25,324 nucleotides of DNA from Thermoanaerobaculia bacterium (GTDB lineage: Bacteria > Acidobacteriota > Thermoanaerobaculia > UBA2201): positions 1-25,324 of the forward strand of contig JBBFMJ010000001.1 in the NCBI GenBank assembly GCA_037478515.1. Reading direction: 5' to 3'. The position numbers and the translations under genes are program-made. Below the pieces are notes generated by a model. The model did not search any database. It saw nothing but the letters and a program-made list of their open reading frames with translations, and had not been told where the DNA came from. Shown in pieces: positions 1 through 25,324 of this stretch (positions within the stretch are counted from its first letter, which is position 1; the number at the start of each line of letters is the position of its first letter).

Positions 1-363
1 GGCGCTTTTTTGTATTTGAATATTGTAAAAAGCTTCAAAAAAATAAGTGGTAAGTATAGCCAGAGCAAAGAGGCAAAGGAGCAAAAAATAGAGGATCTTT
101 TGGAGGGAACCTTCAGGGTAAGAAGAATAGAGCAGAAATAGAAAAAGGAGAAGAAAAAACAGGGGAAGACGATAATAAAAAATGCCTAATAAGTAAAAAA
201 TTAAATAAAATATAAAAAAGTAAATGGAAAAGGAAAAGAAAAAGGATAAGAAGGTTTCCCATCCACTGCTTTGGGGCAGGATTTCCCATATAAAAAATAA
301 ATTAGTGGCACTTAAAAAAATAGAAAGGAGAAATATGTGAGCAGATTTGTTAGATATTTCCAC
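1..363 (-). CDS. Partial integral membrane protein (N-terminal 121 codons, runs off the window edge); not in the supplied ORF track
   Basis: Hand translation of the minus strand from GTG at 363 is stop-free to position 1: MEISNKSAHIFLLSIFLSATNLFFIWEILPQSSGWETFLSFFFSFSIYFFIFYLIFYLLGIFYYRLPLFFLLLFLFLLYSSYPEGSLQKILYFLLLCLFALAILTTYFFEAFYNIQIQKSA. About four hydrophobic segments; 121 stop-free codons in AT-rich DNA is unlikely by chance. Family not identifiable; start codon uncertain. Confidence 0.75.
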   Translation of the reverse strand, partial: MEISNKSAHIFLLSIFLSATNLFFIWEILPQSSGWETFLSFFFSFSIYFFIFYLIFYLLGIFYYRLPLFFLLLFLFLLYSSYPEGSLQKILYFLLLCLFALAILTTYFFEAFYNIQIQKSA

Positions 364-370
364 AAAAAAG

Positions 371-458
371 TGCCGGAGGCCGGAATCGAACCGGCACGGA
401 GTGGGAAAACTCCGAGGGATTTTAAGTCCCTTGCGTCTACCAATTCCGCCACTCCGGC
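371..458 (-). tRNA. tRNA-Leu (anticodon TAA)
   Basis: Reverse complement GCCGGAGTGGCGGAATTGGTAGACGCAAGGGACTTAAAATCCCTCGGAGTTTTCCCACTCCGTGCCGGTTCGATTCCGGCCTCCGGCA: acceptor stem, D loop, anticodon loop CT-TAA-AA, long variable arm (CGGAGT/ACTCCG), TTCGA T loop, discriminator A. CCA is not encoded. Confidence 0.97.
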
Positions 459-471
459 TAAAAAATTTTAG

Positions 472-543
472 AGGCGACGAGCGGATTCGAACCGCTGCAT
501 CGTGGTTTTGCAGACCACTCCCTTACCACTTGGGTACGTCGCC
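472..543 (-). tRNA. tRNA-Cys (anticodon GCA)
   Basis: Reverse complement GGCGACGTACCCAAGTGGTAAGGGAGTGGTCTGCAAAACCACGATGCAGCGGTTCGAATCCGCTCGTCGCCT: anticodon loop CT-GCA-AA, TTCGAAT T loop, U73 discriminator typical of tRNA-Cys. CCA is not encoded. Confidence 0.97.
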
Positions 544-552
544 TTTTGAAAA

Positions 553-582
553 ATTATACCCCATATAAACTGACTTTGTCAA
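553..582 (-). promoter_or_regulatory. Sigma70-type promoter for the tRNA-Cys/tRNA-Leu unit
   Basis: Perfect TTGACA (582-577), 18-nt spacer, perfect TATAAT (558-553) on the minus strand, ending 9 nt upstream of the tRNA-Cys 5' end. Confidence 0.85.
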
Positions 583-682
583 ATTTTGCCTTTTTATTTA
601 TAAGAGGGATAGGGAGGGTCCAATCCTTCAAAGCCAATTTTTACATTTTTATTTCAAATAAATAATAAATAACGTTTTTGAA

Positions 683-699
683 TTATGATATAATCATAA
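683..699 (+). promoter_or_regulatory. Extended -10 promoter (TG-n-TATAAT, 686-694) inside a perfect 7-3-7 inverted repeat, a putative operator
   Basis: TTATGAT-ATA-ATCATAA at 683-699; SD AAGGAGG at 711-717 precedes ATG 722. Confidence 0.65.
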
Positions 700-721
700 G
701 ATTAAATTTTAAGGAGGGTTT

Positions 722-1774
722 ATGGTTGGTATAGTTGGCTATGGTGCCTGTATTCCAAGGTACAGGATAAGAGTGGAAGAAATTGCAAAAAACTGGGGAG
801 CCAATGCTGAGAGTTATAAAAAGGGTTTGGGGCTTACTCAAAAATCTGTTCCAGCGCCAGATCAGGATGTTATCTCTCTTTCTGTGGAAGCTGCCAGAAA
901 TGCTTTAAAGAGGGCTAAGATTTCTCCAAAGGAAATTGGCTGCCTTTATATTGGTTCAGAATCCCATCCTTATGCTGTAAAACCTTCAGGGACTGTTGTG
1001 GCTGATGCAATTGGTGCAGCTGGGCATATCCACATCTCCTCTCTTGAATTTGCCTGTAAAGCAGGCACGGAGAGTATGTACCTTGCTTATGCCCAAGTGA
1101 AAGCCGGTCTTATTAAATATGGAATGGGTATAGGGGCTGATACTTCACAGGGTGCCCCATCTGATGCCTTAGAATATTCCACTGCTGCAGGGGCTGCCTC
1201 TTTTATCTTTGGCTCTGAAAATGTAATTGCAGAGGTAAACTTTACGCATTCTTATACAACAGACACCCCTGATTTTTGGAGAAGGGAATATCAACATTAC
1301 CCGAGGCATGGCTCCAGGTTTACTGGTGAGCCAGCATATTTTCATCATATTTATTCCTGCGCCAAAGCACTCCTGGAAAAATCAAATTTAAAGCCAGAGG
1401 ATTTCAAATATGCTGTATTTCATCAGCCCAATGGGAAGTTTCCACTAACAATTGGAAAAAAGCTTGGATTTAAAGAAGAACAGTTAAAGACAGGACTCCT
1501 GGTTCCAACCCTTGGAAATACCTATTCTGGTTCATCTCCTATGGGGCTTACTGCAATCCTGGATGAAGCAAAACCAGGGGATAAAATTTTTATGGTTTCC
1601 TTTGGCTCAGGTGCTGGTTCAGATGGGTTTATCTTTACTGTAACTGAAAGGATAAAAGAAGTTCAAAACCTTGCTCCAAAGACAAGGGATTATTTGGATA
1701 AAAAATTATTCTTCATTGATTATGGTACATATGCAAAGTTTAGAAAAAAGATTTTAAAATTAAAGGAAGATTAG
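722..1774 (+). CDS. mvaS: Hydroxymethylglutaryl-CoA synthase, archaeal type (about 350 aa)
   Basis: Motifs GIVGYGxxIPRYRI, [11 protein letters not shown] (Glu), EFACKAGT (catalytic Cys), [18 protein letters not shown] (His), [17 protein letters not shown]; adjacent to thiolase and DUF35 genes. Confidence 0.92.
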
Positions 1775-1782
1775 GGGGAGAT

Positions 1783-2940
1783 ATGAGAGAAATTGCAGTT
1801 TTAGGTTATGGTTTAACAAAATTTGGAGAGCTCTGGGATAAATCTTTAAGGGATCTTTTTGTAGAAGCATCCTTGAAGGCAATTGAAAAAGCAGGAATTG
1901 AGGAAATTGATGCTTTATATGTGGGATGTATGTCTTCTGGGCTCTTCAATGAACAGGAACACTTGGGTGCCCTTATGGCTGATTATTTAGGGAAAAATCC
2001 CATTCCCGCCACAAGGATTGAATCTGCTTGCGCTTCTGGTGGAGCTGCAGTCCTCCAAGGGGTTTATGCCATTGCCAGTGGATTTTATGAAACAGTTTTA
2101 GTTGGAGGGGTTGAAAAAATGACAGATATCTCCGGTGGAAATGCCACAATTGCTTTAGGAACTGCTGCTGATTCTTCCTATGAACTTTTCTTTGGTGCAA
2201 CCTTTCCAGGGCTTTATGCACTGATGGCAACTGCCCATATGGAAAAATATGGAACAACAAGGGATGCCCTTTCAATGGTTGCAGTCAAAAACCATTTCCA
2301 TGGAAAATTTAATCCCTATGCCCAGTTTCCCTTTGAAATTACAAAAGAACAGGTTTTACAATCCCCGATGGTGGCAGAGCCATTGCATCTTTTGGATTGT
2401 TCCCCAATTACAGATGGAGCCGCTGCAATTGTATTAACTACAAAGGAAAAGGCAGAAAAAATCGGAAAGCCATATATTTTGCTCAAAGGTTTTGGGCAGG
2501 CATCAGATACAATTGCCCTCTATCAAAGGGAAGACATTACATTTTTGGGAGCAGTTTCAAAGGCAGCAGAGAGGGCTTATAAAATGGCAAATATAGCCCC
2601 TAAAGATATCTGTGTTGCAGAAGTCCACGACTGCTTTACAATTGCAGAGATTATGGTTTATGAAGCATTGGGTTTTGCTGAAAAAGGAAAAGGGCAGGAG
2701 TTGATTTTAAAAGGTGAAACAAAATTGGGTGGGAAAATTCCAGTAAATACTTCTGGTGGGCTGAAAGCAAAGGGACATCCAGTAGGAGCAACAGGTGTTG
2801 CTCAAGTATGTGAAATTTTTCAACAACTTACAGGAGAAGCAGGAGAAAGACAAGTTGAAGGAGCAAAAATTGGGCTATGTCAAAATATGGGAGGCACTGG
2901 TGCCTCTTCAGTTGTAACAATTTGGGAGGTGAAAAAATGA
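1783..2940 (+). CDS. Acetyl-CoA acetyltransferase (thiolase), archaeal/SCP2-like type
   Basis: ESACASGG (nucleophile Cys), [46 protein letters not shown]; SD GGGGGAG upstream. Confidence 0.93.
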
Positions 2941-3335
2941 TTACTCCACCTATTGTCTGGAGAGAAAAAGCACAAAAATATCGTATGGAGGCAGGGAAAT
3001 GTAAAAAATGTGGAAAGATTTTGTTTCCACCAAGACTCATTTGTCCAAAATGTGGGGCAAAAGAATTTGAAACTATAAATTTGCCCTTAGAAGGAAAAAT
3101 TTTGTCTTGGACAGTCATACATACAGGCCACCCTGCTTTTTCAGATCTTCAACCCTATGGAATTTTAATTGTTGAACTTATAGAGGATGTAAAACTTTTA
3201 ATGCCCTTTGCAGATTTTACAAAAGAGGATTTAAAAATTGGAAATAAAGTAAAGATTGAATTTAGAAAGATTCAAGAAGGTGGCGAATCTGGTGTAATTG
3301 CCTATGGGTATAAAGCAGTCCCATGTTTAGAATAG
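2937..3335 (+). CDS. DUF35-family Zn-ribbon/OB-fold protein (scaffold of the thiolase/HMGCS complex)
   Basis: CKKCG..FPPR..CPKCG zinc ribbon followed by an OB fold ([38 protein letters not shown]). Start reassigned from 2877 to ATG 2937: ATGA overlap with the thiolase stop and SD GGAGGT at 2925-2930. Confidence 0.92.
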
Positions 3336-4930
3336 AATCAAAGATAAATACTTCTTCTGAAGAGTTTAAAGAAAATTATAAGTATCAAAAAGAAAAAATT
3401 GAAGAGTATTTAAAAATCTTAGAAGAAGTAAAAAAAGGGGGACATGAAGAAGCAAGACAAAAGCATGTAAAAAGGGGAAAAATGCTTGTTAGGGAAAGGA
3501 TAGATGCCCTCCTGGATCCTGGTTCACCTTTCATAGAACTAAATCCCCTTGCTGCCTATGGAATGTATGAAAATCAAGCACCCCAGGCAGGGATTATCAC
3601 TGGAATTGGAAGGGTATGCGGGCAGGAAGTTATGATTGTTGCAAATGATGCCACTGTAAAGGGTGGGACATATTTTCCAATTACAATAAAAAAACATATA
3701 AGGGCACAGGAAATTGCAATTGAAAATCGCCTTCCCTGCATTTATTTGGTGGATTCAGGTGGAATTTTTTTGCCCCTTCAAGAAGGAACTTTTCCAGATA
3801 AGGAACATTTTGGAAGAATTTTTTACAACCAAGCAGTTATGTCTTCCTTAAATATCCCACAAATAAGTGCTGTTATGGGATCCTGTACAGCAGGGGGTGC
3901 ATATCAACCAGCAATGTCAGATGAGACAATAATTGTTAAAGGGGAAGGGACAATTTTTATTGGTGGTCCTCCATTGGTCAAAGCAGCAACTGGAATTGAT
4001 GTTACACCTGAAGAACTTGGCGGTGCAGATGTTCATTGTAAAATTTCAGGGGTCTCTGATTATTATGCTTTAAATGATGAGCATGCAATAGCACTTTTGA
4101 GAAACATAATGGAAGGTGTTCCAAAGCCCCAGAAATTTCCCTTGGATAGAATTGAGCCAGAAGAACCCTATTATGATCCAGAAGAAATCTTAGGGATTAT
4201 TCCAAGGGATTTAAAAAAACCCTTTGATATAAGGGAAATTATTGCAAGGATCTTTGATGGAAGCAAGTTTTCTGAATTTAAAGAATATTATGGTCCAACA
4301 TTGGTTTGTGGTTTTGCTCGCCTTTATGGTTATCTGGTAGGGGTAGTGGCAAACAATGGAGTTTTGTTTTCCCAATCAAGCCAAAAGGGTGCCCATTTTA
4401 TTTCAATCTGTGCCATAAGGAAAATTCCACTGATTTTTTTACAGAATATAACTGGATTTATTGTGGGAAAGGAATATGAACATGGAGGGATTGCAAAGGA
4501 TGGGGCAAAGATGGTCCATGCTGTTGCAGTTGCACAGGTTCCAAAGTTTACAGTAATTGTAGGGGCCTCCCATGGGGCAGGAAATTATGCAATGTGTGGA
4601 AGGGCTTATGACCCAAGGTTTTTATTTATGTGGCCTACATCTAAAATTTCAGTTATGGGTGGGGAACAGGCAGCAGATGTTTTAGTACAAGTTAAAAGGG
4701 AACAGCTTAAAGCAAAAGGGGAAGAGCTTTCAAAAGAAGAAGAAGAAAAGATGAGAAAACCTGTTTTGGAAAAGTATGAATATGAATCAAGTGCCTATTA
4801 TTCCACTGCCAGGTTATGGGATGATGGGATTATCCTTCCATATGAGACAAGAAAAATTCTTGGGCTTTTGCTGGAAACATCTTTGAATGCCCCCATCCCA
4901 GACCACAAGTTTGGAGTTTTTAGAATGTAA
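3323..4930 (+). CDS. mccB: Acyl-CoA carboxylase carboxyltransferase, 3-methylcrotonyl-CoA carboxylase beta-subunit type
   Basis: [109 protein letters not shown]. No biotin carboxylase or BCCP gene in the window. Confidence 0.88.
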
Positions 4931-4931
4931 T

Positions 4932-5609
4932 ATGTTTAAAATAATTATTATATCCAAATCTTCTAAAATTCCCTGGGAAAAAGTTGAAATTTTAAGAAGA
5001 AAGGACTTTAATTTGACCTTTGAAGAAAATTTTGAAAATGGGTTTCAGAGACTGGCAAAGGATAATTTTGACCTATTTATCGCAGAAGAAGACCCTTCTT
5101 CCAGCTCCTTTTTAATCTTTATAAACCAGATATTAAATCAGCTTAAAATTTCAAATCTAAAAGGAATAATAATATCCTCAACTTCTTCCAATCTTAAACC
5201 TTTGGGACCTATAAAAAAGATTATTTTAAAGCCCTTTAAGGTAGAAGAACTGGAAGATGCAATAGCTAACTGCCTAAATTTAAAGAAAAGGATTTCCAGA
5301 AGATATCTGGTAAGGATGCACTTGGGAGTTGGAGAAGATAAATTTACCTCTTTTAAGACCTGTGTAGCATTGAATTTAAATAAAGGAGGTATGCTCATTG
5401 AAACTCAGGGGAATTTACCAATTGGAAAGACATACTGGTGGACATTTCAGGGTGTTAAAGAATTGGAAAATATATCCATAAGAGGGAAGATTGTAAATGA
5501 AGCACCCATTGAAGGTTTTTCTTTAAATTTTAGGTATGGTGTCAAGTTTGATGAAGAGTGCAGGGATACCATAAAAAAAATTGAAAAATTTCTGGAGGAA
5601 AATTTCTAA
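4932..5609 (+). CDS. Receiver-like (REC) domain fused to a PilZ-like domain
   Basis: N-terminal REC-like pattern (FDLFIAEED, ILKPF); C-terminal RxxxR (RISRR) and NLNKGG resembling the PilZ [D/N]xSxxG motif, then GVKF. Start reassigned from 4887 to ATG 4932, 1 nt after the mccB stop. Confidence 0.65.
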   Translation: MFKIIIISKSSKIPWEKVEILRRKDFNLTFEENFENGFQRLAKDNFDLFIAEEDPSSSSFLIFINQILNQLKISNLKGIIISSTSSNLKPLGPIKKIILKPFKVEELEDAIANCLNLKKRISRRYLVRMHLGVGEDKFTSFKTCVALNLNKGGMLIETQGNLPIGKTYWWTFQGVKELENISIRGKIVNEAPIEGFSLNFRYGVKFDEECRDTIKKIEKFLEENF

Positions 5610-6136
5610 TGTCTGAAGGCCTCAAAGATTATTTTTCGGCTGGAGAATGGAAAGAATTTCTTTTTAATTTATCAAAGCTTTTAAATCTTTCTGTTTGCAA
5701 TTTTATTTTAAGCTGGGATGAAAAGATTCAAAAGACAATAAATGAAAATCCCTTGTGTATTAAGATAAGGGAAAAGGAGGAGGGGCTAAAACTCTGCAAT
5801 AGAATGTATGAGGAACACTTGCAGAAGATTAAAGGAAATAATACCCCTCAGATTTTTTATTGTCATGCTTCCCTTGCAAGGGTACTTATGCCTGTAAATT
5901 TTCAAGACAGTAGATTTGTAATGATTATGTGTGGCCTAAGGTGTAAAATAAAGCCCCGAGTTGACTGGAAAGTGATGGAAAACATTATTCCAAGGGATGA
6001 TTTTTTAAAACTATTTAAAAAATTGCCCTATATCCCTTATAAAAAAGTATCTTTGAGCGTGGACACCCTTCATTTTTTATTTAAAAATATAATTGAATTG
6101 CTTTTGATAAAGGAAAATTTAAAAAAATTAATTTAA
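5609..6136 (+). CDS. Stand-alone PocR-like sensory domain protein
   Basis: NPLCIKIRE....LKLC, FYCHASLARVLMPV, MIMCG match the Cys-rich PocR ligand-binding pattern; TAATG overlap with the upstream gene; no output domain. Confidence 0.7.
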   Translation: MSEGLKDYFSAGEWKEFLFNLSKLLNLSVCNFILSWDEKIQKTINENPLCIKIREKEEGLKLCNRMYEEHLQKIKGNNTPQIFYCHASLARVLMPVNFQDSRFVMIMCGLRCKIKPRVDWKVMENIIPRDDFLKLFKKLPYIPYKKVSLSVDTLHFLFKNIIELLLIKENLKKLI

Positions 6137-6141
6137 TTTTG

Positions 6142-6150
6142 TGTTATAAT
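6142..6150 (+). promoter_or_regulatory. Extended -10 promoter for the ALDH-nadC unit
   Basis: TG-T-TATAAT at 6142-6150, followed by SD AAGGAGGT at 6163-6170 and ATG 6174. Confidence 0.65.
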
Positions 6151-6173
6151 AAGCAAAATTTTAAGGAGGTAAT

Positions 6174-7700
6174 ATGGACATTAAAAAAGTATTAGATTTT
6201 TTTGAATTTGAAGATTTAAATTCTGGGGTATATGGTAAGGACTGGATAAAAAATCCAAAGGGTGGCGAGCTGGTTTCAGAAAATCCTGCCAATGGAAAAG
6301 TAATTGCAAAGGTGCTTCAAGCAAGTGAAGAGGACTATGAAGAAGTGGTAAAAAATGCACACGAAAGCTTTTTAAAATGGAGAAAAGTTCCCCCTCCAAA
6401 AAGGGGTGAAATTATAAGACAGTTGGGACTAAAGTTGAGGGAATATAAAGAGCCCTTAGGCCTTCTTGTAACTTATGAAATGGGAAAGATAAAGACAGAA
6501 GGGCTTGGGGAGGTCCAGGAAATGATAGATATGGCTGATTTTTCAGTGGGGCTTTCCAGGCAACTTTATGGCTTAACCATTGCTTCTGAGAGAGAAAATC
6601 ATAGAATGATGGAGCAGTGGCACCCCTTAGGGGTAATTGGAATAATCACTGCCTTTAATTTTCCAGTGGCTGTCTGGTCCTGGAATGCCTGTATTGCTGC
6701 TGTTTGTGGGGATACCATGGTATGGAAGCCTGCTTCTGACACCCCCCTTACTGCCATTGCTGTTCAAAAAATATGTGATAAAGTTATGAAGGAAAATGGG
6801 CTTTCCTCAATTTTTACCCTTTGTATTGGAAAAGGTTCTGTGGTGGGTGAAAAAATGATAAATGACAGTAGATTACCCCTTATTTCCTTTACTGGTTCCT
6901 GCGCTATGGGAAAAAGGGTTGCAGAAAGGGTGGCATCCAGATTTGGAAAGACAATCCTGGAATTGGGTGGGAATAATGGAATTATTTTGATGGAAGATGC
7001 AAATTTAGATCTGGCATTAAGGGCAGTCCTCTTTGCAGCTGTGGGTACCGCAGGACAAAGATGCACCACTTTAAGGCGTCTTATAATTCAAAAATCCATT
7101 CTGGATAAATTTTCTGAAAGGTTGATAAAGGCATATTCCAGTGTAAAGATCGGGAATCCCTGGGAAGAAGGTATTTTAATGGGACCTCTGGTAAATAAGG
7201 GTGCTCAGGATACCTACAAGGAAGCCATTGAAATAATTAAAAAGCAAGGTGGGAAAATCCTCTATGGTGGAAGAGTAATTGAAAGGGAAGGATATTTTGT
7301 GGAGCCCACCATAGTTCTGGCAAACCCAAATATGGAAATAGTCAAAGAAGAAACCTTTGCTCCAATTTTATATCTTTTGCCCTTTGAAACTCTTGAAGAA
7401 GCTATAAAAATACACAATGGAGTGCCTCAGGGCTTATCTTCTGCAATTTTTACAAATAATTTACAAAATGCAGAGTTCTTTTTATCCCCAGAAGGCTCTG
7501 ATTGTGGAATTGCCAATGTAAATATTGGAACTTCTGGCGCAGAGATTGGAGGTGCCTTTGGTGGGGAAAAGGACACTGGTGGTGGAAGGGAAGCTGGCTC
7601 TGATTCCTGGAAGGCATATATGAGGAGGCAGACCTGCACAATTAATTATGGTACCACTCTTCCTCTGGCTCAAGGTGTTAAATTTGATATAGAAGAATAG
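6174..7700 (+). CDS. Aldehyde dehydrogenase, ALDH7/antiquitin family (alpha-aminoadipate semialdehyde/P6C dehydrogenase-like)
   Basis: EMGKIKTEGLGEVQEMID, SER..HRMMEQWHPLG, AFNFPVAVWSWN, SFTGS, LELGGNN (Glu), GTAGQRCTT (catalytic Cys), CGIANVNIGTSGAEIGGAFGGEK.TGGGRE.GSDSWK.YMRRQT.TINY, PLAQG. Confidence 0.92.
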   Translation: MDIKKVLDFFEFEDLNSGVYGKDWIKNPKGGELVSENPANGKVIAKVLQASEEDYEEVVKNAHESFLKWRKVPPPKRGEIIRQLGLKLREYKEPLGLLVTYEMGKIKTEGLGEVQEMIDMADFSVGLSRQLYGLTIASERENHRMMEQWHPLGVIGIITAFNFPVAVWSWNACIAAVCGDTMVWKPASDTPLTAIAVQKICDKVMKENGLSSIFTLCIGKGSVVGEKMINDSRLPLISFTGSCAMGKRVAERVASRFGKTILELGGNNGIILMEDANLDLALRAVLFAAVGTAGQRCTTLRRLIIQKSILDKFSERLIKAYSSVKIGNPWEEGILMGPLVNKGAQDTYKEAIEIIKKQGGKILYGGRVIEREGYFVEPTIVLANPNMEIVKEETFAPILYLLPFETLEEAIKIHNGVPQGLSSAIFTNNLQNAEFFLSPEGSDCGIANVNIGTSGAEIGGAFGGEKDTGGGREAGSDSWKAYMRRQTCTINYGTTLPLAQGVKFDIEE

Positions 7701-7701
7701 G

Positions 7702-8541
7702 ATGAGCCAGAAATTTGCTTTAATTGAAAACTTAGAAAATTTACTTCCCCTTGCCTTCACAGAAGACCTTCCAGATATAACCTCTGAAGCCATCTGTCTT
7801 TCCTCTGAAAATCTTATGGCAAAGCTCATTGCCAAAGCCACAGGTGTAATTTGCGGGATACCTCTTCTGCCTTATATTTTTCAATACAGGATGTCAAATA
7901 TATCTGTAACTCCAATGGCACACGACGGGGATGTGGTCCAGAAGGGTTCCCAGATTGCCATTATTGAAGGTTCTGCACTGGGGATTTTATCTTCGGAGAG
8001 GATTGCTTTAAATTTTCTTCAAAAACTATCTGGAATAGCCACCTTAACCCGTAGATTTGTAACTTTGCTCCAGGGTACAGGGGTAACCCTTCTGGATACT
8101 CGAAAGACAACCCCTGGATGGAGATATCTGGAAAAATACGCCACAAGGGTAGGGGGGGCAAAGAATAACAGGATGAGTGCTTCAGAGGCAATTATGATAA
8201 AGGATAATCACCTGGCTGTTACTAAATCCCTCTCAAAAGCAGTCCAGAGGGCAAGGGAGTTTTATGGTGAAAAGGTCGAAATAATTCTGGAAGTAAGAAA
8301 TCTGGAAGAGCTAAGGGAAGCCCTTTCTCTTAATGTAAACAGGATAATGCTGGACAATTTTTCTTTGGAAGATGTAAAGAAAGCAGTTCAAATGGTTCAA
8401 AAGAAAGTGCCCCTGGAAGTTTCTGGGGGTATAAATTTACAGAATGTAAAGGACTATGCTCAAACTGGAATAGATTTTATTTCTGTGGGTGCCATAACCC
8501 ATTCTGCCCCTGCTCTGGATATTTCCTTAGAAGTTAGCTGA
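7702..8541 (+). CDS. nadC: Quinolinate phosphoribosyltransferase (nicotinate-nucleotide diphosphorylase, carboxylating)
   Basis: ERIALNFLQKLSGIAT, DTRKTTPG, IKDNH, IMLDNF, EVSGGI, GIDFISVGAITHSAPALDISL. Confidence 0.95.
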   Translation: MSQKFALIENLENLLPLAFTEDLPDITSEAICLSSENLMAKLIAKATGVICGIPLLPYIFQYRMSNISVTPMAHDGDVVQKGSQIAIIEGSALGILSSERIALNFLQKLSGIATLTRRFVTLLQGTGVTLLDTRKTTPGWRYLEKYATRVGGAKNNRMSASEAIMIKDNHLAVTKSLSKAVQRAREFYGEKVEIILEVRNLEELREALSLNVNRIMLDNFSLEDVKKAVQMVQKKVPLEVSGGINLQNVKDYAQTGIDFISVGAITHSAPALDISLEVS

Positions 8542-8543
8542 GA

Positions 8544-10169
8544 TTATATATTTTTAATCCACATTTTAAATTTTTTTTCAAGAATTGGAAGGGGTAAGGA
8601 CCCATCTTCAAGCAGAACATTATGAAAATCTTTTATATTAAATTTTTCTCTAAATTTATTTTGTGCTTCTTCTTTTAGTTTTAGAAAGAATTTCTCCCCG
8701 ACTTTGTAAGTCAATGCTTGACCTGGAAGGACTGCATACCTTAAAACTTCAATTTCCGAATGTTTTTTTGTGAATTTTCCTTCTTTCATTAAGATTTCCA
8801 TTGCTTTTTCCTTTTTTATTTTTCCAAGATGTATTCCAGTATCTAAAATCAATCTTAAAGTTCGCCAGATCTGGTTTTTCAATACTGCTTTTTTGTAACT
8901 TTCCTCTTTCACAAGTCCTATCTCCCAGGCAAGGTTTTCAGAATAGAGAGCCCAGCCTTCCACAAAACTGTCAAAAAAATGGTATCTTAAAAAGGAAGGA
9001 AGTTTTTTATTTTCTCTTTGAAGGGAAAGTTGAAGGTGGTGACCTGGCATAATTTCATGGAAAAAGATAGCCAGAATTTCACCCAAAGGTTTATTTTTAG
9101 CCAATTTTAAATTTAAGTAAAAGATGGGCTTTTCCCTTTCATCTATTCCACCCAAAAAATATTCCCCCAGTGGGGCACTTCTTTCTTTAAATTTTTCCGC
9201 AGGAATTATCTTGAAATCTCTTTTAGGTATTTTATAAAAATATTTAGCCAGTTTAAGTTTTAAATTTTTGCTGTATTTCCTTAAAAAATCCAGGGGCTCT
9301 TTTAAATTAAATTCCTCTGCCTTTAAAATTTTATTTTTTTCTTTTAATTCCTTTAATTCTTCTATGCCTTCCTGATAAATTTCTTCTGGCTCAAGTTTTA
9401 AGGTAGTGTATTTTAAAATTTTGGCTTTATACCATAATACTCCATCAGGCAGGTTAAAAAATCCAGTTTCATTCTTGCATTTATTTATATACTTTTCTTT
9501 TAAAAAACTTGAAATTTCCTCATAGGAAACCAGCACTTTTTCTCTGATTTCTTTTTCAACCCTTTCTATCTCCTTCCTTTTTTCTTTTCCTCTGTACTCC
9601 TTTTCCATTATAAAAATTGGTTTAAAGCAAGGATTTTGATTTTTATTTTTCTTCAAAAAAAATTCCATCTGAGAAATTATCTTTTCCACCACGGGCAGGG
9701 GTAGGTTTATTTTTAAACTCATCCCTTTTTCAAGGTTTGAAATTACCTCTTTTGCCCATCTTTGGAAAAAATGGATCTTTTTGTAGAATATTTCCAAATC
9801 CCTTTTTTCCTTAAAGCTTTGATTCAGCCCTGAGCAAATGGATGGAAAAAGCAAATGAAAGGAATAAAAATGGTTTATTGGGAGCAGATGGTCTGGAAAT
9901 TCAAGTTCCTTTAAAGAAATTTCCAGAGTAAATTTAAAGGCATCCATGTAAATTTTTTGTTTTTCATCAGAGGTATTTTCCAGTTTTTTTGAAATTTCAT
10001 AATATTTTTTGTAAATAGATTTTTCTTTTTCCCTGAACTCTTCAGATATTGGCACAGGGATTTCTTCAATTTCTTCCAGTATATTAAATCCCAAGTAGGA
10101 GGCTTCAAGGGGATAAAGATAAATCCATTCTTTAAAGTAATCTTCAAAAATCTTTTTTACTTTCTGCAC
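8544..10169 (-). CDS. DUF885 family protein with no signal peptide
   Basis: HEIMPGHHLQ, FVEGWALYSE, WRTLRLILDTGIH, EVLRY...PGQALTYKVG, FNIKDFH...L..GSLPL. GTG start overlaps the upstream TAG stop. Confidence 0.88.
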   Translation of the reverse strand: MQKVKKIFEDYFKEWIYLYPLEASYLGFNILEEIEEIPVPISEEFREKEKSIYKKYYEISKKLENTSDEKQKIYMDAFKFTLEISLKELEFPDHLLPINHFYSFHLLFPSICSGLNQSFKEKRDLEIFYKKIHFFQRWAKEVISNLEKGMSLKINLPLPVVEKIISQMEFFLKKNKNQNPCFKPIFIMEKEYRGKEKRKEIERVEKEIREKVLVSYEEISSFLKEKYINKCKNETGFFNLPDGVLWYKAKILKYTTLKLEPEEIYQEGIEELKELKEKNKILKAEEFNLKEPLDFLRKYSKNLKLKLAKYFYKIPKRDFKIIPAEKFKERSAPLGEYFLGGIDEREKPIFYLNLKLAKNKPLGEILAIFFHEIMPGHHLQLSLQRENKKLPSFLRYHFFDSFVEGWALYSENLAWEIGLVKEESYKKAVLKNQIWRTLRLILDTGIHLGKIKKEKAMEILMKEGKFTKKHSEIEVLRYAVLPGQALTYKVGEKFFLKLKEEAQNKFREKFNIKDFHNVLLEDGSLPLPILEKKFKMWIKNI

Positions 10170-10801
10170 TATGTTATTTTAACTTGAAAGGAAGTTATCT
10201 TTTTGTCCTTTTCAAAGAGAGCCGCTTCAGCAATATCTCCCTTTTTCAGTTCTCCAATCCCGGAAGGGGTTCCTGTAAAGATTATATCTCCCTTTTTTAA
10301 GGGGATAAATTGACTTATAAATTTAGTTATTTCTCTGGGTTTTAAAATCATTTCTTTAAAAGAGCCCTCCTGCCTTAAAACTCCATTTACAAATAATTTG
10401 ATCTTTAGATCCTTTTCATTTTTTATTTCATAAAAGTTTGAGATGGGTCCAGAGGAGTCAAACCCTTTTGCCAGAAACCAGGGTTTCCCCTTTTCTTTCA
10501 GTTCCTTTTGCAGATCCCTTAGAGTAAGATCCAGCCCAACCCCGTATCCAATTTCCTCTCCCGTAAAGAGCAGGGTTATTTCTACCTCATGGTGCAGGAG
10601 TTTTGCAAAATCAGGTTTTGGAATCCTTTCCATTTTTCCTTCAGCCAGCACCAGTGCCGATAAGGGTTTTATAAAAAGGGCAGGGGAGTCCTTTTCCTTC
10701 CCCATTTCTTTAATATGTTCCCTGTAATTGCTTGTGAGGCAAAATATTCTATTGGGTCTTATTTTAATTTCTTCCTTTTCTTTTATAAATTTTATAAACA
10801 T
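10169..10801 (-). CDS. Fumarylacetoacetate hydrolase family protein (YcgM/FAHD1-like)
   Basis: SNYREH, FIKP, HHEVE, GLDLTLRDLQ, WFLAKGFD, GDIIFTGTPSG. Confidence 0.92.
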   Translation of the reverse strand: MFIKFIKEKEEIKIRPNRIFCLTSNYREHIKEMGKEKDSPALFIKPLSALVLAEGKMERIPKPDFAKLLHHEVEITLLFTGEEIGYGVGLDLTLRDLQKELKEKGKPWFLAKGFDSSGPISNFYEIKNEKDLKIKLFVNGVLRQEGSFKEMILKPREITKFISQFIPLKKGDIIFTGTPSGIGELKKGDIAEAALFEKDKKITSFQVKIT

Positions 10802-11970
10802 AAGGATAGCCCTCTTTCAAGGTCTTCAATTAAATCATTTACATCCTCGCATCCCACGGATAATCTCACAAGCCCATTGGATATCCCTGCCTCTTCTCTC
10901 TGCTTATCTGAAAGACCAGAATGGGTCATTGAAGCAGGGTGCTGGATGAGGGATTCTATGCCTCCCAAGGAGACAGCCAGGGCAGGGACTCTTAAATTAT
11001 TCATAAGTTTAACTCCTGCCTCATATCCACCCTTTAAAATAAAAGATATCATAGCCCCAGGACCCTTCATCTGTTTTTTTGCCAGTGCCCTTTGGGGAAA
11101 GGATTTTAAACTTGGATAAAATACTTTTTCTACTGCCCGCTGTTTTTCCAAAAAGGAAGCAATCTTTTTGGCATTTTCCTGGGCTTTTAAAACTCTTAAA
11201 GGTAGGGTCTTTACACCTCGGAGGATAAGCCATGCCTGATGGGGATCCATTGTTCCACCTAAATTAAGCAAAACCTTCCTGACCCTTTCTCCCAGATCTT
11301 TGTCTTTAAAAATTAATACTCCCCCTAAAGCATCGGAATGACCATTTATATATTTTGTTAAGGAATGCAAGACAATGTCTGCCCCAAAATCTATGGGATT
11401 TTGAAGAATAGGGCTTGAAAAAGTATTATCCACAGCAAGGTAAGCCCCATTTTTATGGGCTATCTCTGCACATTTTTCAATATCTGTCATTTTAAGGGTG
11501 GGATTTGCTGGAGTTTCAATATATATCAGTTTAGTATTCTTTTTTACCGCTTTTTCTACCAGTTTTAAATTTGAAGTATCTATGAAGGAAGATTCAACAC
11601 CAAAGCGTGAAAATTCCTTTTCCATAATGACCCTTGAAGGGGCATAGAGGCAATCAGTTCCAATTATATGATCTCCCTTGCTCAAAAGGGAGAAATATAA
11701 AGTTGAGACAGCAGCCATACCTGTGGCTGTTGCCAGACCCACTTCACCCTTTTCCAACTTTGAGAGTGTTTTTTCCAACTGTTCCACAGTGGGATTTTTT
11801 AATCGGGTATAAATATATCCCTTTCCCGTTAAAAATCTTCTGGACCCTTCTTCAGCAGAAGGGAATTTAAAAATAGAAGTTTGATAAATTGGGGTTATTA
11901 CAGCCCCGGATTTTTCATCTCCCTTTCCATCAGAATGGACGCAAATTGTTTCAAAACCTTCAAAATCCAT
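10792..11970 (-). CDS. Cys/Met metabolism PLP-dependent lyase (methionine gamma-lyase / cystathionine gamma-lyase-like)
   Basis: PIYQTS.F, YTRLKNPT, TGMAAV, YIETPANPTL, VDNTF, HSLTKYINGHSD (PLP Lys), AVSLGGIESLIQHPASMTH, RLSVGCED. LYAPS replaces the LYGCT of classical MGL, so the substrate is uncertain. Confidence 0.88.
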   Translation of the reverse strand: MDFEGFETICVHSDGKGDEKSGAVITPIYQTSIFKFPSAEEGSRRFLTGKGYIYTRLKNPTVEQLEKTLSKLEKGEVGLATATGMAAVSTLYFSLLSKGDHIIGTDCLYAPSRVIMEKEFSRFGVESSFIDTSNLKLVEKAVKKNTKLIYIETPANPTLKMTDIEKCAEIAHKNGAYLAVDNTFSSPILQNPIDFGADIVLHSLTKYINGHSDALGGVLIFKDKDLGERVRKVLLNLGGTMDPHQAWLILRGVKTLPLRVLKAQENAKKIASFLEKQRAVEKVFYPSLKSFPQRALAKKQMKGPGAMISFILKGGYEAGVKLMNNLRVPALAVSLGGIESLIQHPASMTHSGLSDKQREEAGISNGLVRLSVGCEDVNDLIEDLERGLSLCL

Positions 11971-11981
11971 ACTTCCCCCTT

Positions 11982-13235
11982 TTATTTTGTCTGTGATACT
12001 TTGTTATAAATAAAAGCCAGAAACTCTTCCGGTGTAAAAATCTTACAATCTCCAAAATCCTGAACCCTTTTACTCCTCATAAGGTAAAGGGTTCTGTGGC
12101 AGATGTATTCAAAGTTGTATCTAAAATTTTGTCCCTTTAAATCTTCATACATTTTTTGAAGGGTTGTAAGTTGCCTGTCTAGTATGAAATTTGGCTCTTC
12201 GGTTTCATATTTTGCAGGTATTTCCTTTTTCTTTGTCTTTTCAGTTTTTAGTCCAAGATATATGTAAGATAACTTATTTATTTCTTCAGATATTTTATCA
12301 GGGGTTCTTCTCTCTTTTTGATATATTATTGCAGGTATTCCCAAACTATTTGCCCTGTTTATCTCTTCGGACTCCACGATCCATCCCAGATTTGTAGAAT
12401 TAAATCTGGAAGATACATTCCTGGCAAGGTTTACTACAAAGGGTTGAACTGCTTTTTCATAGGAATTTTTAATTCCATTAAACATATTGAGCACATAAAA
12501 TACCTGAAAATATTCTAAAATATTTTGAATTATTTCAATAATTGGATGGTCTCCCAAGGCATGTTTTAAATCAATAAGGAAAGCATCTAAATTTTGAATG
12601 GATGTATCATAGGTGTCCTCCACGGAATCAATTAGAGAATTTATAAGTTTTGAAAGGGAAGCCCCTCCTTTTATTAGATTATAAAGAGGAGATGAGGGGT
12701 GGAAAATTATCCTGAGTTTTCTGAAAAGAATTGCTTTAACAATGTCTGAGGCAGCCATAGTGGCAGCGGGTAAATGGGGTGTAAAGATTAAAATCCCTGA
12801 ATTAGAAAAGGGAAGAAAATCAATTACATTTGGGTCAAGCCCTGCCTTTAAATCCAAGACGATGTATTTTGCATCCAAATTGTTAATGGCATCTATGAGT
12901 TTTTTCTTGTTTTTTGTGGTGAGATTGGATATCTCATCAATGAAATGGGCAGGTCCAGGTATGAAAGAAAATTCCTTAAACCTTCCTTCTGGGTCCCATT
13001 TTGAAGGTATTCTGTTTTGACATTCCTCCAGAAGATTGTTTTTTTTGAAAAAATGGTATAAGTCCTTTTCTATCTGAACATCCAGAACATTTCTTATGGA
13101 AGAAGTACCCGTATCCAGGTCAATTAAAATAGTTCTACCATACTGACTTAAAGTCAAGGCATAATTTATGGCAAAAGTTGTTTTGCCAACTCCCCCCTTC
13201 CCTGATGAAACAGAAATAATTCTCTTATTTTTCAT
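11982..13235 (-). CDS. MinD/FlhG/ParA-family P-loop ATPase with an internal insertion and a C-terminal extension
   Basis: Deviant Walker A SGKGGVGKTT, LIDLDTG, VLDLKAG (switch II-like), VLNMF, GWI..SEEI..A..LGIP; 417 aa, longer than typical MinD/FlhG. Confidence 0.8.
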   Translation of the reverse strand: MKNKRIISVSSGKGGVGKTTFAINYALTLSQYGRTILIDLDTGTSSIRNVLDVQIEKDLYHFFKKNNLLEECQNRIPSKWDPEGRFKEFSFIPGPAHFIDEISNLTTKNKKKLIDAINNLDAKYIVLDLKAGLDPNVIDFLPFSNSGILIFTPHLPAATMAASDIVKAILFRKLRIIFHPSSPLYNLIKGGASLSKLINSLIDSVEDTYDTSIQNLDAFLIDLKHALGDHPIIEIIQNILEYFQVFYVLNMFNGIKNSYEKAVQPFVVNLARNVSSRFNSTNLGWIVESEEINRANSLGIPAIIYQKERRTPDKISEEINKLSYIYLGLKTEKTKKKEIPAKYETEEPNFILDRQLTTLQKMYEDLKGQNFRYNFEYICHRTLYLMRSKRVQDFGDCKIFTPEEFLAFIYNKVSQTK

Positions 13236-13572
13236 TTTTAATTCTTATAAATTTAACACATTTTTTTTATAAAAAGCAAATGGATTTTCTGGAGAATTTA
13301 AAATAGAAATGATTGAAGAATTATGATATTTAAATTTTCTATTAATAAAGCACAAAGTAAATTAAAAAAAATTTTGAATTTAAAAATTTAATAAGCAAAT
13401 GAGAAGACGAAAAAACTTGTAATTTTTTAGTTCAATTTTAAATTTTCATTTATACCTAAAATTGATGAAAAAATTTATTTTTTTTCTCTCGAAAAATTTT
13501 AATATTTTACTTTTTGAGCATATTACAATAAAGGAATAAAATCAATTATTTCTTGCCTTCTTCTAAATTGCT

Positions 13573-13616
13573 TTGTGAAAAAAAGCACTTGACAAAGAAT
13601 TTTTTTCATATAAAAT
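13573..13616 (+). promoter_or_regulatory. Promoter of the redox operon (TTGACA-16-TAAAAT) with an adjoining Rex/CRP-spaced GTG-N8-CAC site
   Basis: TTGACA 13589-13594, TAAAAT 13611-13616; TTGTGAA-AAAA-AGCACTT at 13573-13590 overlaps the start of the -35 box. Confidence 0.6.
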
Positions 13617-13625
13617 ATTTTGGAT

Positions 13626-14801
13626 ATGAAAAGCGTAATTTATCCCAACCTATCCCAGTTAGTAAAAAAGTATGGTAAGTTTGATGGTCGTCTCTGTTAT
13701 AACTGTGGAACCTGCACAGTTTCCTGTCCTATGGCAGACGAGACCACTTCTTTTCCAAGAAGGCCTATTCAAATGGTCCATGTGGGGGAGAAAGATAAAT
13801 TAATATCTATGGTTGAGCCATGGATCTGTCACTGGTGTGGGGACTGCTCAGCCAATTGTCCCCAGAAAGCAGAACCAGGGGAATCGATGAATACCATCAG
13901 AAAATACCTCTCCTCTGTTTATGACTGGACTGGGATTTCCTCAATTTTTAATAAATACTGGATTTTTAAAATTGGGCTTTATCTTTTTTCCATTGCTTTA
14001 ATCTTTGGATTGATTGCCTATTATCACATAAAAGAAGTGGGTATCTCTTTTTCTGACCTATTAAAAATGACCCCTTCGGAGATGAGTGATTCAAATTTAG
14101 GCCATGTCTTTGGAACAACTAAAATAATGTTTTATTTTACCTATGCTTTCTTCCTTTTGCCTTTAATTATACTCATAACCAACGGGATGAGGATGTGGTA
14201 TTTCACAATGAAAAGGAATAGTGCCCTTAAAATTCCCTTCTCCCTTTACCTTTCAGAACTTAAAAATTTCTTAATCCTTGGACTTACCCAGAAAAAATTC
14301 AAAGAATGCAAGGAAAAGAGTATGTGGACAAGGCACGTAACCCTTTTTGCTGGCTTTCTTTTGATTTCAATAATTGTATTTTTCTTTTTGAAATTTTTCC
14401 AGACCGATGCCATTTATCCCATCTACCATCCTCAAAGATGGCTTGGCTACATTGCTACAATCCTGATGCTTTATGGAAGTACTGCTATGATATTAGGGAG
14501 AATAACAAAGAAGGAAGAGATACACAAAAAGAGCGATTTTTCTGATTGGTCCCTTCCAATTTTATGTTTTCTTGTGGCTTTAAGCGGAATACTTATCCAT
14601 ATCTTTAGATATGTAAAAATGGAAAAGGCATCCCACTATATGTTTCTTGCTCATATTTTGATTTTAGCCCCGTTGATGCTCAAAGAACTTCCCTTTGGAA
14701 AGCTTGCCCACCTCCTCTACCATCCTCTTGGTCTTTACTTTAAAGGGGTAAAAGACAGAGCCATTAAGATGGAAGAAGAAAAAGAAGCAAAGGTTGCCTA
14801 A
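13626..14801 (+). CDS. qmoC: QmoC-like protein: HdrC-like 2x[4Fe-4S] domain plus NarI-like transmembrane (heme b) domain
   Basis: CYNCGTCTVSCP and CHWCGDCSANCP; several TM helices; YHPQRWLGY and PFGKLAH, which I recognise from QmoC; His pair in the last helix (LAH...KLAH). Start at ATG 13626 or TTG 13620. Confidence 0.8.
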   Translation: MKSVIYPNLSQLVKKYGKFDGRLCYNCGTCTVSCPMADETTSFPRRPIQMVHVGEKDKLISMVEPWICHWCGDCSANCPQKAEPGESMNTIRKYLSSVYDWTGISSIFNKYWIFKIGLYLFSIALIFGLIAYYHIKEVGISFSDLLKMTPSEMSDSNLGHVFGTTKIMFYFTYAFFLLPLIILITNGMRMWYFTMKRNSALKIPFSLYLSELKNFLILGLTQKKFKECKEKSMWTRHVTLFAGFLLISIIVFFFLKFFQTDAIYPIYHPQRWLGYIATILMLYGSTAMILGRITKKEEIHKKSDFSDWSLPILCFLVALSGILIHIFRYVKMEKASHYMFLAHILILAPLMLKELPFGKLAHLLYHPLGLYFKGVKDRAIKMEEEKEAKVA

Positions 14802-14828
14802 AATTTGAAATAAGGAGGGATATTAAAT

Positions 14829-15698
14829 ATGATTGAACAAAAGGTTGGAGCAGCAATGATAGTGGGTGGAGGGATTGGGGGAATGCAGGCAGCCCTAGAC
14901 CTGGCTGAATCAGGAATAAAGGTCTATATTGTGGAAAAGGACTCAGCCATTGGTGGAGTTATGGCTATGCTGGATAAAACCTTCCCCACCAATGACTGTG
15001 CTATGTGTACTATGGCTCCCCGTCTTGTTTCAATTGGAAGGCATAAGGATATTGAAGTTATTTCCATGGCATCCATTGAAAGGGTTGAAGGGGAAAAGGG
15101 AAATTTTAAAATAAGGATTAAAAAGAATCCAAGATATGTGGATGAAGAAAAGTGCACTGGCTGTGGCAGTTGTATTGAAAACTGCCCTGTCTATTTTAAA
15201 GTCCAGCCCTTAAAAATAGAAAGGACAAAACTGGATCCCAAATTTGAAAAGGTAAAGGAAATTGTAGCCAAACATAAGAACAGAAAAGGATTCCTGATGC
15301 CCATACTTCAGGAAATAAATGCCACCTATTATTACCTTCCAGAAAATGCTTTAAGATATGTGGCTGAAGAGACAGGCACACCTTTAATAAATATTATGAG
15401 AATAGCAACCTTTTACAGTGCCTTCAGCATAACCCCTAGGGGAAAGAATTTAATAAATGTATGCACCGGAACTGCTTGCTATGTGAAGGGAGCAGATCGT
15501 CTGATGGAAAAGTTTCAGGAAGTTTTGGATATTCCGGAAGGGGGAACCACAAAAGATATGCTCTTTACTTTAAAATCAGTTCGCTGCATTGGTTGTTGTG
15601 GTCTGGCTCCTGCAATAATGGTCAATGATACTGTCTATGGAAAACTTCTCCCCAAGGATGTGCCTGACATAATTAAAAAATACAAGGAGGCTTCATAA
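14829..15698 (+). CDS. Fusion: N-terminal HdrA fragment (FAD Rossmann start plus half a ferredoxin) and NuoE/HndA-like [2Fe-2S] domain
   Basis: Residues 1-121: IVGGGIGGMQAALDLA, EK...IGG.MA.LDKTFPTNDCAMC, PRYVDEEKCTGCGSCIENCPV. Residues ~136-289: LMPILQEIN..Y.YLP, ATFYSAFS..PRGK..INVCTGTACYVKG, VRCIGCCGLAP. SD AGGAGG upstream. Confidence 0.9.
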   Translation: MIEQKVGAAMIVGGGIGGMQAALDLAESGIKVYIVEKDSAIGGVMAMLDKTFPTNDCAMCTMAPRLVSIGRHKDIEVISMASIERVEGEKGNFKIRIKKNPRYVDEEKCTGCGSCIENCPVYFKVQPLKIERTKLDPKFEKVKEIVAKHKNRKGFLMPILQEINATYYYLPENALRYVAEETGTPLINIMRIATFYSAFSITPRGKNLINVCTGTACYVKGADRLMEKFQEVLDIPEGGTTKDMLFTLKSVRCIGCCGLAPAIMVNDTVYGKLLPKDVPDIIKKYKEAS

Positions 15699-15699
15699 T

Positions 15700-16083
15700 A
15701 TGCCAAAGCTAACCCTTGAAGATTTAAAGAAAAAAAGAGAAGAGGCAAGGTCTAAACTTTATTTAAGAGATGGAGAATTCAGAGGGAAAGTAATTGTCCA
15801 TATGGGAACCTGTGGAATTGCAGCAGGGGCAAGGGAAATAGTGGAACAATTTCTTGAAGAGGTGGAAAAAAACAATGCCAGAGACATTCAAATAACCACT
15901 TCCGGGTGTGCTGGTTTGTGCTCAAAGGAACCTATGGCAACGGTAGAGATAAAAGGTGCAGCTCCAGTAAAATACATAACCCTTAGCAGAGATAAAGTCA
16001 AAAAGATTTTTAAAGAACATATATTGGAAGGAAAAATTGTAGCTGAATATGCCCTTGGTGTGGGCTCTGAAAAAGGAGGTTAG
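15700..16083 (+). CDS. Thioredoxin-like ferredoxin, HndB/HydD-like
   Basis: VHMGTCGIAAGAR and TSGCAGLCSKEP; lies between the NuoE-like and NuoF-like genes, as hndB does in hndABCD. Confidence 0.85.
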   Translation: MPKLTLEDLKKKREEARSKLYLRDGEFRGKVIVHMGTCGIAAGAREIVEQFLEEVEKNNARDIQITTSGCAGLCSKEPMATVEIKGAAPVKYITLSRDKVKKIFKEHILEGKIVAEYALGVGSEKGG

Positions 16084-16086
16084 AAT

Positions 16087-17979
16087 ATGGCTACAAGAAG
16101 AATAGAACTTATGCTTTGTACTGGGACAGGTTGTGTGGCGGGGGGTGCCTTTAGAATAAAGGATGCCCTGGAGAAGGAAATAAAAAAACACAACCTTCAA
16201 AATGAAGTTTCTGTGGTTATAACTGGTTGTAATGGCTTTTGTGGGCAGGGTCCTATAATGGTTGTAAAACCAGACGATATTTTTTATGGTTTTTTAAATG
16301 AGCAGGAAATAGGGTATCTGGTGGAGGAACACCTTTTAAAAGGCAGGCCTGTAAAAAAATTTATGTTTACGCCCCCAGAAAAGAAGGAGCCCATTAAACT
16401 TTTGAGCGAAATTCCCTTCTTCCAGAAACAGATGCTTATTGTTTTAAGAAATAAAGGAATCATTGATCCGGAAAACATTGAAGAGTATATTGCCAGAGAT
16501 GGTTATGCTGCCCTGGAAAAGGTTCTAACCTCAATGAAGCCAGAAGAAGTCATAGAAGAGATAAAAAAATCTGGATTGAGGGGAAGGGGTGGTGCTGGAT
16601 TTCCCACGGGCCAGAAATGGGAAGTTTGTTTCAAACAGAAGGTTAAACCAAAATATTTAATCTGTAATTGTGATGAGGGAGATCCCGGCGCTTATATGGA
16701 CAGGTCTGTCTTTGAAACAGATCCCCATTCTGTAATTGAAGGTATGATAATTGCTTCCTACGCCTGTGATATAGATCAGGCATTTATTTATATAAGAACA
16801 GAATATCCCCTGGCAGTGCAGAGAGCAGCCAAGGCAATTCAGCAGGCAAAGGAATATGGACTTTTAGGGAAAAATATTTTGGGAACAAATTTTAGTCTGG
16901 ACATTGAAATAAGGGAAGGTTCAGGTGCCTTTGTATGTGGAGAAACCACTTCCCTGCAGCATTCCATTGAAGGTAAAAACCCAGAACCCAGGCAGAGACC
17001 TCCCAGGACTTCTGAAAAGGGCTTATGGGATCAACCCACAGTGGTAAATAATGTGGAAACCCTGGCAAATGTACCTGTTATCATTTTAAGGGGTGGTGAC
17101 TGGTATGCCAGCATTGGCACTGAAAAAAGCAAAGGGACTAAAATATTTTCTCTTGTAGGAAAGGTAAATAACACGGGCCTTGTGGAAGTTCCTATGGGTA
17201 TAACTTTGAGGGAAATGATTTATGATATAGGTGGTGGAATTCCAAAGGGGAAAAAATTTAAAGCAGTTCAAACGGGTGGTCCTTCTGGTGGCTGTATCCC
17301 AGAAAAATATCTGGATACACCTGTGGATTTTGAAACTTTAACTTCCCTGGGTTCAATGATGGGTTCTGGTGGTATGATTGTAATGGACGAAGATACTTGC
17401 ATGGTGGATGTAGCAAAATATTTTATACAATTTACCAATGATGAGTCCTGTGGAAAATGCACCATCTGCAGGGAAGGTTCAGGGGCTTTACTGGAGGTTT
17501 TAACAAGGATTACAGAAGGAAAAGGCAAGGAAAGAGATATTGAATATTTAGAAGAACTCTGTGCAGCCATAATTGATGGATCCCTCTGTGGTCTGGGAAA
17601 CAGTTTGCCCTATCCAGTTTTAACTACTCTTAAATATTTCAAAGAAGAATATGAAGCCCATATTAAAGAGAAAGCGTGCCCTGCCAGATCCTGTAAAAGT
17701 TTAATTAAATACTGGATTGATCCAGACAGGTGCGTGGGCTGTCTATTATGTATGAAAAACTGTCCCACCAATGCCATATCAGGGAAAACAAAATTTATCC
17801 ATACTATAAATTATGAATTATGTACAAAATGTGGAAACTGTTTTGATGTCTGCCCTGAAAAAGTAGGGGCAGTTAAAAAACTAACAGGTACTGAACCTGA
17901 AAAAGTGGTCTATTTAAAGGAGCCAGTTGCAGTGGGGGATTGGAAAAAACAAAAACAAGAGGAGGGAAAAAATGATTAA
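16087..17979 (+). CDS. NuoF/HndC/HydB-like NAD(P)H-binding flavoprotein, long form with extra FeS domains
   Basis: N-terminal Trx-like CTGTGC...GCNGFC; SGLRGRGGAGFPTG; CNCDEGDPGAYMDR; GAFVCGETTSL; NNVETLAN; GGPSGG; SCGKCTICREG/SLCGLG; EDTC and H...K.CPARSC site; C-terminal CVGCLLCMKNCP and CTKCGNCFDVCP. Confidence 0.93.
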   Translation: MATRRIELMLCTGTGCVAGGAFRIKDALEKEIKKHNLQNEVSVVITGCNGFCGQGPIMVVKPDDIFYGFLNEQEIGYLVEEHLLKGRPVKKFMFTPPEKKEPIKLLSEIPFFQKQMLIVLRNKGIIDPENIEEYIARDGYAALEKVLTSMKPEEVIEEIKKSGLRGRGGAGFPTGQKWEVCFKQKVKPKYLICNCDEGDPGAYMDRSVFETDPHSVIEGMIIASYACDIDQAFIYIRTEYPLAVQRAAKAIQQAKEYGLLGKNILGTNFSLDIEIREGSGAFVCGETTSLQHSIEGKNPEPRQRPPRTSEKGLWDQPTVVNNVETLANVPVIILRGGDWYASIGTEKSKGTKIFSLVGKVNNTGLVEVPMGITLREMIYDIGGGIPKGKKFKAVQTGGPSGGCIPEKYLDTPVDFETLTSLGSMMGSGGMIVMDEDTCMVDVAKYFIQFTNDESCGKCTICREGSGALLEVLTRITEGKGKERDIEYLEELCAAIIDGSLCGLGNSLPYPVLTTLKYFKEEYEAHIKEKACPARSCKSLIKYWIDPDRCVGCLLCMKNCPTNAISGKTKFIHTINYELCTKCGNCFDVCPEKVGAVKKLTGTEPEKVVYLKEPVAVGDWKKQKQEEGKND

Positions 17980-20900
17980 GATTATTGTGGATGGAAAAGA
18001 AGTAGAAATTGAAGGTGGTCAAAAATTAATTAAAGCAGTGGAAGCAGCAGGGGTAAAGGTTCCAACCCTTTGCTATCATAAGGCATTGAGCCCCTATGGT
18101 GCTTGCCGTTTGTGCGTGGTGGAGGTGGGGGCAAAGGGAAGGAGTAAATCCGTCCAGGCATCCTGTACTTACCCTGCCAGCGATGGGCTGGAAGTTTTGA
18201 CTAATACAGAGAGGGTAAGAAGGGTAAGAAAGATTGCTTTAGAACTTCTGCTTGCTAGGTGCCCCTCTTCTGAAACCATCCAGCTTCTGGCTGCTGAATA
18301 TGGGGTCTTTGAGCCCAGGATTGAAAAGAAAAATGAGGACTGTATAAATTGTGGGCTCTGCATTAGGATGTGTGAAGAGAGGATGGGAAGAAAGGTCTTA
18401 GGTTTTACAGGAAGGGGTCCAAGAAAAAAATTAGAGCCACCCTTTTCGGCAAAAAATCCTGCCTGCTGGGCCTGTGGTGCCTGTAATTTTATTTGCCCAG
18501 TGGGAAAGAAAGTTACAGATCTTACTACAGATCTGGAATTCAAACCCATTGAAGATAGATTCAATAGGGGTTTGAGCAGCAGGGCAGTTGCCCATATCCT
18601 CTATCCCCAGGCAGTACCAGCCAAGGCAGTTCTGGACCCAGAAAATTGTATTAGGTTAAATTATGATGCCTGTGGTATCTGCGCTGAAGTATGCGAACCC
18701 AAGGCAATAAATTTTGAAGACAAGGGTAAGGAGCTGGAAATAAATGTGGGTTCCATAATCCTTGCCCCTGGATTTGATCCTTACAAACCAGAGGAAAAGG
18801 AAGATTTGGGTTATAAAAAATTTCCAAATGTGGTTACCTCCATTGAATTTGAAAGAATCCTCTCTGCTTCAGGTCCCTACTGCGGAGAGGTAAAGAGGCC
18901 CTCTGATGGAAAACATCCAGAAAAGATTGCCTTTATCCAATGCGTTGGATCAAGAGAAAAGGAAAGAAACTGGTGCTCTTCTGTTTGCTGTATGTATGCC
19001 ACAAAGGAAGCAATTATGGCAAAGGAACATGCAGGGGAGAGTTTAAAATGTGATATCTATTTTATGGATGTGAGGGCATATTCAAAGGGTTTTGAACAAT
19101 ATTATGATAGTGCCAAGAAGCTGGGAATAAATTATATAAGGTGCAGGGTTCCAAAACTGGAGGAAAACCCAGAAAATAAAAATATCATAGTAACCTATCT
19201 TGGTGAGGATGATAGAAAATTAAAAGCAGAATATGATATGGTTATACTTTCCATAGGCCTCTGCCCTCCTTCAGATGCAAAGAAAATAGCTGAAAAATTT
19301 GGCATTGACTTGAACGAATTTGGTTTTGCTTCCTCTTCCACCTTCAAGCCAGTGGAGACAAAAAGGGAAGGGATTTACATTGCAGGTCCCTTCACGGAGC
19401 CCAAGGATATTCCAGAAACAGTAATGCAGGCAACTGCTTCTGCTTCTAAGGCACTTTCAGTGCTGGCTGATGTAAAGGGTCAGCTTATAAAGCCCATGGT
19501 ATTTCCTGAGGAAGTGGATGTTACAGGGCAGGAGCCCAGAATTGGGGTATTTGTATGCCATTGCGGAACAAATATTGCAGGAGTTGTAAATGTTCCGGAA
19601 GTGGTGGAATATGCAAAAACCCTTCCCAATGTGGTCTTTGCCACTAATACAATTTATACCTGCTCCAATGATACCCAGGAACTTATAAAACAAAAGATAA
19701 AGGAATACAATTTGAATAGAATTATTGTCTCTGCTTGCACTCCAAGAACCCATGAACCCCTTTTCAGAAATACTGTAAAGGAAGCGGGTTTAAATCCCTA
19801 TCTCTTTGAAATGGCAAATATAAGGGATCAAAACTCTTGGGTGCATATGCAGTTCCCCGATGCAGCAACTAAAAAGGCAAAGGACCTCGTCAGAATGGCA
19901 GTGGCAAAGGCAAGATTGCTAGAACCTTTACAGAACAGCTACATAGATATAATAAAAAATGCCCTGGTAATTGGGGGTGGTATTGCAGGTATGAAGGCAT
20001 CCATGGAGCTGGCAAATCAAGGATACAAAGTTTACCTTTTAGAAAAGACAGGGGAACTGGGTGGAAATTTAAGGAATATCCATTATTTATTAAACGGAGA
20101 AAATCCAAAAGAGGAGCTGGAAAAGATTATAAAAGAGGTAAAGGAAAATAAAAATATTGAAATTTACTTTAATGCAAAAATAGAAGAGGTGGAGGGCTCC
20201 GTGGGAAGGTATAAGACAAAGATAAAATCCAATGGAAATGAGTATGTTTTTGAACATGGAGTTGTAATAATTGCAATGGGTGGAAAGGAATATGAGCCCA
20301 AAGAATATATGTATGGAGAAGATGGAAGGGTCCTCACCCAGAGGCAATTGGAAGAAAAGATTGCAAAAAAAGAAATTAAACTTCCTGAAACTGTGGTAAT
20401 GATCCAGTGCGTGGGTTCCAGAGAAGGGGAAAGGCCATCCTGTTCAAGGATATGCTGCGGTATTGCCATAAAGAATGCATTAAAAATCAAGGAAATTTCA
20501 CCAAAAACCAATGTTTTCATACTTTACAGAGATGTAAGGGCTTATGGATTTAAAGAAAAGTATTACACTCTGGCAAGGGATAAAGGGGTAACCTTTATAA
20601 GATGGGATATTGAAGATGGAAAACCAGCCGTTTATAAAAATAATGGAAAAATATATGTTGATGTAAAGGATAAGATTTTGAATATGGAGCATACAATTCC
20701 AGCAGACCTTGTAGTTTTATCCACTGGGGTTATGCCTAACGAAGATCATAAAGAAGTTGCCCAGCATTTTAAGGTTCCGGTTACTGCAGAAGGATACTTT
20801 CTGGAAGCCCATATGAAACTCCGGCCTGTGGACTTTGCCACAGATGGTGTTTTCCTTGCAGGTCTTGCTCATTTCCCCAAGACCATTGATGAAAGCATAA

Positions 20901-21220
20901 TCCAGGCACAGGCATCGGCAGCAAGGGCAGCAACTATTCTTTCAAAGGACAAATTAGAGCTGGAAGCCACAATTTCAAAAGTCATTGATGAAAACTGCGA
21001 TGGTTGTGCTTACTGTGTGGATACCTGTCCTTACAAAGCCATTACCCTTCTGGAATATGTTTTTCAGGGCAGCATAAAGAAGACCGTGGAAGCCAATGAA
21101 AGCTTATGCAAGGGCTGTGGGACCTGTATGGCAACCTGCCCAAAGAAAGGTATTCTTGTAAAGGGCTTTACCTTGGAGCAGCTGCAGGCACAGGTCTTTG
21201 CAGCACTTGAACAATCTTAA
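17972..21220 (+). CDS. Fusion: NuoG/HndD-like N-terminal FeS region, remainder of HdrA copy 1, and a complete second HdrA/QmoB-like module
   Basis: Start reassigned from 17927 to ATG 17972 (SD AGGAGG). Res 1-178: PTLCY, GACRLCVVE, ASC, CINCGLCIRMC, CWACGACNFICP. Res ~192 onward: RFNRGLSSRA...YPQAVP, ENC...CGICAEVC, VGSIILAPGF, TSIEFERILSASGP, FIQCVGSR, CSSVCCMYATKEA, AGP...PKDIPETV. Then IGVFVCHCG.NI, ACTPRTHEPLF, NIRDQ, ALVIGGGIAG, MIQCVGSR, CSRICC, EAH.KLRPV, CDGCAYCVDTCP, CKGCGTCMATCP. Confidence 0.92.
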   Translation: MIKIIVDGKEVEIEGGQKLIKAVEAAGVKVPTLCYHKALSPYGACRLCVVEVGAKGRSKSVQASCTYPASDGLEVLTNTERVRRVRKIALELLLARCPSSETIQLLAAEYGVFEPRIEKKNEDCINCGLCIRMCEERMGRKVLGFTGRGPRKKLEPPFSAKNPACWACGACNFICPVGKKVTDLTTDLEFKPIEDRFNRGLSSRAVAHILYPQAVPAKAVLDPENCIRLNYDACGICAEVCEPKAINFEDKGKELEINVGSIILAPGFDPYKPEEKEDLGYKKFPNVVTSIEFERILSASGPYCGEVKRPSDGKHPEKIAFIQCVGSREKERNWCSSVCCMYATKEAIMAKEHAGESLKCDIYFMDVRAYSKGFEQYYDSAKKLGINYIRCRVPKLEENPENKNIIVTYLGEDDRKLKAEYDMVILSIGLCPPSDAKKIAEKFGIDLNEFGFASSSTFKPVETKREGIYIAGPFTEPKDIPETVMQATASASKALSVLADVKGQLIKPMVFPEEVDVTGQEPRIGVFVCHCGTNIAGVVNVPEVVEYAKTLPNVVFATNTIYTCSNDTQELIKQKIKEYNLNRIIVSACTPRTHEPLFRNTVKEAGLNPYLFEMANIRDQNSWVHMQFPDAATKKAKDLVRMAVAKARLLEPLQNSYIDIIKNALVIGGGIAGMKASMELANQGYKVYLLEKTGELGGNLRNIHYLLNGENPKEELEKIIKEVKENKNIEIYFNAKIEEVEGSVGRYKTKIKSNGNEYVFEHGVVIIAMGGKEYEPKEYMYGEDGRVLTQRQLEEKIAKKEIKLPETVVMIQCVGSREGERPSCSRICCGIAIKNALKIKEISPKTNVFILYRDVRAYGFKEKYYTLARDKGVTFIRWDIEDGKPAVYKNNGKIYVDVKDKILNMEHTIPADLVVLSTGVMPNEDHKEVAQHFKVPVTAEGYFLEAHMKLRPVDFATDGVFLAGLAHFPKTIDESIIQAQASAARAATILSKDKLELEATISKVIDENCDGCAYCVDTCPYKAITLLEYVFQGSIKKTVEANESLCKGCGTCMATCPKKGILVKGFTLEQLQAQVFAALEQS

Positions 21221-21236
21221 ATTAAAGAGGTGAAAT

Positions 21237-21653
21237 ATGTCTGAGAACTTTGAACCCTTCATAATTGCTTTTTGTTGTAACTGGTGTTCCTATGCAGCAG
21301 CAGACCTGGCAGGGGTCTCCAGGTTTCAGTATCCCCCTAATATGAGGCTTATTAGAGTTATGTGTTCTGGTATGGTGCATCCAAACCTTATAATTGATGC
21401 CTTGACAAGGGGTGCTGACGGCGTAATTGTTTGTGGATGCCACCCAGGGGACTGCCATTATCTTTCAGGAAATCTGGTTGCAAAGAAAAGGGAAGAGGGT
21501 ATCTATTTAATGCTGGATGACTTGGGGATTGAAAGGGACAGGTTCCGCTTGGAATGGATTTCTGCTGCAGAAGGAATTAAATTTTCTCAGGTTATGAAGG
21601 AATTCACCGAGCAAATAAGAAAACTGGGTCCCAGCCCTTATAGAACATTTTAA
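21237..21653 (+). CDS. mvhD: Methyl-viologen-reducing hydrogenase delta subunit ([2Fe-2S], MvhD/FlpD family)
   Basis: AFCCNWCSYAAAD, RLIRVMCSG, GADGV..CGCHPGDCHY, RFRLEWISAAEG. Confidence 0.95.
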   Translation: MSENFEPFIIAFCCNWCSYAAADLAGVSRFQYPPNMRLIRVMCSGMVHPNLIIDALTRGADGVIVCGCHPGDCHYLSGNLVAKKREEGIYLMLDDLGIERDRFRLEWISAAEGIKFSQVMKEFTEQIRKLGPSPYRTF

Positions 21654-21662
21654 GGAGTGCTT

Positions 21663-21854
21663 ATGAACCTCTCCAAAATATTTGAAGGAAAAAAATTTAT
21701 GTGGGATGGGGGGGAGTATAAAGATGAAAAGGAAGCCACAGAAGTGATGAATAAATACAAAAATGATGGTTTTGAGACCTATCTTTATAAGGAAAATGAT
21801 AAATATTATGTTTTTACAAGAAAAGTGGTATCAGAAATTAAGGTTGAAAGCTGA
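21663..21854 (+). CDS. Small hypothetical protein (63 aa) inside the Hdr-Mvh operon
   Basis: SD AAGGAG at 21652-21657, 5 nt before ATG 21663 (alternative GTG 21657). KKFMWDG...Y...GFE.....YYVFTRKVV; fills the gap between mvhD and mvhG; no Cys. Confidence 0.8.
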   Translation: MNLSKIFEGKKFMWDGGEYKDEKEATEVMNKYKNDGFETYLYKENDKYYVFTRKVVSEIKVES

Positions 21855-21859
21855 TGCCC

Positions 21860-21888
21860 TTGAAAATGTTTTAAAAAAAGCTTAATAT
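21860..21888 (+). promoter_or_regulatory. Candidate internal promoter upstream of mvhG
   Basis: TTGAAA (21860-21865), 17 nt, TAATAT (21883-21888); SD AAGGAGGT before ATG 21934. The region is AT-rich, so a chance match is possible. Confidence 0.45.
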
Positions 21889-21891
21889 AAA

Positions 21892-21911
21892 TTGAGAGTT
21901 GGGACTCTCAA
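21892..21911. repeat. Perfect 8-bp hairpin in the mvhG leader
   Basis: TTGAGAGT-TGGG-ACTCTCAA; no plus-strand U tract follows. Confidence 0.65.
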
Positions 21912-21933
21912 AATAAATAAATAAGGAGGTTTT

Positions 21934-22860
21934 ATGGCAGTAAAAGTTGCTAATGAATGTTTTGCCATCTGTCAGGGATGCGAAATTACCATCCTGGACA
22001 TCGGAGAAACCCTTCTGGAACTCCTTCCCCAGCTTGAATTTGTACATATGCCTGTTCTGATGGATCACAAACTCTTTGGTCAGACCGGTGAAAAAGATAA
22101 GATGGAGATACCTGAAGCAGATGTGGGAATCATCTCAGGAGGAGTGAGAAATGAGGAAAACAAAGAAGTTCTAAAGGAAATGAGAGCCAAATGCAAGACC
22201 CTTATTGCCCTTGGTTCCTGTGCCTGTTTTGGTGGGATTCCAGCCCTGGCAAATCAGTTTCAACTGGCTGAACTTTATGAAAAGGTTTACAGGCAATCCA
22301 AAAGTACTGATCCCGCCGAAACTCCTTCAAAAGAGGTACCCCCTTTGACAGATAGAGTTTATGCTTTGGATGAGATTGTAAAAGTAGATGTATATATCCC
22401 TGGCTGTCCAACTCAACCTGAAATTATTCTGGAAGCTTTAACTGCCCTTCTTCAGGGCAAGCCCTTCTCCCTGCCAGAAAGATCTGTGTGCGATGATTGT
22501 CCTACCCAGAGGCAGAAGAAAGCAGATATCTCCTTGAGAAGACCCCTGGAAAATGTAACAGATATTACAAAAAAAGTGGAAGAATCCAGATGTTTTATGG
22601 AACTGGGATATTTATGCCTGGGTCCTGTGACCAAGTCAGGTTGTGGTGGTCATGAGAAAGTTCCAAGGTGTATAAAAGGATATATGCCTTGCAGAGGTTG
22701 TTTTGGTCCTATCAGAAAGGGTGCAAATCCACTGGTGGAAATGATTGGTGCCTTATCATCCATTGGGCTTGATCCAAACCTGATCCCAGACAGGGCAGCA
22801 ACAATTCAAAGGTATATTGGTGCCCACAACAGGTTAAGACCACTACCAAAAAGACCATAA
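21934..22860 (+). CDS. mvhG: [NiFe]-hydrogenase small subunit, group 3c (MvhG-like)
   Basis: CQGCEITILD, ALGSCACFGGIP, YIPGCP, VCDDCP, RCF....LCLGPVT..GC, C....MPCRGCFGP; no Tat signal. Confidence 0.92.
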   Translation: MAVKVANECFAICQGCEITILDIGETLLELLPQLEFVHMPVLMDHKLFGQTGEKDKMEIPEADVGIISGGVRNEENKEVLKEMRAKCKTLIALGSCACFGGIPALANQFQLAELYEKVYRQSKSTDPAETPSKEVPPLTDRVYALDEIVKVDVYIPGCPTQPEIILEALTALLQGKPFSLPERSVCDDCPTQRQKKADISLRRPLENVTDITKKVEESRCFMELGYLCLGPVTKSGCGGHEKVPRCIKGYMPCRGCFGPIRKGANPLVEMIGALSSIGLDPNLIPDRAATIQRYIGAHNRLRPLPKRP

Positions 22861-22875
22861 TTTAAGGAGGAAAAA

Positions 22876-24318
22876 ATGAAAAAAATAGTTATACAACCCG
22901 TATCAAGGATTGAAGGACATGCAAAGGTAACAATCCAGCTGGACGATGCTGGAAATGTCCAGGACACCTGGGTAAATGTAATAGAACTAAGGGGCTTTGA
23001 AAAGTTCTGTATTGGAAAGCCCGTAGAGGAACTTCCCAGGATTGTGACTTCCATCTGTGGTGTCTGCCCCTGGTCTCACCATCTTGCCTCATCCAAGGCA
23101 TGCGATGCTGTCTTTGGTGTGCAGCCCCCACCTGCAGGTAGAAAATTAAGGGAACTCTGCAATTCCATTGCCTATACTGAAGAACACACTCTCCATTTTT
23201 ATTTTCTGGCAGGCGCAGATTTTGTAATGGGTCCTGATGAGGATTATTCTATAAGAAATGTAATTGGTATTGCCCAGAAATATCCAGACATAGGTAAGAA
23301 AGTTGTAAGGTGCAGGCATCTTGCAGCAGTTATGCTGGACATTGTTTCAGGAAAAGCAATCCACCCTGTCACTTCTGTTCCAGGGGGAGTAAGCAAACCT
23401 TTAAGGCAAGAAGAAGTTGAAAAATTAAAACCTATGGCAGAGGAAATGCTGGAATTTGCAAAATTTTCCATTGATTTTGCCAAGAAAAATATCTTCCCCA
23501 AATTTCTGGATGCAGTAAAAACCATTGGGGTAATTGAAACAGGTTTTCTGGGAACCGTAAAGGATGATGGTGCTTTGGACCTCTATGATGGGAAACTAAG
23601 GATGATGACCCCCGATGGGAAGTATGAGGACTTTACTTATGAACAGTATACTGATTTTATTGCTGAGCATATTGAGCCCTGGTCCTATTTGAAGTTTCCC
23701 TATATGAAGAAAGCAGGTGGTTTTTCTATGGACCTGGCAAATCCCAAAGGAATTTACAGAACCAATACCCTTGCCAGAATAAATGTATGTGATTATATTC
23801 CAACCCCACTTGCCCAAGCAGAACTGGAAGAATTCAGAAAGAATTTTGGAAGACCCTGTCAGCTTACACTCCTTTATAACTGGGCACGCCTTATAGAACT
23901 TTTATACAATGCAGAAATGGTTGTAAAACTTTTAAATGACCCAGAAATTACTTCCACTGATACCAGGGTTCCAGTAAAGCCCAGAGCAGCAAGGGGTATT
24001 GGCTGTGTGGAAGCCCCCAGAGGAACCCTCATCCACGATTATGAAACCGATGCCAATGGGATTGTTACAAATGTTAATTTAATTGTAGGAACTACCCACA
24101 ACAATGCTCCCATAAATATGTCTGTTAAGAAAACTGCCAAAGAACTCATAAAAGATGGAAAATATGATCAGGGAATTTTAAACCGCTTAGAGATGGCAAT
24201 TAGAGCCTATGACCCCTGCCTCTCCTGTGCTACACATAAGCTGGATGGTACCCTTCCTGTTAAAGTTGAAATAATTGACAAAAACTTCAAAAAAATAGAT
24301 ACCTTGGTAAATTATTAA
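22876..24318 (+). CDS. mvhA: [NiFe]-hydrogenase large subunit, group 3c (MvhA-like)
   Basis: PVSRIEGHAK, ELRGFEKF, L1 SICGVCPWSHH, EAPRGTLIHDY, TTHN, L2 RAYDPCLSCATH followed by a 26-aa cleavable C-terminal extension. Cys, not Sec. Confidence 0.94.
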   Translation: MKKIVIQPVSRIEGHAKVTIQLDDAGNVQDTWVNVIELRGFEKFCIGKPVEELPRIVTSICGVCPWSHHLASSKACDAVFGVQPPPAGRKLRELCNSIAYTEEHTLHFYFLAGADFVMGPDEDYSIRNVIGIAQKYPDIGKKVVRCRHLAAVMLDIVSGKAIHPVTSVPGGVSKPLRQEEVEKLKPMAEEMLEFAKFSIDFAKKNIFPKFLDAVKTIGVIETGFLGTVKDDGALDLYDGKLRMMTPDGKYEDFTYEQYTDFIAEHIEPWSYLKFPYMKKAGGFSMDLANPKGIYRTNTLARINVCDYIPTPLAQAELEEFRKNFGRPCQLTLLYNWARLIELLYNAEMVVKLLNDPEITSTDTRVPVKPRAARGIGCVEAPRGTLIHDYETDANGIVTNVNLIVGTTHNNAPINMSVKKTAKELIKDGKYDQGILNRLEMAIRAYDPCLSCATHKLDGTLPVKVEIIDKNFKKIDTLVNY

Positions 24319-24324
24319 AAATTT

Positions 24325-24360
24325 AAGGCACGGCTTAAAAAATAAGCCGTGCCTTTTCTT
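24325..24360 (+). terminator. Intrinsic terminator-like hairpin after mvhA
   Basis: AAGGCACGGCTTA-AAAAA-TAAGCCGTGCCTT: perfect 13-bp stem with a 5-nt loop; its end runs into TTTTCTT. Confidence 0.85.
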
Positions 24361-24852
24361 ATGGAAAATTACCCATCTTACTGTCTTAAGAAAAATTTAG
24401 TTTTAGGTTGTGGAAATATCTTTTTTGGCGATGATGGTTTTGGTCCTGAATTTATAAAGTACCTGGAAGAAAGTGGATTGATACCAGAGGATACAATTGC
24501 CATAAATGCAGGTTTAAGCATAAGAGAAATTTTATTTAACATTGTTTTAAGTGATAAAAAGCCAGAAAGGATAGTTATAATAGATGCTGTAGATTTAGGG
24601 GAAGAGCCAGGAGAGATTTTTGAGGTAGACCTGGATGAGATTCCCAAAATTAAGATAGATGATTTTTCTATGCACCAGATGCCCACTTCCAATCTTTTAA
24701 AGGAATTAAAAGAGAAAGGAAATGTGGAGGTAAGGGTTTTATCAATTCAGGTAGAAAATATCCCCGAAGAGATAAGCCCTGGAATATCAGAAAAACTAAA
24801 AAATTCTTATGAAAAAATGTATCAAAAATTAGTAAAAATACTGGAGGAATAA
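24361..24852 (+). CDS. Hydrogenase maturation endopeptidase (HyaD/HycI/FrhD family)
   Basis: LVLGCGNIFFGDDGFG, IVIIDAVD.G..PG, SMHQ. ATG 24361 preferred because GTG 24349 lies inside the terminator stem. Confidence 0.92.
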   Translation: MENYPSYCLKKNLVLGCGNIFFGDDGFGPEFIKYLEESGLIPEDTIAINAGLSIREILFNIVLSDKKPERIVIIDAVDLGEEPGEIFEVDLDEIPKIKIDDFSMHQMPTSNLLKELKEKGNVEVRVLSIQVENIPEEISPGISEKLKNSYEKMYQKLVKILEE

Positions 24853-24853
24853 T

Positions 24854-25105
24854 ATGCACGAGTGGAAAATAACAGAATCAATTATTGAGGAAATTTTAAA
24901 GCAAGCAGAAGCCAGTGGGATAAAAAAAGTTAATAAGGTCATTCTTTCCATTGGGCAGGACTCAGATTTAACCCCTGATGTTATAAATTTTTGTTTTGAT
25001 AATTTAAAAAACAATTTTCCTATAAATAGAGACCTGGATCTGGAAATAAAAATGAGGGAGGGAATGGGCGGAGTAATAATTGAGGAGATTGAAGGAGAAG
25101 ATTAG
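24854..25105 (+). CDS. hypA: HypA-like nickel metallochaperone lacking the zinc-finger domain (83 aa)
   Basis: N-terminal MHE Ni motif, V..V.L.IG..S...P....F.F, L.LEI, then directly GGVIIEEIEGED; no CxxC pair. Confidence 0.8.
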   Translation: MHEWKITESIIEEILKQAEASGIKKVNKVILSIGQDSDLTPDVINFCFDNLKNNFPINRDLDLEIKMREGMGGVIIEEIEGED

Positions 25106-25125
25106 GCAGAAAACCTTTAAAAATT

Positions 25126-25153
25126 TTGACTTTTTTTTAAAATTATATAAAAT
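25126..25153 (+). promoter_or_regulatory. Sigma70-type promoter for the downstream sensor gene
   Basis: TTGACT (25126-25131), 16 nt, TAAAAT (25148-25153). Same layout and same ATATAAAAT end as the promoter at 13589-13616. Confidence 0.6.
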
Positions 25154-25159
25154 TAAATA

Positions 25160-25324
25160 ATGCCCCGAAGAGGACTTTTAACCCGTCTTTTAATAACTTT
25201 TTCCCTATCTATATTAATCCCTTCCATAATTTCAATTTTTGTTGGAATTCAAATGATAGGCAGTTATGCCTATAGAGAAGTGCAAGCAAGGCTGGAATCC
25301 AATATGGAGTCAGCAAAGGAAATT
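25160..25324 (+). CDS. Partial membrane protein, N-terminus resembling a membrane sensor such as a histidine kinase; runs off the window edge
   Basis: Hand translation from ATG 25160: MPRRGLLTRLLITFSLSILIPSIISIFVGIQMIGSYAYREVQARLESNMESAKEI. Basic N-terminus, one TM helix, then an amphipathic helix typical of Cache-type sensors. Family is inferred only. Confidence 0.65.
   Translation, partial: MPRRGLLTRLLITFSLSILIPSIISIFVGIQMIGSYAYREVQARLESNMESAKEI

Follow-up and report, generated by a model that had tools for sequence, protein, structure and literature searches.

The locus at positions 722-4930 of the window, the whole 25,324-nucleotide stretch that was analyzed, raises the question of why genes for HMG-CoA synthesis are directly followed by the gene for the beta subunit of 3-methylcrotonyl-CoA carboxylase (MCC). 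Four co-directional genes make up the locus:

722..1774, + strand: HMG-CoA synthase, archaeal-type, 350 aa; TIGR00748 at 527 bits (cut-off 353) and NF003274 at 536 (cut-off 244)
1783..2940, + strand: acetoacetyl-CoA thiolase, archaeal/SCP2-like type, 385 aa; NF004720 at 557 bits (cut-off 420)
2937..3335, + strand: DUF35 zinc-ribbon/OB-fold scaffold, 132 aa; PF12172 and PF01796; 6ESQ chain E
3323..4930, + strand: mccB (MccB/LiuB), 3-methylcrotonyl-CoA carboxylase beta subunit, 535 aa; PF01039

The best PDB match of the synthase is 6ESQ chain I, and its catalytic tetrad E80-C112-H234-N266 is intact by motif check. The thiolase matches 7YVY (E 5e-117) and 6ESQ chain A and carries C83, HDCF (H282), and GHP (H332), while the DUF35 protein holds the zinc-ribbon cysteines C22xxC25 and C36xxC39. 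The junction sequence places the true start of the DUF35 gene at 2937, where its start codon and the thiolase stop codon overlap as ATGA. All three products are close homologues of the subunits of the Methanothermococcus thermolithotrophicus complex (PDB 6ESQ/6ET9; E 8e-134, 3e-113, and 4e-25, respectively) and are likewise encoded together. The E-C-H-N tetrad and the CxS/HDxF/GHx motifs are needed for HMG-CoA formation (PMC12960953) and are equally present here. The PhlABC/MucABC Friedel-Crafts acyltransferases have the same folds in a matching three-gene arrangement (PhlA E 1e-60) but have lost the tetrad and HDxF, both of which are intact in this triad, and no PKS/NRPS gene lies nearby. Three adjacent genes, a TIGR00748 synthase, the catalytic motifs, and the zinc ribbon confirm, at the level of sequence, an intact archaeal-type HMG-CoA synthase triad, whose products are predicted to form a physical complex. 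No consensus promoter was found on the + strand upstream of 722, and promoter and terminator counts in the scan were at chance level.

MccB is closest by sequence to MCC beta (E 1e-220 against the human and Pseudomonas proteins) rather than to geranyl-CoA carboxylase (1e-142) or true PCC beta (2e-88 or weaker). F163 occupies the position of human Phe191; this residue, the oxyanion-hole glycines G191-G192, and G418-A419 are invariant. The 13-nt overlap of mccB with the DUF35 gene (3323-3335) that the preliminary description reported is real and is also kept in three of the nearest relatives (G001, G002, and G003). The same description called MccB an orphan, which holds within the 25-kb window, where no biotin carboxylase, BCCP, hydratase, or lyase gene occurs, but not for the genome. 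On contig C349 of the source genome (G000), a gene for a LiuC-like hydratase (top family PRK05674, score under the cut-off) overlaps a biotin carboxylase gene whose product is 62% identical to the carboxylase situated two genes after mccB in G002. A BCCP gene follows the carboxylase gene in G002 and G004, and C349 ends before such a gene. A candidate acyl-CoA dehydrogenase on contig C93 of G000 is 70% identical to the cluster-linked dehydrogenase of G002. No such hydratase/carboxylase pair was detected in G001 (same genus, 97% complete). As biotin carboxylase and hydratase are present and conserved with MccB, and carboxylase catalytic motifs are intact in 24 of 24 scored, the suggestion that MccB acts alone as a decarboxylase is not upheld.

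The source genome is an 83% complete MAG of an uncultured anaerobic bacterium, in which single absences are weak; its four nearest relatives (G001-G004) are 94-98% complete. Across 80 related triad loci from many phyla, mccB directly follows DUF35 in 29 and occurs anywhere at the locus in 37, while triad, mccB, hydratase, and biotin carboxylase occur together in 26. The triad-mccB linkage is thus conserved far beyond chance, although a Fisher test on this survey overstates its significance due to the non-independence of kin. Synthase tetrad motifs are intact in 77 of the 80 loci, none of which contains a lyase or HMG-CoA reductase gene, and the synthase is carried by 57 of 71 genomes of one sampled class. 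The gene order in G002 is dehydrogenase-triad-mccB-hydratase-carboxylase-BCCP, whereas the cluster is divided in G000 and G004. In quick trees, on which the MccB phylogeny rests, 36 of 37 triad-linked MccBs formed a separate clade (SH-aLRT 100) that includes the protein encoded at 3323..4930. The linkage bears out the proposed tie between HMG-CoA and the methylglutaconyl-/methylcrotonyl-CoA steps. No paper on a triad-MCC cluster was found by full-text search.

Triad clusters share MccB, hydratase, biotin carboxylase, BCCP, and acyl-CoA dehydrogenase with the liu pathway of Pseudomonas (liuABCDE) and Desulfococcus multivorans, in whose isovalerate cluster HmgL is induced on isovalerate (PMC5109826). 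Their gene order is the same as in lyase-bearing relatives, but LiuE/HmgL and acetoacetate CoA-transferase are lacking and the triad is found instead. Triad-less relatives in the class of G000 carry mccB-liuC-mccA-bccp-liuE (8 loci), and the same cassette swap was observed in a second class, in which the G099 and G107 loci additionally carry atoDA, ilvE, and genes for thiolase and dehydrogenases. Within the class of G000, HMG-CoA lyase occurred in 0 of 12 triad genomes and in 25 of 29 triad-less genomes (24 of 28 without the unpublished genome G007, on which no other claim depends), so that triad and lyase are nearly mutually exclusive. One exception, G094, has both the triad and a lyase cluster. 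Among 50 distant triad genomes, only five weak lyase-family matches were detected; the one with readable context (G068) lies inside a leuCD-like cluster, as do three further lyase-family matches in the second class. Neither a PF00682 or NF004283 match nor an HMGL-like fold was found in G000-G004, and ordinary liu catabolism, which the preliminary description had set against its own proposal, does not fit genomes in which the lyase was not found. The locus is best read as the first half of a catabolic liu cluster for leucine/isovalerate in which the triad substitutes for HMG-CoA lyase. Seven genomes of the class carry the triad without a close MccB, four of them also without the reductase, and the triad consequently has other uses as well.

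The metabolic setting of the triad appears catabolic. HMG-CoA reductase (PF00368), acetoacetate CoA-transferase, and family I CoA-transferases including the AibAB type (PF01144) were found in none of G000-G004, while dxr (MEP pathway) and 2-oxoacid oxidoreductases were present in all five. With no reductase, HMGL-like fold, or family I CoA-transferase found, gene content suggests that HMG-CoA has no alternative outlet in these genomes. LeuA, IlvI, IlvC, and IlvD were not found in G000, and leucine synthesis was not seen in any of the five, so G000 must import leucine. Its IlvE and VorB (over the cut-off) make isovaleryl-CoA obtainable directly from that leucine, and ETF, PCC, methylmalonyl-CoA mutase, and an ADP-forming acetate-CoA ligase are also encoded. 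The triad adjoins PCC/mutase genes in loci L090, L054, L062, and L080.

Cluster anatomy, cassette swap, lyase exclusivity, the lack of another HMG-CoA exit, and the catabolic setting support the reading we moderately favor, that leucine is degraded to HMG-CoA and that the triad complex, run in reverse, yields three acetyl-CoA and saves one ATP. From the observed gene identities, active-site motifs, linkage, and presence/absence patterns, we infer the substrates of dehydrogenase and hydratase, the direction of flux, and the reversal of the synthase. Imported leucine would pass through IlvE and 2-oxoisovalerate:ferredoxin oxidoreductase to isovaleryl-CoA, which the acyl-CoA dehydrogenase with ETF would oxidize to 3-methylcrotonyl-CoA. 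Carboxylation by MccB, acting with a BCCP and the biotin carboxylase encoded on C349, would cost one ATP, and the LiuC-like hydratase would then form HMG-CoA. The reversed synthase/thiolase/DUF35 complex would convert HMG-CoA and two CoA to three acetyl-CoA and H2O, replacing lyase and acetoacetate CoA-transferase, pulled by channelled acetoacetyl-CoA thiolysis and by acetyl-CoA removal via the ADP-forming acetate-CoA ligase. Compared to the lyase route, one more thioester would be conserved, giving a net two instead of one ATP per isovaleryl-CoA taken to acetate. That anaerobic peptide degraders of many phyla end leucine/isovalerate oxidation through such a reversed channelled synthase/thiolase (HMG-CoA + 2 CoA -> 3 acetyl-CoA) is a broader proposal, which we lean towards by a slight degree. 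Relative to the M. thermolithotrophicus complex, the G000 system is bacterial, accompanied by dxr, without a reductase, wired to MCC, and proposed to work in the cleaving direction.

The HMG-CoA synthase reaction is generally regarded as irreversible. Free energies are about -33 for the synthase and +26 for the thiolase, leaving the reversal roughly +7 kJ/mol uphill. Calculated on these values, reversal requires an acetyl-CoA/CoA ratio near 0.3 or lower and fails at +14 kJ/mol with a ratio of 1. For the archaeal complex, synthesis of HMG-CoA is the only known activity (PMC12960953), and this direction favors the main rival, an anabolic route that we regard as unlikely overall. Here, the triad would make HMG-CoA from acetyl-CoA, the hydratase would dehydrate it, MCC would decarboxylate in reverse, and the dehydrogenase would reduce the product to isovaleryl-CoA, either to prime iso-fatty-acid synthesis or to dispose of electrons, with ATP perhaps made at the biotin carboxylase. 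Each step of this route is near equilibrium, the lyase exclusion also fits because a futile cycle would be avoided, and the separate MccB clade may reflect specialization. A precedent exists in the AIB pathway of Myxococcus xanthus, composed of MvaS, LiuC, AibA/AibB, and AibC (PMC5389471), which likewise joins HMG-CoA synthase and LiuC to methylglutaconyl-/isovaleryl-CoA steps. MCC would take the place of AibAB, whose PF01144 type G000-G004 lack; the synthase is archaeal-type and channelled, MCC is biotin/ATP-dependent, and a flavin acyl-CoA dehydrogenase stands in place of AibC. The reverse route to isovaleryl-CoA that was first proposed ranks second in probability, as leucine import, the direct supply through IlvE and VorB, and the lack of branched-chain synthesis count against it. 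The ATP-grasp carboxylase is retained throughout, and PCC, mutase, and dehydrogenase genes recur near the cluster whereas no lipid-synthesis gene does. Signature residues of a decarboxylating MccB were sought and rejected: 11 columns separate triad- from lyase-linked groups, several are common to human or other canonical MCC, and none is diagnostic; no clear active-site change relative to lyase-linked MccB was seen. Leucine biosynthesis by the reversed route was likewise rejected, with the cluster no substitute for leucine synthesis. Among 40 linked genomes, IlvC occurred in 19 and LeuA in only 5-6, but the ilvC genes are lone and outside ilv operons, and IlvD exceeded the cut-off in only four, all of which keep LeuA.

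Cleavage of HMG-CoA to free acetate or acetoacetate by retro-aldol reaction and hydrolysis, like that of the thiolase-fold/DUF35 aldolases of steroid degradation, would account for exclusivity and cassette swap with no uphill step and no energy gain. Thiolase-fold retro-aldolases exist (PMC12329534). We consider this improbable given that the thiolase retains its acyl-carrying Cys, HDxF, and GHx, that the complete synthase tetrad is preserved in 77 of the 80 loci, and that G000-G004 have no CoA-transferase for free acetoacetate. The suggested leucine-to-isoprenoid shunt, with triad and MCC feeding HMG-CoA into the mevalonate pathway, draws on the occurrence of HMG-CoA reductase in three of the seven triad-only genomes of the class and, among the 50 distant triad genomes, in 9. 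It is disfavored here and very improbable, as the reductase was not found in the other 41 distant genomes, at any of the 80 loci, or in the five genomes (four 94-98% complete), each with dxr. Equally remote is a chance neighborhood or decaying relic, with an unrecognized lyase elsewhere finishing leucine catabolism. The divided cluster of G000 and G004 and the pair not found in G001 would suit it, but it is largely refuted by conservation: many phyla share the gene order, every motif is preserved, orthologues from the same genus show 90-93% identity, and MccB co-diverged with the triad in the tree.

When the archaeal complex occurs in bacteria, it is usually taken as a sign of the mevalonate pathway. 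If the complex replaces the lyase, this annotation would be wrong for many uncultured anaerobes. Reversal of the triad would explain an ATP gain from leucine or isovalerate in anaerobes short of energy, as the ATP spent on carboxylation would be recovered and free isovalerate would net one ATP compared to zero by the lyase route. To our knowledge, it would be the first physiological net-cleaving use of HMG-CoA synthase. Should the direction be anabolic, the cluster would still represent an undescribed route to isovaleryl-CoA with MCC as the decarboxylase.

The triad in the source genome (G000, a metagenome-assembled genome of 2.1 Mb and 83% completeness whose contig C1 is the window) is an intact archaeal-type complex outside any mevalonate pathway. 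By sequence comparison, its type is that of PDB 6ESQ, and the adjoining carboxyltransferase is the beta subunit of 3-methylcrotonyl-CoA carboxylase (MCC), neither GCC nor PCC. The four genes are:

722-1774, HMG-CoA synthase, first gene of the triad
1783-2940, acetoacetyl-CoA thiolase, second gene of the triad
2937-3335, DUF35 protein, third gene of the triad, overlapping the thiolase gene by 4 nt
3323-4930, MccB, overlapping the DUF35 gene by 13 nt

The last overlap, reported in the preliminary description, is confirmed at 3323-3335 by the gene coordinates. Divergent from the triad, tRNA-Cys(GCA) and tRNA-Leu(TAA) occupy 370-582 on the minus strand, with a perfect (12/12) sigma-70 consensus promoter. 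Unrelated co-directional genes begin 1 nt past mccB (4932-8541) and encode a PilZ-domain protein, a PocR sensor, an L-piperideine-6-carboxylate dehydrogenase (over the cut-off) and nadC; this order recurs in the same-genus relative G001 and marks the rearrangement that split the mccB cluster. A large redox cluster (13620-25105) comprises a membrane Fe-S protein, the N-terminal part of HdrA fused to a NuoE-like domain, a NuoF-like protein, a NuoG-like domain joined to the remainder of HdrA, MvhD, [NiFe]-hydrogenase subunits and a maturation protease. The HdrA/Mvh hydrogenase cluster and ferredoxin-dependent 2-oxoacid oxidoreductases point to an anaerobic host.

Linkage of triad and mccB is conserved across several phyla. 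Among the 80 nearest triad loci, from groups including Acidobacteriota, Aminicenantes, Zixibacteria, Ignavibacteria, Coatesbacteria, Eisenbacteria and Bacillota, mccB occurred in 37 and was directly the next gene in 29; hydratase and carboxylase accompanied it in 26, with 10 more loci incomplete (cut), and a lyase or reductase gene occurred in none. In a quick, midpoint-rooted tree with triad rows picked by synthase similarity, 36 of the 37 triad-linked MccBs formed one clade (SH-aLRT 100), with lyase-linked MccBs outside it, even those of the same classes. Full-text searches found no paper describing the triad-MCC arrangement.

MccB is not the orphan it had been taken for. G000 encodes three biotin carboxylases, namely AccC, the PCC alpha subunit and a third encoded on the short contig C349, where it follows a LiuC-like hydratase and is 62% identical to the carboxylase of the intact cluster in the same-family relative G002 (divergent dehydrogenase, synthase, thiolase, DUF35, mccB, hydratase, carboxylase, BCCP). 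Contig C93 carries an orthologue of that dehydrogenase (70% identity), and the cluster of the relative G004 is split in the same way. A second carboxyltransferase with a small BCCP (contig C4, 1987-3865) is PccB/MmdA-like, 36% identical to MccB, with no biotin carboxylase alongside. On contig C354 (L184, 1590-2009), a cut membrane-protein ORF without an NCBIfam match, about 1 kb downstream of etfA, is possibly an ETF-linked Fe-S oxidoreductase.

HMG-CoA reductase, HMGL-like protein and family I CoA-transferase were not found in G000 and its four nearest relatives (four of the five genomes 94-98% complete), leaving HMG-CoA without a known exit. All five carry dxr, so isoprenoids need not derive from HMG-CoA, and the proposed leucine-to-isoprenoid shunt is not supported in these genomes.

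The counts of triad and lyase are patterns rather than tests, as kin are not independent. In a sample of 41 genomes of the class, a search for the lyase matched none of the 12 with the triad and 25 of the 29 others (one of the 25 unpublished, G007). Triad-less genomes with a close MccB had a lyase match in 19 of 19 cases, and eight of these carry mccB-hydratase-carboxylase-BCCP-lyase consecutively. Fifty distant triad genomes gave a weak lyase-family match in 5 and a reductase in 9. In a second class, sampled irrespective of the query (n=71), 57 genomes had the synthase and 12 a lyase-family match (8 with the synthase, 4 without). Four of these eight matches are weak, the three inspected lying in a leuB/leuCD-like cluster; three others are in genomes that combine a divergent, free-standing triad with a canonical lyase cluster. 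The remaining one is in G094, an exception to exclusivity, with triad and full mccB-hydratase-carboxylase-BCCP-lyase cluster adjoining head to head on opposite strands (L207). Two triad-less genomes of this class carry mccB-hydratase-carboxylase-BCCP-lyase-atoDA-thiolase-dehydrogenases-ilvE. Judged by these presence/absence and cluster patterns, the triad behaves as an exchangeable alternative to lyase, CoA-transferase and thiolase. A recurrent cluster at L217-L220 encodes a LeuB-like dehydrogenase, HMGL-like protein, probable family III CoA-transferase and LeuC/LeuD-like subunits.

AtuA (DUF1446) adjoins mccB-type genes or the triad at L201 (G021), L202 (G008), L119 (G029), L037, L065, L082, L105 and L044, and occurs in 4 of 4 class genomes lacking both triad and lyase. 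The order at L202 is carboxyltransferase-atuA-hydratase, and the corresponding order at L204 is carboxyltransferase-lyase-like-hydratase. Possibly AtuA serves as a third cleavage module, interchangeable with the others.

Exclusivity by itself is compatible with either direction. The preliminary description named, as one of two possible routes, synthesis of isovaleryl-CoA, akin to the AIB pathway of Myxococcus xanthus (PMC5389471). The cluster is not AIB, but an AIB-like reading, though unlikely, keeps some weight because the complex is known to work in the synthetic direction, G001 yielded no hydratase/carboxylase pair when searched, the triad-linked MccBs, in a clade of their own, may have adapted to decarboxylation, and seven class members have the triad with only a distant carboxyltransferase (about 49% identity), four of them also lacking the reductase. 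Against it, no diagnostic residue for a decarboxylating MccB was found. The distant carboxyltransferases stand alone in the six inspected (L136-L141, in G013, G033, G009, G025, G017 and G029); they form a separate MccB-like clade, lack a neighbouring biotin carboxylase gene, come from genomes with a free-standing triad and no lyase, and are better candidates than the window mccB for a true orphan or decarboxylase. Replacement leucine synthesis was rejected, since IlvD had no match in 35 of 40 linked genomes and the four over the cut-off all retain LeuA. Divergent lone ilvC genes (L160-L173) occur in many genomes without ilvD and leuA, possibly for pantothenate synthesis.

Gene content favours catabolism: branched-chain amino-acid synthesis was not found in G000, the triad lies amid PCC, mutase and dehydrogenase genes at several loci, and the biotin carboxylase is intact in 24 of 24 scored clusters. 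G000 also has a catabolic gene set (IlvE, VorB, ETF, PCC, methylmalonyl-CoA mutase, ADP-forming acetate-CoA ligase), and so could make isovaleryl-CoA from imported leucine and convert acetyl-CoA to ATP. The free energy is approximately -33 kJ/mol for the synthase and +26 kJ/mol for thiolase condensation. Computed from these values, HMG-CoA + 2 CoA -> 3 acetyl-CoA would cost approximately +7 kJ/mol and would run at an HMG-CoA/acetyl-CoA ratio above 1.5 if acetyl-CoA/CoA is 0.3; were the cost +14 kJ/mol and acetyl-CoA/CoA 1, reversal would be implausible.

The cluster works in the same way as the liu pathway, but lacks LiuE and is therefore no canonical member; Desulfococcus uses HmgL at the HMG-CoA cleavage step (PMC5109826). 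The repurposed complexes PhlABC and MucABC have lost motifs (PMC12960953), all of which the window triad retains. The arrangement is real and conserved: a known pathway in a variant form, one of whose enzyme steps is probably reversed. Leucine would be imported and converted to isovaleryl-CoA, the triad would run backwards from HMG-CoA and 2 CoA to 3 acetyl-CoA, and each leucine would yield one ATP more than with the lyase.

What the first reader, a model, noticed from the sequence alone, without database searches (positions are those of the whole stretch)
13626..25105. Membrane-anchored Qmo/Hdr - Hnd-type diaphorase - Mvh [NiFe]-hydrogenase hybrid complex
Seen: one co-directional operon with QmoC-like anchor, tandem HdrA, a NuoE/Trx-Fd/NuoF/NuoG-N cassette in hndABCD order, MvhD, MvhG, MvhA and maturases. 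No HdrB (CCG domain), AprAB or H-cluster domain is in the window. Known: MvhAGD-HdrABC bifurcates H2 electrons to heterodisulfide and ferredoxin; QmoC links HdrA-like subunits to the quinone pool; HydABC/HndABCD-type modules couple NAD(P)H and ferredoxin. Inference: these parts form a single complex connecting H2, NAD(P)(H), quinone and possibly ferredoxin, with quinone replacing the heterodisulfide as high-potential acceptor. I know of no characterised complex with this composition but could not search for one.
Basis: partly seen in the sequence, partly recalled or inferred. Interest (0 to 1): 0.92.

Follow-up and report, generated by a model that had tools for sequence, protein, structure and literature searches.

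The report
Membrane-anchored double-bifurcating [NiFe] hydrogenase operon
This operon, conserved in bacteria of at least eight named lineages, appears to hard-wire a hydrogen-splitting nickel-iron enzyme to two different energy-splitting (electron-bifurcating) modules and a quinone-linked membrane anchor; I found no published enzyme with this composition, and it could let cells make NAD(P)H and reduced ferredoxin from trace hydrogen.

Summary
Window 13626-25105 is one tight operon of 11 genes.

- **One complex:** the HdrA FAD domain is encoded in two pieces, and each piece is fused to a Bfu subunit. Every cofactor ligand is invariant, and the gene set recurs in lineages named Acidobacteriota-type (Terriglobia/Korobacteraceae), Eisenbacteria, Gemmatimonadota, Fidelibacterota, Thermodesulfobacteriota and others.
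- **No other partner:** I found no HdrB partner gene, AprA, DsrAB-type domain or [FeFe] hydrogenase in the genome. MenA and two complex-I clusters are present.
- **Module swap:** a same-genus genome has the same operon with the Bfu cassette replaced by a GltD/NfnB-like NADPH module. Same-family genomes have HdrBC in place of the QmoC-like protein. The ports are therefore modular.
- **Best reading (inferred):** H2 feeds the HdrA flavin, which sends high-potential electrons to menaquinone and low-potential electrons into the HydBC core, which reduces NAD(P)+ and ferredoxin.
- **Closest characterised systems:** BCRII (BamB-I), Mvh-Hdr, QmoABC and NiFe-HydABCSL.

I found no paper describing this complex. 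This scan has flagged the same architecture before on other DNA.

The parts
13589..13616 (+). Promoter-like site (TTGACA, 16-nt spacer, TAAAAT) in the AT-rich divergent intergenic region upstream of the operon
   Evidence: 11 of 12 consensus positions. This is a consensus match only; the number of such sites in the region is no higher than in shuffled sequence.
13626..14801 (+). QmoC-like subunit: N-terminal HdrC-like 2x[4Fe-4S] domain plus six hydrophobic helices with conserved His residues (putative di-heme b, quinone-linked)
   Evidence: NF038018 qmoC, E 1.9e-54, full length, below the cut-off. HdrC chains of 8RVU and 5ODC match residues 9-97; 8 invariant Cys and invariant His 134, 160, 237, 343 and 362 across 60 homologs; many homologs carry PF02665 (NarI); six hydrophobic segments. 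AF2 pLDDT 83.6, but only the HdrC-like part finds a PDB fold match.
14829..15203 (+). HdrA-1 N-fragment: FAD-binding start of the thioredoxin-reductase domain, the DCxxC pair, and the first CxxCxxCxxxCP motif of the inserted ferredoxin domain
   Evidence: residues 8-122 align to 5ODC_A 145-258 and 8RVU_a 153-267; the DCAMC pair and the Cys motif are invariant in 9 loci.
15204..15698 (+). NuoE/HydC (BfuC) [2Fe-2S] domain, fused in frame to the HdrA-1 N-fragment
   Evidence: PF01257, E 1e-47; best match is HydC of T. kivui, 8A6T_C, E 5e-48.
15700..16083 (+). HndB-like thioredoxin-like ferredoxin (three Cys only)
   Evidence: NF041612, E 3.6e-10; conserved at 57-80% identity in four loci, and fused to the N-terminus of NuoF in others.
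16087..17979 (+). HydB/BfuB-type NuoF: N-terminal [2Fe-2S], FMN/NAD(P) site, N3-type cluster, C-terminal 2x[4Fe-4S] ferredoxin-binding domain. The nucleotide-site signature is NADP-type.
   Evidence: 7T2R_B, E 1e-237, residues 1-596; the CGETTSL...RPPRT signature matches NADP-specific T. kivui HydB (8A6T_B; PMC10021017), whereas six relatives' NuoF proteins have the NAD-type CGEET...PPFP/PPYP.
17972..18511 (+). BfuA/NuoG-like N-terminus: [2Fe-2S] and two CxxCxxCxxxC motifs, with no His-ligated cluster
   Evidence: 9MQX_A, E 2e-38, residues 2-179. FeFe_hydrog_A6 and NuoG N-terminus; invariant Cys 34, 45, 48, 65, 124-134 and 165-175.
18512..19516 (+). HdrA-1 C-fragment: linker and second Cys motif of the inserted ferredoxin domain, and the rest of the thioredoxin-reductase domain with the HA4 cluster Cys residues and the Lys next to the flavin
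   Evidence: residues 164-445 align to 5ODC_A 245-510; invariant Cys 226, 234, 237, 241, 324, 335, 339 and 340, and the CCMYATK motif.
19517..21220 (+). HdrA-2: N-terminal cluster domain, a thioredoxin-reductase domain that lacks the DCxxC pair and the inserted ferredoxin domain, and a C-terminal 2x[4Fe-4S] ferredoxin domain
   Evidence: residues 520-754 align to 5ODC_A 2-237, and 912-1074 to 487-645; the absence of DCxxC and of the insert is conserved in 8 loci.
21237..21653 (+). MvhD [2Fe-2S] adaptor
   Evidence: PF02662, E 9e-55; 71-96% identity across loci.
21663..21854 (+). Conserved Cys-free 63-aa protein (GKKxMWDG ... GFE ... TRRVV); candidate extra subunit
   Evidence: present in all 9 loci, at a different position in the operon in two of them. 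No family match.
21934..22860 (+). MvhG/VhuG-type [NiFe] hydrogenase small subunit
   Evidence: PF01058; NF045875, E 1e-65.
22876..24318 (+). MvhA/VhuA-type (group 3c-like) [NiFe] hydrogenase large subunit
   Evidence: NF041785 VhuA, E 6e-140. CGVC at residue 61, DPCLSCATH at residue 446, and a 26-aa tail.
24325..24355 (+). 13-bp stem-loop between mvhA and the protease gene
   Evidence: Function not tested.
24349..24852 (+). Hydrogenase maturation endopeptidase (FrhD/HycI type)
24854..25105 (+). Short HypA lacking the zinc-finger region
   Evidence: Similarly short copies occur in L022 and L036.

Best explanation
The eleven genes encode one membrane-anchored enzyme: an H2-oxidising, two-stage electron-bifurcating hydrogenase.

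1. H2 is split at the MvhAG [NiFe] site.
2. Electrons pass through MvhD and through the C-terminal ferredoxin and N-terminal cluster domains of HdrA-2 to the FAD of HdrA-1. HdrA-1 is the only unit that keeps the DCxxC pair and the inserted ferredoxin domain.
3. That flavin bifurcates. The high-potential electron goes through the HdrC-like clusters of the QmoC-like subunit to its b-haems and on to menaquinone.
4. The low-potential electron leaves through the inserted ferredoxin domain, which is physically built into the Bfu module (one motif on the NuoE fusion, the rest on the BfuA fusion). It then enters the HydBC core.
5. The HydBC core reduces NAD(P)+ (here probably NADP+) and, at its C-terminal ferredoxin-type domain, external ferredoxin.

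The exergonic quinone branch pays for making NAD(P)H and reduced ferredoxin at H2 pressures far below what a HydABC-type enzyme needs.

Shown here: gene content, the split and fusions, ligand conservation, synteny, and module swapping in relatives. Inferred: physical assembly, quinone reactivity, direction and stoichiometry.
For: **One complex.**
- The HdrA-1 FAD domain is split exactly in the inserted ferredoxin domain. Each piece is covalently fused to a Bfu subunit.
- The same nine to ten genes recur in lineages named in at least six phyla.
- 37 Cys residues in the fused protein are invariant.

**Port logic.**
- Sister operons keep MvhDGA and the split HdrA but exchange the other ports. HdrC and HdrB replace the QmoC-like protein in same-family genomes G002-G004. 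A GltD/NfnB-like NADPH module replaces the Bfu cassette in same-genus G001, where the flanking subunits are 77-96% identical.
- In Mvh-Hdr and in BCRII, the MvhD-like protein and the C-terminal ferredoxin domain form the entry route, the inserted ferredoxin domain is the low-potential exit, and the HdrC-like clusters form the high-potential exit (preprint 10.64898/2026.04.10.717634).
- Only HdrA-1 keeps the DCxxC pair, as does TrxR1 of BamE.

**Bfu core.** NuoF has all the HydB hallmarks.

**Quinone.** The QmoC-like protein shows full-length homology to QmoC, has invariant His residues, and its homologs carry a NarI domain. The genome has MenA and two NuoH clusters.

**No alternative partner.** No NIR_SIR domain, no AprA above its cut-off, no Rnf and no [FeFe] hydrogenase were found. 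In the 97%-complete G001, this is the only [NiFe] hydrogenase found.

**Thermodynamics.** With a menaquinone sink, the equilibrium pH2 is about 0.05-0.5 Pa, against about 15,000 Pa for a HydABC-type reaction alone.
Against: - No biochemical, transcript or structural data exist for any member. No RNA run holding this sequence was listed; the search was run with kind 'any', which the tool notes is not a search for RNA.
- The membrane domain found no fold match in the PDB, so haem b and quinone binding rest on homology and on conserved His residues.
- HdrA-2 keeps the HA4 cluster Cys residues and the flavin-proximal Lys, so a second active flavin is not excluded.
- Routing already low-potential electrons through a second bifurcating core looks energetically wasteful.
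- Near 0.1-5 Pa H2 the system would be close to equilibrium, so the direction in vivo is open.
- The genome is 82.6% complete, so absences are provisional.
- The multimer could not be modelled with the tools available.
Confidence: 0.55

Rival explanations
1. Same complex and same direction, but the HydBC-like module acts only as an NAD(P)+ reductase. The enzyme is then a single-stage H2:menaquinone/NAD(P)+ bifurcating hydrogenase, and ferredoxin is not a substrate.
For: The same-genus operon carries a simple GltD/NfnB-like NADPH module at the same site, with no ferredoxin port. The window's NuoF has the NADP-type signature. H2 + MK + NADP+ is exergonic down to about 0.05 Pa H2.
Against: NuoF keeps the complete C-terminal 2x[4Fe-4S] domain and the N-terminal [2Fe-2S]. 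The papers read here tie bifurcation and ferredoxin interaction of the HydB/BfuB core to these extra clusters: PMC9304861 gives FMN plus six iron-sulfur clusters as the core's conserved cofactors, and PMC11406978 takes lack of two of them in HoxF/HydB as loss of bifurcation. These ligands are intact and align with bifurcating HydB structures.
Confidence: 0.15
2. The complex runs mainly in reverse as a confurcating H2-evolving enzyme. Menaquinol (high potential) and NAD(P)H plus reduced ferredoxin (low potential, through the Bfu core) jointly reduce protons. This would dispose of quinol-level electrons as H2 without using the membrane potential.
For: All modules are reversible in characterised relatives. 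The organism has 2-oxoacid:ferredoxin oxidoreductase genes, but no Rnf and no [FeFe] hydrogenase were found, so it needs an outlet for reduced ferredoxin. With ferredoxin alone as the low-potential donor, the equilibrium is about 5 Pa H2, which I take to be within the range of anoxic sediments (the sediment range rests on my own knowledge).
Against: With the NAD(P)H/ferredoxin pair the equilibrium is only 0.07-0.5 Pa H2. For the GltD variant in the sister genome it is 0.05 Pa, which makes H2 evolution implausible there. The group 3b hydrogenase in the genome could serve as an outlet instead.
Confidence: 0.15
3. BCRII-like order. NAD(P)H and reduced ferredoxin are confurcated by the HydBC module and are the donors to the HdrA flavin. 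The flavin then bifurcates to menaquinone (high potential) and to the hydrogenase (low-potential sink, H2 evolution).
For: BCRII shows that a HydBC-type module can act as the input to an HdrA-type module. The reaction would be strongly exergonic.
Against: The ports are the other way round. In BCRII the Bfu module enters through the MvhD-like BamF and the C-terminal ferredoxin domain. Here that entry is occupied by MvhD and MvhAG, and the Bfu module is fused into the inserted ferredoxin domain, which is the low-potential exit. The scheme would also waste most of the free energy.
Confidence: 0.07
4. The genes encode two or more separate enzymes that merely share an operon, for example a Qmo-like membrane complex plus a soluble hydrogenase.
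For: Operon membership alone does not prove a complex. The order of the hydrogenase genes relative to the rest varies between phyla.
Against: The Hdr and Bfu parts cannot be separate, because one FAD domain is shared between two fusion proteins. MvhD always follows the fused HdrA gene. The QmoC-like gene accompanies the set in all 8 loci that are not cut off by a contig end.
Confidence: 0.05

Closest known systems
Class II benzoyl-CoA reductase BamBCDEFGHI (BCRII, 'Bam-Bfu') of Geobacter metallireducens (PMC9304861; cryo-EM preprint 10.64898/2026.04.10.717634)
   Same: One enzyme that couples a HydBC-type (NuoE/NuoF/NuoG-N) module to a fused tandem HdrA through an MvhD-type adaptor. Only the first thioredoxin-reductase unit carries the bifurcating FAD and the CxxC pair. 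An HdrC-like cluster pair forms the high-potential exit.
   Different: Here there is no tungsten BamBC. The input is a [NiFe] hydrogenase through MvhD. The Bfu module is spliced into the inserted ferredoxin domain (the low-potential exit) rather than feeding the entry. The high-potential module is a membrane QmoC-like protein, not the soluble BamD/ETF route. HdrA-1 is split across two genes.
MvhAGD-HdrABC of methanogens (PDB 5ODC, 8RVU; group 3c [NiFe] hydrogenase)
   Same: MvhA, MvhG and MvhD. HdrA with FAD, the HA4 Cys residues, the DCxxC pair, and N-terminal, inserted and C-terminal cluster domains. An HdrC-like 2x[4Fe-4S] domain.
   Different: There is no HdrB (CCG) disulfide site. The HdrA functions are spread over a split unit and a reduced unit. 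The acceptor of the low-potential branch is a built-in Bfu module rather than free ferredoxin or polyferredoxin. The complex is membrane-anchored.
QmoABC of sulfate reducers
   Same: Two HdrA-like flavoprotein units, an MvhD-like element, and a QmoC-type subunit (HdrC-like FeS domain plus a cytochrome-b membrane domain).
   Different: The QmoC model scores below its equivalog cut-off (185 against 300 bits). No aprAB or dsrAB was found in the genome. A hydrogenase and a Bfu module are attached.
Electron-bifurcating NiFe-HydABCSL of Acetomicrobium mobile (PDB 7T2R/7T30; PMC8880783) and the HydABC [FeFe] hydrogenases (8A6T, 7Q4V)
   Same: The HydB and HydC homologues are the best PDB matches for NuoF and the NuoE domain. 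The BfuA-like N-terminus feeds the core. The NADP-type nucleotide site resembles that of T. kivui HydB.
   Different: In those enzymes the hydrogenase attaches directly to HydA. Here an HdrA flavin stage and a quinone branch are interposed, and the [NiFe] subunits are Mvh-type.
HdrL-type HdrA (HdrA with an inserted GltD/NfnB-like NAD(P)H domain; Desulfobacterium autotrophicum, PMC2702500)
   Same: An NAD(P)H-binding module is placed inside the inserted ferredoxin domain of HdrA, followed by mvhD. The same-genus relative of this organism carries exactly this variant in the otherwise identical operon.
   Different: The window has a four-gene HydBC-type cassette that splits the gene, rather than an in-frame GltD-like domain.

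Membership tests
Bfu / HydABC-type electron-bifurcating module (BfuBC core plus BfuA) | BfuB with an FMN/NAD(P) site, an N-terminal [2Fe-2S] and a C-terminal 2x[4Fe-4S] domain | tested here: met
   Full-length alignment to HydB of 7T2R, 7Q4V and 8A6T (E 1e-222 to 1e-237). Cys 11/16/48/52, 549-559 and 579-589 are present.
Bfu / HydABC-type electron-bifurcating module (BfuBC core plus BfuA) | BfuC (NuoE/HydC) [2Fe-2S] subunit, and a BfuA N-terminus with [2Fe-2S] and [4Fe-4S] clusters | tested here: met
   PF01257, E 1e-47, and 8A6T_C, E 5e-48. 9MQX_A, E 2e-38, with invariant Cys residues. The His-ligated cluster is absent. Both subunits exist only as fusions with HdrA pieces.
Bfu / HydABC-type electron-bifurcating module (BfuBC core plus BfuA) | Coupled reduction of NAD(P)+ and ferredoxin | not testable with these tools
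   This needs an enzyme assay.
MvhAGD-HdrABC (group 3c hydrogenase : heterodisulfide reductase) | MvhA with [NiFe] L1 and L2 motifs, plus MvhG and MvhD | tested here: met
   VhuA E 6e-140, VhuG E 1e-65, PF02662 E 9e-55, and the CGVC and DPCLSCATH motifs.
MvhAGD-HdrABC (group 3c hydrogenase : heterodisulfide reductase) | HdrB with two CCG domains (non-cubane clusters; the disulfide-reducing site) encoded with hdrA | tested here: not met
   There is no CCG domain in the window. The two CCG proteins in the genome lie on other contigs, not next to an hdrA. Same-family genomes do have hdrC and hdrB at this position.
MvhAGD-HdrABC (group 3c hydrogenase : heterodisulfide reductase) | A single full-length HdrA carrying all four domains | tested here: not met
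   The domains are spread over a split HdrA-1 and a reduced HdrA-2.
QmoABC | QmoC equivalog (NF038018 at or above its 300-bit cut-off) | tested here: not met
   185.5 bits with a full-length alignment. It belongs to the broader QmoC family but is not an equivalog.
QmoABC | Genomic and functional link to AprAB (APS reductase) | tested here: not met
   The aprA model gave only weak matches (25-28 bits against a cut-off of 642) in G000 and in the 97%-complete G001. No NIR_SIR domain was found in G000.
QmoABC | Haem b binding and quinone/quinol reactivity of the membrane subunit | tested here: inconclusive
   Invariant His residues lie in or near the helices, and homologs carry NarI-family domain hits. 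The fold search found no match for the membrane domain, and the chemistry was not tested.
Class II benzoyl-CoA reductase (BamB-I) | Tungsten-pterin BamB and BamC catalytic subunits | tested here: not met
   No AOR-family or BamC-like gene appears among the window's ORFs.
Class II benzoyl-CoA reductase (BamB-I) | Tandem HdrA in which only the first unit has the bifurcation hallmarks, plus an MvhD-type adaptor and a HydBC-type module | tested here: met
   The DCxxC pair and the inserted ferredoxin domain occur only in HdrA-1. MvhD and HydBC are present. The comparison is.

The most novel reading that the evidence does not exclude
The complex is a reversible three-port redox hub that joins H2, the menaquinone pool and the NAD(P)H/ferredoxin pools through two bifurcation sites in series. 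It would be poised near equilibrium at about 0.1-5 Pa H2. Above that pressure it makes reduced ferredoxin and NAD(P)H from trace H2. Below it, it oxidises menaquinol to H2 without consuming membrane potential. This would be a previously unrecognised way to set H2 thresholds and to perform 'reverse electron transport' in syntrophic, fermentative and soil bacteria, and it would give a function to many bacterial 'group 3c' hydrogenases that have no heterodisulfide.
Probability: 0.15. Interest if true: 0.92.

Novelty: new variant of a known kind. Interest (0 to 1): 0.78.

Why it matters
Bacterial Mvh-type hydrogenases are often annotated as 'MvhADG-HdrABC'; two metagenome-genome papers I read do so. 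Bacteria make no CoM-S-S-CoB (my own knowledge), so their real acceptors are an open question.

This operon family offers a concrete, testable answer for a large subset. Menaquinone would be the high-potential acceptor, and a built-in NAD(P)+/ferredoxin-reducing module would be the low-potential one.

It would be the second known case, after BCRII, of two different bifurcation mechanisms coupled in one enzyme. As far as I could find, it would be the first such case that includes a hydrogenase and a direct membrane/quinone anchor.

By calculation, the quinone branch lowers the H2 pressure needed to make reduced ferredoxin and NAD(P)H by four to five orders of magnitude. That bears on H2 thresholds, autotrophy and redox balancing in soils, sediments and hot springs.

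The natural module swaps make it a useful system for studying, and for engineering, modular electron-bifurcating assemblies. The swaps seen are HdrBC for QmoC-like, and the Bfu cassette for a GltD-like domain or a NuoF-GltD fusion.

Tried and rejected
- **Literature.** Seven full-text searches combined HdrA, NuoE/NuoF, MvhD, QmoC, Bfu, group 3c, HydBC and BamE-G. I read ten papers in whole or in part. None describes this operon. The review by Appel et al. 2021 (BBA 1862:148379) is not held, so I could not check it.
- **Genome collection scan.** Its peptide patterns were too specific. I obtained synteny through the look-up of encoding contigs and the genome search instead.
- **Cluster look-up.** It gave no organism names, so the organism's taxon remains undetermined. 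It comes from a hot-spring or sediment sample, has 36% GC, and has two complex-I clusters.
- **Fold search of the QmoC-like model.** Only the HdrC-like domain matched. The membrane domain found no NarI or other cytochrome-b fold, so this test of haem and quinone binding is inconclusive.
- **Transcript evidence.** No RNA run holding the sequence was listed; the search was run with kind 'any', not 'rna'. I did not lay reads.
- **Selenocysteine or a frameshift as the cause of the HdrA split.** Rejected. Both fusion ORFs are clean and conserved in nine loci.
- **A sulfate-reduction (Qmo-Apr) role.** Rejected for this organism.
- **Multimer modelling.** Not possible with the tools here. It therefore stays unresolved which Cys motifs pair across the two polypeptides: motif 1 with motif 2, or motif 1 with the first BfuA motif.

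Full report
**Observation.** The window is the whole of contig C1 of a 2.1-Mb, 418-contig genome bin that is 82.6% complete and has 36% GC. The bin comes from sediment or hot-spring metagenomes. From 13626 to 25105 on the + strand there are eleven genes, separated by -8 to +79 nt. Upstream lies a 385-nt AT-rich region shared with a divergent ParA-like gene, and it carries one strong promoter-like site. Pfam, NCBIfam and PDB sequence searches identify these genes:

- a QmoC-like protein;
- an HdrA fragment fused to NuoE;
- an HndB-like ferredoxin;
- a NuoF with the extra N- and C-terminal cluster domains of HydB;
- a 1082-aa protein that combines a NuoG/HydA N-terminus with two HdrA units;
- MvhD;
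- a 63-aa ORF;
- MvhG;
- MvhA, with intact [NiFe] motifs and a cleavable tail;
- an FrhD/HycI-type protease;
- an 83-aa HypA.

Three refinements apply. The starts are probably ATG 13626 and ATG 17972. The 63-aa gene belongs to the set. And 'tandem HdrA' is one split HdrA plus one reduced HdrA.

**Anatomy of the Hdr part.** I aligned the proteins to HdrA of the solved Mvh-Hdr complex (5ODC chain A).

- *HdrA-1, N-fragment.* Residues 8-122 of the NuoE fusion match 5ODC 145-258. This stretch covers the FAD-binding start, the DCxxC pair (5ODC C194/C197) and the first Cys motif of the inserted ferredoxin domain.
- *HdrA-1, C-fragment.* Residues 164-445 of the large protein match 5ODC 245-510. This stretch covers the linker and second Cys motif of that domain, and the rest of the FAD domain, including the four HA4 cluster Cys residues and the Lys at the position of 5ODC Lys409 by my count on that alignment; the BCRII preprint describes the equivalent Lys280 lying 3.4 Å from the flavin N5.
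- *HdrA-2.* Residues 520-754 and 912-1074 match 5ODC 2-237 and 487-645. This unit has the N-terminal cluster domain and the C-terminal ferredoxin domain. It has no inserted ferredoxin domain and no DCxxC pair.
- *Complementarity.* Together the two units hold one copy of each HdrA domain.
- *The BCRII parallel.* In the BCRII cryo-EM preprint, BamE is likewise a fused HdrA dimer in which only the first unit bifurcates. The MvhD-like adaptor and the C-terminal ferredoxin domain form the entry, the inserted ferredoxin domain is the low-potential exit, and an HdrC-like cluster pair is the high-potential exit.
- *Position of the Bfu cassette.* In the window, the NuoE/HndB/NuoF/BfuA-N cassette sits exactly inside the inserted ferredoxin domain and is fused to both broken ends.
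- *Cys motifs.* Four CxxCxxCxxxC(P) motifs are invariant: one on the NuoE fusion and three on the large protein. This predicts four [4Fe-4S] clusters, and at least one ferredoxin-like domain must be assembled from both polypeptides. This is the strongest evidence that the Hdr and Bfu parts form one enzyme.

**The Bfu part.** NuoF aligns end to end with HydB of the bifurcating NiFe-HydABCSL and of the [FeFe] HydABC enzymes (E 1e-222 to 1e-237). It keeps the N-terminal [2Fe-2S] and the C-terminal 2x[4Fe-4S] ligands. Its nucleotide site reads CGETTSL...RPPRT, like the NADP-specific T. kivui enzyme (CGESTAL...RPPRT in 8A6T_B; specificity from PMC10021017). Six homologous loci have the NAD-type CGEET...PPFP or PPYP.

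**The membrane part.** The first gene has an HdrC-like 2x[4Fe-4S] domain and six hydrophobic segments. It matches the QmoC model over its full length, but below the equivalog cut-off. In 60 homologs the eight Cys residues and His 134, 160, 237, 343 and 362 are invariant, and His 325 and 337 are more than 90% conserved. Many homologs carry the NarI-family domain PF02665. An AF2 model reached pLDDT 83.6, but only its HdrC-like part found a PDB match. Haem b and quinone binding therefore remain inferred.

**Conservation and modularity.**
- *How common it is.* The fused protein has many full-length relatives at 61-68% identity. Their source names include Terriglobia, Korobacteraceae, Eisenbacteria, Gemmatimonadota, Fidelibacterota, Thermodesulfobacteriota and 'Deltaproteobacteria'. 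QmoC-like relatives add Marinimicrobia, Bacteroidota and Syntrophorhabdales.
- *Synteny.* In all seven other Bfu-type loci examined the same genes recur: the HdrA'-NuoE fusion, a NuoF variant, the fused protein, MvhD, the small protein and MvhG/MvhA, with the QmoC-like gene and the protease in every locus but one each. One exception, the QmoC-like gene in L038, falls at a contig end; the protease was not detected in L015. The small protein sits at a different operon position in two loci.
- *Other variation.* Some loci carry regulatory genes (DRTGG, CBS, HATPase, PHP) inside the cluster. In two loci NuoF is fused to a GltD-like domain.
- *Diversity of the fusion.* In a library clustered at 50% identity, about ten clusters show the complete HdrA'-NuoE fusion, in two size classes.
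- *Same-genus swap.* Genome G001 (97% complete) has the same operon. Its QmoC-like protein is 77% identical, MvhD 96%, MvhA 92%, and the small protein 79%. But the Bfu cassette is replaced by an in-frame GltD/NfnB-like NADPH module inside the same ferredoxin domain, which gives a 1484-aa 'HdrL'-type protein.
- *Same-family and same-order swap.* Genomes G002-G004 have hdrC, hdrB, a single HdrA split by the same kind of Bfu cassette, and mvhDGA.
- *Conclusion.* The high-potential port (HdrBC or QmoC-like) and the low-potential port (Bfu or GltD-like) are exchangeable around a constant Mvh-HdrA core.

One genome in the tally (G007) is flagged as unpublished. No claim here rests on it.

**Genome context.** No NIR_SIR domain was found, which argues against DsrAB. 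No AprA above its cut-off, no Rnf, no MqnA and no [FeFe] hydrogenase were found. Present are a MenA that just passes its cut-off, two NuoH-containing clusters, a group 3b-like hydrogenase and a POR-Bfu cluster. In G001 the operon's hydrogenase is the only [NiFe] hydrogenase found. The two CCG proteins in the genome are not linked to any hdrA.

**Mechanism (inferred).** Port homology favours the route given under the best explanation: H2, Mvh, MvhD, the HdrA-2 clusters, then the HdrA-1 FAD. From the FAD the high-potential electron goes to the QmoC-like protein and menaquinone, and the low-potential electron goes through the inserted ferredoxin and BfuA clusters to the HydBC core, NAD(P)+ and ferredoxin. 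I used standard or physiological potentials of -74 mV for menaquinone, -280 to -380 mV for NAD(P)H and -500 mV for ferredoxin. On these figures the coupled reaction is at equilibrium at about 0.05-0.5 Pa H2, compared with about 15,000 Pa for a HydABC-type reaction alone. The quinone branch would thus let cells make NAD(P)H and reduced ferredoxin from trace H2. The GltD variant in the sister genome can run only in the uptake direction on these numbers, which favours uptake here too. Reverse operation, a ferredoxin-independent single-stage version and a BCRII-like order remain possible; they are listed as rivals.

**Comparison and novelty.** The complex fails the defining tests for Mvh-HdrABC (no HdrB), for QmoABC (below the cut-off, no Apr) and for BCRII (no BamBC). 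It meets the sequence-level tests for a Bfu module. It works most like a recombination of these systems. I found no description of it in the papers I could search, and one key review could not be read. Earlier notes of this scan flagged the same split-HdrA/Bfu design, mostly with HdrBC, and the QmoC/HdrL variant, on other genomes, and they also found no publication. Those notes are not independent evidence. I rate it a new variant of known kinds, with high interest, because it is widespread and testable and because it addresses what bacterial 'group 3c' hydrogenases do.

Noticed in passing
window 16936-17010 (NuoF nucleotide site): The NADP-type signature (CGETTSL...RPPRT) matches NADP-specific T. 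kivui HydB. Even the 85%-identical relative L012 has the NAD-type motif, which suggests a recent switch of specificity in this lineage.
   Followed up: yes
L022 (genome G001, contig C104) 3959-8413, minus strand: The same-genus operon has a 1484-aa HdrL-type protein with a GltD/NfnB-like module in place of the four-gene Bfu cassette. It also has an unrelated 179-aa ORF inserted between the QmoC-like gene and hdrL.
   Followed up: partly
window 24854-25105: This 83-aa HypA lacks the CxxC zinc-finger region. Similarly short HypA genes follow the protease gene in L022 (same genus) and in L036 (Eisenbacteria), so the short form appears to be a conserved variant.
   Followed up: partly
window 24325-24355: A perfect 13-bp stem-loop lies directly after mvhA and overlaps the GTG start of the protease gene. 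It could be a transcript-processing, stability or attenuation element.
   Followed up: no
L035 (G000 contig C32) 4636-10167: A second Bfu-type cluster in the same genome: three 2-oxoacid:ferredoxin oxidoreductase subunit genes directly followed by NuoE-like, HydB-like NuoF and a 254-aa BfuA-like gene. This resembles the uncharacterised 'Por-Bfu' type of Schut et al. 2022.
   Followed up: partly
L033 (G000 contig C58) 2161-6035: A four-gene group 3b (sulfhydrogenase-like, NAD(P)-linked) [NiFe] hydrogenase cluster. It is the only other hydrogenase found in this genome.
   Followed up: partly
window 722-4930: An archaeal-type HMG-CoA synthase / thiolase / DUF35 (OB-fold) trio is followed by a carboxyltransferase gene that overlaps it. 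This is unusual in a bacterium.
   Followed up: no
L037 5811-8954 and L038 848-4021: In the Gemmatimonadota and Thermodesulfobacteriota versions of the operon, NuoF is fused to a GltD-like FAD/NADPH domain (1047-1057 aa). This implies two pyridine-nucleotide sites, as in Nfn-Bfu/Stn-type enzymes.
   Followed up: no
L031 (G000 contig C61) 5992-8150: MenA lies next to a 402-aa protein with a weak match (89 bits against a cut-off of 900) to hydrazine dehydrogenase, which I take to be multihaem-cytochrome-like. This fits a menaquinone-based respiratory chain.
   Followed up: no

What the first reader, a model, noticed from the sequence alone, without database searches (positions are those of the whole stretch)
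13626..25105. Membrane-anchored Qmo/Hdr - Hnd-type diaphorase - Mvh [NiFe]-hydrogenase hybrid complex
Seen: one co-directional operon with QmoC-like anchor, tandem HdrA, a NuoE/Trx-Fd/NuoF/NuoG-N cassette in hndABCD order, MvhD, MvhG, MvhA and maturases. No HdrB (CCG domain), AprAB or H-cluster domain is in the window. Known: MvhAGD-HdrABC bifurcates H2 electrons to heterodisulfide and ferredoxin; QmoC links HdrA-like subunits to the quinone pool; HydABC/HndABCD-type modules couple NAD(P)H and ferredoxin. Inference: these parts form a single complex connecting H2, NAD(P)(H), quinone and possibly ferredoxin, with quinone replacing the heterodisulfide as high-potential acceptor. I know of no characterised complex with this composition but could not search for one.
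Basis: partly seen in the sequence, partly recalled or inferred. Interest (0 to 1): 0.92.

Follow-up and report, generated by a model that had tools for sequence, protein, structure and literature searches.

The report
Membrane-anchored Bfu–HdrA–Mvh hydrogenase operon
One operon encodes an uncharacterised but widely conserved hydrogenase machine in which an NADH/ferredoxin module is spliced into the middle of a heterodisulfide-reductase flavoprotein and a membrane cytochrome-like subunit takes the place of the usual soluble disulfide reductase, so H2, NAD(H), ferredoxin and probably quinone appear to be wired together in one enzyme.

Summary
Window 13626-25105 is one co-directional cluster: QmoC-like membrane Fe-S protein, NuoE/ferredoxin/NuoF/NuoG-N cassette, tandem HdrA, MvhD, MvhG, MvhA, endopeptidase and a short HypA.

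Three points were missed.
- The first HdrA is split inside its inserted ferredoxin domain. Its first ~125 residues are fused to NuoE and the rest is fused behind NuoG-N.
- The cassette is a bona fide Bfu (HydBC-type) core. Its NuoF matches the bifurcating NiFe-HydABCSL HydB over the full length, E 1e-237.
- A conserved 63-aa ORF precedes mvhG.

The same gene order recurs in eight other loci, including Bacteroidales and Fidelibacterota. More distant variants keep the split HdrA::Bfu core but carry HdrC+HdrB where QmoC sits, or MetVF where MvhGA sits. So QmoC occupies the slot of the high-potential acceptor module.

No aprA, dsrA, dsrC or second HdrA was found in the 82.6%-complete MAG. No paper describing this composition turned up.

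Best reading: a membrane-anchored H2:menaquinone oxidoreductase. Its HdrA flavin would send the low-potential electron into Bfu to make NADH and reduced ferredoxin. Direction and quinone use are inferred, not shown. It is a new variant built from known modules.

The parts
13626..14801 (+). QmoC-like membrane subunit (391 aa): an N-terminal HdrC-like 2x[4Fe-4S] domain followed by six predicted TM helices.
   Evidence: NF038018 qmoC scores 185.5 bits (cut-off 300), full length; TIGR03290 HdrC E 9e-13. The best PDB hits are HdrC chains over residues 8-95. KD hydropathy and the AF2 model both give 6 TM helices. Eight invariant Cys and invariant His237/343/362 across 6 orthologues.
14829..15203 (+). 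N-terminal fragment of HdrA-1 (residues 1-125 of the 289-aa protein): the FAD-binding GxGxxG, the KTFPTNDCAMC motif and the first CxxCxxCxxxCP of the inserted ferredoxin domain.
   Evidence: Residues 8-121 align to HdrA 145-258 of 5odc_A and to 153-267 of 8rvu_a. Cys60 corresponds to HdrA Cys197. C57, C60, C109, C112, C115 and C119 are invariant in 8 orthologues.
15231..15698 (+). BfuC/NuoE-type [2Fe-2S] domain, fused to the HdrA-1 fragment.
   Evidence: PF01257 E 1e-47. The best PDB hit is HydC 8a6t_C at E 5e-48, then 7t2r_C at 9e-41.
15700..16083 (+). 127-aa thioredoxin-like ferredoxin in the HndB position, with an invariant HxxxC...CxxxC pattern.
   Evidence: NF041612 2Fe-2S ferredoxin E 4e-10. 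H34, C38, C70 and C74 are invariant in 8 orthologues.
16087..17979 (+). BfuB/HydB (NuoF-like): N-terminal [2Fe-2S] domain, FMN/NAD(H) site, [4Fe-4S] and a C-terminal 2x[4Fe-4S] domain.
   Evidence: Pfam Complex1_51K, NADH_4Fe-4S and Fer4. Full-length matches to 7t2r_B (E 1e-237) and to HydB of 7q4v and 8a6t. The His/Cys of the B2/Zn site are conserved except for one Cys to Thr change, as in 8a6t_B.
17972..18505 (+). Short BfuA (NuoG-N, residues 1-178 of the 1082-aa protein): a [2Fe-2S] cluster plus a 2x[4Fe-4S] ferredoxin-like domain. The His-ligated cluster motif is absent.
   Evidence: PF13510, Fer4_21 and Fer4_Nqo3. The best PDB hit is the 247-aa BfuA 9mqx_A, E 2e-38. The 'ELLLARCP' stretch replaces the usual H/C motif in all orthologues.
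18509..19516 (+). Remainder of HdrA-1: the second half of the inserted ferredoxin domain and the thioredoxin-reductase fold with its [4Fe-4S] site. It has no N-terminal domain and no C-terminal ferredoxin domain.
   Evidence: Residues 164-445 align to HdrA 245-510 of 5odc_A. C226/234/237/241 and C324/335/339/340 are invariant. An unsplit relative (L006, 1010 aa) aligns continuously across the split point.
19529..21217 (+). HdrA-2: N-terminal [4Fe-4S] domain, FAD fold without the inserted ferredoxin domain or the Cys197 motif, and a C-terminal 2x[4Fe-4S] ferredoxin domain.
   Evidence: Residues 520-754 align to HdrA 2-237 and residues 912-1074 to HdrA 487-645 of 5odc_A. The KTFPTNDCSIC motif is replaced. 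The Cys sets are invariant. The inserted domain is visibly absent from the sequence.
21237..21653 (+). MvhD, the [2Fe-2S] connector subunit.
   Evidence: PF02662 E 9e-55. 5odc_D E 4e-50 and 8rvu_F E 1e-50.
21663..21854 (+). Conserved 63-aa protein of unknown function, always directly upstream of mvhG.
   Evidence: No Pfam hit. Present in 7 loci, with 11 invariant residues. AF2 pLDDT 89.7, with a beta-beta-alpha-beta-beta topology. No significant fold match.
21934..22860 (+). MvhG, a full-length small subunit.
   Evidence: PF01058. 5odc_E E 2e-58 over residues 3-282. The short HydS 7t2r_E matches only the first 180 residues.
22876..24318 (+). MvhA, a group 3c-type [NiFe] large subunit with RIEGH, CGVCxxxH and DPCLSCATH motifs and a C-terminal extension for processing.
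   Evidence: NF041785 VhuA E 6e-140. 5odc_F E 1e-125 and 7t2r_D E 6e-122.
24325..24355 (.). 13-bp-stem hairpin between the mvhA stop and the endopeptidase start.
   Evidence: Terminator-like scan, 7 GC pairs. Its function was not tested.
24349..24852 (+). FrhD/HycI-type hydrogenase maturation endopeptidase. The true start may be the ATG at 24361.
   Evidence: PF01750 E 5e-23; TIGR00130 frhD E 1e-35.
24854..25105 (+). Truncated HypA-like protein (83 aa): the Ni-binding N-terminus is present but the Zn-finger half is missing.
   Evidence: PF01155 matches profile positions 1-68 of 112. The HypA genes in L031 and L032 are 125 and 114 aa.

Best explanation
The operon encodes one multi-module, probably membrane-anchored [NiFe]-hydrogenase complex built around an asymmetric HdrA pseudo-dimer.

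Architecture:
- HdrA-1 supplies an FAD fold, the Cys197-equivalent and the inserted ferredoxin domain.
- Only one complete bifurcation unit can therefore form.

Three modules plug into this unit:
1. MvhA-MvhG-MvhD deliver or accept H2 electrons through the C-terminal ferredoxin domain of HdrA-2.
2. A BfuCBA core (NuoE/F/G-N type, with FMN, NAD(H) and ferredoxin sites) is spliced into the inserted ferredoxin domain of HdrA-1. This is the outlet that feeds free ferredoxin in methanogen Mvh-Hdr.
3. A QmoC-like subunit, an HdrC-like 2x[4Fe-4S] domain fused to a six-helix cytochrome-b-like membrane domain, occupies the place of HdrC+HdrB and connects the high-potential branch to the menaquinone pool.

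Most likely net reaction, in the uptake direction: H2 (-414 mV) is oxidised. At the HdrA FAD, one electron goes downhill to menaquinone (about -74 mV). The other is pushed to low potential into Bfu, where NAD+ and ferredoxin are reduced.

What is shown and what is inferred:
- Shown: composition, domain order, the split and fusions, conserved cofactor ligands, conserved synteny, and modular exchange in relatives.
- Inferred: assembly with QmoC, haem and quinone use, electron routes (by homology to 5ODC and 7T2R), stoichiometry and physiological direction.
For: Fusions and split:
- HdrA 145-258 is fused to NuoE and HdrA 245-510 lies behind NuoG-N.
- An unsplit relative aligns across the junction.
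- More than 120 clusters at 64-100% identity share the HdrA'-NuoE fusion. About ten 50%-identity clusters match over the full length.

The same site is a recurrent NAD(P)H-module insertion point:
- Relatives L006 and L009 carry a GltD/NfnB-like module there.
- This has been published for ANME-1 HdrA and for HdrL (PMC9012536, PMC2702500).

Complementary loss in the two HdrA halves:
- Cys60, the Cys197 equivalent, is present only in HdrA-1.
- This matches the heterodimer logic of PMC9012536.

Bfu identity:
- NuoF vs 7t2r_B, E 1e-237 over the full length.
- NuoE vs HydC 8a6t_C.
- NuoG-N vs short BfuA 9mqx_A.

Mvh identity.

Synteny, including QmoC-like and the 63-aa ORF:
- Conserved in L012-L015 and L031-L034.
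- The qmoC stop and hdrA' start overlap or lie 1-2 nt apart in 5 of 7 loci.

Module swapping:
- L041 is HdrC-HdrB-HdrA::Bfu-MvhDGA.
- L042 is HdrC-HdrB-HdrA::Bfu-MvhD-MetVF.
- QmoC-like is absent from the unsplit or HdrL-type loci, which have HdrC/HdrB or MetVF instead.

Complex prediction, QmoC 6-380 with the HdrA-1 pieces:
- Verdict was weak support: ipSAE 0.52, best control 0.00.
- In the tool's calibration the mark was reached by 58 of 80 solved complexes and 2 of 110 mismatches. At 0.60 or below, only 7 of the 80 passed, along with both mismatches.
- The runs agree in at least 92% of contacts and the partner pLDDT is at least 72.
- An HdrC-HdrA complex is solved, so the pass may reflect likeness.

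Genome context:
- This is the only HdrA, MvhD or QmoC found in the MAG.
- A MenA hit sits at its cut-off next to a multihaem cytochrome c.
- Several 2-oxoacid:ferredoxin oxidoreductases are present.
- A separate group 3b hydrogenase is present.

Thermodynamics, from established potentials quoted in PMC9304861: MK at -74 mV is at least as good a high-potential acceptor as heterodisulfide at -140 mV.
Against: - There is no biochemical or expression evidence of any kind.
- QmoC-like scores below the NCBIfam QmoC cut-off (185 vs 300 bits). Only 3 His are invariant, whereas a NarI-type dihaem b needs 4.
- The AF2 model of QmoC-like is poor (pLDDT 56). Fold matches to NarI and EtfD are not significant (E above 0.3).
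- Menaquinone synthesis is not demonstrated. MenA is borderline, MenB is below its cut-off and there is no MqnA, in an 82.6%-complete MAG.
- Feeding an already low-potential electron into a second bifurcating module looks redundant.
- Most homologous operons carry the DRTGG/CBS-HATPase/PHP regulator cassette that I recall, from my own knowledge, being described in HydABC hydrogenase operons (not checked here). One is preceded by a gene with the Pfam domains of the redox-sensing repressor Rex. The Rex-type gene, and the cassette if that recollection holds, would fit NADH-driven H2 evolution better than uptake.
- It is unresolved which CxxCxxCxxxCP motif pairs with the second half of the inserted ferredoxin domain: the one in the 289-aa protein or the last one of NuoG-N.
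Confidence: 0.5

Rival explanations
1. The complex has the same composition but runs physiologically in the H2-evolving (confurcating) direction. NADH plus reduced ferredoxin enter through Bfu, as in HydABC or NiFe-HydABCSL. Electrons pass through HdrA and MvhD to MvhAG and leave as H2. QmoC links this flow to the quinone pool, for example by co-oxidising menaquinol or by bleeding electrons to menaquinone.
For: - BfuB is about 60% identical to HydB of reversible H2-evolving enzymes.
- Most orthologous operons contain the DRTGG/CBS-HATPase/PHP/HATPase regulator genes. One is preceded by a gene with the Pfam domains of the redox-sensing repressor Rex.
- Named carriers are Bacteroidales and Fidelibacterota, which I know to be mostly fermenters.
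- The MAG holds several ferredoxin-reducing 2-oxoacid oxidoreductases.
Against: - NiFe-HydABCSL achieves NADH+Fd to H2 without HdrA or a membrane subunit, so the extra modules would be unexplained.
- My estimate from standard potentials: oxidising menaquinol (-74 mV) to H2 with 1 NADH and 2 reduced ferredoxin per 2 MKH2 gives a mean donor potential near -240 mV. That is unfavourable unless H2 is below about 1 Pa.
- The MAG already has a group 3b hydrogenase.
Confidence: 0.25
2. The QmoC-like protein is not part of the complex, or is not a quinone-reactive cytochrome. Bfu-HdrA-Mvh would then be a soluble H2:NAD+/ferredoxin enzyme. Its high-potential acceptor would be an unidentified thiol/disulfide or protein handled elsewhere, for example by the membrane Fe-S/CCG protein on contig C215.
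For: - QmoC-like is below the QmoC family cut-off.
- Structural support is weak.
- The genome encodes a membrane-bound Fer4+2xCCG protein (C215) and a LutA-like CCG protein (C84).
- Sister architectures do use HdrC+HdrB.
Against: - QmoC-like is adjacent and often translationally coupled in 7 of 7 loci with the flank available, across at least three lineages.
- It sits exactly where HdrC-HdrB sit in L041 and L042, and its N-terminal domain is homologous to those HdrC proteins.
- The C215 and C84 genes are on other contigs with unrelated neighbours.
- No DsrC was found.
Confidence: 0.15
3. The HdrA flavins do not bifurcate here. The tandem HdrA/MvhD would act only as an electron wire between Mvh and Bfu, giving a NiFe-Bfu hydrogenase with a long connector. 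QmoC would merely tether the complex to the membrane.
For: HdrA-2 has lost the KTFPTNDCxxC motif and the inserted domain, which shows that parts of the module are degenerate.
Against: - All Fe-S ligands and both FAD motifs are invariant across orthologues.
- The complementary retention of Cys197 and the N-terminal domain is the pattern expected for one functional bifurcation unit (PMC9012536).
- QmoC retains all 8 cluster Cys.
Confidence: 0.1

Closest known systems
MvhAGD-HdrABC of methanogens (PDB 5ODC and related entries)
   Same: - MvhA, MvhG, MvhD and HdrA are clear homologues (E 1e-125, 2e-58, 4e-50, 1e-165).
- The same cluster ligands and FAD fold are present.
- The expected logic is the same: H2 to MvhD to the HdrA FAD, which splits electrons into a high- and a low-potential branch.
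   Different: - There is no HdrB. HdrC is replaced by a QmoC-like fusion with a membrane domain.
- HdrA is a fused, asymmetric double HdrA whose first copy is split.
- The inserted ferredoxin domain is wired to a BfuCBA module instead of free ferredoxin.
- The host is bacterial, with no methanogenesis.
QmoABC of sulfate reducers
   Same: - Two HdrA-like flavoproteins, an MvhD-type element and a QmoC-type subunit (HdrC-like domain plus membrane domain).
- QmoC is the best-scoring curated family for the first gene.
   Different: - The score is below the equivalog cut-off.
- No aprBA, sat or dsr genes were found in the genome.
- Extra Bfu and Mvh hydrogenase modules are present.
- HdrA-1 is split.
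Bfu family, especially NiFe-HydABCSL of Acetomicrobium mobile (PDB 7T2R; PMC9304861)
   Same: - BfuB, BfuC and the N-terminal part of BfuA are present, with all domains.
- The [NiFe] large subunit is equally close to 7t2r_D.
- NAD(H) and ferredoxin are expected as substrates.
   Different: - BfuA is short and lacks the His-ligated cluster.
- The small subunit is the long Mvh type.
- HdrA-HdrA-MvhD is interposed between BfuA and the hydrogenase.
- A membrane subunit is present.
Class II benzoyl-CoA reductase BamBCDEFGHI ('Bam-Bfu')
   Same: - It is the only described system found here that combines an HdrA module, an MvhD-like subunit and a BfuABC module.
- Two bifurcation sites in series and a quinone-directed high-potential electron have been proposed for it (PMC9304861).
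   Different: - It has a tungsten BamBC catalytic module instead of a hydrogenase.
- No HdrA split, Bfu fusion or QmoC-like subunit was described in what I read.
HdrL and HdrA with an NfnB-like insertion (D. autotrophicum; ANME-1 HdrA9-11)
   Same: - An NAD(P)H-binding flavoprotein module interrupts the inserted ferredoxin domain of HdrA at the same position.
- Relatives L006 and L009 of the window's double HdrA have exactly this.
   Different: - There the insert is a single GltD/NfnB-like domain within one polypeptide.
- Here it is a four-gene Bfu cassette that splits the gene.
[quoted passage not shown]
   Same: - A fused double HdrA with MvhD.
- Locus L042 shows the same split HdrA::Bfu core combined with HdrC, HdrB and MetVF next to CODH/ACS genes.
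   Different: - The window has MvhGA instead of MetVF.
- The window has QmoC-like instead of HdrCB.
HndABCD [FeFe] hydrogenase
   Different: - There is no H-cluster subunit in the window or the genome.
- The NuoG-like part is fused to HdrA.

Membership tests
Bfu family (BfuBC bifurcating core; PMC9304861) | BfuB has a NuoF-type FMN/NADH domain, an N-terminal [2Fe-2S] domain and a C-terminal 2x[4Fe-4S] domain. | tested here: met
   Pfam domains. Full-length alignment to 7t2r_B, 7q4v_B and 8a6t_B, E 1e-237 to 1e-222.
Bfu family (BfuBC bifurcating core; PMC9304861) | The His and Cys ligands of the B2 [2Fe-2S]/Zn site are conserved in BfuB. | tested here: inconclusive
   His and three Cys are conserved. 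One Cys position is Thr, as in the bifurcating HydB 8a6t_B. The residue numbering in the paper could not be matched exactly.
Bfu family (BfuBC bifurcating core; PMC9304861) | A BfuC (NuoE-type [2Fe-2S]) and a BfuA N-terminal cluster domain are encoded alongside BfuB. | tested here: met
   BfuA is the short form and lacks the His-ligated cluster motif.
Bfu family (BfuBC bifurcating core; PMC9304861) | Coupled NAD(H)/ferredoxin/third-substrate activity. | not testable with these tools
   Needs an enzyme assay.
Group 3c [NiFe]-hydrogenase (MvhAGD) | The large subunit has N- and C-terminal CxxC NiFe motifs and is closest to MvhA/VhuA. | tested here: met
   NF041785 E 6e-140, below its cut-off of 800 bits. 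5odc_F E 1e-125. The motifs are visible in the alignment.
Group 3c [NiFe]-hydrogenase (MvhAGD) | A long MvhG small subunit and an MvhD [2Fe-2S] subunit are present. | tested here: met
Group 3c [NiFe]-hydrogenase (MvhAGD) | Association with HdrABC, the heterodisulfide-linked partner. | tested here: not met
   HdrA is present, but there is no HdrB or HdrC in the operon and no HdrB-like partner elsewhere.
HdrA (bifurcating flavoprotein of HdrABC) | A thioredoxin-reductase-type FAD fold with its [4Fe-4S] site (CxGSR...CxxxCC). | tested here: met
   Present in both copies, and invariant in 7 orthologues.
HdrA (bifurcating flavoprotein of HdrABC) | [quoted passage not shown] | tested here: not met
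   The features are distributed over three pieces. Cys197 and the inserted domain are in HdrA-1 (split). The N-terminal and C-terminal domains are in HdrA-2.
QmoC / QmoABC | An HdrC-like 2x[4Fe-4S] domain is fused to a multi-helix membrane domain. | tested here: met
QmoC / QmoABC | The protein reaches the curated QmoC equivalog score. | tested here: not met
   185.5 bits against a cut-off of 300.
QmoC / QmoABC | Two b haems (four His ligands) and quinone reactivity. | tested here: inconclusive
   Three invariant His and one semi-conserved His. The model is of low confidence, and the NarI and EtfD fold hits are not significant.
QmoC / QmoABC | Genomic or functional link to AprAB and dissimilatory sulfate reduction. 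| tested here: not met
   No aprA, dsrA or dsrC was found in the 82.6%-complete MAG.
HndABCD / HydABC [FeFe] hydrogenase | An H-cluster catalytic subunit. | tested here: not met
   PF02906 is absent from the window and the genome.

The most novel reading that the evidence does not exclude
The complex would be a membrane-bound 'double bifurcator'. An HdrA-type flavin site and a Bfu-type FMN/Fe-S site would be hard-wired in series through a split ferredoxin domain, coupling four redox pools (H2, menaquinone, NAD(H), ferredoxin) in one enzyme. It would belong to a wider, unrecognised family of HdrA::Bfu hybrid cores that exchange their high-potential module (QmoC or HdrCB) and their third-substrate module (MvhGA or MetVF) by horizontal transfer.
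Probability: 0.35. Interest if true: 0.9.

Novelty: new variant of a known kind. Interest (0 to 1): 0.72.

Why it matters
Electron bifurcation is how anaerobes make low-potential ferredoxin from weak reductants. Four enzyme families are known, and almost all characterised members are soluble.

- **A two-family hybrid.** This operon, and at least two sister architectures found here, physically fuse two of those families, HdrA and Bfu. In the window's version a quinone-type membrane subunit is added.
- **What it would show if the inferred wiring is right.** It would be a direct enzymatic link between cytoplasmic H2 oxidation, the respiratory quinone pool and the NADH and ferredoxin pools in uncultured sediment, digester and marine bacteria, including Bacteroidales and Fidelibacterota. 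It would also be a natural test case for two bifurcation sites working in series, as proposed but never shown for Bam-type benzoyl-CoA reductase.
- **A possible annotation error.** At least one MAG study annotates a bacterial group 3c hydrogenase simply as 'MvhADG/HdrABC' (PMC7509429). For clusters of the type described here, that label would misassign the acceptor.
- **A link to an open question.** The MetVF-linked variant may bear on the long-standing question of the electron donor and acceptor of Moorella-type methylene-THF reductases.

Tried and rejected
- **Sulfate-reduction partner.** No aprA, dsrA or dsrC was found in the MAG. A Qmo-Apr role is rejected for this genome, within 82.6% completeness.
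- **Hidden HdrB.** Only two CCG proteins exist, on unrelated contigs.
- **Rex operator upstream of the operon.** No match within 3 mismatches in 13236-13625. The window-wide count is not above chance.
- **Promoter and terminator scans.** Counts equal the shuffled expectation. Only the hairpin after mvhA is notable.
- **QmoC-like structure.** The AF2 model has pLDDT 56. Foldseek found no hit with E at or below 0.001, and the NarI and EtfD rows are leads only.
- **Small ORF.** No Pfam, PDB-sequence or significant fold match. Atlas neighbours are all 'hypothetical'.
- **Taxonomy.** Cluster look-ups and the Atlas gave no names. GlyS-beta gives only Thermoanaerobaculia at 42% as the nearest named relative, so the phylum is left open.
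- **Literature.** Seven full-text searches for QmoC/HdrA/NuoF/Mvh/Bfu combinations found no description of this architecture. Appel et al. 2021 (BBA), the most relevant review, is not in the searchable library.
- **Artefact or pseudogene.** The split HdrA is not an assembly artefact or pseudogene, given its conservation in more than 120 clusters. The Fidelibacterota locus L012 does look decayed: its NuoG-N gene stops at the HdrA junction.

Full report
**1. What is in the window**

The window is the whole longest contig (C1) of a MAG of 2.11 Mb in 418 contigs, 82.6% complete. Between 13626 and 25105 lie eleven co-directional ORFs. Most are separated by -8 to +27 nt. The two larger gaps are 79 nt before mvhG and 30 nt after mvhA, which holds a 13-bp-stem hairpin.

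Pfam and NCBIfam identify them as follows:
- a QmoC-like protein
- an HdrA-fragment/NuoE fusion
- a 127-aa thioredoxin-like ferredoxin
- a NuoF with extra N- and C-terminal Fe-S domains
- a 1082-aa NuoG-N/HdrA/HdrA fusion
- MvhD
- a 63-aa ORF without any family
- MvhG
- MvhA
- an FrhD/HycI-type endopeptidase
- an 83-aa HypA lacking its zinc-finger half

Upstream, 390 bp of AT-rich spacer separates the cluster from divergently transcribed, unrelated genes: a ParA-like ATPase, a Cys/Met PLP enzyme, an FAA hydrolase and DUF885.

**2. The split HdrA**

Alignment to the solved HdrA (5odc_A, 8rvu_a) gives the following map.

| Piece | Residues | Aligns to HdrA | Content |
|---|---|---|---|
| 289-aa protein | 8-121 | 145-258 | FAD GxGxxG, KTFPTNDCxxC motif, first CxxCxxCxxxCP of the inserted ferredoxin domain |
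| 289-aa protein | 135-289 | none | NuoE domain |
| 1082-aa protein | 1-178 | none | NuoG-N |
| 1082-aa protein | 164-445 | 245-510 | second half of the inserted ferredoxin domain and the rest of the FAD fold |
| 1082-aa protein | 520-754 | 2-237 | start of a second HdrA, including the N-terminal cluster domain |
| 1082-aa protein | 912-1074 | 487-645 | C-terminal ferredoxin domain |

An unsplit double HdrA from a Bacillota MAG (L006, 1010 aa) aligns to the two window pieces end to end. The overlap is only the 12-residue cluster motif. So a four-gene NuoE/ferredoxin/NuoF/NuoG-N cassette sits inside hdrA, within the inserted ferredoxin domain.

The two HdrA copies are complementary:
- HdrA-1 has the Cys197 equivalent (Cys60 of the 289-aa protein) and the inserted domain. 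It has no N-terminal domain and no C-terminal ferredoxin domain.
- HdrA-2 has the N-terminal and C-terminal domains. It has lost the Cys197 motif and the inserted domain.

This is the asymmetry that Chadwick et al. (PMC9012536) proposed for fused HdrAs forming a heterodimer-like unit with a single electron path. All expected cluster cysteines and both FAD motifs are invariant across seven orthologues.

**3. The cassette is a Bfu core**

- The NuoF-like protein aligns over its full length to HydB of the structurally characterised electron-bifurcating NiFe-HydABCSL (7t2r_B, E 1e-237). It also aligns to the [FeFe] HydABC enzymes (7q4v_B, 8a6t_B).
- These alignments include the N-terminal [2Fe-2S] domain, the C-terminal 2x[4Fe-4S] domain, and the His/Cys site that Schut et al. 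treat as diagnostic. One Cys is Thr, as in 8a6t_B (PMC9304861).
- The NuoE part is closest to HydC.
- NuoG-N is closest to a 247-aa short BfuA (9mqx_A).
- NuoG-N lacks the His-ligated cluster motif in every orthologue.
However, no H-cluster protein exists in the genome.

**4. The hydrogenase is a true Mvh type**

- MvhA vs 5odc_F: E 1e-125, with the NiFe motifs and a C-terminal processing extension.
- MvhG vs 5odc_E: E 2e-58 over the full length. The short HydS of 7T2R matches only the first 180 residues.
- MvhD vs 5odc_D: E 4e-50.

**5. The first gene**

Its residues 8-95 match HdrC chains. It carries two invariant four-Cys motifs. The remainder forms six hydrophobic helices, by hydropathy and in the AF2 model, with three invariant histidines.

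QmoC is the best curated family and aligns over the full length, but at 185 bits it is below the cut-off of 300. The AF2 model is poor (pLDDT 56). Foldseek gave only non-significant NarI and EtfD rows. I therefore call it QmoC-like, not QmoC.

**6. Conservation and distribution**

The HdrA'-NuoE fusion has more than 120 90%-identity clusters at 64-100% identity and 92-100% coverage (at least 98% for most) in the 5.8-billion-protein collection. Named members come from Bacteroidetes/Bacteroidales and Fidelibacterota. In the 50%-identity library, about ten representatives match over the full length.

Eight loci were fetched: L012-L015 and L031-L034. Seven of them show the same order:
- QmoC-like, HdrA'NuoE, ferredoxin, NuoF
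- a five-gene DRTGG/CBS-HATPase/DRTGG/PHP/HATPase regulator block (optional)
- NuoG'HdrA-HdrA, MvhD, small ORF, MvhG, MvhA, protease

Variations:
- In L031 the small ORF-MvhGA-protease block lies upstream of QmoC instead.
- In L034 the contig starts at the split hdrA, so its upstream flank is missing.
- The eighth locus, L012 (Fidelibacterota), keeps only the QmoC-like to NuoF part. Its NuoG-N gene is truncated at the HdrA junction.
- The QmoC stop and the next start overlap or are 1-2 nt apart in five of seven loci.

The distribution is patchy:
- 10 of 201 sampled genomes in the phylum of L012 have the full-length fusion.
- Only two or three of 301 in the window's own phylum have it.

The operon proteins are 60-70% identical to those of Bacteroidales and Fidelibacterota. 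The MAG's GlyS-beta, by contrast, finds nothing named above 42%, with Thermoanaerobaculia nearest. This suggests horizontal spread; it is an inference, and no tree was built.

**7. Modular relatives**

| Loci | Architecture | Calls |
|---|---|---|
| L005-L010 | Unsplit double HdrA + MvhD at 47-50% identity, in archaea and bacteria | 10, 11 |
| L006, L009 | A GltD/NfnB-like NAD(P)H module in one polypeptide at the same insertion site (the published HdrL / HdrA-NfnB type), with HdrC/HdrB or MetVF neighbours and no QmoC-like gene | 15, 109; papers in 23, 24 |
| L041 | HdrC, HdrB, canonical single HdrA split by NuoE-NuoF-NuoG-N, then MvhD-MvhG-MvhA | 113, 117 |
| L042 | HdrC, HdrB, split double HdrA::Bfu, MvhD, MetV, MetF, next to CODH/ACS genes | 114, 117 |

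The HdrC proteins of L041 and L042 are homologous to the N-terminal domain of the window's QmoC-like protein.

The HdrA::Bfu hybrid is therefore a reusable core. The gene slot upstream holds the high-potential module, either HdrCB or QmoC-like. The slot downstream of MvhD holds the third-substrate module, either MvhGA or MetVF.

**8. Genome context**

- tblastn finds no other HdrA, MvhD or QmoC-like gene in the MAG.
- No aprA, dsrA, dsrC or [FeFe] hydrogenase was found.
- The two CCG-domain proteins are a membrane Fer4-CCG protein at a contig edge (C215) and a LutA-like protein (C84).
- A UbiA-family gene reaches the MenA cut-off by 0.15 bits and lies next to a multihaem cytochrome c. MenB and MqnA were not found.
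- Four 2-oxoacid:ferredoxin oxidoreductase hits are present, along with a four-subunit group 3b-like hydrogenase, three further Bfu-type NuoF modules, hypCDEF and a Rex homologue.
- All absences are relative to 82.6% completeness.

**9. Complex prediction**

I folded QmoC-like residues 6-380 with the two HdrA-1 pieces and the HdrA-2 N-terminal domain.
- The verdict was weak support: ipSAE 0.52 against a best control of 0.00.
- In the tool's calibration, 58 of 80 solved complexes and 2 of 110 mismatches reached the mark. At 0.60 or below, only 7 of the 80 passed, along with both mismatches.
- The runs agree in at least 92% of contacts, and the partner pLDDT is at least 72.
- HdrC-HdrA complexes are solved, so this shows likeness to that interface rather than independent proof.

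**10. Mechanism**

By homology to 5ODC, as summarised in PMC9012536, the electron routes would be:
- H2 electrons enter through MvhA, MvhG and MvhD into the C-terminal ferredoxin domain and reach the FAD.
- The high-potential electron leaves through the [4Fe-4S] of the FAD fold to the HdrC-type clusters, here QmoC-like, and on to the membrane domain.
- The low-potential electron leaves through the hybrid N-domain/Cys197 cluster and the inserted ferredoxin domain. Here that domain continues directly into the BfuA clusters and the BfuBC core, which binds NAD(H) and ferredoxin.

The relevant potentials are H2 at -414 mV, menaquinone at about -74 mV and heterodisulfide at -140 mV (values quoted in PMC9304861). 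Menaquinone is thermodynamically at least as suitable as heterodisulfide. I therefore favour an H2:menaquinone oxidoreductase that co-produces NADH and reduced ferredoxin (confidence 0.5).

The main rival is the reverse, H2-evolving direction (0.25). The Rex-type gene upstream of L032 points that way. So would the regulator cassette, if my uncited recollection that it typifies HydABC operons is right. Against it, the extra modules would have no obvious role, and menaquinol oxidation to H2 is energetically poor.

Smaller rivals are that QmoC-like is not a quinone-reactive partner (0.15), or that HdrA acts only as a wire (0.1).

**11. Novelty**

Every module belongs to a known family. HdrA+Bfu co-occurrence is known from Bam-type benzoyl-CoA reductase, and NAD(P)H-module insertion into HdrA is known from HdrL and ANME-1.

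The following were not found in the searchable literature:
- the gene-splitting Bfu insertion
- its combination with Mvh and a QmoC-like membrane subunit
- the conserved 63-aa protein
- the existence of a swappable HdrA::Bfu core

Schut et al. note 17 BfuB clades without an assigned function. This system may lie among them, which I did not test. I rate it a new variant of a known kind, of high interest to anaerobic bioenergetics but resting entirely on sequence inference.

Noticed in passing
window 21663-21854 (+): A 63-aa ORF with no family. It is conserved directly upstream of mvhG in seven loci from several lineages. It folds confidently (pLDDT 89.7) as beta-beta-alpha-beta-beta, with only a weak SPOR/CwlC-like resemblance. 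It may be an unrecognised accessory subunit of this hydrogenase type.
   Followed up: partly
window 24854-25105 (+): The HypA-like gene is only 83 aa and lacks the zinc-binding C-terminal half. Orthologous loci have a 114-125-aa HypA. No other HypA or HypB was detected in the MAG by tblastn with the L032 queries.
   Followed up: partly
window 24325-24355: A perfect 13-bp-stem hairpin (7 GC pairs) lies between the mvhA stop and the endopeptidase gene. It overlaps the predicted GTG start, so the real start may be the ATG at 24361.
   Followed up: no
G000 contigs C32 (4636-10568), C19 (7777-13215), C52: The MAG carries three more Bfu-type NuoF modules. One follows 2-oxoacid:ferredoxin oxidoreductase alpha/beta/gamma genes (a 'Por-Bfu'-like cluster). 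One is a 1046-aa NuoF fusion next to a short BfuA and a gene whose N-terminal sequence looks like a glutamate-synthase-type FMN protein (by eye; no family search). The lineage seems to use Bfu cores as plug-in modules.
   Followed up: partly
G000 contig C20:4204-6929: The five-gene DRTGG/CBS-HATPase/DRTGG/PHP/HATPase regulator block lies inside the operon in Bacteroidales and other carriers. In this MAG it sits on a different contig, unlinked from any Bfu genes.
   Followed up: no
L041 (JGI 3300009008) and L042 (JGI 3300028916): Two sister architectures keep the same split HdrA::Bfu core but carry HdrC+HdrB upstream. L041 continues with MvhDGA. L042 continues with MvhD (apparently split by an in-frame stop, possibly selenocysteine), then MetV-MetF, next to CODH/ACS genes. 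L042 may be an NADH/ferredoxin-linked Moorella-type methylene-THF reductase.
   Followed up: partly
L012 (Fidelibacterota, CP070638.1) 13256-13936: In this complete genome the NuoG-N gene stops exactly at the HdrA junction, and no HdrA remainder, MvhD or MvhG follows. The HdrA'-NuoE fusion and the QmoC-like gene are intact. This is either a decayed or a re-purposed version.
   Followed up: no
window 722-3335 (+): An HMG-CoA-synthase-like gene, a thiolase and a DUF35/ChsH2 OB-fold gene lie in a row. This is the three-gene arrangement known from the archaeal acetoacetyl-CoA thiolase/HMG-CoA synthase complex, here in a bacterial MAG. It is followed by a carboxyltransferase.
   Followed up: no
G000 contig C61:5992-8150: The only MenA-like prenyltransferase, at the family cut-off, lies next to a 402-aa multihaem cytochrome c (PF13447). 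This hints at quinone-linked anaerobic respiration.
   Followed up: partly
whole MAG: GlyS-beta has close unnamed relatives at 65-93% identity. The nearest named relative is Thermoanaerobaculia at only 42%. The operon proteins, by contrast, are 60-70% identical to Bacteroidales and Fidelibacterota versions, which suggests horizontal transfer of the operon.
   Followed up: partly

What the first reader, a model, noticed from the sequence alone, without database searches (positions are those of the whole stretch)
14829..18720. HdrA split across two genes by a four-gene hndABCD-like cassette inserted inside its ferredoxin domain
Seen: HdrA sequence stops at CTGCGSCIENCPV (nt 15191) and turns into NuoE. 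It resumes about 3.35 kb later at PIEDRFNRGLSSRA...YPQAVP (nt 18545), the segment that normally follows that motif (V-x-x-EF-x-x-GL-x-x-RKAI...PQAVP). Each half carries one CxxCxxCxxxC-type motif of the same 2x[4Fe-4S] domain, and the FAD GxGxxG start is in a different gene from the rest of that FAD domain. Known: each cluster of a dicluster ferredoxin takes three Cys from one motif and one from the other. Inference: both clusters and the FAD site are assembled in trans from two polypeptides, locking the diaphorase onto HdrA. HdrL proteins carry a different NADH-binding insert in, as I recall, the same ferredoxin region, so this may be an independent solution at an insertion-tolerant site.
Basis: partly seen in the sequence, partly recalled or inferred. 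Interest (0 to 1): 0.88.

Follow-up and report, generated by a model that had tools for sequence, protein, structure and literature searches.

The report
HdrA gene split around Bfu module
In this hydrogenase operon the electron-splitting flavoprotein HdrA is encoded in two pieces, each fused to a subunit of an NADH/ferredoxin (Bfu/Hnd-type) module whose genes lie between them; the layout is real, conserved in hundreds of bacterial species, and I found no published description of it.

Summary
Gene 14829-15698 encodes HdrA residues about 145-258 (FAD GxGxxG, a Cys pair, the first Cys motif of the inserted ferredoxin domain) and then a complete NuoE/HydC. HdrA resumes at nt 18545, inside gene 17972-21220, right after a short NuoG/HydA N-domain. 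Unsplit homologues run straight through this point.

It is not an assembly artefact. Contigs from two independent metagenomes bridge both junctions, and at least 439 species genomes carry the fusion. All 55 loci with enough flank have the partner gene.

- The HdrA is a tandem, BamE-like pseudo-dimer, and the split copy carries the inserted ferredoxin.
- The cassette is a HydBC/Bfu-type bifurcating module, not a plain diaphorase.
- HdrL's GltD insert lies in the same linker about 27 residues downstream.
- Variants exist with a free-standing N-fragment.
- In another variant a formate-dehydrogenase-like cassette splits HdrA at the same place.

The likely complex is QmoC-like/split-HdrA/Bfu/MvhDGA, linking H2, quinone and NAD(H)/ferredoxin.

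This scan had already flagged the same architecture on other DNA. I rate it a new variant of a known kind.

The parts
13620..14801 (+). QmoC-like membrane subunit: an HdrC-type 2x[4Fe-4S] domain plus a NarI-like membrane domain. Proposed quinone link.
   Evidence: Pfam Fer4_8/Fer4_17 at residues 26-83 and Nitrate_red_gam at 273-351. NCBIfam qmoC scores 185 bits, below its cutoff of 300. A homologue lies directly upstream in 61 of 69 related loci.
14829..15191 (+). HdrA N-fragment (residues 1-121): FAD-binding beta-alpha-beta (G13-G18), the invariant DKTFPTNDCAMC stretch (C57 and C60 = Cys194/197 of 5ODC), and the first Cys motif of the inserted ferredoxin domain (C109-C119).
   Evidence: Aligns to HdrA residues 145-258 of 5ODC and 153-267 of 8rvu. 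It is 58-64% identical to the N-termini of unsplit and HdrL homologues. Invariant residues are listed.
15192..15230 (+). Variable linker (residues 122-134) between the HdrA fragment and the NuoE domain.
   Evidence: Poorly conserved among 77 homologues. AF2 pLDDT is about 52 for this block.
15231..15698 (+). NuoE/HydC (BfuC) domain with a thioredoxin-like [2Fe-2S] cluster.
   Evidence: PF01257, E 1e-47. Matches 8a6t_C and 7t2r_C by sequence. Foldseek best hits are the HydC subunits of bifurcating complexes.
15700..16083 (+). HndB-like small thioredoxin-like [2Fe-2S] protein.
   Evidence: Weak PF01257 match and weak match to the NCBIfam 2Fe-2S ferredoxin family. Present in most related loci but absent from the Acidobacteriota loci.
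16087..17979 (+). NuoF/HydB (BfuB): N-terminal Trx-like [2Fe-2S] domain, FMN/NAD(H) site, and C-terminal 2x[4Fe-4S] ferredoxin domain.
   Evidence: Aligns end to end with 7t2r_B (794 bits, residues 1-596 to 1-594), 7q4v_B and 8a6t_B.
17972..18508 (+). Short NuoG/HydA N-domain (BfuA-like, residues 1-179): a [2Fe-2S] cluster plus a dicluster ferredoxin domain (C124-C134, C165-C175). It has no His-ligated cluster motif.
   Evidence: Fer2_4 at 1-79 and Fer4_21/Fer4_Nqo3 at 115-178. 9mqx_A aligns over 2-179, E 2e-38.
18509..18544 (+). Variable linker (residues 180-191).
   Evidence: Low conservation among 58 homologues.
18545..19489 (+). Remainder of HdrA module 1 (residues 192-506): the second half of the inserted ferredoxin domain (C226, C234, C237, C241) and a thioredoxin-reductase-like domain with E294, the CSSVCC cluster motif and K345.
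   Evidence: Aligns to 5ODC residues 259-510 and to sHdrA 6tjr_A up to residue 497. It continues exactly where the unsplit L073 protein continues. Invariant residues are listed.
19490..21220 (+). HdrA module 2 (residues 507-1082): N-terminal cluster domain (CHCG), FAD domain (G668-G673) lacking both the Cys pair and the inserted ferredoxin, and a C-terminal 2x[4Fe-4S] ferredoxin domain.
   Evidence: Residues 520-754 align to 5ODC 2-237, and residues 912-1074 to 5ODC 487-645.
21237..21653 (+). MvhD-like [2Fe-2S] adaptor.
   Evidence: PF02662, E 9e-55. NCBIfam VhuD, 132 bits.
21663..21854 (+). Conserved 63-aa ORF of unknown role.
   Evidence: tblastn finds it at the same place in many related loci at 40-58% identity. 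No Pfam family matches.
21934..22860 (+). [NiFe]-hydrogenase small subunit (MvhG/VhuG type).
   Evidence: PF01058. NCBIfam VhuG, 222 bits.
22876..24318 (+). [NiFe]-hydrogenase large subunit, group 3c (MvhA/VhuA type).
   Evidence: NCBIfam VhuA, 466 bits. The L1 motif ICGVCPWSH is at residue 60 and the L2 motif AYDPCLSCATH has its DPC at residue 446. Motif definitions are from PMC6085437.
24349..24852 (+). Hydrogenase maturation protease.
   Evidence: PF01750.

Best explanation
The operon encodes one multi-subunit redox complex built on a tandem (BamE-like, 'type II') HdrA flavoprotein.

Shown:
- The first HdrA module is encoded in two polypeptides. Residues 1-121 are fused to the N-terminus of BfuC (NuoE/HydC). 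The remainder is fused to the C-terminus of a short BfuA (NuoG/HydA N-domain).
- The genes of a HydBC/Bfu-type NADH/ferredoxin module (BfuC, HndB-like, BfuB, BfuA) lie between the two HdrA pieces.

Inferred assembly:
- The two HdrA pieces assemble in trans.
- The small piece supplies the FAD-binding beta-alpha-beta, the Cys194/197-type pair (one of which ligates the N-domain cluster in methanogen HdrA), and one Cys motif of the inserted dicluster ferredoxin.
- The large piece supplies the rest.
- This would fix the Bfu module onto the inserted-ferredoxin arm of HdrA, which is the low-potential exit in methanogen Hdr and in BCRII.

Inferred electron path:
- H2 is oxidised by MvhAG.
- One branch goes through the TrxR-domain cluster to the QmoC-like subunit and menaquinone.
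- The other branch goes through the split ferredoxin domain into BfuA and BfuB, reducing NAD+ and/or ferredoxin.
- The whole path may run in reverse.
For: - Domain maps and the exact break.
- Colinearity with the unsplit homologue L073 and the HdrL-type L055.
- At least 439 species genomes carry the fusion. 55 of 55 loci with at least 10 kb downstream have the NuoG-N-fused partner, aligned from residue 1 to about 1080. A QmoC-like gene lies upstream in 61 of 69.
- Cofactor residues are invariant in both pieces and the linkers are variable.
- Free-standing N-fragments of 139-149 aa, with their own stop codon and a Shine-Dalgarno site before the NuoE start, recur in several contigs. These can only work in trans.
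- The two modules have complementary domain sets, as described for fused or tandem HdrA (PMC9012536) and for BamE (bioRxiv 10.64898/2026.04.10.717634).
- The BfuB is of the bifurcating type: it aligns over its full length with 7t2r_B, 7q4v_B and 8a6t_B.
- The N-terminal helical bundle of BamG (the BfuC homologue) contacts BamI (the BfuA homologue) in BCRII. The two fusion points can therefore lie close together.
- MvhA carries the group 3c L1 and L2 motifs.
- Both junctions are bridged by contigs from independent samples.
Against: - There is no direct structural or biochemical evidence. Multimer co-folding was not available.
- The single-chain AF2 models are uninformative for the Fe-S parts. 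pLDDT is below 50 for residues 119-246 of the large protein, but equally low for its intact C-terminal ferredoxin domain.
- In BCRII the Bfu module feeds HdrA through the C-terminal ferredoxin domain and the MvhD-like subunit, not through the inserted ferredoxin. The wiring proposed here therefore has no solved precedent.
- Sending low-potential electrons to NAD+ looks wasteful unless ferredoxin is co-reduced or H2 is very dilute.
- Both HdrA modules keep the K409 and E356 equivalents, so which FAD bifurcates is not settled.
- QmoC scores below its family cutoff.
Confidence: 0.7

Rival explanations
1. The architecture is the same but the branches have different roles. NADH plus reduced ferredoxin are confurcated in the Bfu module, and the electrons enter the HdrA FAD through the split ferredoxin domain as the mid-potential donor. 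The FAD then bifurcates to menaquinone through QmoC (high potential) and to protons through MvhD and MvhAG (low potential, H2 evolution). On this reading the enzyme is an H2-evolving, quinone-assisted NADH/ferredoxin oxidase.
For: - Authors of PMC12054007 proposed this kind of rewiring for type III HdrA, where a GltD domain sits in the inserted ferredoxin domain and would block ferredoxin access.
- In BCRII the Bfu module is an input (confurcating) unit.
- Many carriers belong to lineages usually regarded as fermentative (Bacteroidales, Ignavibacteriota, Aminicenantes, Fidelibacterota; the physiology is from my own knowledge). Such organisms must dispose of NADH and reduced ferredoxin.
- The HdrL-type paralogue, with the same QmoC-like and MvhD partners but no hydrogenase, sits beside the split operon in L055.
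Against: [quoted passage not shown]
- Producing H2 while also reducing quinone has no obvious physiological use.
Confidence: 0.22
2. The HdrA fragment on NuoE is a vestige. HdrA module 1 of the large protein is an inactive scaffold, like the non-bifurcating second FAD domain of BamE, and the complex works through module 2 alone.
For: BamE has one catalytic and one structural TrxR domain. The AF2 model of the fragment has its lowest confidence at the conserved motif.
Against: - GxGxxG, DKTFPTNDCxMC and all four Cys of the motif are invariant in 63-77 homologues from more than ten phyla, while the adjacent linker drifts.
- Module 1, not module 2, holds the inserted ferredoxin domain, the Cys197-type ligand, E294 and K345.
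- Module 2 lacks an inserted ferredoxin domain altogether.
Confidence: 0.04
3. The junctions are assembly chimeras or frameshift artefacts of this metagenome-derived sequence.
For: The window comes from environmental sequence: only sediment and hot-spring metagenomes hold it.
Against: - A 3576-nt contig of run X1 spans 14500-16242 with one mismatch, and another spans 17963-19000.
- Run X2, from a different study, spans 18155-19000.
- A relative at about 92% identity in run X5 spans both junctions.
- The same gene boundaries occur in hundreds of independent assemblies, including closed MAG chromosomes CP070656, CP070638 and CP070825.
Confidence: 0.01

Closest known systems
Class II benzoyl-CoA reductase BamBCDEFGHI of Geobacter metallireducens ('Bam-Bfu'; bioRxiv 10.64898/2026.04.10.717634; Schut 2022, PMC9304861)
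   Same: It combines a HydBC/Bfu-type module (BamGHI), a fused tandem HdrA with permuted, complementary domains (BamE) and an MvhD-like adaptor (BamF). The short BfuA lacks the His-ligated cluster.
   Different: - BamE is a single polypeptide.
- BamGHI are separate subunits that dock at the C-terminal ferredoxin/MvhD side, not in the inserted ferredoxin domain.
- The partners are a tungsten BamBC reductase and an HdrBC-like BamD, not a [NiFe] hydrogenase and a QmoC-like anchor.
MvhADG-HdrABC of methanogens (PDB 5ODC, 8RVU)
   Same: It has a group 3c [NiFe] hydrogenase, MvhD, and HdrA with all the same domains and cofactor motifs.
   Different: - Its HdrA is a homodimer of one unsplit 650-aa chain.
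- HdrBC with CCG domains reduce the heterodisulfide. No CCG-domain protein lies in this operon.
- It has no NAD(H) module and no membrane anchor.
HdrL / 'type III' HdrA with a GltD (NfnB-like) insert (Strittmatter 2009 and Pereira 2011 as cited in PMC5947623; PMC9012536; PMC12054007)
   Same: An NAD(P)H-binding module is placed between the two Cys motifs of the inserted ferredoxin domain. The bacterial forms are also tandem HdrA with MvhD, and some have a QmoC-like neighbour.
   Different: - It is one polypeptide with one inserted domain (Fer4_20 plus Pyr_redox_2).
- The insert lies about 27 residues further downstream, after PFPQxVP.
- It is not a Bfu module and the gene is not split.
Electron-bifurcating NiFe-HydABCSL of Acetomicrobium mobile (PDB 7T2R; PMC8880783)
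   Same: A [NiFe] hydrogenase is coupled to a HydBC/Bfu core. Its BfuB aligns over the full length with BfuB here (794 bits) and is the best PDB match, and BfuC aligns over residues 139-286 (E 9e-41).
   Different: It has no HdrA, no MvhD and no membrane subunit. The hydrogenase docks directly on a long BfuA (Bfu type 3).
QmoABC of sulfate reducers
   Same: Two HdrA-like flavoprotein modules, an MvhD-like domain, and a QmoC subunit that fuses HdrC-type and HdrE-type parts. The gene here matches the qmoC model at 185 bits.
   Different: The score is below the equivalog cutoff of 300. There is no aprAB in the operon. Qmo has no Bfu module and no hydrogenase.
FlxABCD-HdrABC (Flox/Hdr)
   Same: It is another way of coupling NAD(P)H to an HdrA. 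In locus L073 the unsplit tandem HdrA is followed by MvhD, two Fe-S proteins and a FlxA-like FAD/NAD protein.
   Different: The NADH module consists of separate subunits, and the HdrA gene is not interrupted.

Membership tests
HdrA (heterodisulfide-reductase-type bifurcating flavoprotein) | Thioredoxin-reductase-like FAD domain with GxGxxG and the K409/E356 pair near the flavin | tested here: met
   G13-G18 are on the small protein. E294 and K345 are on the large protein and are invariant in 43 homologues. The residue definitions come from PMC12054007. The domain is spread over two polypeptides.
HdrA (heterodisulfide-reductase-type bifurcating flavoprotein) | Inserted 2x[4Fe-4S] ferredoxin domain, N-terminal cluster domain, C-terminal ferredoxin domain and TrxR-domain cluster | tested here: met
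   All are present once each, but they are distributed over module 1 (the split copy: inserted ferredoxin, CSSVCC motif) and module 2 (N-domain, C-terminal ferredoxin).
Bfu (HydBC-type bifurcating NADH/ferredoxin module) | BfuB with an N-terminal Trx-like [2Fe-2S] domain, an FMN/NADH core and a C-terminal 2x[4Fe-4S] domain, plus BfuC with a [2Fe-2S] cluster | tested here: met
   Full-length alignment to 7t2r_B, 7q4v_B and 8a6t_B. BfuC matches by sequence and by fold.
Bfu (HydBC-type bifurcating NADH/ferredoxin module) | Bifurcating activity with NAD(H) and ferredoxin | not testable with these tools
   This needs enzyme assays.
HdrL / type III HdrA | GltD/NfnB-like domain (Fer4_20 + Pyr_redox_2) inserted in the HdrA polypeptide | tested here: not met
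   No Fer4_20 (PF14691) match appears in the window's HdrA pieces, and the Pyr_redox_2 matches there belong to HdrA's own FAD domains rather than to an inserted domain. By contrast, L055 has Fer4_20 at 155-231 followed by Pyr_redox_2 at 247-544.
MvhADG-HdrABC | HdrB and HdrC, with CCG domains carrying non-cubane clusters | tested here: not met
   No CCG domain was found in any operon ORF scanned. Only an HdrC-type dicluster domain is present, fused to a membrane domain.
MvhADG-HdrABC | Group 3c [NiFe] large subunit with the L1 motif ICGxCxxxH and the L2 motif AYDPCxxCATH, plus MvhD | tested here: met
   Both motifs were found. MvhD matches PF02662 at E 9e-55.
Class II benzoyl-CoA reductase (Bam) | BamB tungsten AOR-type catalytic subunit and BamC | tested here: not met
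   No AOR-type gene is in or beside the operon. ORFs at 722-6136 and the rest of the genome were not searched.
QmoABC | QmoC equivalog score and association with aprAB | tested here: not met
   The qmoC model scores 185 bits against a cutoff of 300. There is no apr gene in the operon.

The most novel reading that the evidence does not exclude
The linker between the two Cys motifs of HdrA's inserted ferredoxin domain may be a general plug-in socket, opened repeatedly to attach different electron modules:
- a Bfu gene cassette (this window);
- a GltD domain (HdrL);
- a polyferredoxin plus a formate-dehydrogenase-like gene (L201).

In the gene-splitting cases, a bacterial-type 2x[4Fe-4S] ferredoxin fold and a Rossmann FAD site would be built from two polypeptides. 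I know of no precedent for such a naturally split dicluster ferredoxin. The resulting complex would run an HdrA-type and a Bfu-type bifurcation site in series, so that H2 oxidation pulled by menaquinone reduction yields both NADH and reduced ferredoxin.
Probability: 0.4. Interest if true: 0.82.

Novelty: new variant of a known kind. Interest (0 to 1): 0.7.

Why it matters
Bacterial 'group 3c' hydrogenase/Hdr clusters are usually annotated as MvhADG/HdrABC or described as having unknown function.

- **What these enzymes may couple to.** This architecture suggests that in many non-methanogens (Bacteroidota, Acidobacteriota, Ignavibacteriota, Fidelibacterota, Gemmatimonadota, Aminicenantes and others) the hydrogenase is wired through HdrA to an NADH/ferredoxin bifurcating module and to the quinone pool. 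No heterodisulfide would be involved.
- **A second way to join the two bifurcation machines.** It gives a second natural example, built differently from BCRII, of HdrA-type and HydBC-type machines joined in one complex.
- **A natural test case for protein assembly.** It shows a Rossmann FAD site and a dicluster ferredoxin apparently assembled across subunits.
- **Annotation.** The small protein is currently named only 'NAD(P)H-dependent oxidoreductase subunit E', so genome-based H2-metabolism inferences miss it.

Tried and rejected
- **Single-chain AF2 of the 289-aa protein and the 1082-aa protein.** The flavin-domain cores are confident. Every Fe-S domain, intact or split, has low pLDDT, so the models say nothing about complementation.
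- **PDB searches.** No BamE/BCRII entry was found to serve as a template.
- **Nine literature searches and twelve papers read.** I found tandem HdrA, GltD/NfnB inserts and Bam-Bfu, but no description of an HdrA split by NuoE/F/G genes. The review by Appel et al. 2021 (BBA 1862:148379) is not held, so a mention there cannot be excluded.
- **Bfu signature residues F182, A202 and M204 (Schut 2022).** My count on the 7t2r_B alignment places A and M in the conserved DEGDPGA[FY]M stretch, but residue 182 does not fall on a Phe. I make no claim about these residues.
- **Trees to decide whether HdrL and the split form arose independently.** HdrL-type proteins of Acidobacteriota and Gemmatimonadota nest inside the split clade, next to split copies from the same taxa. 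This could be module swapping or gene conversion between co-resident paralogues. The order of events is not resolved.
- **Short hits to residues 1-125.** Most are truncated ORFs at contig ends or come from frameshift-ridden long-read assemblies (L165, L166). I did not count these as free-standing fragments.
- **Organism name.** Not determined.


Full report
**Observation**

The + strand carries a tight operon:

| Coordinates | Product |
|---|---|
| 13620-14801 | QmoC-like membrane Fe-S protein |
| 14829-15698 | 289-aa protein |
| 15700-16083 | HndB-like protein |
| 16087-17979 | NuoF/HydB |
| 17972-21220 | 1082-aa protein |
| 21237-21653 | MvhD |
| 21663-21854 | 63-aa ORF |
| 21934-22860 | [NiFe] small subunit |
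| 22876-24318 | [NiFe] large subunit |
| 24349-24852 | maturation protease |

The 289-aa protein aligns over residues 8-121 to HdrA residues 145-258 of PDB 5ODC, and over residues 135-287 to HydC/NuoE. The 1082-aa protein starts as a NuoG/HydA N-domain (residues 1-179, best match 9mqx_A). From P192 (nt 18545) it aligns to HdrA residue 259 onward.

The first Cys motif ends at nt 15188 and V121 at nt 15191. PIEDRFNRGL starts at nt 18545, and the second motif (C226-x7-C-x2-C-x3-C241) is nt 18647-18694. Nothing of HdrA is missing or duplicated at the break.

**Not an artefact**

Two metagenomes from different studies hold the stretch: a sediment sample and a hot-spring sample.

- A contig of run X1 spans 14500-16242, and another spans 17963-19000.
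- A contig of run X2 spans 18155-19000.
- A relative at about 92% identity in run X5 spans both junctions.

The short 'joints' listed have sides of 23-38 nt and come from other, deeper contigs. I read them as conserved motifs of other organisms.

The fusion protein is also widespread. The 120 best database hits (64-98% identity) all carry both FAD_oxidored/Fer4 and 2Fe-2S_thioredx domains. At least 439 species-representative genomes encode a relative. They include closed MAG chromosomes and span Bacteroidota, Fidelibacterota, Acidobacteriota, Ignavibacteriota, Gemmatimonadota, Lentisphaerota, Thermodesulfobacteriota, Aminicenantes, KSB1, Latescibacterota, Actinomycetota and Bacillota-labelled MAGs.

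In all 55 loci with at least 10 kb downstream, the NuoG-N-fused large protein is present and aligns from residue 1 to about 1080 at roughly 60% identity. A QmoC-like gene lies directly upstream in 61 of 69 loci.

**Anatomy of the HdrA**

The large protein holds two HdrA modules.

- **Module 1 (the split one)** has the Cys pair equivalent to Cys194/197 of 5ODC (C57 and C60, on the small protein), the inserted ferredoxin domain, the CSSVCC cluster motif, and the E294 and K345 equivalents of E356 and K409. [quoted passage not shown] It lacks the Cys pair and any inserted ferredoxin.

This complementary pattern is the one described for fused or tandem HdrA of ANME archaea, where Cys197 of one copy ligates the N-domain cluster of the other (PMC9012536). 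It also matches 'type II' HdrA (PMC12054007) and BamE of class II benzoyl-CoA reductase, 'a fused HdrA dimer' with domain permutation whose N-terminal TrxR domain holds the bifurcating FAD.

The small protein therefore contributes to three cofactor sites: FAD, the N-domain cluster, and the dicluster ferredoxin. By the textbook rule for dicluster ferredoxins, each cluster takes three Cys from one motif and one from the other.

Conservation fits a working split. GxGxxG, the DKTFPTNDCxMC stretch and C109/C112/C115/C119-P120 are invariant in 63 homologues. C226/C234/C237/C241, F293-E294-R295 and C335...C339-C340-M-Y-x-T-K345 are invariant in 43 homologues. The two linkers (residues 122-140 of the small protein, 180-197 of the large one) are variable.

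**The cassette**

BfuB (16087-17979) aligns end to end with the HydB subunits of structurally characterised bifurcating enzymes (7t2r_B at 794 bits, 7q4v_B, 8a6t_B). The alignment includes the N-terminal Trx-like [2Fe-2S] domain and the C-terminal 2x[4Fe-4S] domain that mark bifurcating HydB. The NuoE part matches HydC by sequence and by fold.

The NuoG-like part has the [2Fe-2S] cluster and one dicluster domain but no His-ligated cluster motif, like the short BfuA of 'type 2' Bfu enzymes. The inserted genes are therefore a complete Bfu/Hnd-type module, not a simple diaphorase.

The cassette varies between lineages.

- HndB is absent in Acidobacteriota loci.
- The gap between the end of NuoF and the start of the large gene ranges from 4 nt to 4.25 kb.
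- In L008 that gap holds DRTGG, CBS-HATPase, PHP and HATPase genes.

**Relatives that frame the event**

1. **Unsplit tandem HdrA of about 1000 aa** form a very large family. In L073 the sequence runs straight from the CPV that ends the first Cys motif into the stretch corresponding to PIEDRF, with no interruption. That operon couples to NAD(P)H through Flx-like separate subunits.
2. **HdrL-type proteins** occur in at least 573 species genomes. They carry a Fer4_20 + Pyr_redox_2 (GltD/NfnB-like) insert in the same inter-motif linker, but after PFPQxVP, about 27 residues downstream of the break seen here.
3. **Free-standing N-fragments.** In some Chloroflexota and in a dsrAB/dsrC neighbourhood, the N-fragment is a separate 139-149-aa gene followed by a separate NuoE. 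In L163 there is a TAA stop, an AAGGAG Shine-Dalgarno site and a GTG start in another frame. The L164 protein is seen on seven contigs, and L167, L168, L181 and L199 are further cases. A fused form occurs in the same class (L185). L164 is followed by MvhD and MTHFR genes.
4. **A different cassette at the same place.** In L201 and L198 (Dehalococcoidales) the N-fragment is fused to a polyferredoxin. A molybdopterin (FdhA-like) gene follows, and the HdrA remainder comes after that.

In trees of about 1000 columns the split family is a well-supported clade apart from the unsplit proteins. HdrL-type proteins of Acidobacteriota and Gemmatimonadota nest inside it, beside split copies from the same taxa. 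L055's HdrL is 81% identical to the split copy on the same contig. I cannot tell module swapping from gene conversion.

**Mechanism (inference)**

The reasoning is by homology with Mvh-Hdr and BCRII.

- The TrxR-domain cluster leads to the HdrC-type clusters of the QmoC-like subunit and on to menaquinone (E about -74 mV).
- The N-domain cluster and the split inserted ferredoxin lead into BfuA and BfuB, and from there to NAD+ (-320 mV) and ferredoxin (about -500 mV).
- H2 (-414 mV) is the mid-potential donor. The potentials are as quoted in PMC9304861.

In BCRII the N-terminal helical bundle of BamG (the BfuC homologue) contacts BamI (the BfuA homologue). The N-terminus of BfuC and the C-terminus of a short BfuA can therefore both reach one loop of HdrA. 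The reverse assignment, with Bfu as donor and hydrogenase as low-potential exit, is a live rival, as proposed for type III HdrA in PMC12054007.

**Novelty**

Nine full-text searches and twelve papers read yielded tandem HdrA, GltD/NfnB inserts and Bam-Bfu, but no HdrA split by Bfu genes. Genome papers label such clusters MvhADG/HdrABC or 'functions yet unknown'. One relevant review is not held.

This scan has already flagged the same architecture on other DNA, with follow-up agents reaching the same reading. My tests were made independently on this window.

Points I did not see in the short summaries of those notes shown:
- the exact offset of the HdrL insert;
- the free-standing N-fragment variants;
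- the Fdh-type cassette;
- the Flx context of the unsplit form;
- the read-level check of both junctions.

**What stayed open**

- Co-folding could not be done.
- The single-chain AF2 models are confident for the flavin cores and low for all Fe-S domains, so they are uninformative on complementation.
- The direction of electron flow and which FAD bifurcates are unknown, since both modules keep the K and E equivalents.
- The order of evolutionary events is unresolved.
- The organism is unidentified.

Noticed in passing
L201:7113-14125 (also L198): In Dehalococcoidales loci HdrA is split at the same place by a different cassette. The gene order is an HdrB-like CCG protein, the HdrA N-fragment fused to a polyferredoxin (332 aa), a molybdopterin/FdhA-like oxidoreductase (680 aa), a 1033-aa protein holding the HdrA remainder plus a second module, and then MvhD.
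   Followed up: partly
L163:6001-6917; L164:7001-7883; L167, L168, L181, L199: In these variants the HdrA N-fragment is a free-standing 139-149-aa gene, and NuoE is a separate gene just downstream. L163 lies next to dsrAB/dsrC. L164 is followed by MvhD, DUF5981 and MTHFR (a MetVF-like context). A fused form occurs in the same class (L185).
   Followed up: partly
L055:2046-8295 (same contig as the split operon at L055:8658-20842); L082-L095: HdrL-type proteins (tandem HdrA with a GltD insert) of Gemmatimonadota and Acidobacteriota nest inside the split-HdrA clade, beside split copies from the same taxa (81% identity within L055). HdrL proteins of Syntrophaceae, Dehalococcoidia, Bacillota and Asgard archaea group elsewhere. 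This could be module swapping or gene conversion.
   Followed up: partly
L008:13130-15883 (and about half of the related loci): A block of putative regulatory genes (DRTGG, CBS + HATPase_c, an unassigned 117-aa ORF, PHP, HATPase_c) sits inside the cassette between NuoF and the NuoG-N::HdrA gene. It is absent from this window.
   Followed up: partly
window 21663-21854: A 63-aa ORF between mvhD and the hydrogenase small-subunit gene is conserved at the same position in many related loci (40-58% identity by tblastn). It has no Pfam family.
   Followed up: partly
L164:13105-13530: The MvhD-like gene is called in two pieces (67 and 50 aa). This may be an in-frame selenocysteine codon, as in BamF of BCRII. 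I did not check it.
   Followed up: no
L161/L162:6001-8688: This looks like a decayed remnant of the module: the HdrA N-fragment overlaps a short NuoE, NuoF is truncated, and there is no large HdrA gene. It lies beside a complex I operon.
   Followed up: no
window 14964-14996 (residues 46-56 of the 289-aa protein): The most conserved stretch of the small protein (LDKTFPTNDC) is the least confident part of its single-chain AF2 model (pLDDT below 50). A segment that needs FAD, a cluster or a partner chain to become ordered would behave this way, but this is not proof.
   Followed up: no
L073:2852-9926: An unsplit tandem HdrA operon lies immediately upstream of a split operon in one Actinomycetota MAG. 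Its gene order is an HdrC-like protein, HdrA (1014 aa), MvhD, two Fe-S proteins and a FlxA-like FAD/NAD protein, which is a Flx/Flox-type arrangement.
   Followed up: partly

What the first reader, a model, noticed from the sequence alone, without database searches (positions are those of the whole stretch)
16936..17010. NuoF-like subunit has a probable NADP(H)-specificity signature
Seen: CGETTSL replaces canonical CGEETAL, and RPPRT replaces the usual [K/R]PPFP. Known: the second Glu of CGEET (E183 in E. coli NuoF) binds the adenosine ribose of NADH, and substituting it lets complex I use NADPH; the Phe of PPFP contacts the adenine. Inference: loss of the acid plus gain of Arg suits a 2'-phosphate, so the complex likely uses NADP(H). 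This would make it an H2- or quinol-linked NADPH supply, or a transhydrogenase-like device.
Basis: partly seen in the sequence, partly recalled or inferred. Interest (0 to 1): 0.7.

Follow-up and report, generated by a model that had tools for sequence, protein, structure and literature searches.

The report
NADP-type pocket in hydrogenase flavoprotein
The nucleotide-binding subunit of a hydrogen-handling enzyme complex, found in hot-spring and sediment samples, carries the same residue swaps as a related, tested enzyme that uses NADP(H) and not NAD(H), so this complex probably works on the cell's NADPH pool.

Summary
The gene at 16087-17979 (+) encodes a complete 630-aa HydB/BfuB-type (long NuoF-like) flavoprotein. 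It reads C-G-E-T287-T and R-P-P-R307-T308 where relatives read CGEET and [KR]PP[FY]P.

T287 aligns without gaps to E. coli NuoF E183, and R307 to F203. The same two positions are Ser320 and Arg340 in Thermoanaerobacter kivui HydB. That enzyme reduces NADP+ but not NAD+, and its structure paper names Arg340 as an NADP+ contact. Engineered changes at these positions in Rhodobacter FdsB (E259X, L279R) also give NADP+ activity.

The 119 closest homologues (68-85% identical) are almost all canonical. This includes an 85% homologue in the same operon type, so the switch looks recent. Four of P0001's 16 deviations from class-conserved columns lie in this pocket.

Across about 420 family members, Arg at 307 arose at least 13 times, nearly always with loss of the Glu and of the following Pro. 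Contigs from a second, independent study carry the identical sequence.

Verdict: a probable NADP(H)-preferring member of a known natural variant class, inside a split-HdrA/Bfu/[NiFe]-hydrogenase operon. The scan has noted that operon type on other DNA, but not this signature. No enzyme assay exists.

The parts
16087..17979 (+). hydB/bfuB-like gene (P0001, 630 aa). It has an N-terminal thioredoxin-like [2Fe-2S] domain, an FMN/NAD(P)H-binding 51K domain, an SLBB domain, the N3-type [4Fe-4S] region and a C-terminal 2x[4Fe-4S] ferredoxin domain.
   Evidence: Pfam. Full-length matches to solved HydB chains: 7t2r_B E 9.5e-238, 7q4v_B, 8a6t_B.
16936..16950 (+). C284-G-E-T287-T288, replacing the canonical CGEET. 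T287 (16945-16947) sits at the position of E. coli NuoF E183, T. thermophilus Nqo1 E185, R. capsulatus FdsB E259 and T. kivui HydB S320.
16957..16959 (+). Q291, one helical turn after T287. It is aliphatic (I/L/M) in 280 of 286 aromatic-type relatives and is often Thr or Gln in the Arg-type class. T. kivui has Thr here.
   Evidence: The coupling was not significant on the tree.
16996..17010 (+). R304-P-P-R307-T308, replacing [KR]PP[FY]P. R307 (17005-17007) sits at the position of E. coli F203, T. thermophilus F205, FdsB L279 and T. kivui R340.
16600..16617 (+). F172 to K177 of the Gly-rich loop GLRGRGGAGFPTGQKW, retained. F172 is T. kivui Phe205 (the other named NADP+ contact). K177 is C. saccharolyticus NfnB Lys-164 (H-bond to the adenine ribose).
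13620..14801 (+). Membrane subunit (P0002): an HdrC-like 2x[4Fe-4S] N-terminus followed by a hydrophobic C-terminal part (my reading of the translation). First gene of the operon.
   Evidence: Translation. Pfam. PDB HdrC matches, E 1.5e-11.
14829..15698 (+). P0003: HdrA N-terminal FAD-binding piece fused to a NuoE/HydC-type thioredoxin-like [2Fe-2S] domain.
   Evidence: Pfam (PF01257 at 142-286, E 9.7e-48; FAD/Rossmann hits at 10-46).
15700..16083 (+). P0004: a small 127-aa protein with four Cys and no Pfam hit. Its place in the operon is conserved.
17972..21220 (+). P0005: NuoG-N-terminal [2Fe-2S]/[4Fe-4S] domains fused to the rest of HdrA plus a second HdrA-like unit. The likely ATG start at 17972 overlaps the hydB stop. 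The listed ORF starts at TTG 17927.
   Evidence: HdrA 5odc_A, E 1e-165.
21237..21653 (+). MvhD/FlpD-like subunit (P0006).
   Evidence: Pfam PF02662, E 9e-55.
21934..24318 (+). [NiFe]-hydrogenase small subunit (21934-22860) and large subunit (22876-24318), of the MvhG/MvhA type.
   Evidence: Pfam. PDB 5odc_F MvhA E 1e-125; 7t2r_D E 6e-122.
24349..25105 (+). HycI-type maturation protease (24349-24852) and a short HypA (24854-25105).
   Evidence: Pfam.

Best explanation
P0001 is the FMN-containing, nucleotide-binding HydB/BfuB subunit of a multi-subunit complex. The complex combines a Bfu-type (HydBC-like) module, a split HdrA flavoprotein, MvhD, an Mvh-type [NiFe]-hydrogenase and an HdrC-like membrane subunit.

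Its dinucleotide pocket has been converted from the NAD(H) type to the NADP(H) type seen in T. kivui HydB:
- The Glu that H-bonds the adenosine ribose hydroxyls, and would repel a 2'-phosphate, is Thr287.
- The aromatic residue that stacks on the adenine is Arg307, which can stack on the adenine and pair with the 2'-phosphate.
- The rigid Pro after it is Thr308.
- The aliphatic residue one turn after the Glu is Gln291.
- The other adenine-stacking Phe (F172), the ribose-binding Lys (K177), the Gly-rich loop and all cluster ligands are kept.

The complex therefore most likely exchanges hydride with NADP+/NADPH at this FMN. That would tie H2, and probably ferredoxin and/or menaquinone through HdrA and the membrane subunit, to the NADPH pool.

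Shown: the sequence, the residue equivalences, the conservation pattern, the recurrent co-variation and the operon content. Inferred: NADP(H) preference, the direction of the reaction and its partners.
For: 1. Residue equivalence. Ungapped alignments put T287/R307 on E. coli NuoF E183/F203, T. thermophilus Nqo1 E185/F205, R. capsulatus FdsB E259/L279 and T. kivui HydB S320/R340.

2. A tested natural example. T. kivui HydABC gives 20.8 U/mg with NADP+ and <0.01 U/mg with NAD+ (PMC8578170). Its structure paper states that the nucleotides are stabilised by the Gly-rich loop and by interactions with Phe205 and Arg340 (PMC10021017). 8A6T is the T. kivui model. Both residues are present here, as F172 and R307.

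3. Mutagenesis at the same positions. FdsB E259R/K/G/Q and L279R each gain NADP+ activity, while the wild type and E259D have none (PMC10671435). In NADH-bound NfnB, Glu-274 H-bonds the adenine ribose and the aromatic residue at 294 stacks on the adenine (PMC11829005).

4. Specific to this protein. 118 of the 119 closest homologues keep an aromatic residue at 307. The 85%-identical homologue sits in the same operon type. The pocket sites are 4 of P0001's 16 class-level deviations.

5. A family-wide rule. In 134 Arg-307 sequences, position 287 is G, A, S or T in 131, and 308 is never Pro. In 286 aromatic-307 sequences, 287 is Glu in 282 and 308 is Pro in 278. On a 421-sequence tree the Arg state changes at least 13 times. 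In about 7 of 8 independent supported pairs the loss of Glu goes the same way, and in none the opposite way (sign test p 0.016). The result is the same for loss of Pro.

6. The same switch recurs in this operon family (P0097, P0276, P0319/P0325).

7. The sequence is real: identical contigs come from a second study.
Against: - No enzyme of this operon type has been assayed.
- Thr at 287 is unique among the 134 Arg-type sequences, which have G, A or S. Its fit to a 2'-phosphate is therefore assumed.
- The Rossmann loop reads N-C-DEGDPG, as in the NAD-type relatives. It does not read N-G-DEGDPG, which one paper proposed as an NADP marker (PMC9431212). Gly there is enriched in the Arg class (93 of 126) but is absent from every Arg-type member of this clade.
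- Single engineered substitutions give only relaxed specificity with millimolar Km, so strict specificity cannot be read from two residues.
- Only one biochemically characterised natural enzyme (T. kivui) anchors the signature. I could not retrieve the second known NADP-specific one (C. autoethanogenum HytB) to test it.
- The Gln291 coupling is not significant on the tree.
Confidence: 0.7

Rival explanations
1. Relaxed, dual NAD(H)/NADP(H) use. The pocket tolerates the 2'-phosphate but still turns over NADH at a physiologically useful rate, so the complex can draw on either pool.
For: Engineered E-to-X and L279R variants of FdsB keep NAD+ activity while gaining NADP+ activity. The C. necator SH HoxF E341A/S342R variant accepts both, as reported in a review (PMC10127272). 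The Rossmann loop (C195) is unchanged from the NAD-type relatives.
Against: The natural T. kivui enzyme has the same Ser/Thr + Arg + Thr combination and is strict (<0.01 versus 20.8 U/mg). Here four pocket positions have changed, not one.
Confidence: 0.2
2. The enzyme is still NADH-preferring. The substitutions would be neutral drift, or tune affinity or thermostability without changing which nucleotide is used.
For: No assay exists. The overall protein is 68-85% identical to canonical relatives. The samples are hot-spring and sediment metagenomes.
Against: The Glu and the aromatic residue are kept in 282 and 286 of the 286 aromatic-type sequences. Losing the Glu raised the NAD+ Km up to 62-fold in FdsB. 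Arg at 307 is almost never found with the Glu retained (1 of 118 real scan hits). Ten nucleotide changes are concentrated in four pocket codons.
Confidence: 0.07
3. The dinucleotide site is degenerate. The FMN would serve only as an internal electron relay, and no pyridine nucleotide would bind.
For: Two canonical contacts are lost. Another paralogue in the genome (contig C32) does show a more disrupted site: its FMN loop reads GGAGFLTWRKW and its second motif AKYVHA.
Against: The Gly-rich loop, F172, K177, the DEGDPG loop, the GSGG loop and all Fe-S ligands are intact. The replacements are exactly those of a working NADP enzyme.
Confidence: 0.03

Closest known systems
[quoted passage not shown]
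   Same: Full-length HydB architecture (E 1.1e-222). It is the best PDB match to the 69-residue pocket segment. It shares the pocket: a small hydroxyl residue in place of the Glu (S320 there, T287 here), Arg (R340/R307), Thr after it (T341/T308), a polar residue one turn on (T324/Q291) and the conserved Phe205/F172.
   Different: The partner is an [FeFe] HydA there. Here the partners are a split HdrA, MvhD, an Mvh-type [NiFe]-hydrogenase and a membrane subunit. Position 287 is Thr rather than Ser. The loop reads N-C-DEGDPG rather than N-G-DEGDPG. The proteins are about 55% identical and do not form one clade, so the pocket arose independently.
HydB of the NAD-dependent NiFe-HydABCSL of Acetomicrobium mobile (PDB 7T2R)
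   Same: The closest solved chain overall (E 9.5e-238). Its [NiFe] large subunit is also a close match (7t2r_D, E 6e-122). It has the same Bfu-type core.
   Different: Canonical CGEETAL/RPPFP pocket, and NAD(H) as substrate. No HdrA, MvhD or membrane subunit.
Engineered NADP-accepting variants: E. coli NuoF E183 variants, R. capsulatus FdsB E259X and L279R, C. necator HoxF E341A/S342R
   Same: The positions changed here (T287 = E183 = E259; R307 = L279) are the ones that give NADP(H) activity when mutated.
   Different: Those are laboratory single or double mutants with relaxed specificity and poor Km. Here the changes are natural and involve four positions. The HoxF equivalence was not checked by alignment. 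The E. coli paper (Morina 2011) was not readable here and is known only through citations.
Split-HdrA/Bfu complexes such as class II benzoyl-CoA reductase Bam-Bfu, and MvhAGD-HdrABC
   Same: A Bfu (NuoEFG-like) module is combined with HdrA and MvhD (PMC9304861). The hydrogenase is of the MvhA/MvhG type.
   Different: No HdrB (CCG-domain protein) and no tungsten BamB are present in the window. The Bfu core of that family is described as interacting with NAD(H) (PMC9304861), whereas this one carries an NADP-type pocket.

Membership tests
HydB/BfuB (long NuoF-like flavoprotein of the HydABC/Bfu family) | 51K FMN/NAD(P)H domain, SLBB domain and N3-type [4Fe-4S] region | tested here: met
   PF01512 E 4.7e-46, PF10531, PF10589 E 2.6e-32.
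HydB/BfuB (long NuoF-like flavoprotein of the HydABC/Bfu family) | N-terminal thioredoxin-like [2Fe-2S] domain and C-terminal 2x[4Fe-4S] ferredoxin domain. Both are absent from complex I NuoF. | tested here: met
   PF01257 at 5-80 and Fer4 families at 542-592. The protein aligns end to end with solved HydB chains.
HydB/BfuB (long NuoF-like flavoprotein of the HydABC/Bfu family) | Adjacent HydC/NuoE-type [2Fe-2S] partner and a NuoG-N-type subunit | tested here: met
   P0003 residues 142-286 match PF01257 (E 9.7e-48). P0005 residues 15-194 match Fer2_4, Fer4_21 and Fer4_Nqo3.
HydB/BfuB (long NuoF-like flavoprotein of the HydABC/Bfu family) | Coupled (bifurcating) reduction of ferredoxin and a pyridine nucleotide | not testable with these tools
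   Needs the purified enzyme.
NADP-type pocket as in T. kivui HydB | Arg at the position of T. kivui R340 (E. coli F203) | tested here: met
   R307; ungapped alignments.
NADP-type pocket as in T. kivui HydB | No acidic residue at the position of E. coli E183 (T. kivui S320) | tested here: met
   T287. Thr is rare here: 1 of 134 Arg-type sequences.
NADP-type pocket as in T. kivui HydB | Non-Pro residue after the Arg, and retention of the adenine-stacking Phe (T. kivui Phe205) | tested here: met
   T308 and F172.
NADP-type pocket as in T. kivui HydB | Gly in the N-G-DEGDPG Rossmann loop. This is a proposed marker (PMC9431212), not an established one. | tested here: not met
   C195, as in all relatives of this clade, including its other Arg-type members.
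NADP-type pocket as in T. kivui HydB | Preference for NADP(H) over NAD(H) in an assay | not testable with these tools
   No biochemical data exist for this protein or its operon family.
Canonical NADH-specific NuoF/HydB pocket | Glu at the E. coli E183 position and an aromatic residue at the F203 position | tested here: not met
   T287 and R307. The canonical class has Glu in 282 of 286 and Phe or Tyr in 286 of 286.
MvhAGD-HdrABC heterodisulfide reductase complex | HdrB with CCG domains, the heterodisulfide-reducing site | tested here: not met
   No CCG-domain protein was found among the window's ORFs scanned with Pfam. Only MvhA/G/D-like, HdrA-like and HdrC-like parts are present.

The most novel reading that the evidence does not exclude
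A three-residue code (Glu to a small residue at E. coli 183, an aromatic residue to Arg at 203, Pro to Thr/Ser/Leu at 204) may be a general and repeatedly evolved NAD-to-NADP switch across the NuoF/HydB/HoxF/FdsB superfamily. This window would then capture a very recent switch, because an 85%-identical homologue is still NAD-type. It would create the first H2-linked, HdrA-coupled Bfu complex working on NADPH. If the code holds, many 'NADH-dependent' bifurcating hydrogenases would in fact be NADPH-linked. These include the hydCBA enzymes of gut Lachnospiraceae and Oscillospiraceae and relatives in Nitrospira and Betaproteobacteria.
Probability: 0.3. Interest if true: 0.65.

Novelty: new member of a known kind. 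Interest (0 to 1): 0.45.

Why it matters
Whether an H2-handling complex uses NADH or NADPH decides what it is for. The NADP+/NADPH couple is held far more reduced in cells than NAD+/NADH (about -380 versus -280 mV, as given in PMC9304861). An NADP-linked complex therefore serves biosynthetic reducing power, or needs extra driving force from ferredoxin or quinone.

The Bfu family is usually annotated and modelled as NAD(H)-dependent. A sequence rule that flags NADP-type members would correct metabolic reconstructions of many uncultured anaerobes and gut bacteria.

This locus also offers a natural pair for testing which residues set specificity: P0001 against P0007, 85% identical, in the same operon type, with different pockets.

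Tried and rejected
- The primary papers on E. coli NuoF E183 (Morina 2011, PMC3186356) and on the T. thermophilus NADH complex (Berrisford and Sazanov 2009, PMC2785608) are not held. A search for NuoF + E183 + NADPH found nothing. These facts rest on papers that cite them, and on alignment.
- C. autoethanogenum HytB, the second known NADP-specific relative, could not be retrieved.
- Search of 40 taxonomic relatives. No match above 63% identity to P0001 was found in any of them, including the same-genus genome (97% complete, best match 56%). I could not ask whether relatives share the switch. The best matches I read (one locus per genome) are canonical or of the KY[IV]H type. This tally includes one unpublished genome (G007), which contributes only a canonical complex-I-type NuoF. 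No other claim rests on it.
- Coupling of a polar residue at 291 with Arg-307: suggestive in raw counts, not significant on independent pairs.
- The Rossmann-loop marker proposed in PMC9431212 (A versus G before DEGDPG) does not discriminate within this clade.
- Taxonomy: named homologues of a neighbouring aldehyde dehydrogenase point weakly to Acidobacteriota-like lineages. I did not settle it.
- RNA evidence: no RNA holder is listed among the sequencing runs.
- Structure prediction, fold search and complex prediction were not run. The tools return no coordinates or ligand geometry, and the fold is already fixed by about 55% identity to solved chains.
- Earlier scan notes: none was found on an NADP signature.
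Full report
THE OBSERVATION

The ORF at 16087-17979 (+) encodes a 630-aa protein, P0001. At nt 16936-17010 it reads C284-G-E-T-T-S-L ... Pfam finds these parts:
- an N-terminal thioredoxin-like [2Fe-2S] domain;
- the 51K FMN-binding domain;
- an SLBB domain;
- the NuoF [4Fe-4S] region;
- a C-terminal 2x[4Fe-4S] ferredoxin domain.

The protein aligns end to end with solved HydB/BfuB chains:
- A. mobile NiFe-HydB, 7t2r_B, E 9.5e-238;
- A. woodii HydB, 7q4v_B;
- T. kivui HydB, 8a6t_B.

It is therefore a complete HydB-type flavoprotein, not a short complex I NuoF.

RESIDUE EQUIVALENCE

BLASTP against E. coli K-12 NuoF, taken from the annotated genome, is ungapped from P0001 247-306 to NuoF 143-202. 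T287 therefore equals E183, and R307 equals F203.

A search of the 69-residue pocket segment against all PDB chains gives ungapped matches with fixed offsets:

| Protein | Residue at P0001 T287 | Residue at P0001 R307 |
|---|---|---|
| T. thermophilus Nqo1 | E185 | F205 |
| R. capsulatus FdsB | E259 | L279 (K276 = R304) |
| T. kivui HydB | S320 | R340 |

T. kivui HydB is the best match in the whole PDB for this segment.

WHAT THESE POSITIONS DO

NADH-bound C. saccharolyticus NfnB. The adenine is sandwiched between Phe-159 and residue 294, and the adenine ribose H-bonds Lys-164 and Glu-274 (PMC11829005). With the constant offset of 13 seen at three landmarks, these residues are F172, R307, K177 and T287 here.

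R. capsulatus FdsB. The wild type has no NADP+ activity. E259R/K/G/Q and L279R each gain it, while E259D does not. The authors cite the equivalent E. coli NuoF result (PMC10671435).

C. necator HoxF. A review reports that E341A/S342R lets the soluble hydrogenase accept NADP+. I did not check that alignment.

T. kivui HydABC. This is the weightiest evidence. The enzyme carries Ser/Arg/Thr at 287/307/308 and reduces NADP+ at 20.8 U/mg against <0.01 U/mg for NAD+ (PMC8578170). Its cryo-EM paper states that the nucleotides are stabilised by the Gly-rich loop and by interactions with Phe205 and Arg340 (PMC10021017). 8A6T is the T. kivui model. Both named residues exist in P0001, as F172 and R307.

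IS IT SPECIFIC AND REAL?

Paralogues. The genome (2.1 Mb, 418 contigs, 36% GC) has four NuoF-like genes:
- a 424-aa complex I-type gene, CGEETGL/RPPFP;
- a 1050-aa NuoF-GltD fusion, CGEETAL/RPPYP;
- a 635-aa paralogue with a different variant, CGESSAL/AKYVHA;
- P0001.

Closest homologues. Of the 119 closest database homologues (68-85% identical), 118 keep an aromatic residue at 307 and 114 keep CGEET. The 85%-identical P0007 sits in the same operon type and reads CGEETAL/RPPYP.

Deviations. P0001 deviates from the physico-chemical class at only 16 of 434 class-conserved columns. Four of these are 287, 291, 307 and 308.

Nucleotide changes. The four replacements need 3+3+3+1 nucleotide changes relative to P0007.

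Independent samples. Logan contigs from a different study (a sediment metagenome) cover 16609-17500 with no difference. So does the probable source, a hot-spring metagenome, over 16500-17306.

A FAMILY-WIDE PATTERN

I scanned one genome per species for CGE-x8-EG-x7-[KR]PPR. The pattern did not constrain positions 287 or 308. Of these, 118 are genuine, and 117 of them lack the Glu.

I pooled these loci with the unconstrained homologue sets:

| Class | n | Position 287 | Position 308 |
|---|---|---|---|
| Arg at 307 | 134 | G 70, A 32, S 28, T 1 (P0001) | T 67, L 38, S 24; never Pro |
| Phe/Tyr at 307 | 286 | Glu in 282 | Pro in 278 |

On a FastTree of 421 sequences the Arg state changes at least 13 times. 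Among 8 independent, supported pairs that differ in Arg, loss of Glu goes the same way in about 7 and the opposite way in none (sign test p 0.016). The result is the same for loss of Pro. A polar residue at 291 is not significant.

Within this very operon family the switch has happened several times:
- P0097: EAT / RPPRS;
- P0276: EVT / RPPRS;
- P0319 and P0325: EAS / RPPRT.

CONTEXT

The gene sits in one co-directional cluster:
- an HdrC-like membrane subunit;
- HdrA-N::NuoE;
- a small Cys protein;
- HydB (P0001);
- NuoG-N::HdrA;
- MvhD;
- MvhG- and MvhA-type [NiFe]-hydrogenase subunits;
- the HycI protease;
- HypA.

No HdrB is present. The same order recurs around P0007, P0276 and P0319. Earlier notes of this scan describe this split-HdrA/Bfu arrangement on other DNA and call its module 'NADH'.

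The Bfu family paper describes the core as interacting with NAD(H) and ferredoxin. It also describes Bam-Bfu as a precedent for Bfu plus HdrA (PMC9304861).

MECHANISM PROPOSED

NADP(H) binds over the FMN. Its adenine stacks between F172 and the guanidinium of R307. The 2'-phosphate occupies the space freed by the Glu-to-Thr change. It is neutralised by R307 and H-bonded by T287, T308 and perhaps Q291.

Hydride transfer to or from FMN then connects the NADP pool, through the Bfu clusters and the NuoG-N domain, to HdrA, MvhD and the [NiFe] site. Ferredoxin and/or menaquinone would be the coupled partners.

Only the sequence facts are shown. The binding geometry, the direction and the partners are inferred.

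CAVEATS

- Thr at 287 is unusual for the class.
- The Rossmann loop keeps Cys, where many Arg-type proteins have Gly.
- Single engineered changes give only relaxed specificity.
- One assayed natural enzyme anchors the rule.
- No matches above 63% identity turned up in the 40 taxonomic relatives searched. That tally includes the unpublished genome G007, which contributes only a canonical NuoF.

VERDICT

This is best filed as a new member of a known natural variant class (T. kivui-type NADP pocket) in a new enzymatic context. I put the odds at about 0.7 for NADP(H) preference, 0.2 for dual use, and 0.1 for no change or loss of binding.

Noticed in passing
G000 contig C32, about 7416-9320 (+); related loci L129, L130, L132, L133, L138, L140: A second HydB-like paralogue (635 aa) has a different pocket variant: CGESSAL ... 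AKY[IV]H[AT], with no PP and with His at the Arg/Phe position. Its FMN loop is also altered (GGAGFLTWRKW). The same type is the best match in the same-genus and same-family genomes. Its ligand is unknown.
   Followed up: partly
L022 (Anaerobutyricum hallii DSM 3353) 321-4484; also L012-L017, L026, L027, L085 and many others: A large clade of Lachnospiraceae, Oscillospiraceae and Clostridium HydB proteins reads CGEGSAL ... KPPRT, the Arg-type signature. In A. hallii the gene lies in a classical hydC-hydB-hydA [FeFe] operon. A paper on a gut Blautia assumes NADH for such an enzyme (PMC12773636), and its specificity seems untested.
   Followed up: partly
L009, L041, L047, L049, L050, L059, L061-L063, L066, L070, L071: Homologues from Nitrospira, Thermodesulfovibrionales and Methanoregula carry CGE[SA]TAL ... 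RPPR[LV]SEPGGGxWGYP. This is an Arg-type pocket followed by a Gly-rich insertion that the other classes lack.
   Followed up: no
window 17927-17979: The listed ORF for the NuoG-N::HdrA protein starts at TTG 17927. An ATG at 17972 begins the conserved MIKIIVDGK... N-terminus. It would overlap the hydB stop (17977-17979), which suggests translational coupling.
   Followed up: partly
window 17611-17613 (P0001 residue 509): Asn to Tyr in the loop GLGNSLPYPV, just after the last N3-cluster Cys. Asn is invariant in the 119 closest homologues. This is a second lineage-specific change at an otherwise fixed site, with unknown effect.
   Followed up: no
PDB 9n5u_B versus PMC11829005: The paper names Phe-294 as the adenine-stacking residue of C. 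saccharolyticus NfnB, but the deposited chain shows Tyr (RPPYP) at the position that the numbering implies. This is probably a slip in the text and does not affect the argument.
   Followed up: partly
G001-G040: The same-genus genome (97% complete) and 39 other class-level relatives have no match above 63% identity to P0001. The nearest homologues (85%, 82%, 76%) are on metagenome contigs, and homologues 70-74% identical are labelled as several phyla. The operon therefore seems patchily distributed, possibly through horizontal transfer.
   Followed up: partly
G000 contig C19, about 10078-13227 (-): A 1050-aa fusion of a canonical (NAD-type) HydB-like N-terminal part with a GltD/NfnB-like FAD/NADPH domain. 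It may be a Bfu-type NADH/ferredoxin:NADP+ transhydrogenase. If so, the organism would have a second link between the NAD and NADP pools.
   Followed up: no

What the first reader, a model, noticed from the sequence alone, without database searches (positions are those of the whole stretch)
16087..21220. Two classes of candidate electron-bifurcation centre in one complex
Seen: the NuoF-like protein keeps the whole long HydB-type inventory (N-terminal Trx [2Fe-2S], FMN site with GDPGAYM, N3 cluster, EDTC/H..K.CPARSC site, two C-terminal [4Fe-4S]). HdrA copy 1 keeps TSIEFER and CCMYATKEA; copy 2 has TQRQLEE and CCGIAIKNA. Known: A-x-M at that loop and the extra clusters correlate with bifurcating HydB; a Glu and a Lys in these HdrA segments are implicated at the bifurcating FAD. 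Inference: an FMN-based and one or two FAD-based sites could operate in series, which I do not know from any characterised enzyme.
Basis: partly seen in the sequence, partly recalled or inferred. Interest (0 to 1): 0.72.

Follow-up and report, generated by a model that had tools for sequence, protein, structure and literature searches.

The report
Hydrogenase joining two electron-bifurcation modules
This operon encodes a membrane-anchored nickel-iron hydrogenase that carries both a HydB-type (FMN) and an HdrA-type (FAD) electron-splitting module in one fused assembly; the pairing is real and widespread in uncultured bacteria, but it is already known from a benzoyl-CoA reductase.

Summary
The NuoF-like protein (16087-17979) is a complete BfuB/HydB-type subunit. 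It meets all published bifurcation markers, and the "WYASIG" tyrosine is not one of them.

The next gene (17972-21220) fuses a short NuoG-like domain to a tandem HdrA. HdrA unit 1 is incomplete inside the finding. Its Rossmann/CxxC half lies on the upstream gene (14829-15200), fused to NuoE. So nuoE, a small ferredoxin gene, nuoF and nuoG(N) sit inside HdrA's inserted ferredoxin domain.

A close relative carries a GltD-like module at the same point in one polypeptide. The fusions therefore force a single complex.

Unit 1 has everything a bifurcating HdrA flavin needs. Unit 2 keeps the Lys and Glu but lacks its own CxxC and inserted ferredoxin domain, so it is probably not a branch point.

With MvhD, an Mvh-type [NiFe] hydrogenase and a QmoC-like cytochrome b, the operon recurs in at least six phylum-level lineages.

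The pairing is not unprecedented. Class II benzoyl-CoA reductase (BamDEFGHI) couples the same two module types in series.

Verdict: new variant of a known kind. Serial operation is plausible but untested.

The parts
13626..14801 (+). QmoC-like subunit: N-terminal 2x[4Fe-4S] HdrC-like domain plus a multi-helix membrane domain with six invariant His
   Evidence: NCBIfam qmoC NF038018, 185.5 bits over residues 17-372, below the 300-bit cut-off. Invariant Cys and His in 8 orthologues. A model docks its Fe-S domain next to the unit-1 cluster loop.
14829..15200 (+). N-terminal half of HdrA unit 1 (P0004 residues 1-124): FAD Rossmann GGGIGG, CxxC (Cys57/Cys60), and the first CxxCxxCxxxCP of the inserted ferredoxin domain
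   Evidence: Residues 8-122 align to HdrA 145-258 of 5ODC_A and 153-267 of 8RVU_a, E 1e-37 to 3e-44. 87% identical to residues 1-124 of the unsplit relative P0013.
15231..15698 (+). NuoE/HydC (BfuC) domain with [2Fe-2S], fused to the HdrA half above
   Evidence: PF01257 at E 9.7e-48. HydC 8A6T_C at E 5e-48. The fusion is conserved in 6 loci.
15700..16083 (+). Small thioredoxin-like ferredoxin-type protein (P0005, 127 aa); an optional subunit
   Evidence: Weak NCBIfam 2Fe-2S ferredoxin match, E 3.6e-10. A 127-aa gene sits at the same place in L008, L026 and L028 and is absent in L009, L011 and L027.
16087..17979 (+). NuoF-like BfuB/HydB long form: Trx [2Fe-2S], FMN/NAD(P)H core, N3-type [4Fe-4S], 3Cys+His (Zn or B2) site, C-terminal 2x[4Fe-4S]
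   Evidence: 794 bits to 7T2R_B over residues 1-596. Pfam domains. Markers checked.
16678..16698 (+). GDPGAYM loop (Asp199, Ala202, Met204)
   Evidence: Invariant in 7 orthologues. The canonical NuoF of the same genome has GEPGTFK. Marker from PMC7311640.
17972..18538 (+). Short NuoG-like BfuA domain: [2Fe-2S] (Cys49/60/63/80) plus 2x[4Fe-4S] (Cys139-149, Cys180-190); no His-ligated cluster
   Evidence: PF13510 and PF22117. Best solved match is the short BfuA of Wor-Bfu, 9MQX_A, E 1e-38. The Cys are invariant in 30 homologues.
18539..19531 (+). C-terminal part of HdrA unit 1 (P0002 residues 205-535): second cluster motif of the inserted ferredoxin domain (Cys241-256), Glu309, [4Fe-4S] Cys339/350/354/355, Lys360
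   Evidence: Aligns to 5ODC_A 245-510. Glu and Lys invariant in 118 homologues. Lys invariant in 37 unsplit tandem HdrAs.
18836..18856 (+). TSIEFER (Glu309 = HdrA Glu356 position)
18986..19012 (+). CCMYATKEA (Lys360 = HdrA Lys409 = position 280 when the two halves are numbered continuously)
19532..21220 (+). HdrA unit 2 (residues 536-1097): N-terminal domain with [4Fe-4S] (Cys544/546/579/604), FAD domain (GGGIAG 683), [4Fe-4S] Cys828/839/843/844, Glu809, Lys849, C-terminal 2x[4Fe-4S]; no inserted ferredoxin domain and no CxxC
   Evidence: Aligns to 8RVU_a 10-244 and 322-655, skipping 245-321. Cys invariant.
20336..20356 (+). TQRQLEE (Glu809)
20453..20479 (+). CCGIAIKNA (Lys849; position 769 in continuous numbering, within one residue of BamE Gln768 by numbering only)
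21237..21653 (+). MvhD adaptor ([2Fe-2S])
   Evidence: PF02662 at E 9e-55. VhuD and the HdrA2 C-terminal domain.
21663..21854 (+). Conserved 63-aa Cys-free ORF (KKFMWDG...YVFTR)
   Evidence: A homologous 65-68 aa ORF is present in 6 other loci: between mvhD and mvhG in L008, L011, L026, L027 and L028, and after the hycI gene, upstream of the qmoC-like gene, in L009.
21934..22860 (+). [NiFe] hydrogenase small subunit, Mvh/Vhu G type
   Evidence: PF01058. VhuG NF045875 at E 1e-65.
22876..24318 (+). [NiFe] hydrogenase large subunit, Mvh/Vhu A type (group 3c-like)
   Evidence: PF00374. VhuA NF041785 at E 6e-140.
24349..25105 (+). Maturation genes: HycI-type endopeptidase and a short HypA
   Evidence: PF01750 and PF01155

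Best explanation
The finding is the core of one 11.5-kb operon (13626-25105) for a multi-modular, probably membrane-bound [NiFe] hydrogenase.

Its centre is a BamE-like tandem HdrA, a covalent pseudo-dimer. Unit 1 carries the FAD, the CxxC, a neighbouring [4Fe-4S] and the inserted ferredoxin domain. Unit 2 supplies the N-terminal cluster domain, the C-terminal ferredoxin domain and a second FAD.

Unit 1 is split inside its inserted ferredoxin domain. The genes for a complete Bfu/HydBC-type module lie in the gap and are fused to both halves: NuoE, a small ferredoxin, NuoF and a short NuoG-like domain.

Shown:
- the architecture
- conservation of every cofactor ligand
- the fusions
- the multi-phylum conservation of the operon

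Inferred mechanism:
1. H2 is oxidised at MvhA. Electrons pass through MvhG and MvhD to the unit-1 FAD.
2. That FAD bifurcates.
3. The high-potential electron goes through the Cys339 cluster to the QmoC-like Fe-S domain, then to haem b and menaquinone.
4. The low-potential electron goes through the unit-2 N-domain cluster and the inserted ferredoxin domain into the fused BfuA clusters.
5. The Bfu FMN/Fe-S site distributes these electrons to NAD(P)+ and ferredoxin.

This would be two bifurcation steps in series: one HdrA-type FAD and one Bfu-type FMN. The cascade may also run in reverse. The unit-2 FAD is most likely structural or a simple relay.

Such a cascade would let cells make NAD(P)H and reduced ferredoxin from H2 at low partial pressure, paid for by quinone reduction.
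For: One complex:
- P0004 residues 8-122 equal HdrA 145-258.
- P0002 residues about 205-460 equal HdrA 262-510.
- Together they make one flavin domain, with NuoE and NuoG(N) covalently attached.
- The relative P0013 (L001) has the same two halves in one chain with a GltD-like module at the same point. It is 87% identical in the N-half, and the rest of the operon is the same.
- Unsplit forms (L003, P0139) and forms with other inserts exist.

Bfu module complete:
- 794 bits to 7T2R_B.
- HydC-like domain.
- All Losey markers met, whereas the canonical NuoF of the same genome fails all of them.
- The markers are invariant in 7 orthologues.
- The 3Cys+His site is conserved.

HdrA unit 1 as the branch point:
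- Lys360 and Glu309 are invariant.
- The Lys is invariant in 37 unsplit tandem HdrAs, and the CxxC is conserved.
- In methanogen Hdr and in BamE, the inserted ferredoxin domain is the low-potential exit and the neighbouring cluster is the high-potential exit.

QmoC docking:
- Model score 0.69 against a best control of 0.39. That mark was reached by 58 of 80 solved complexes and 2 of 110 mismatched pairs.
- The runs agree in at least 93% of contacts, and the partner pLDDT is at least 78.
- Contacts include P0002 residues 343-345, beside Cys339, with QmoC residues 79-83.
- HdrA-HdrC complexes are already solved, so this pass may reflect likeness only.

Context:
- The operon is conserved in 7 further loci named Acidobacteriota/Korobacteraceae, Fidelibacterota, Deltaproteobacteria, Eisenbacteria and Gemmatimonadota, plus one unnamed JGI metagenome contig.
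- More than 100 protein clusters are at least 61% identical.
- menA and a canonical complex I NuoF are present in the genome.

Precedent: serial confurcation then bifurcation was shown for BCRII.
Against: - No biochemical data exist for any member.
- In BCRII the Bfu module feeds the input side (BamI to the C-terminal ferredoxin domain to MvhD), not the low-potential exit. The fused BfuA domain here could fold back and do the same. I could not obtain coordinates to measure cofactor distances.
- The QmoC-like protein scores below the NCBIfam cut-off. Its quinone or haem binding is inferred only from conserved His.
- At high H2 no bifurcation would be needed to reduce NAD(P)+.
- A GltD-like module can replace the Bfu module in relatives. 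That fits a role as a plain NAD(P)H port.
- The genome is only 82.6% complete, so missing partners cannot be excluded.
Confidence: 0.55

Rival explanations
1. Only the Bfu module bifurcates. The enzyme is an NAD(P)H- and ferredoxin-dependent [NiFe] hydrogenase like NiFe-HydABCSL. The tandem HdrA and MvhD serve only as an electron wire and scaffold between MvhAG and BfuA, and the QmoC-like protein is an anchor.
For: P0001 is most similar to the bifurcating NiFe-HydABCSL subunit B. One of the two BamE flavins is described as structural. Mvh-type hydrogenases always come with MvhD and HdrA-like partners.
Against: Across the whole superfamily the unit-1 Lys, Glu and CxxC are invariant, and so are all cluster ligands. 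The Cys and His of the QmoC-like subunit are invariant across phyla. The model places its cluster motif next to the unit-1 [4Fe-4S]. Together these give the FAD a third branch.
Confidence: 0.2
2. Only the HdrA unit-1 FAD bifurcates. The NuoEF(G) cassette is an NAD(P)(H) entry or exit port on the low-potential branch and does no bifurcation of its own.
For: Close relatives carry a GltD-like NAD(P)H module at exactly the same insertion point. This suggests the shared requirement is simply a pyridine-nucleotide site. The window's NuoF has an altered nucleotide pocket, CGETTSL/RPPRT.
Against: Every feature that distinguishes bifurcating BfuB from plain NuoF is kept and invariant in 7 orthologues across phyla. 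These are the Trx domain, the C-terminal ferredoxin domain, the 3Cys+His hinge, AxM, Phe282 and GGPSG. The same module works as a confurcating unit in BCRII.
Confidence: 0.15
3. Three bifurcation centres: the FMN and both FADs all bifurcate, with unit 2 serving a second, unidentified pair of acceptors.
For: Unit 2 keeps GGGIAG, its own [4Fe-4S], Glu809 and Lys849. The Lys is present in 117 of 118 family members. By contrast BamE is reported to have Gln at the equivalent place.
Against: Unit 2 has no CxxC and no inserted ferredoxin domain. There is no second N-terminal cluster domain to serve it. Its Lys position is M, R, E, H, T, I or Q in other tandem HdrAs. The family members are at least 61% identical, so invariance within the family is weak evidence.
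Confidence: 0.07
4. Two or more separate enzymes that merely share an operon.
For: None beyond the general caution that gene neighbourhood does not prove a complex.
Against: Neither half of HdrA unit 1 can form an FAD domain alone, and each half is fused to a Bfu subunit. The genes are tightly packed or overlap.
Confidence: 0.02

Closest known systems
Class II benzoyl-CoA reductase core, BamDEFGHI of Geobacter metallireducens (BCRII)
   Same: It has the same two module types in one complex: a HydBC/Bfu-type BamGH(I) with a short BfuA, an MvhD adaptor, and a fused HdrA dimer. The domain order matches: TrxR1 with CxxC and inserted ferredoxin domain, then N-domain, TrxR2 and C-terminal ferredoxin domain. 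With the two halves numbered continuously, the unit-1 Lys falls at 280, as reported for BamE.
   Different: - Catalytic partner is an Mvh-type [NiFe] hydrogenase instead of the tungsten BamBC.
- A QmoC-like membrane cytochrome replaces the soluble HdrBC-like BamD.
- The HdrA dimer is split, with the Bfu genes inserted in and fused to the inserted ferredoxin domain.
- MvhD is short (138 aa), with no selenocysteine.
- The second flavin keeps Lys, where BamE is reported to have Gln.

I could not retrieve a BamE sequence, so this comparison rests on the preprint's description.
MvhAGD-HdrABC of hydrogenotrophic methanogens (5ODC, 8RVU)
   Same: The hydrogenase subunits, MvhD and the HdrA domains are 45-60% identical over aligned stretches. 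Glu356, Lys409, Cys197/200 and all cluster motifs are conserved in unit 1.
   Different: - There is no HdrB or HdrC here. The genome's CCG-domain genes lie on other contigs.
- HdrA is a covalent hetero-pseudo-dimer with complementary domain loss.
- NAD(P)H and membrane modules are added.
Electron-bifurcating NiFe-HydABCSL of Acetomicrobium mobile (7T2R) and the Bfu family
   Same: The BfuB and BfuC parts are near full-length homologues, at 794 and 143 bits, with all clusters and markers.
   Different: BfuA is the short type 2 form, with the 2Fe-2S plus two 4Fe-4S, as in Wor-Bfu and Bam-Bfu. The hydrogenase is Mvh-type and is reached through HdrA and MvhD, not HydSL. No Mvh-HdrA member is described in the Bfu classification that I read.
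QmoABC and HdrL of sulfate reducers
   Same: The QmoC-like subunit combines an HdrC-like Fe-S domain with a cytochrome b domain alongside HdrA-type flavoproteins. The GltD-inserted relatives match the description of HdrL as a large HdrA protein with NAD(P)H-binding domains.
   Different: There is no AprAB and there are no QmoA or QmoB genes. The qmoC model score is below its cut-off. The HdrL literature that I could read does not describe the insertion point or the NuoEF-split form.

Membership tests
Bfu / HydB-type bifurcating NuoF homologue (BfuB with BfuC) | N-terminal thioredoxin-like [2Fe-2S] domain | tested here: met
   Cys11/16/48/52. PF01257 over residues 5-80. Aligned to 7T2R_B from residue 1.
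Bfu / HydB-type bifurcating NuoF homologue (BfuB with BfuC) | C-terminal 2x[4Fe-4S] ferredoxin domain, plus a 3Cys+His hinge site (Zn or B2) | tested here: met
   Fer4 domains at 542-592. Cys438, His525, Cys531 and Cys536 align with 7T2R_B and are conserved in 7 orthologues. The site is defined in PMC9499530 and PMC8880783.
Bfu / HydB-type bifurcating NuoF homologue (BfuB with BfuC) | Sequence markers of Losey et al. 2020: A/E-x-M in the NADH loop, Phe instead of Tyr in GxGA(F/Y)xCGE, and GGPSG | tested here: met
   Ala202/Met204, Phe282 and GGPSG 397-401. The canonical NuoF of the same genome has T..K, Tyr and GGVSA.
Bfu / HydB-type bifurcating NuoF homologue (BfuB with BfuC) | HydC/NuoE-type partner with [2Fe-2S] | tested here: met
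   P0004 residues 135-287 against 8A6T_C, E 5e-48.
Bfu / HydB-type bifurcating NuoF homologue (BfuB with BfuC) | Coupled NAD(P)- and ferredoxin-dependent activity | not testable with these tools
   Needs enzyme assays.
HdrA-type flavin-based bifurcation site | TrxR-like FAD domain with a Lys near flavin N5 (Lys409 in HdrA, Lys280 in BamE) and an adjacent CxGSR..C..CC [4Fe-4S] | tested here: met
   Unit 1: Lys360 and Cys339/350/354/355. Unit 2: Lys849 and Cys828/839/843/844. The role of the Lys comes from the BCRII preprint. The role of the Glu is from my memory of the 2017 Hdr structure paper and was not checked.
HdrA-type flavin-based bifurcation site | Own low-potential branch: CxxC (position 197/200), N-domain cluster and inserted ferredoxin domain | tested here: met
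   Met once only, for unit 1. The CxxC is at P0004 Cys57/60. The inserted ferredoxin domain is split between P0004 Cys109-119 and P0002 Cys241-256. The N-domain cluster comes from unit 2. Unit 2 has none of its own.
HdrA-type flavin-based bifurcation site | HdrBC (CCG-domain) high-potential module | tested here: not met
   No CCG domain in the window. A QmoC-like protein sits in its place.
Class II benzoyl-CoA reductase (BamBCDEFGHI) | Tungsten AOR-type BamB with BamC, and HdrBC-like BamD | tested here: not met
   No AOR-family or CCG-domain gene in the operon or window. The same operon in 7 other loci also lacks them.
QmoABC | QmoC equivalog score; QmoA/QmoB genes; linkage to AprAB | tested here: not met
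   The qmoC model scores 185.5 bits against a 300-bit cut-off, although the match is full length. No qmoAB or aprAB in the window.
Mvh/Vhu (group 3c) [NiFe] hydrogenase | Large and small subunits of Vhu/Mvh type with an MvhD partner | tested here: inconclusive
   The best NCBIfam models are VhuA (466 bits against an 800-bit cut-off), VhuG (222 against 450) and VhuD (132 against 215). All are below the archaeal equivalog cut-offs. No hydrogenase phylogeny was made.

The most novel reading that the evidence does not exclude
The inserted ferredoxin domain of a tandem (BamE-like) HdrA acts as a plug-in socket. Evolution has inserted interchangeable NAD(P)H modules into it: a whole Bfu cassette that splits the gene, a GltD/NfnB-like module, or extra polyferredoxin.

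In the window's form this would create a true two-stage cascade. An HdrA-type FAD splits H2 electrons between menaquinone and a Bfu site, and the Bfu site splits them again between NAD(P)+ and ferredoxin. The Bfu module would then be wired to the low-potential exit, the opposite of BCRII.

This would give soil and sediment bacteria a way to make ferredoxin-level reductant from trace H2.
Probability: 0.3. Interest if true: 0.8.

Novelty: new variant of a known kind. Interest (0 to 1): 0.58.

Why it matters
Whether bifurcation modules can be stacked in series is a current question. The only worked example is benzoyl-CoA reductase.

This operon would be a second, independent case, with three differences:
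- a different catalytic partner (H2)
- a membrane/quinone link
- apparently different wiring

It occurs in uncultured Acidobacteriota, Fidelibacterota, Gemmatimonadota, Eisenbacteria and Deltaproteobacteria-type MAGs. It could therefore bear on how H2 is used or produced at low partial pressure in soils and sediments.

The series of split, GltD-inserted and unsplit forms also gives a clean natural experiment on how modular redox enzymes are assembled.

Tried and rejected
- **WYASIG Tyr340 as the 'non-bifurcating Tyr'.** Rejected. The marker Tyr is in GAGAYICGEE of canonical NuoF. This protein has Phe282 there. The WY/WF position varies among orthologues, and canonical NuoF has WF.
- **Selenocysteine as the cause of short nuoE gene calls in L008 and L011.** Rejected. 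The upstream frame is open with Cys, not TGA, so the gene callers simply chose a late start.
- **Search for a description of this operon.** Literature searches with HdrA/NuoF/MvhD, HdrA/NuoEF/MvhADG, QmoC/NuoF/HdrA/NiFe and 'group 3c'/HdrA/NuoF found none. The 2021 review of HdrA modules is not held, so prior mention there cannot be excluded.
- **Retrieval of a named BamE sequence.** The cluster look-up failed. The BCRII coordinates are not in the PDB copy searched.
- **A second HdrA locus or a GltD-inserted paralogue in the window's own genome.** Not found in this 82.6%-complete MAG.
- **MqnA/MqnD family (PF02621).** Not found. menA is found at its cut-off.
- **Cofactor distance maps.** I could not compute them, because the tools return no coordinates.

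Full report
**Operon layout**

The window is one contig of a 2.1-Mb, 82.6%-complete MAG. Its closest named relative is an Acidobacteriota MAG. Genes from 13626 to 25105 lie on the + strand. Gaps are 1 to 79 nt, and two genes overlap by 8 nt.

| Coordinates | Product | Evidence |
|---|---|---|
| 13626-14801 | QmoC-like protein (P0003) | NF038018 full length, 185 bits, below cut-off |
| 14829-15698 | P0004: HdrA-type N-terminus fused to NuoE | |
| 15700-16083 | small thioredoxin-like ferredoxin (P0005) | |
| 16087-17979 | long NuoF-like protein (P0001) | |
| 17972-21220 | NuoG(N)-HdrA-HdrA protein (P0002) | |
| 21237-21653 | MvhD | |
| 21663-21854 | 63-aa ORF | |
| 21934-24318 | Mvh/Vhu-type small and large [NiFe] subunits | |
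| 24349-25105 | HycI and HypA | |

**The observation**

P0001 aligns from residue 1 to 596 with subunit B of the electron-bifurcating NiFe-HydABCSL (7T2R_B, 794 bits). It aligns almost as well with the HydB, HylB/StnB, NfnB and Wor-Bfu B subunits.

It has:
- the Trx-like [2Fe-2S] Cys
- the FMN core
- the N3-type cluster
- the EDTC / H..CPxxC site
- two C-terminal [4Fe-4S] motifs

The literature reads the EDTC / H..CPxxC site either as a Zn hinge (3 Cys + His, PMC9499530) or as a [2Fe-2S] B2 cluster (PMC8880783).

**HydB markers**

Losey et al. 2020 (PMC7311640) give three sequence markers besides the extra clusters:
- A/E-x-M in the NADH loop
- Phe rather than Tyr at the position of the Nqo1 Tyr that hydrogen-bonds NADH
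- GGPSG

I aligned P0001 with the canonical 424-aa NuoF of the same genome (contig C52).

| Marker | P0001 | Canonical NuoF (C52) |
|---|---|---|
| NADH loop | GDPGAYM | GEPGTFK |
| Phe/Tyr position | GSGAFVCGE | GAGAYICGEE |
| SLBB motif | GGPSG | GGVSA |
| 'WYASIG' position | WY | WF |

That position also varies (WY or WF) among seven orthologues, while all true markers are invariant. P0001 therefore passes every sequence test for a Bfu-type subunit. Its partner, P0004 residues 135-287, is HydC-like.

**The HdrA part is a split tandem**

P0002 matches HdrA in three stretches:
- residues 535-769 equal HdrA 2-237
- residues 927-1089 equal HdrA 487-645
- residues 179-460 equal HdrA 245-510

Searched alone, unit 2 (536-1097) covers HdrA 10-244 and 322-655. 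It skips the inserted ferredoxin domain and lacks the Cys197/200 CxxC.

Unit 1 inside P0002 begins only in the middle of the inserted ferredoxin domain. The missing piece is residues 8-122 of P0004, about 60% identical to methanogen HdrA. That piece holds the Rossmann fold, the TNDCAMC motif and the first CxxCxxCxxxCP. Hence nuoE, the small ferredoxin gene, nuoF and nuoG(N) are inserted inside HdrA unit 1.

Three further observations support this:
- The Acidobacteriota relative L001 encodes one 1484-aa chain (P0013). Its first 124 residues are 87% identical to P0004. They are followed by a GltD/NfnB-like module (Fer4_20 + Pyr_redox_2), then the rest of unit 1 and unit 2. The QmoC-like (77% identical), MvhD, MvhG and MvhA genes are arranged as here.
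- Unsplit tandem HdrAs of about 1000-1040 aa with the same domain order exist in archaea and bacteria (L003, P0139). Other variants carry extra ferredoxin repeats at the same spot.
- All Cys ligands of every predicted cluster are invariant in 30 homologues of P0002 and 7 of P0004.

**Which flavins could bifurcate**

By my count on the alignment, Glu309 and Lys360 (unit 1) correspond to Glu356 and Lys409 of 5ODC HdrA. So do Glu809 and Lys849 (unit 2). Both pairs are invariant in 118 family members, with Lys849 in 117 of 118.

The BCRII preprint names the Lys near flavin N5 as the hallmark of the bifurcating FAD of BamE (Lys280). It reports Gln768 at the non-bifurcating second FAD. Numbering the two halves of the window's protein continuously puts the two Lys at 280 and 769. 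This fits the same architecture. I could not obtain a BamE sequence to align directly.

In 37 unsplit tandem HdrAs the unit-1 Lys is invariant. The unit-2 position is K, M, R, E, H, T, I or Q.

In methanogen Hdr the roles of the domains are as follows (PMC13518236; BCRII):
- The low-potential route runs from the FAD through the N-domain cluster, helped by residue 197, to the inserted ferredoxin domain.
- The high-potential route runs through the adjacent cluster to HdrC.

The window's pseudo-dimer has exactly one full set of these parts, and all of them serve unit 1. I therefore read unit 1 as the HdrA-type bifurcating site. Unit 2 is probably a scaffold or relay, even though it keeps the Lys.

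**One complex, and its likely wiring**

Each half of unit 1 is fused to a Bfu subunit, so the FMN module and the FAD module cannot be separate enzymes. The linkers are short, about 15-20 residues from the last BfuA Cys to the HdrA-homologous segment and a similar distance on P0004. By inference, this places the BfuA clusters next to the inserted ferredoxin domain, which is the low-potential exit. In BCRII, by contrast, BamI feeds the C-terminal ferredoxin domain on the input side. Here that side should be occupied by MvhG and MvhD, as in methanogens.

A three-chain model was run with the QmoC-like Fe-S domain, the P0004 N-half and P0002 residues 205-1003. It docked the QmoC domain in the groove between the two units:
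- Score 0.69; best control 0.39.
- That mark was reached by 58 of 80 solved complexes and 2 of 110 mismatched pairs.
- The runs agree in at least 93% of contacts, and the partner pLDDT is at least 78.
- QmoC residues 79-83 (second cluster motif) touch P0002 residues 343-345, beside the unit-1 cluster Cys339.

HdrA-HdrC complexes are solved, so the pass may only reflect that likeness.

The genome has menA at its cut-off and a canonical complex I NuoF, so a quinone pool is plausible.

**Proposed function (inferred)**

- H2 is oxidised by MvhAG, and electrons reach the unit-1 FAD via MvhD.
- One electron goes to menaquinone through the QmoC-like subunit.
- The other goes through the inserted ferredoxin domain into the Bfu module, which reduces NAD(P)+ and ferredoxin.

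A rough calculation from standard potentials, on my own knowledge and not from a tool:
- At 1-10 Pa H2 the H+/H2 couple is about -270 to -300 mV.
- Sending half the electrons to menaquinone (-74 mV) could lift the other half to about -460 to -520 mV.
- That is enough to act as the 'mid-potential' donor of a Bfu site.

The reverse direction, making H2 from NAD(P)H, reduced ferredoxin and menaquinol, is only feasible at extremely low H2.

**Distribution**

- The 1081-1090-aa protein has more than 100 clusters at 61% identity or above.
- The whole operon, including the HdrA(N)-NuoE fusion and the 63-aa ORF, recurs in loci named Korobacteraceae, Fidelibacterota, Deltaproteobacteria, Eisenbacteria and Gemmatimonadota, and in a 2.4-Mb JGI contig.
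- Among 1.84 billion representatives, about ten 50%-identity clusters show the full fusion.
- In an even sample of 201 genomes of the window's phylum, 3 (including this one) have the fusion and 4 have the GltD-inserted form. The system is broad but patchy.

**Comparison with what is known**

The pairing of a Bfu module with an HdrA module is established for class II benzoyl-CoA reductase. Schut et al. 2022 proposed two bifurcations in series there. The 2026 preprint shows confurcation at BamGH followed by bifurcation at BamE.

What appears undescribed in the literature I could search is this combination:
- an Mvh hydrogenase
- a QmoC-like anchor
- a tandem HdrA split by a fused Bfu cassette

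The GltD-inserted relatives fit the loosely described 'HdrL' of sulfate reducers.

I rate it a new variant of a known kind. Its interest lies mainly in being a second, differently wired example of stacked bifurcation modules.

Noticed in passing
window 16936-17010: The window's NuoF has CGETTSL and RPPRT where all six orthologues have CGEE(T/S)SL and RPPFP. The canonical NuoF has CGEETGL and RPPFP. These residues line the NAD(H) adenosine pocket, so a lineage-specific shift toward NADP(H) is possible.
   Followed up: partly
window 21663-21854: A 63-aa Cys-free ORF (KKFMWDG...YVFTR) after mvhD has homologues of 65-68 aa in six other loci from different phyla. It is probably a real small subunit or assembly factor.
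   Followed up: partly
window 15700-16083: P0005 is a 127-aa thioredoxin-like ferredoxin-type protein with only three Cys in the usual positions (MGTCG...SGCAGLC). It is present in some orthologous operons and absent in others. In L009 and L011, which lack it, the NuoF N-terminus carries a P0005-like sequence instead.
   Followed up: partly
L008 7251-10004; L026 6202-9004: In the Fidelibacterota and Eisenbacteria operons, five genes sit between nuoF and the NuoG-HdrA gene: four recognisable regulatory-type genes (DRTGG, CBS/HATPase, PHP, HATPase) and one with no Pfam match. This resembles the sensory genes of some HydABC/Hnd operons.
   Followed up: no
L027 5811-8954; own genome contig C19 (L022): The Gemmatimonadota operon has a 1047-aa NuoF fused to a GltD-like module in place of the C-terminal ferredoxin domain. 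The window's own genome has a separate open frame of about 1050 aa with the same NuoF-GltD combination.
   Followed up: no
L008 4110-4586; L011 7244-7714; L026 upstream of 3502: Gene callers annotated only a 134-147-aa NuoE in these loci. In L008 and L011, which I translated, the frame is open upstream and encodes the HdrA N-half. L026 shows a similar uncalled gap that I did not translate. Automated annotation hides the fusion.
   Followed up: yes
P0170, P0147, P0186, P0131 (representative proteins): The tandem-HdrA superfamily has further architectures. One has extra polyferredoxin at the insertion point (1218 aa). One has an inserted ferredoxin domain in both units (1129 aa). Some are shorter GltD-inserted forms (about 1320 aa). 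Some HdrA-NuoE fusions carry about 140 additional N-terminal residues (418-436 aa).
   Followed up: partly
window 722-3335: HMG-CoA synthase-like, thiolase-like and DUF35/ChsH2-type OB-fold genes lie in a row, followed by a carboxyltransferase. They are unrelated to the hydrogenase operon.
   Followed up: no
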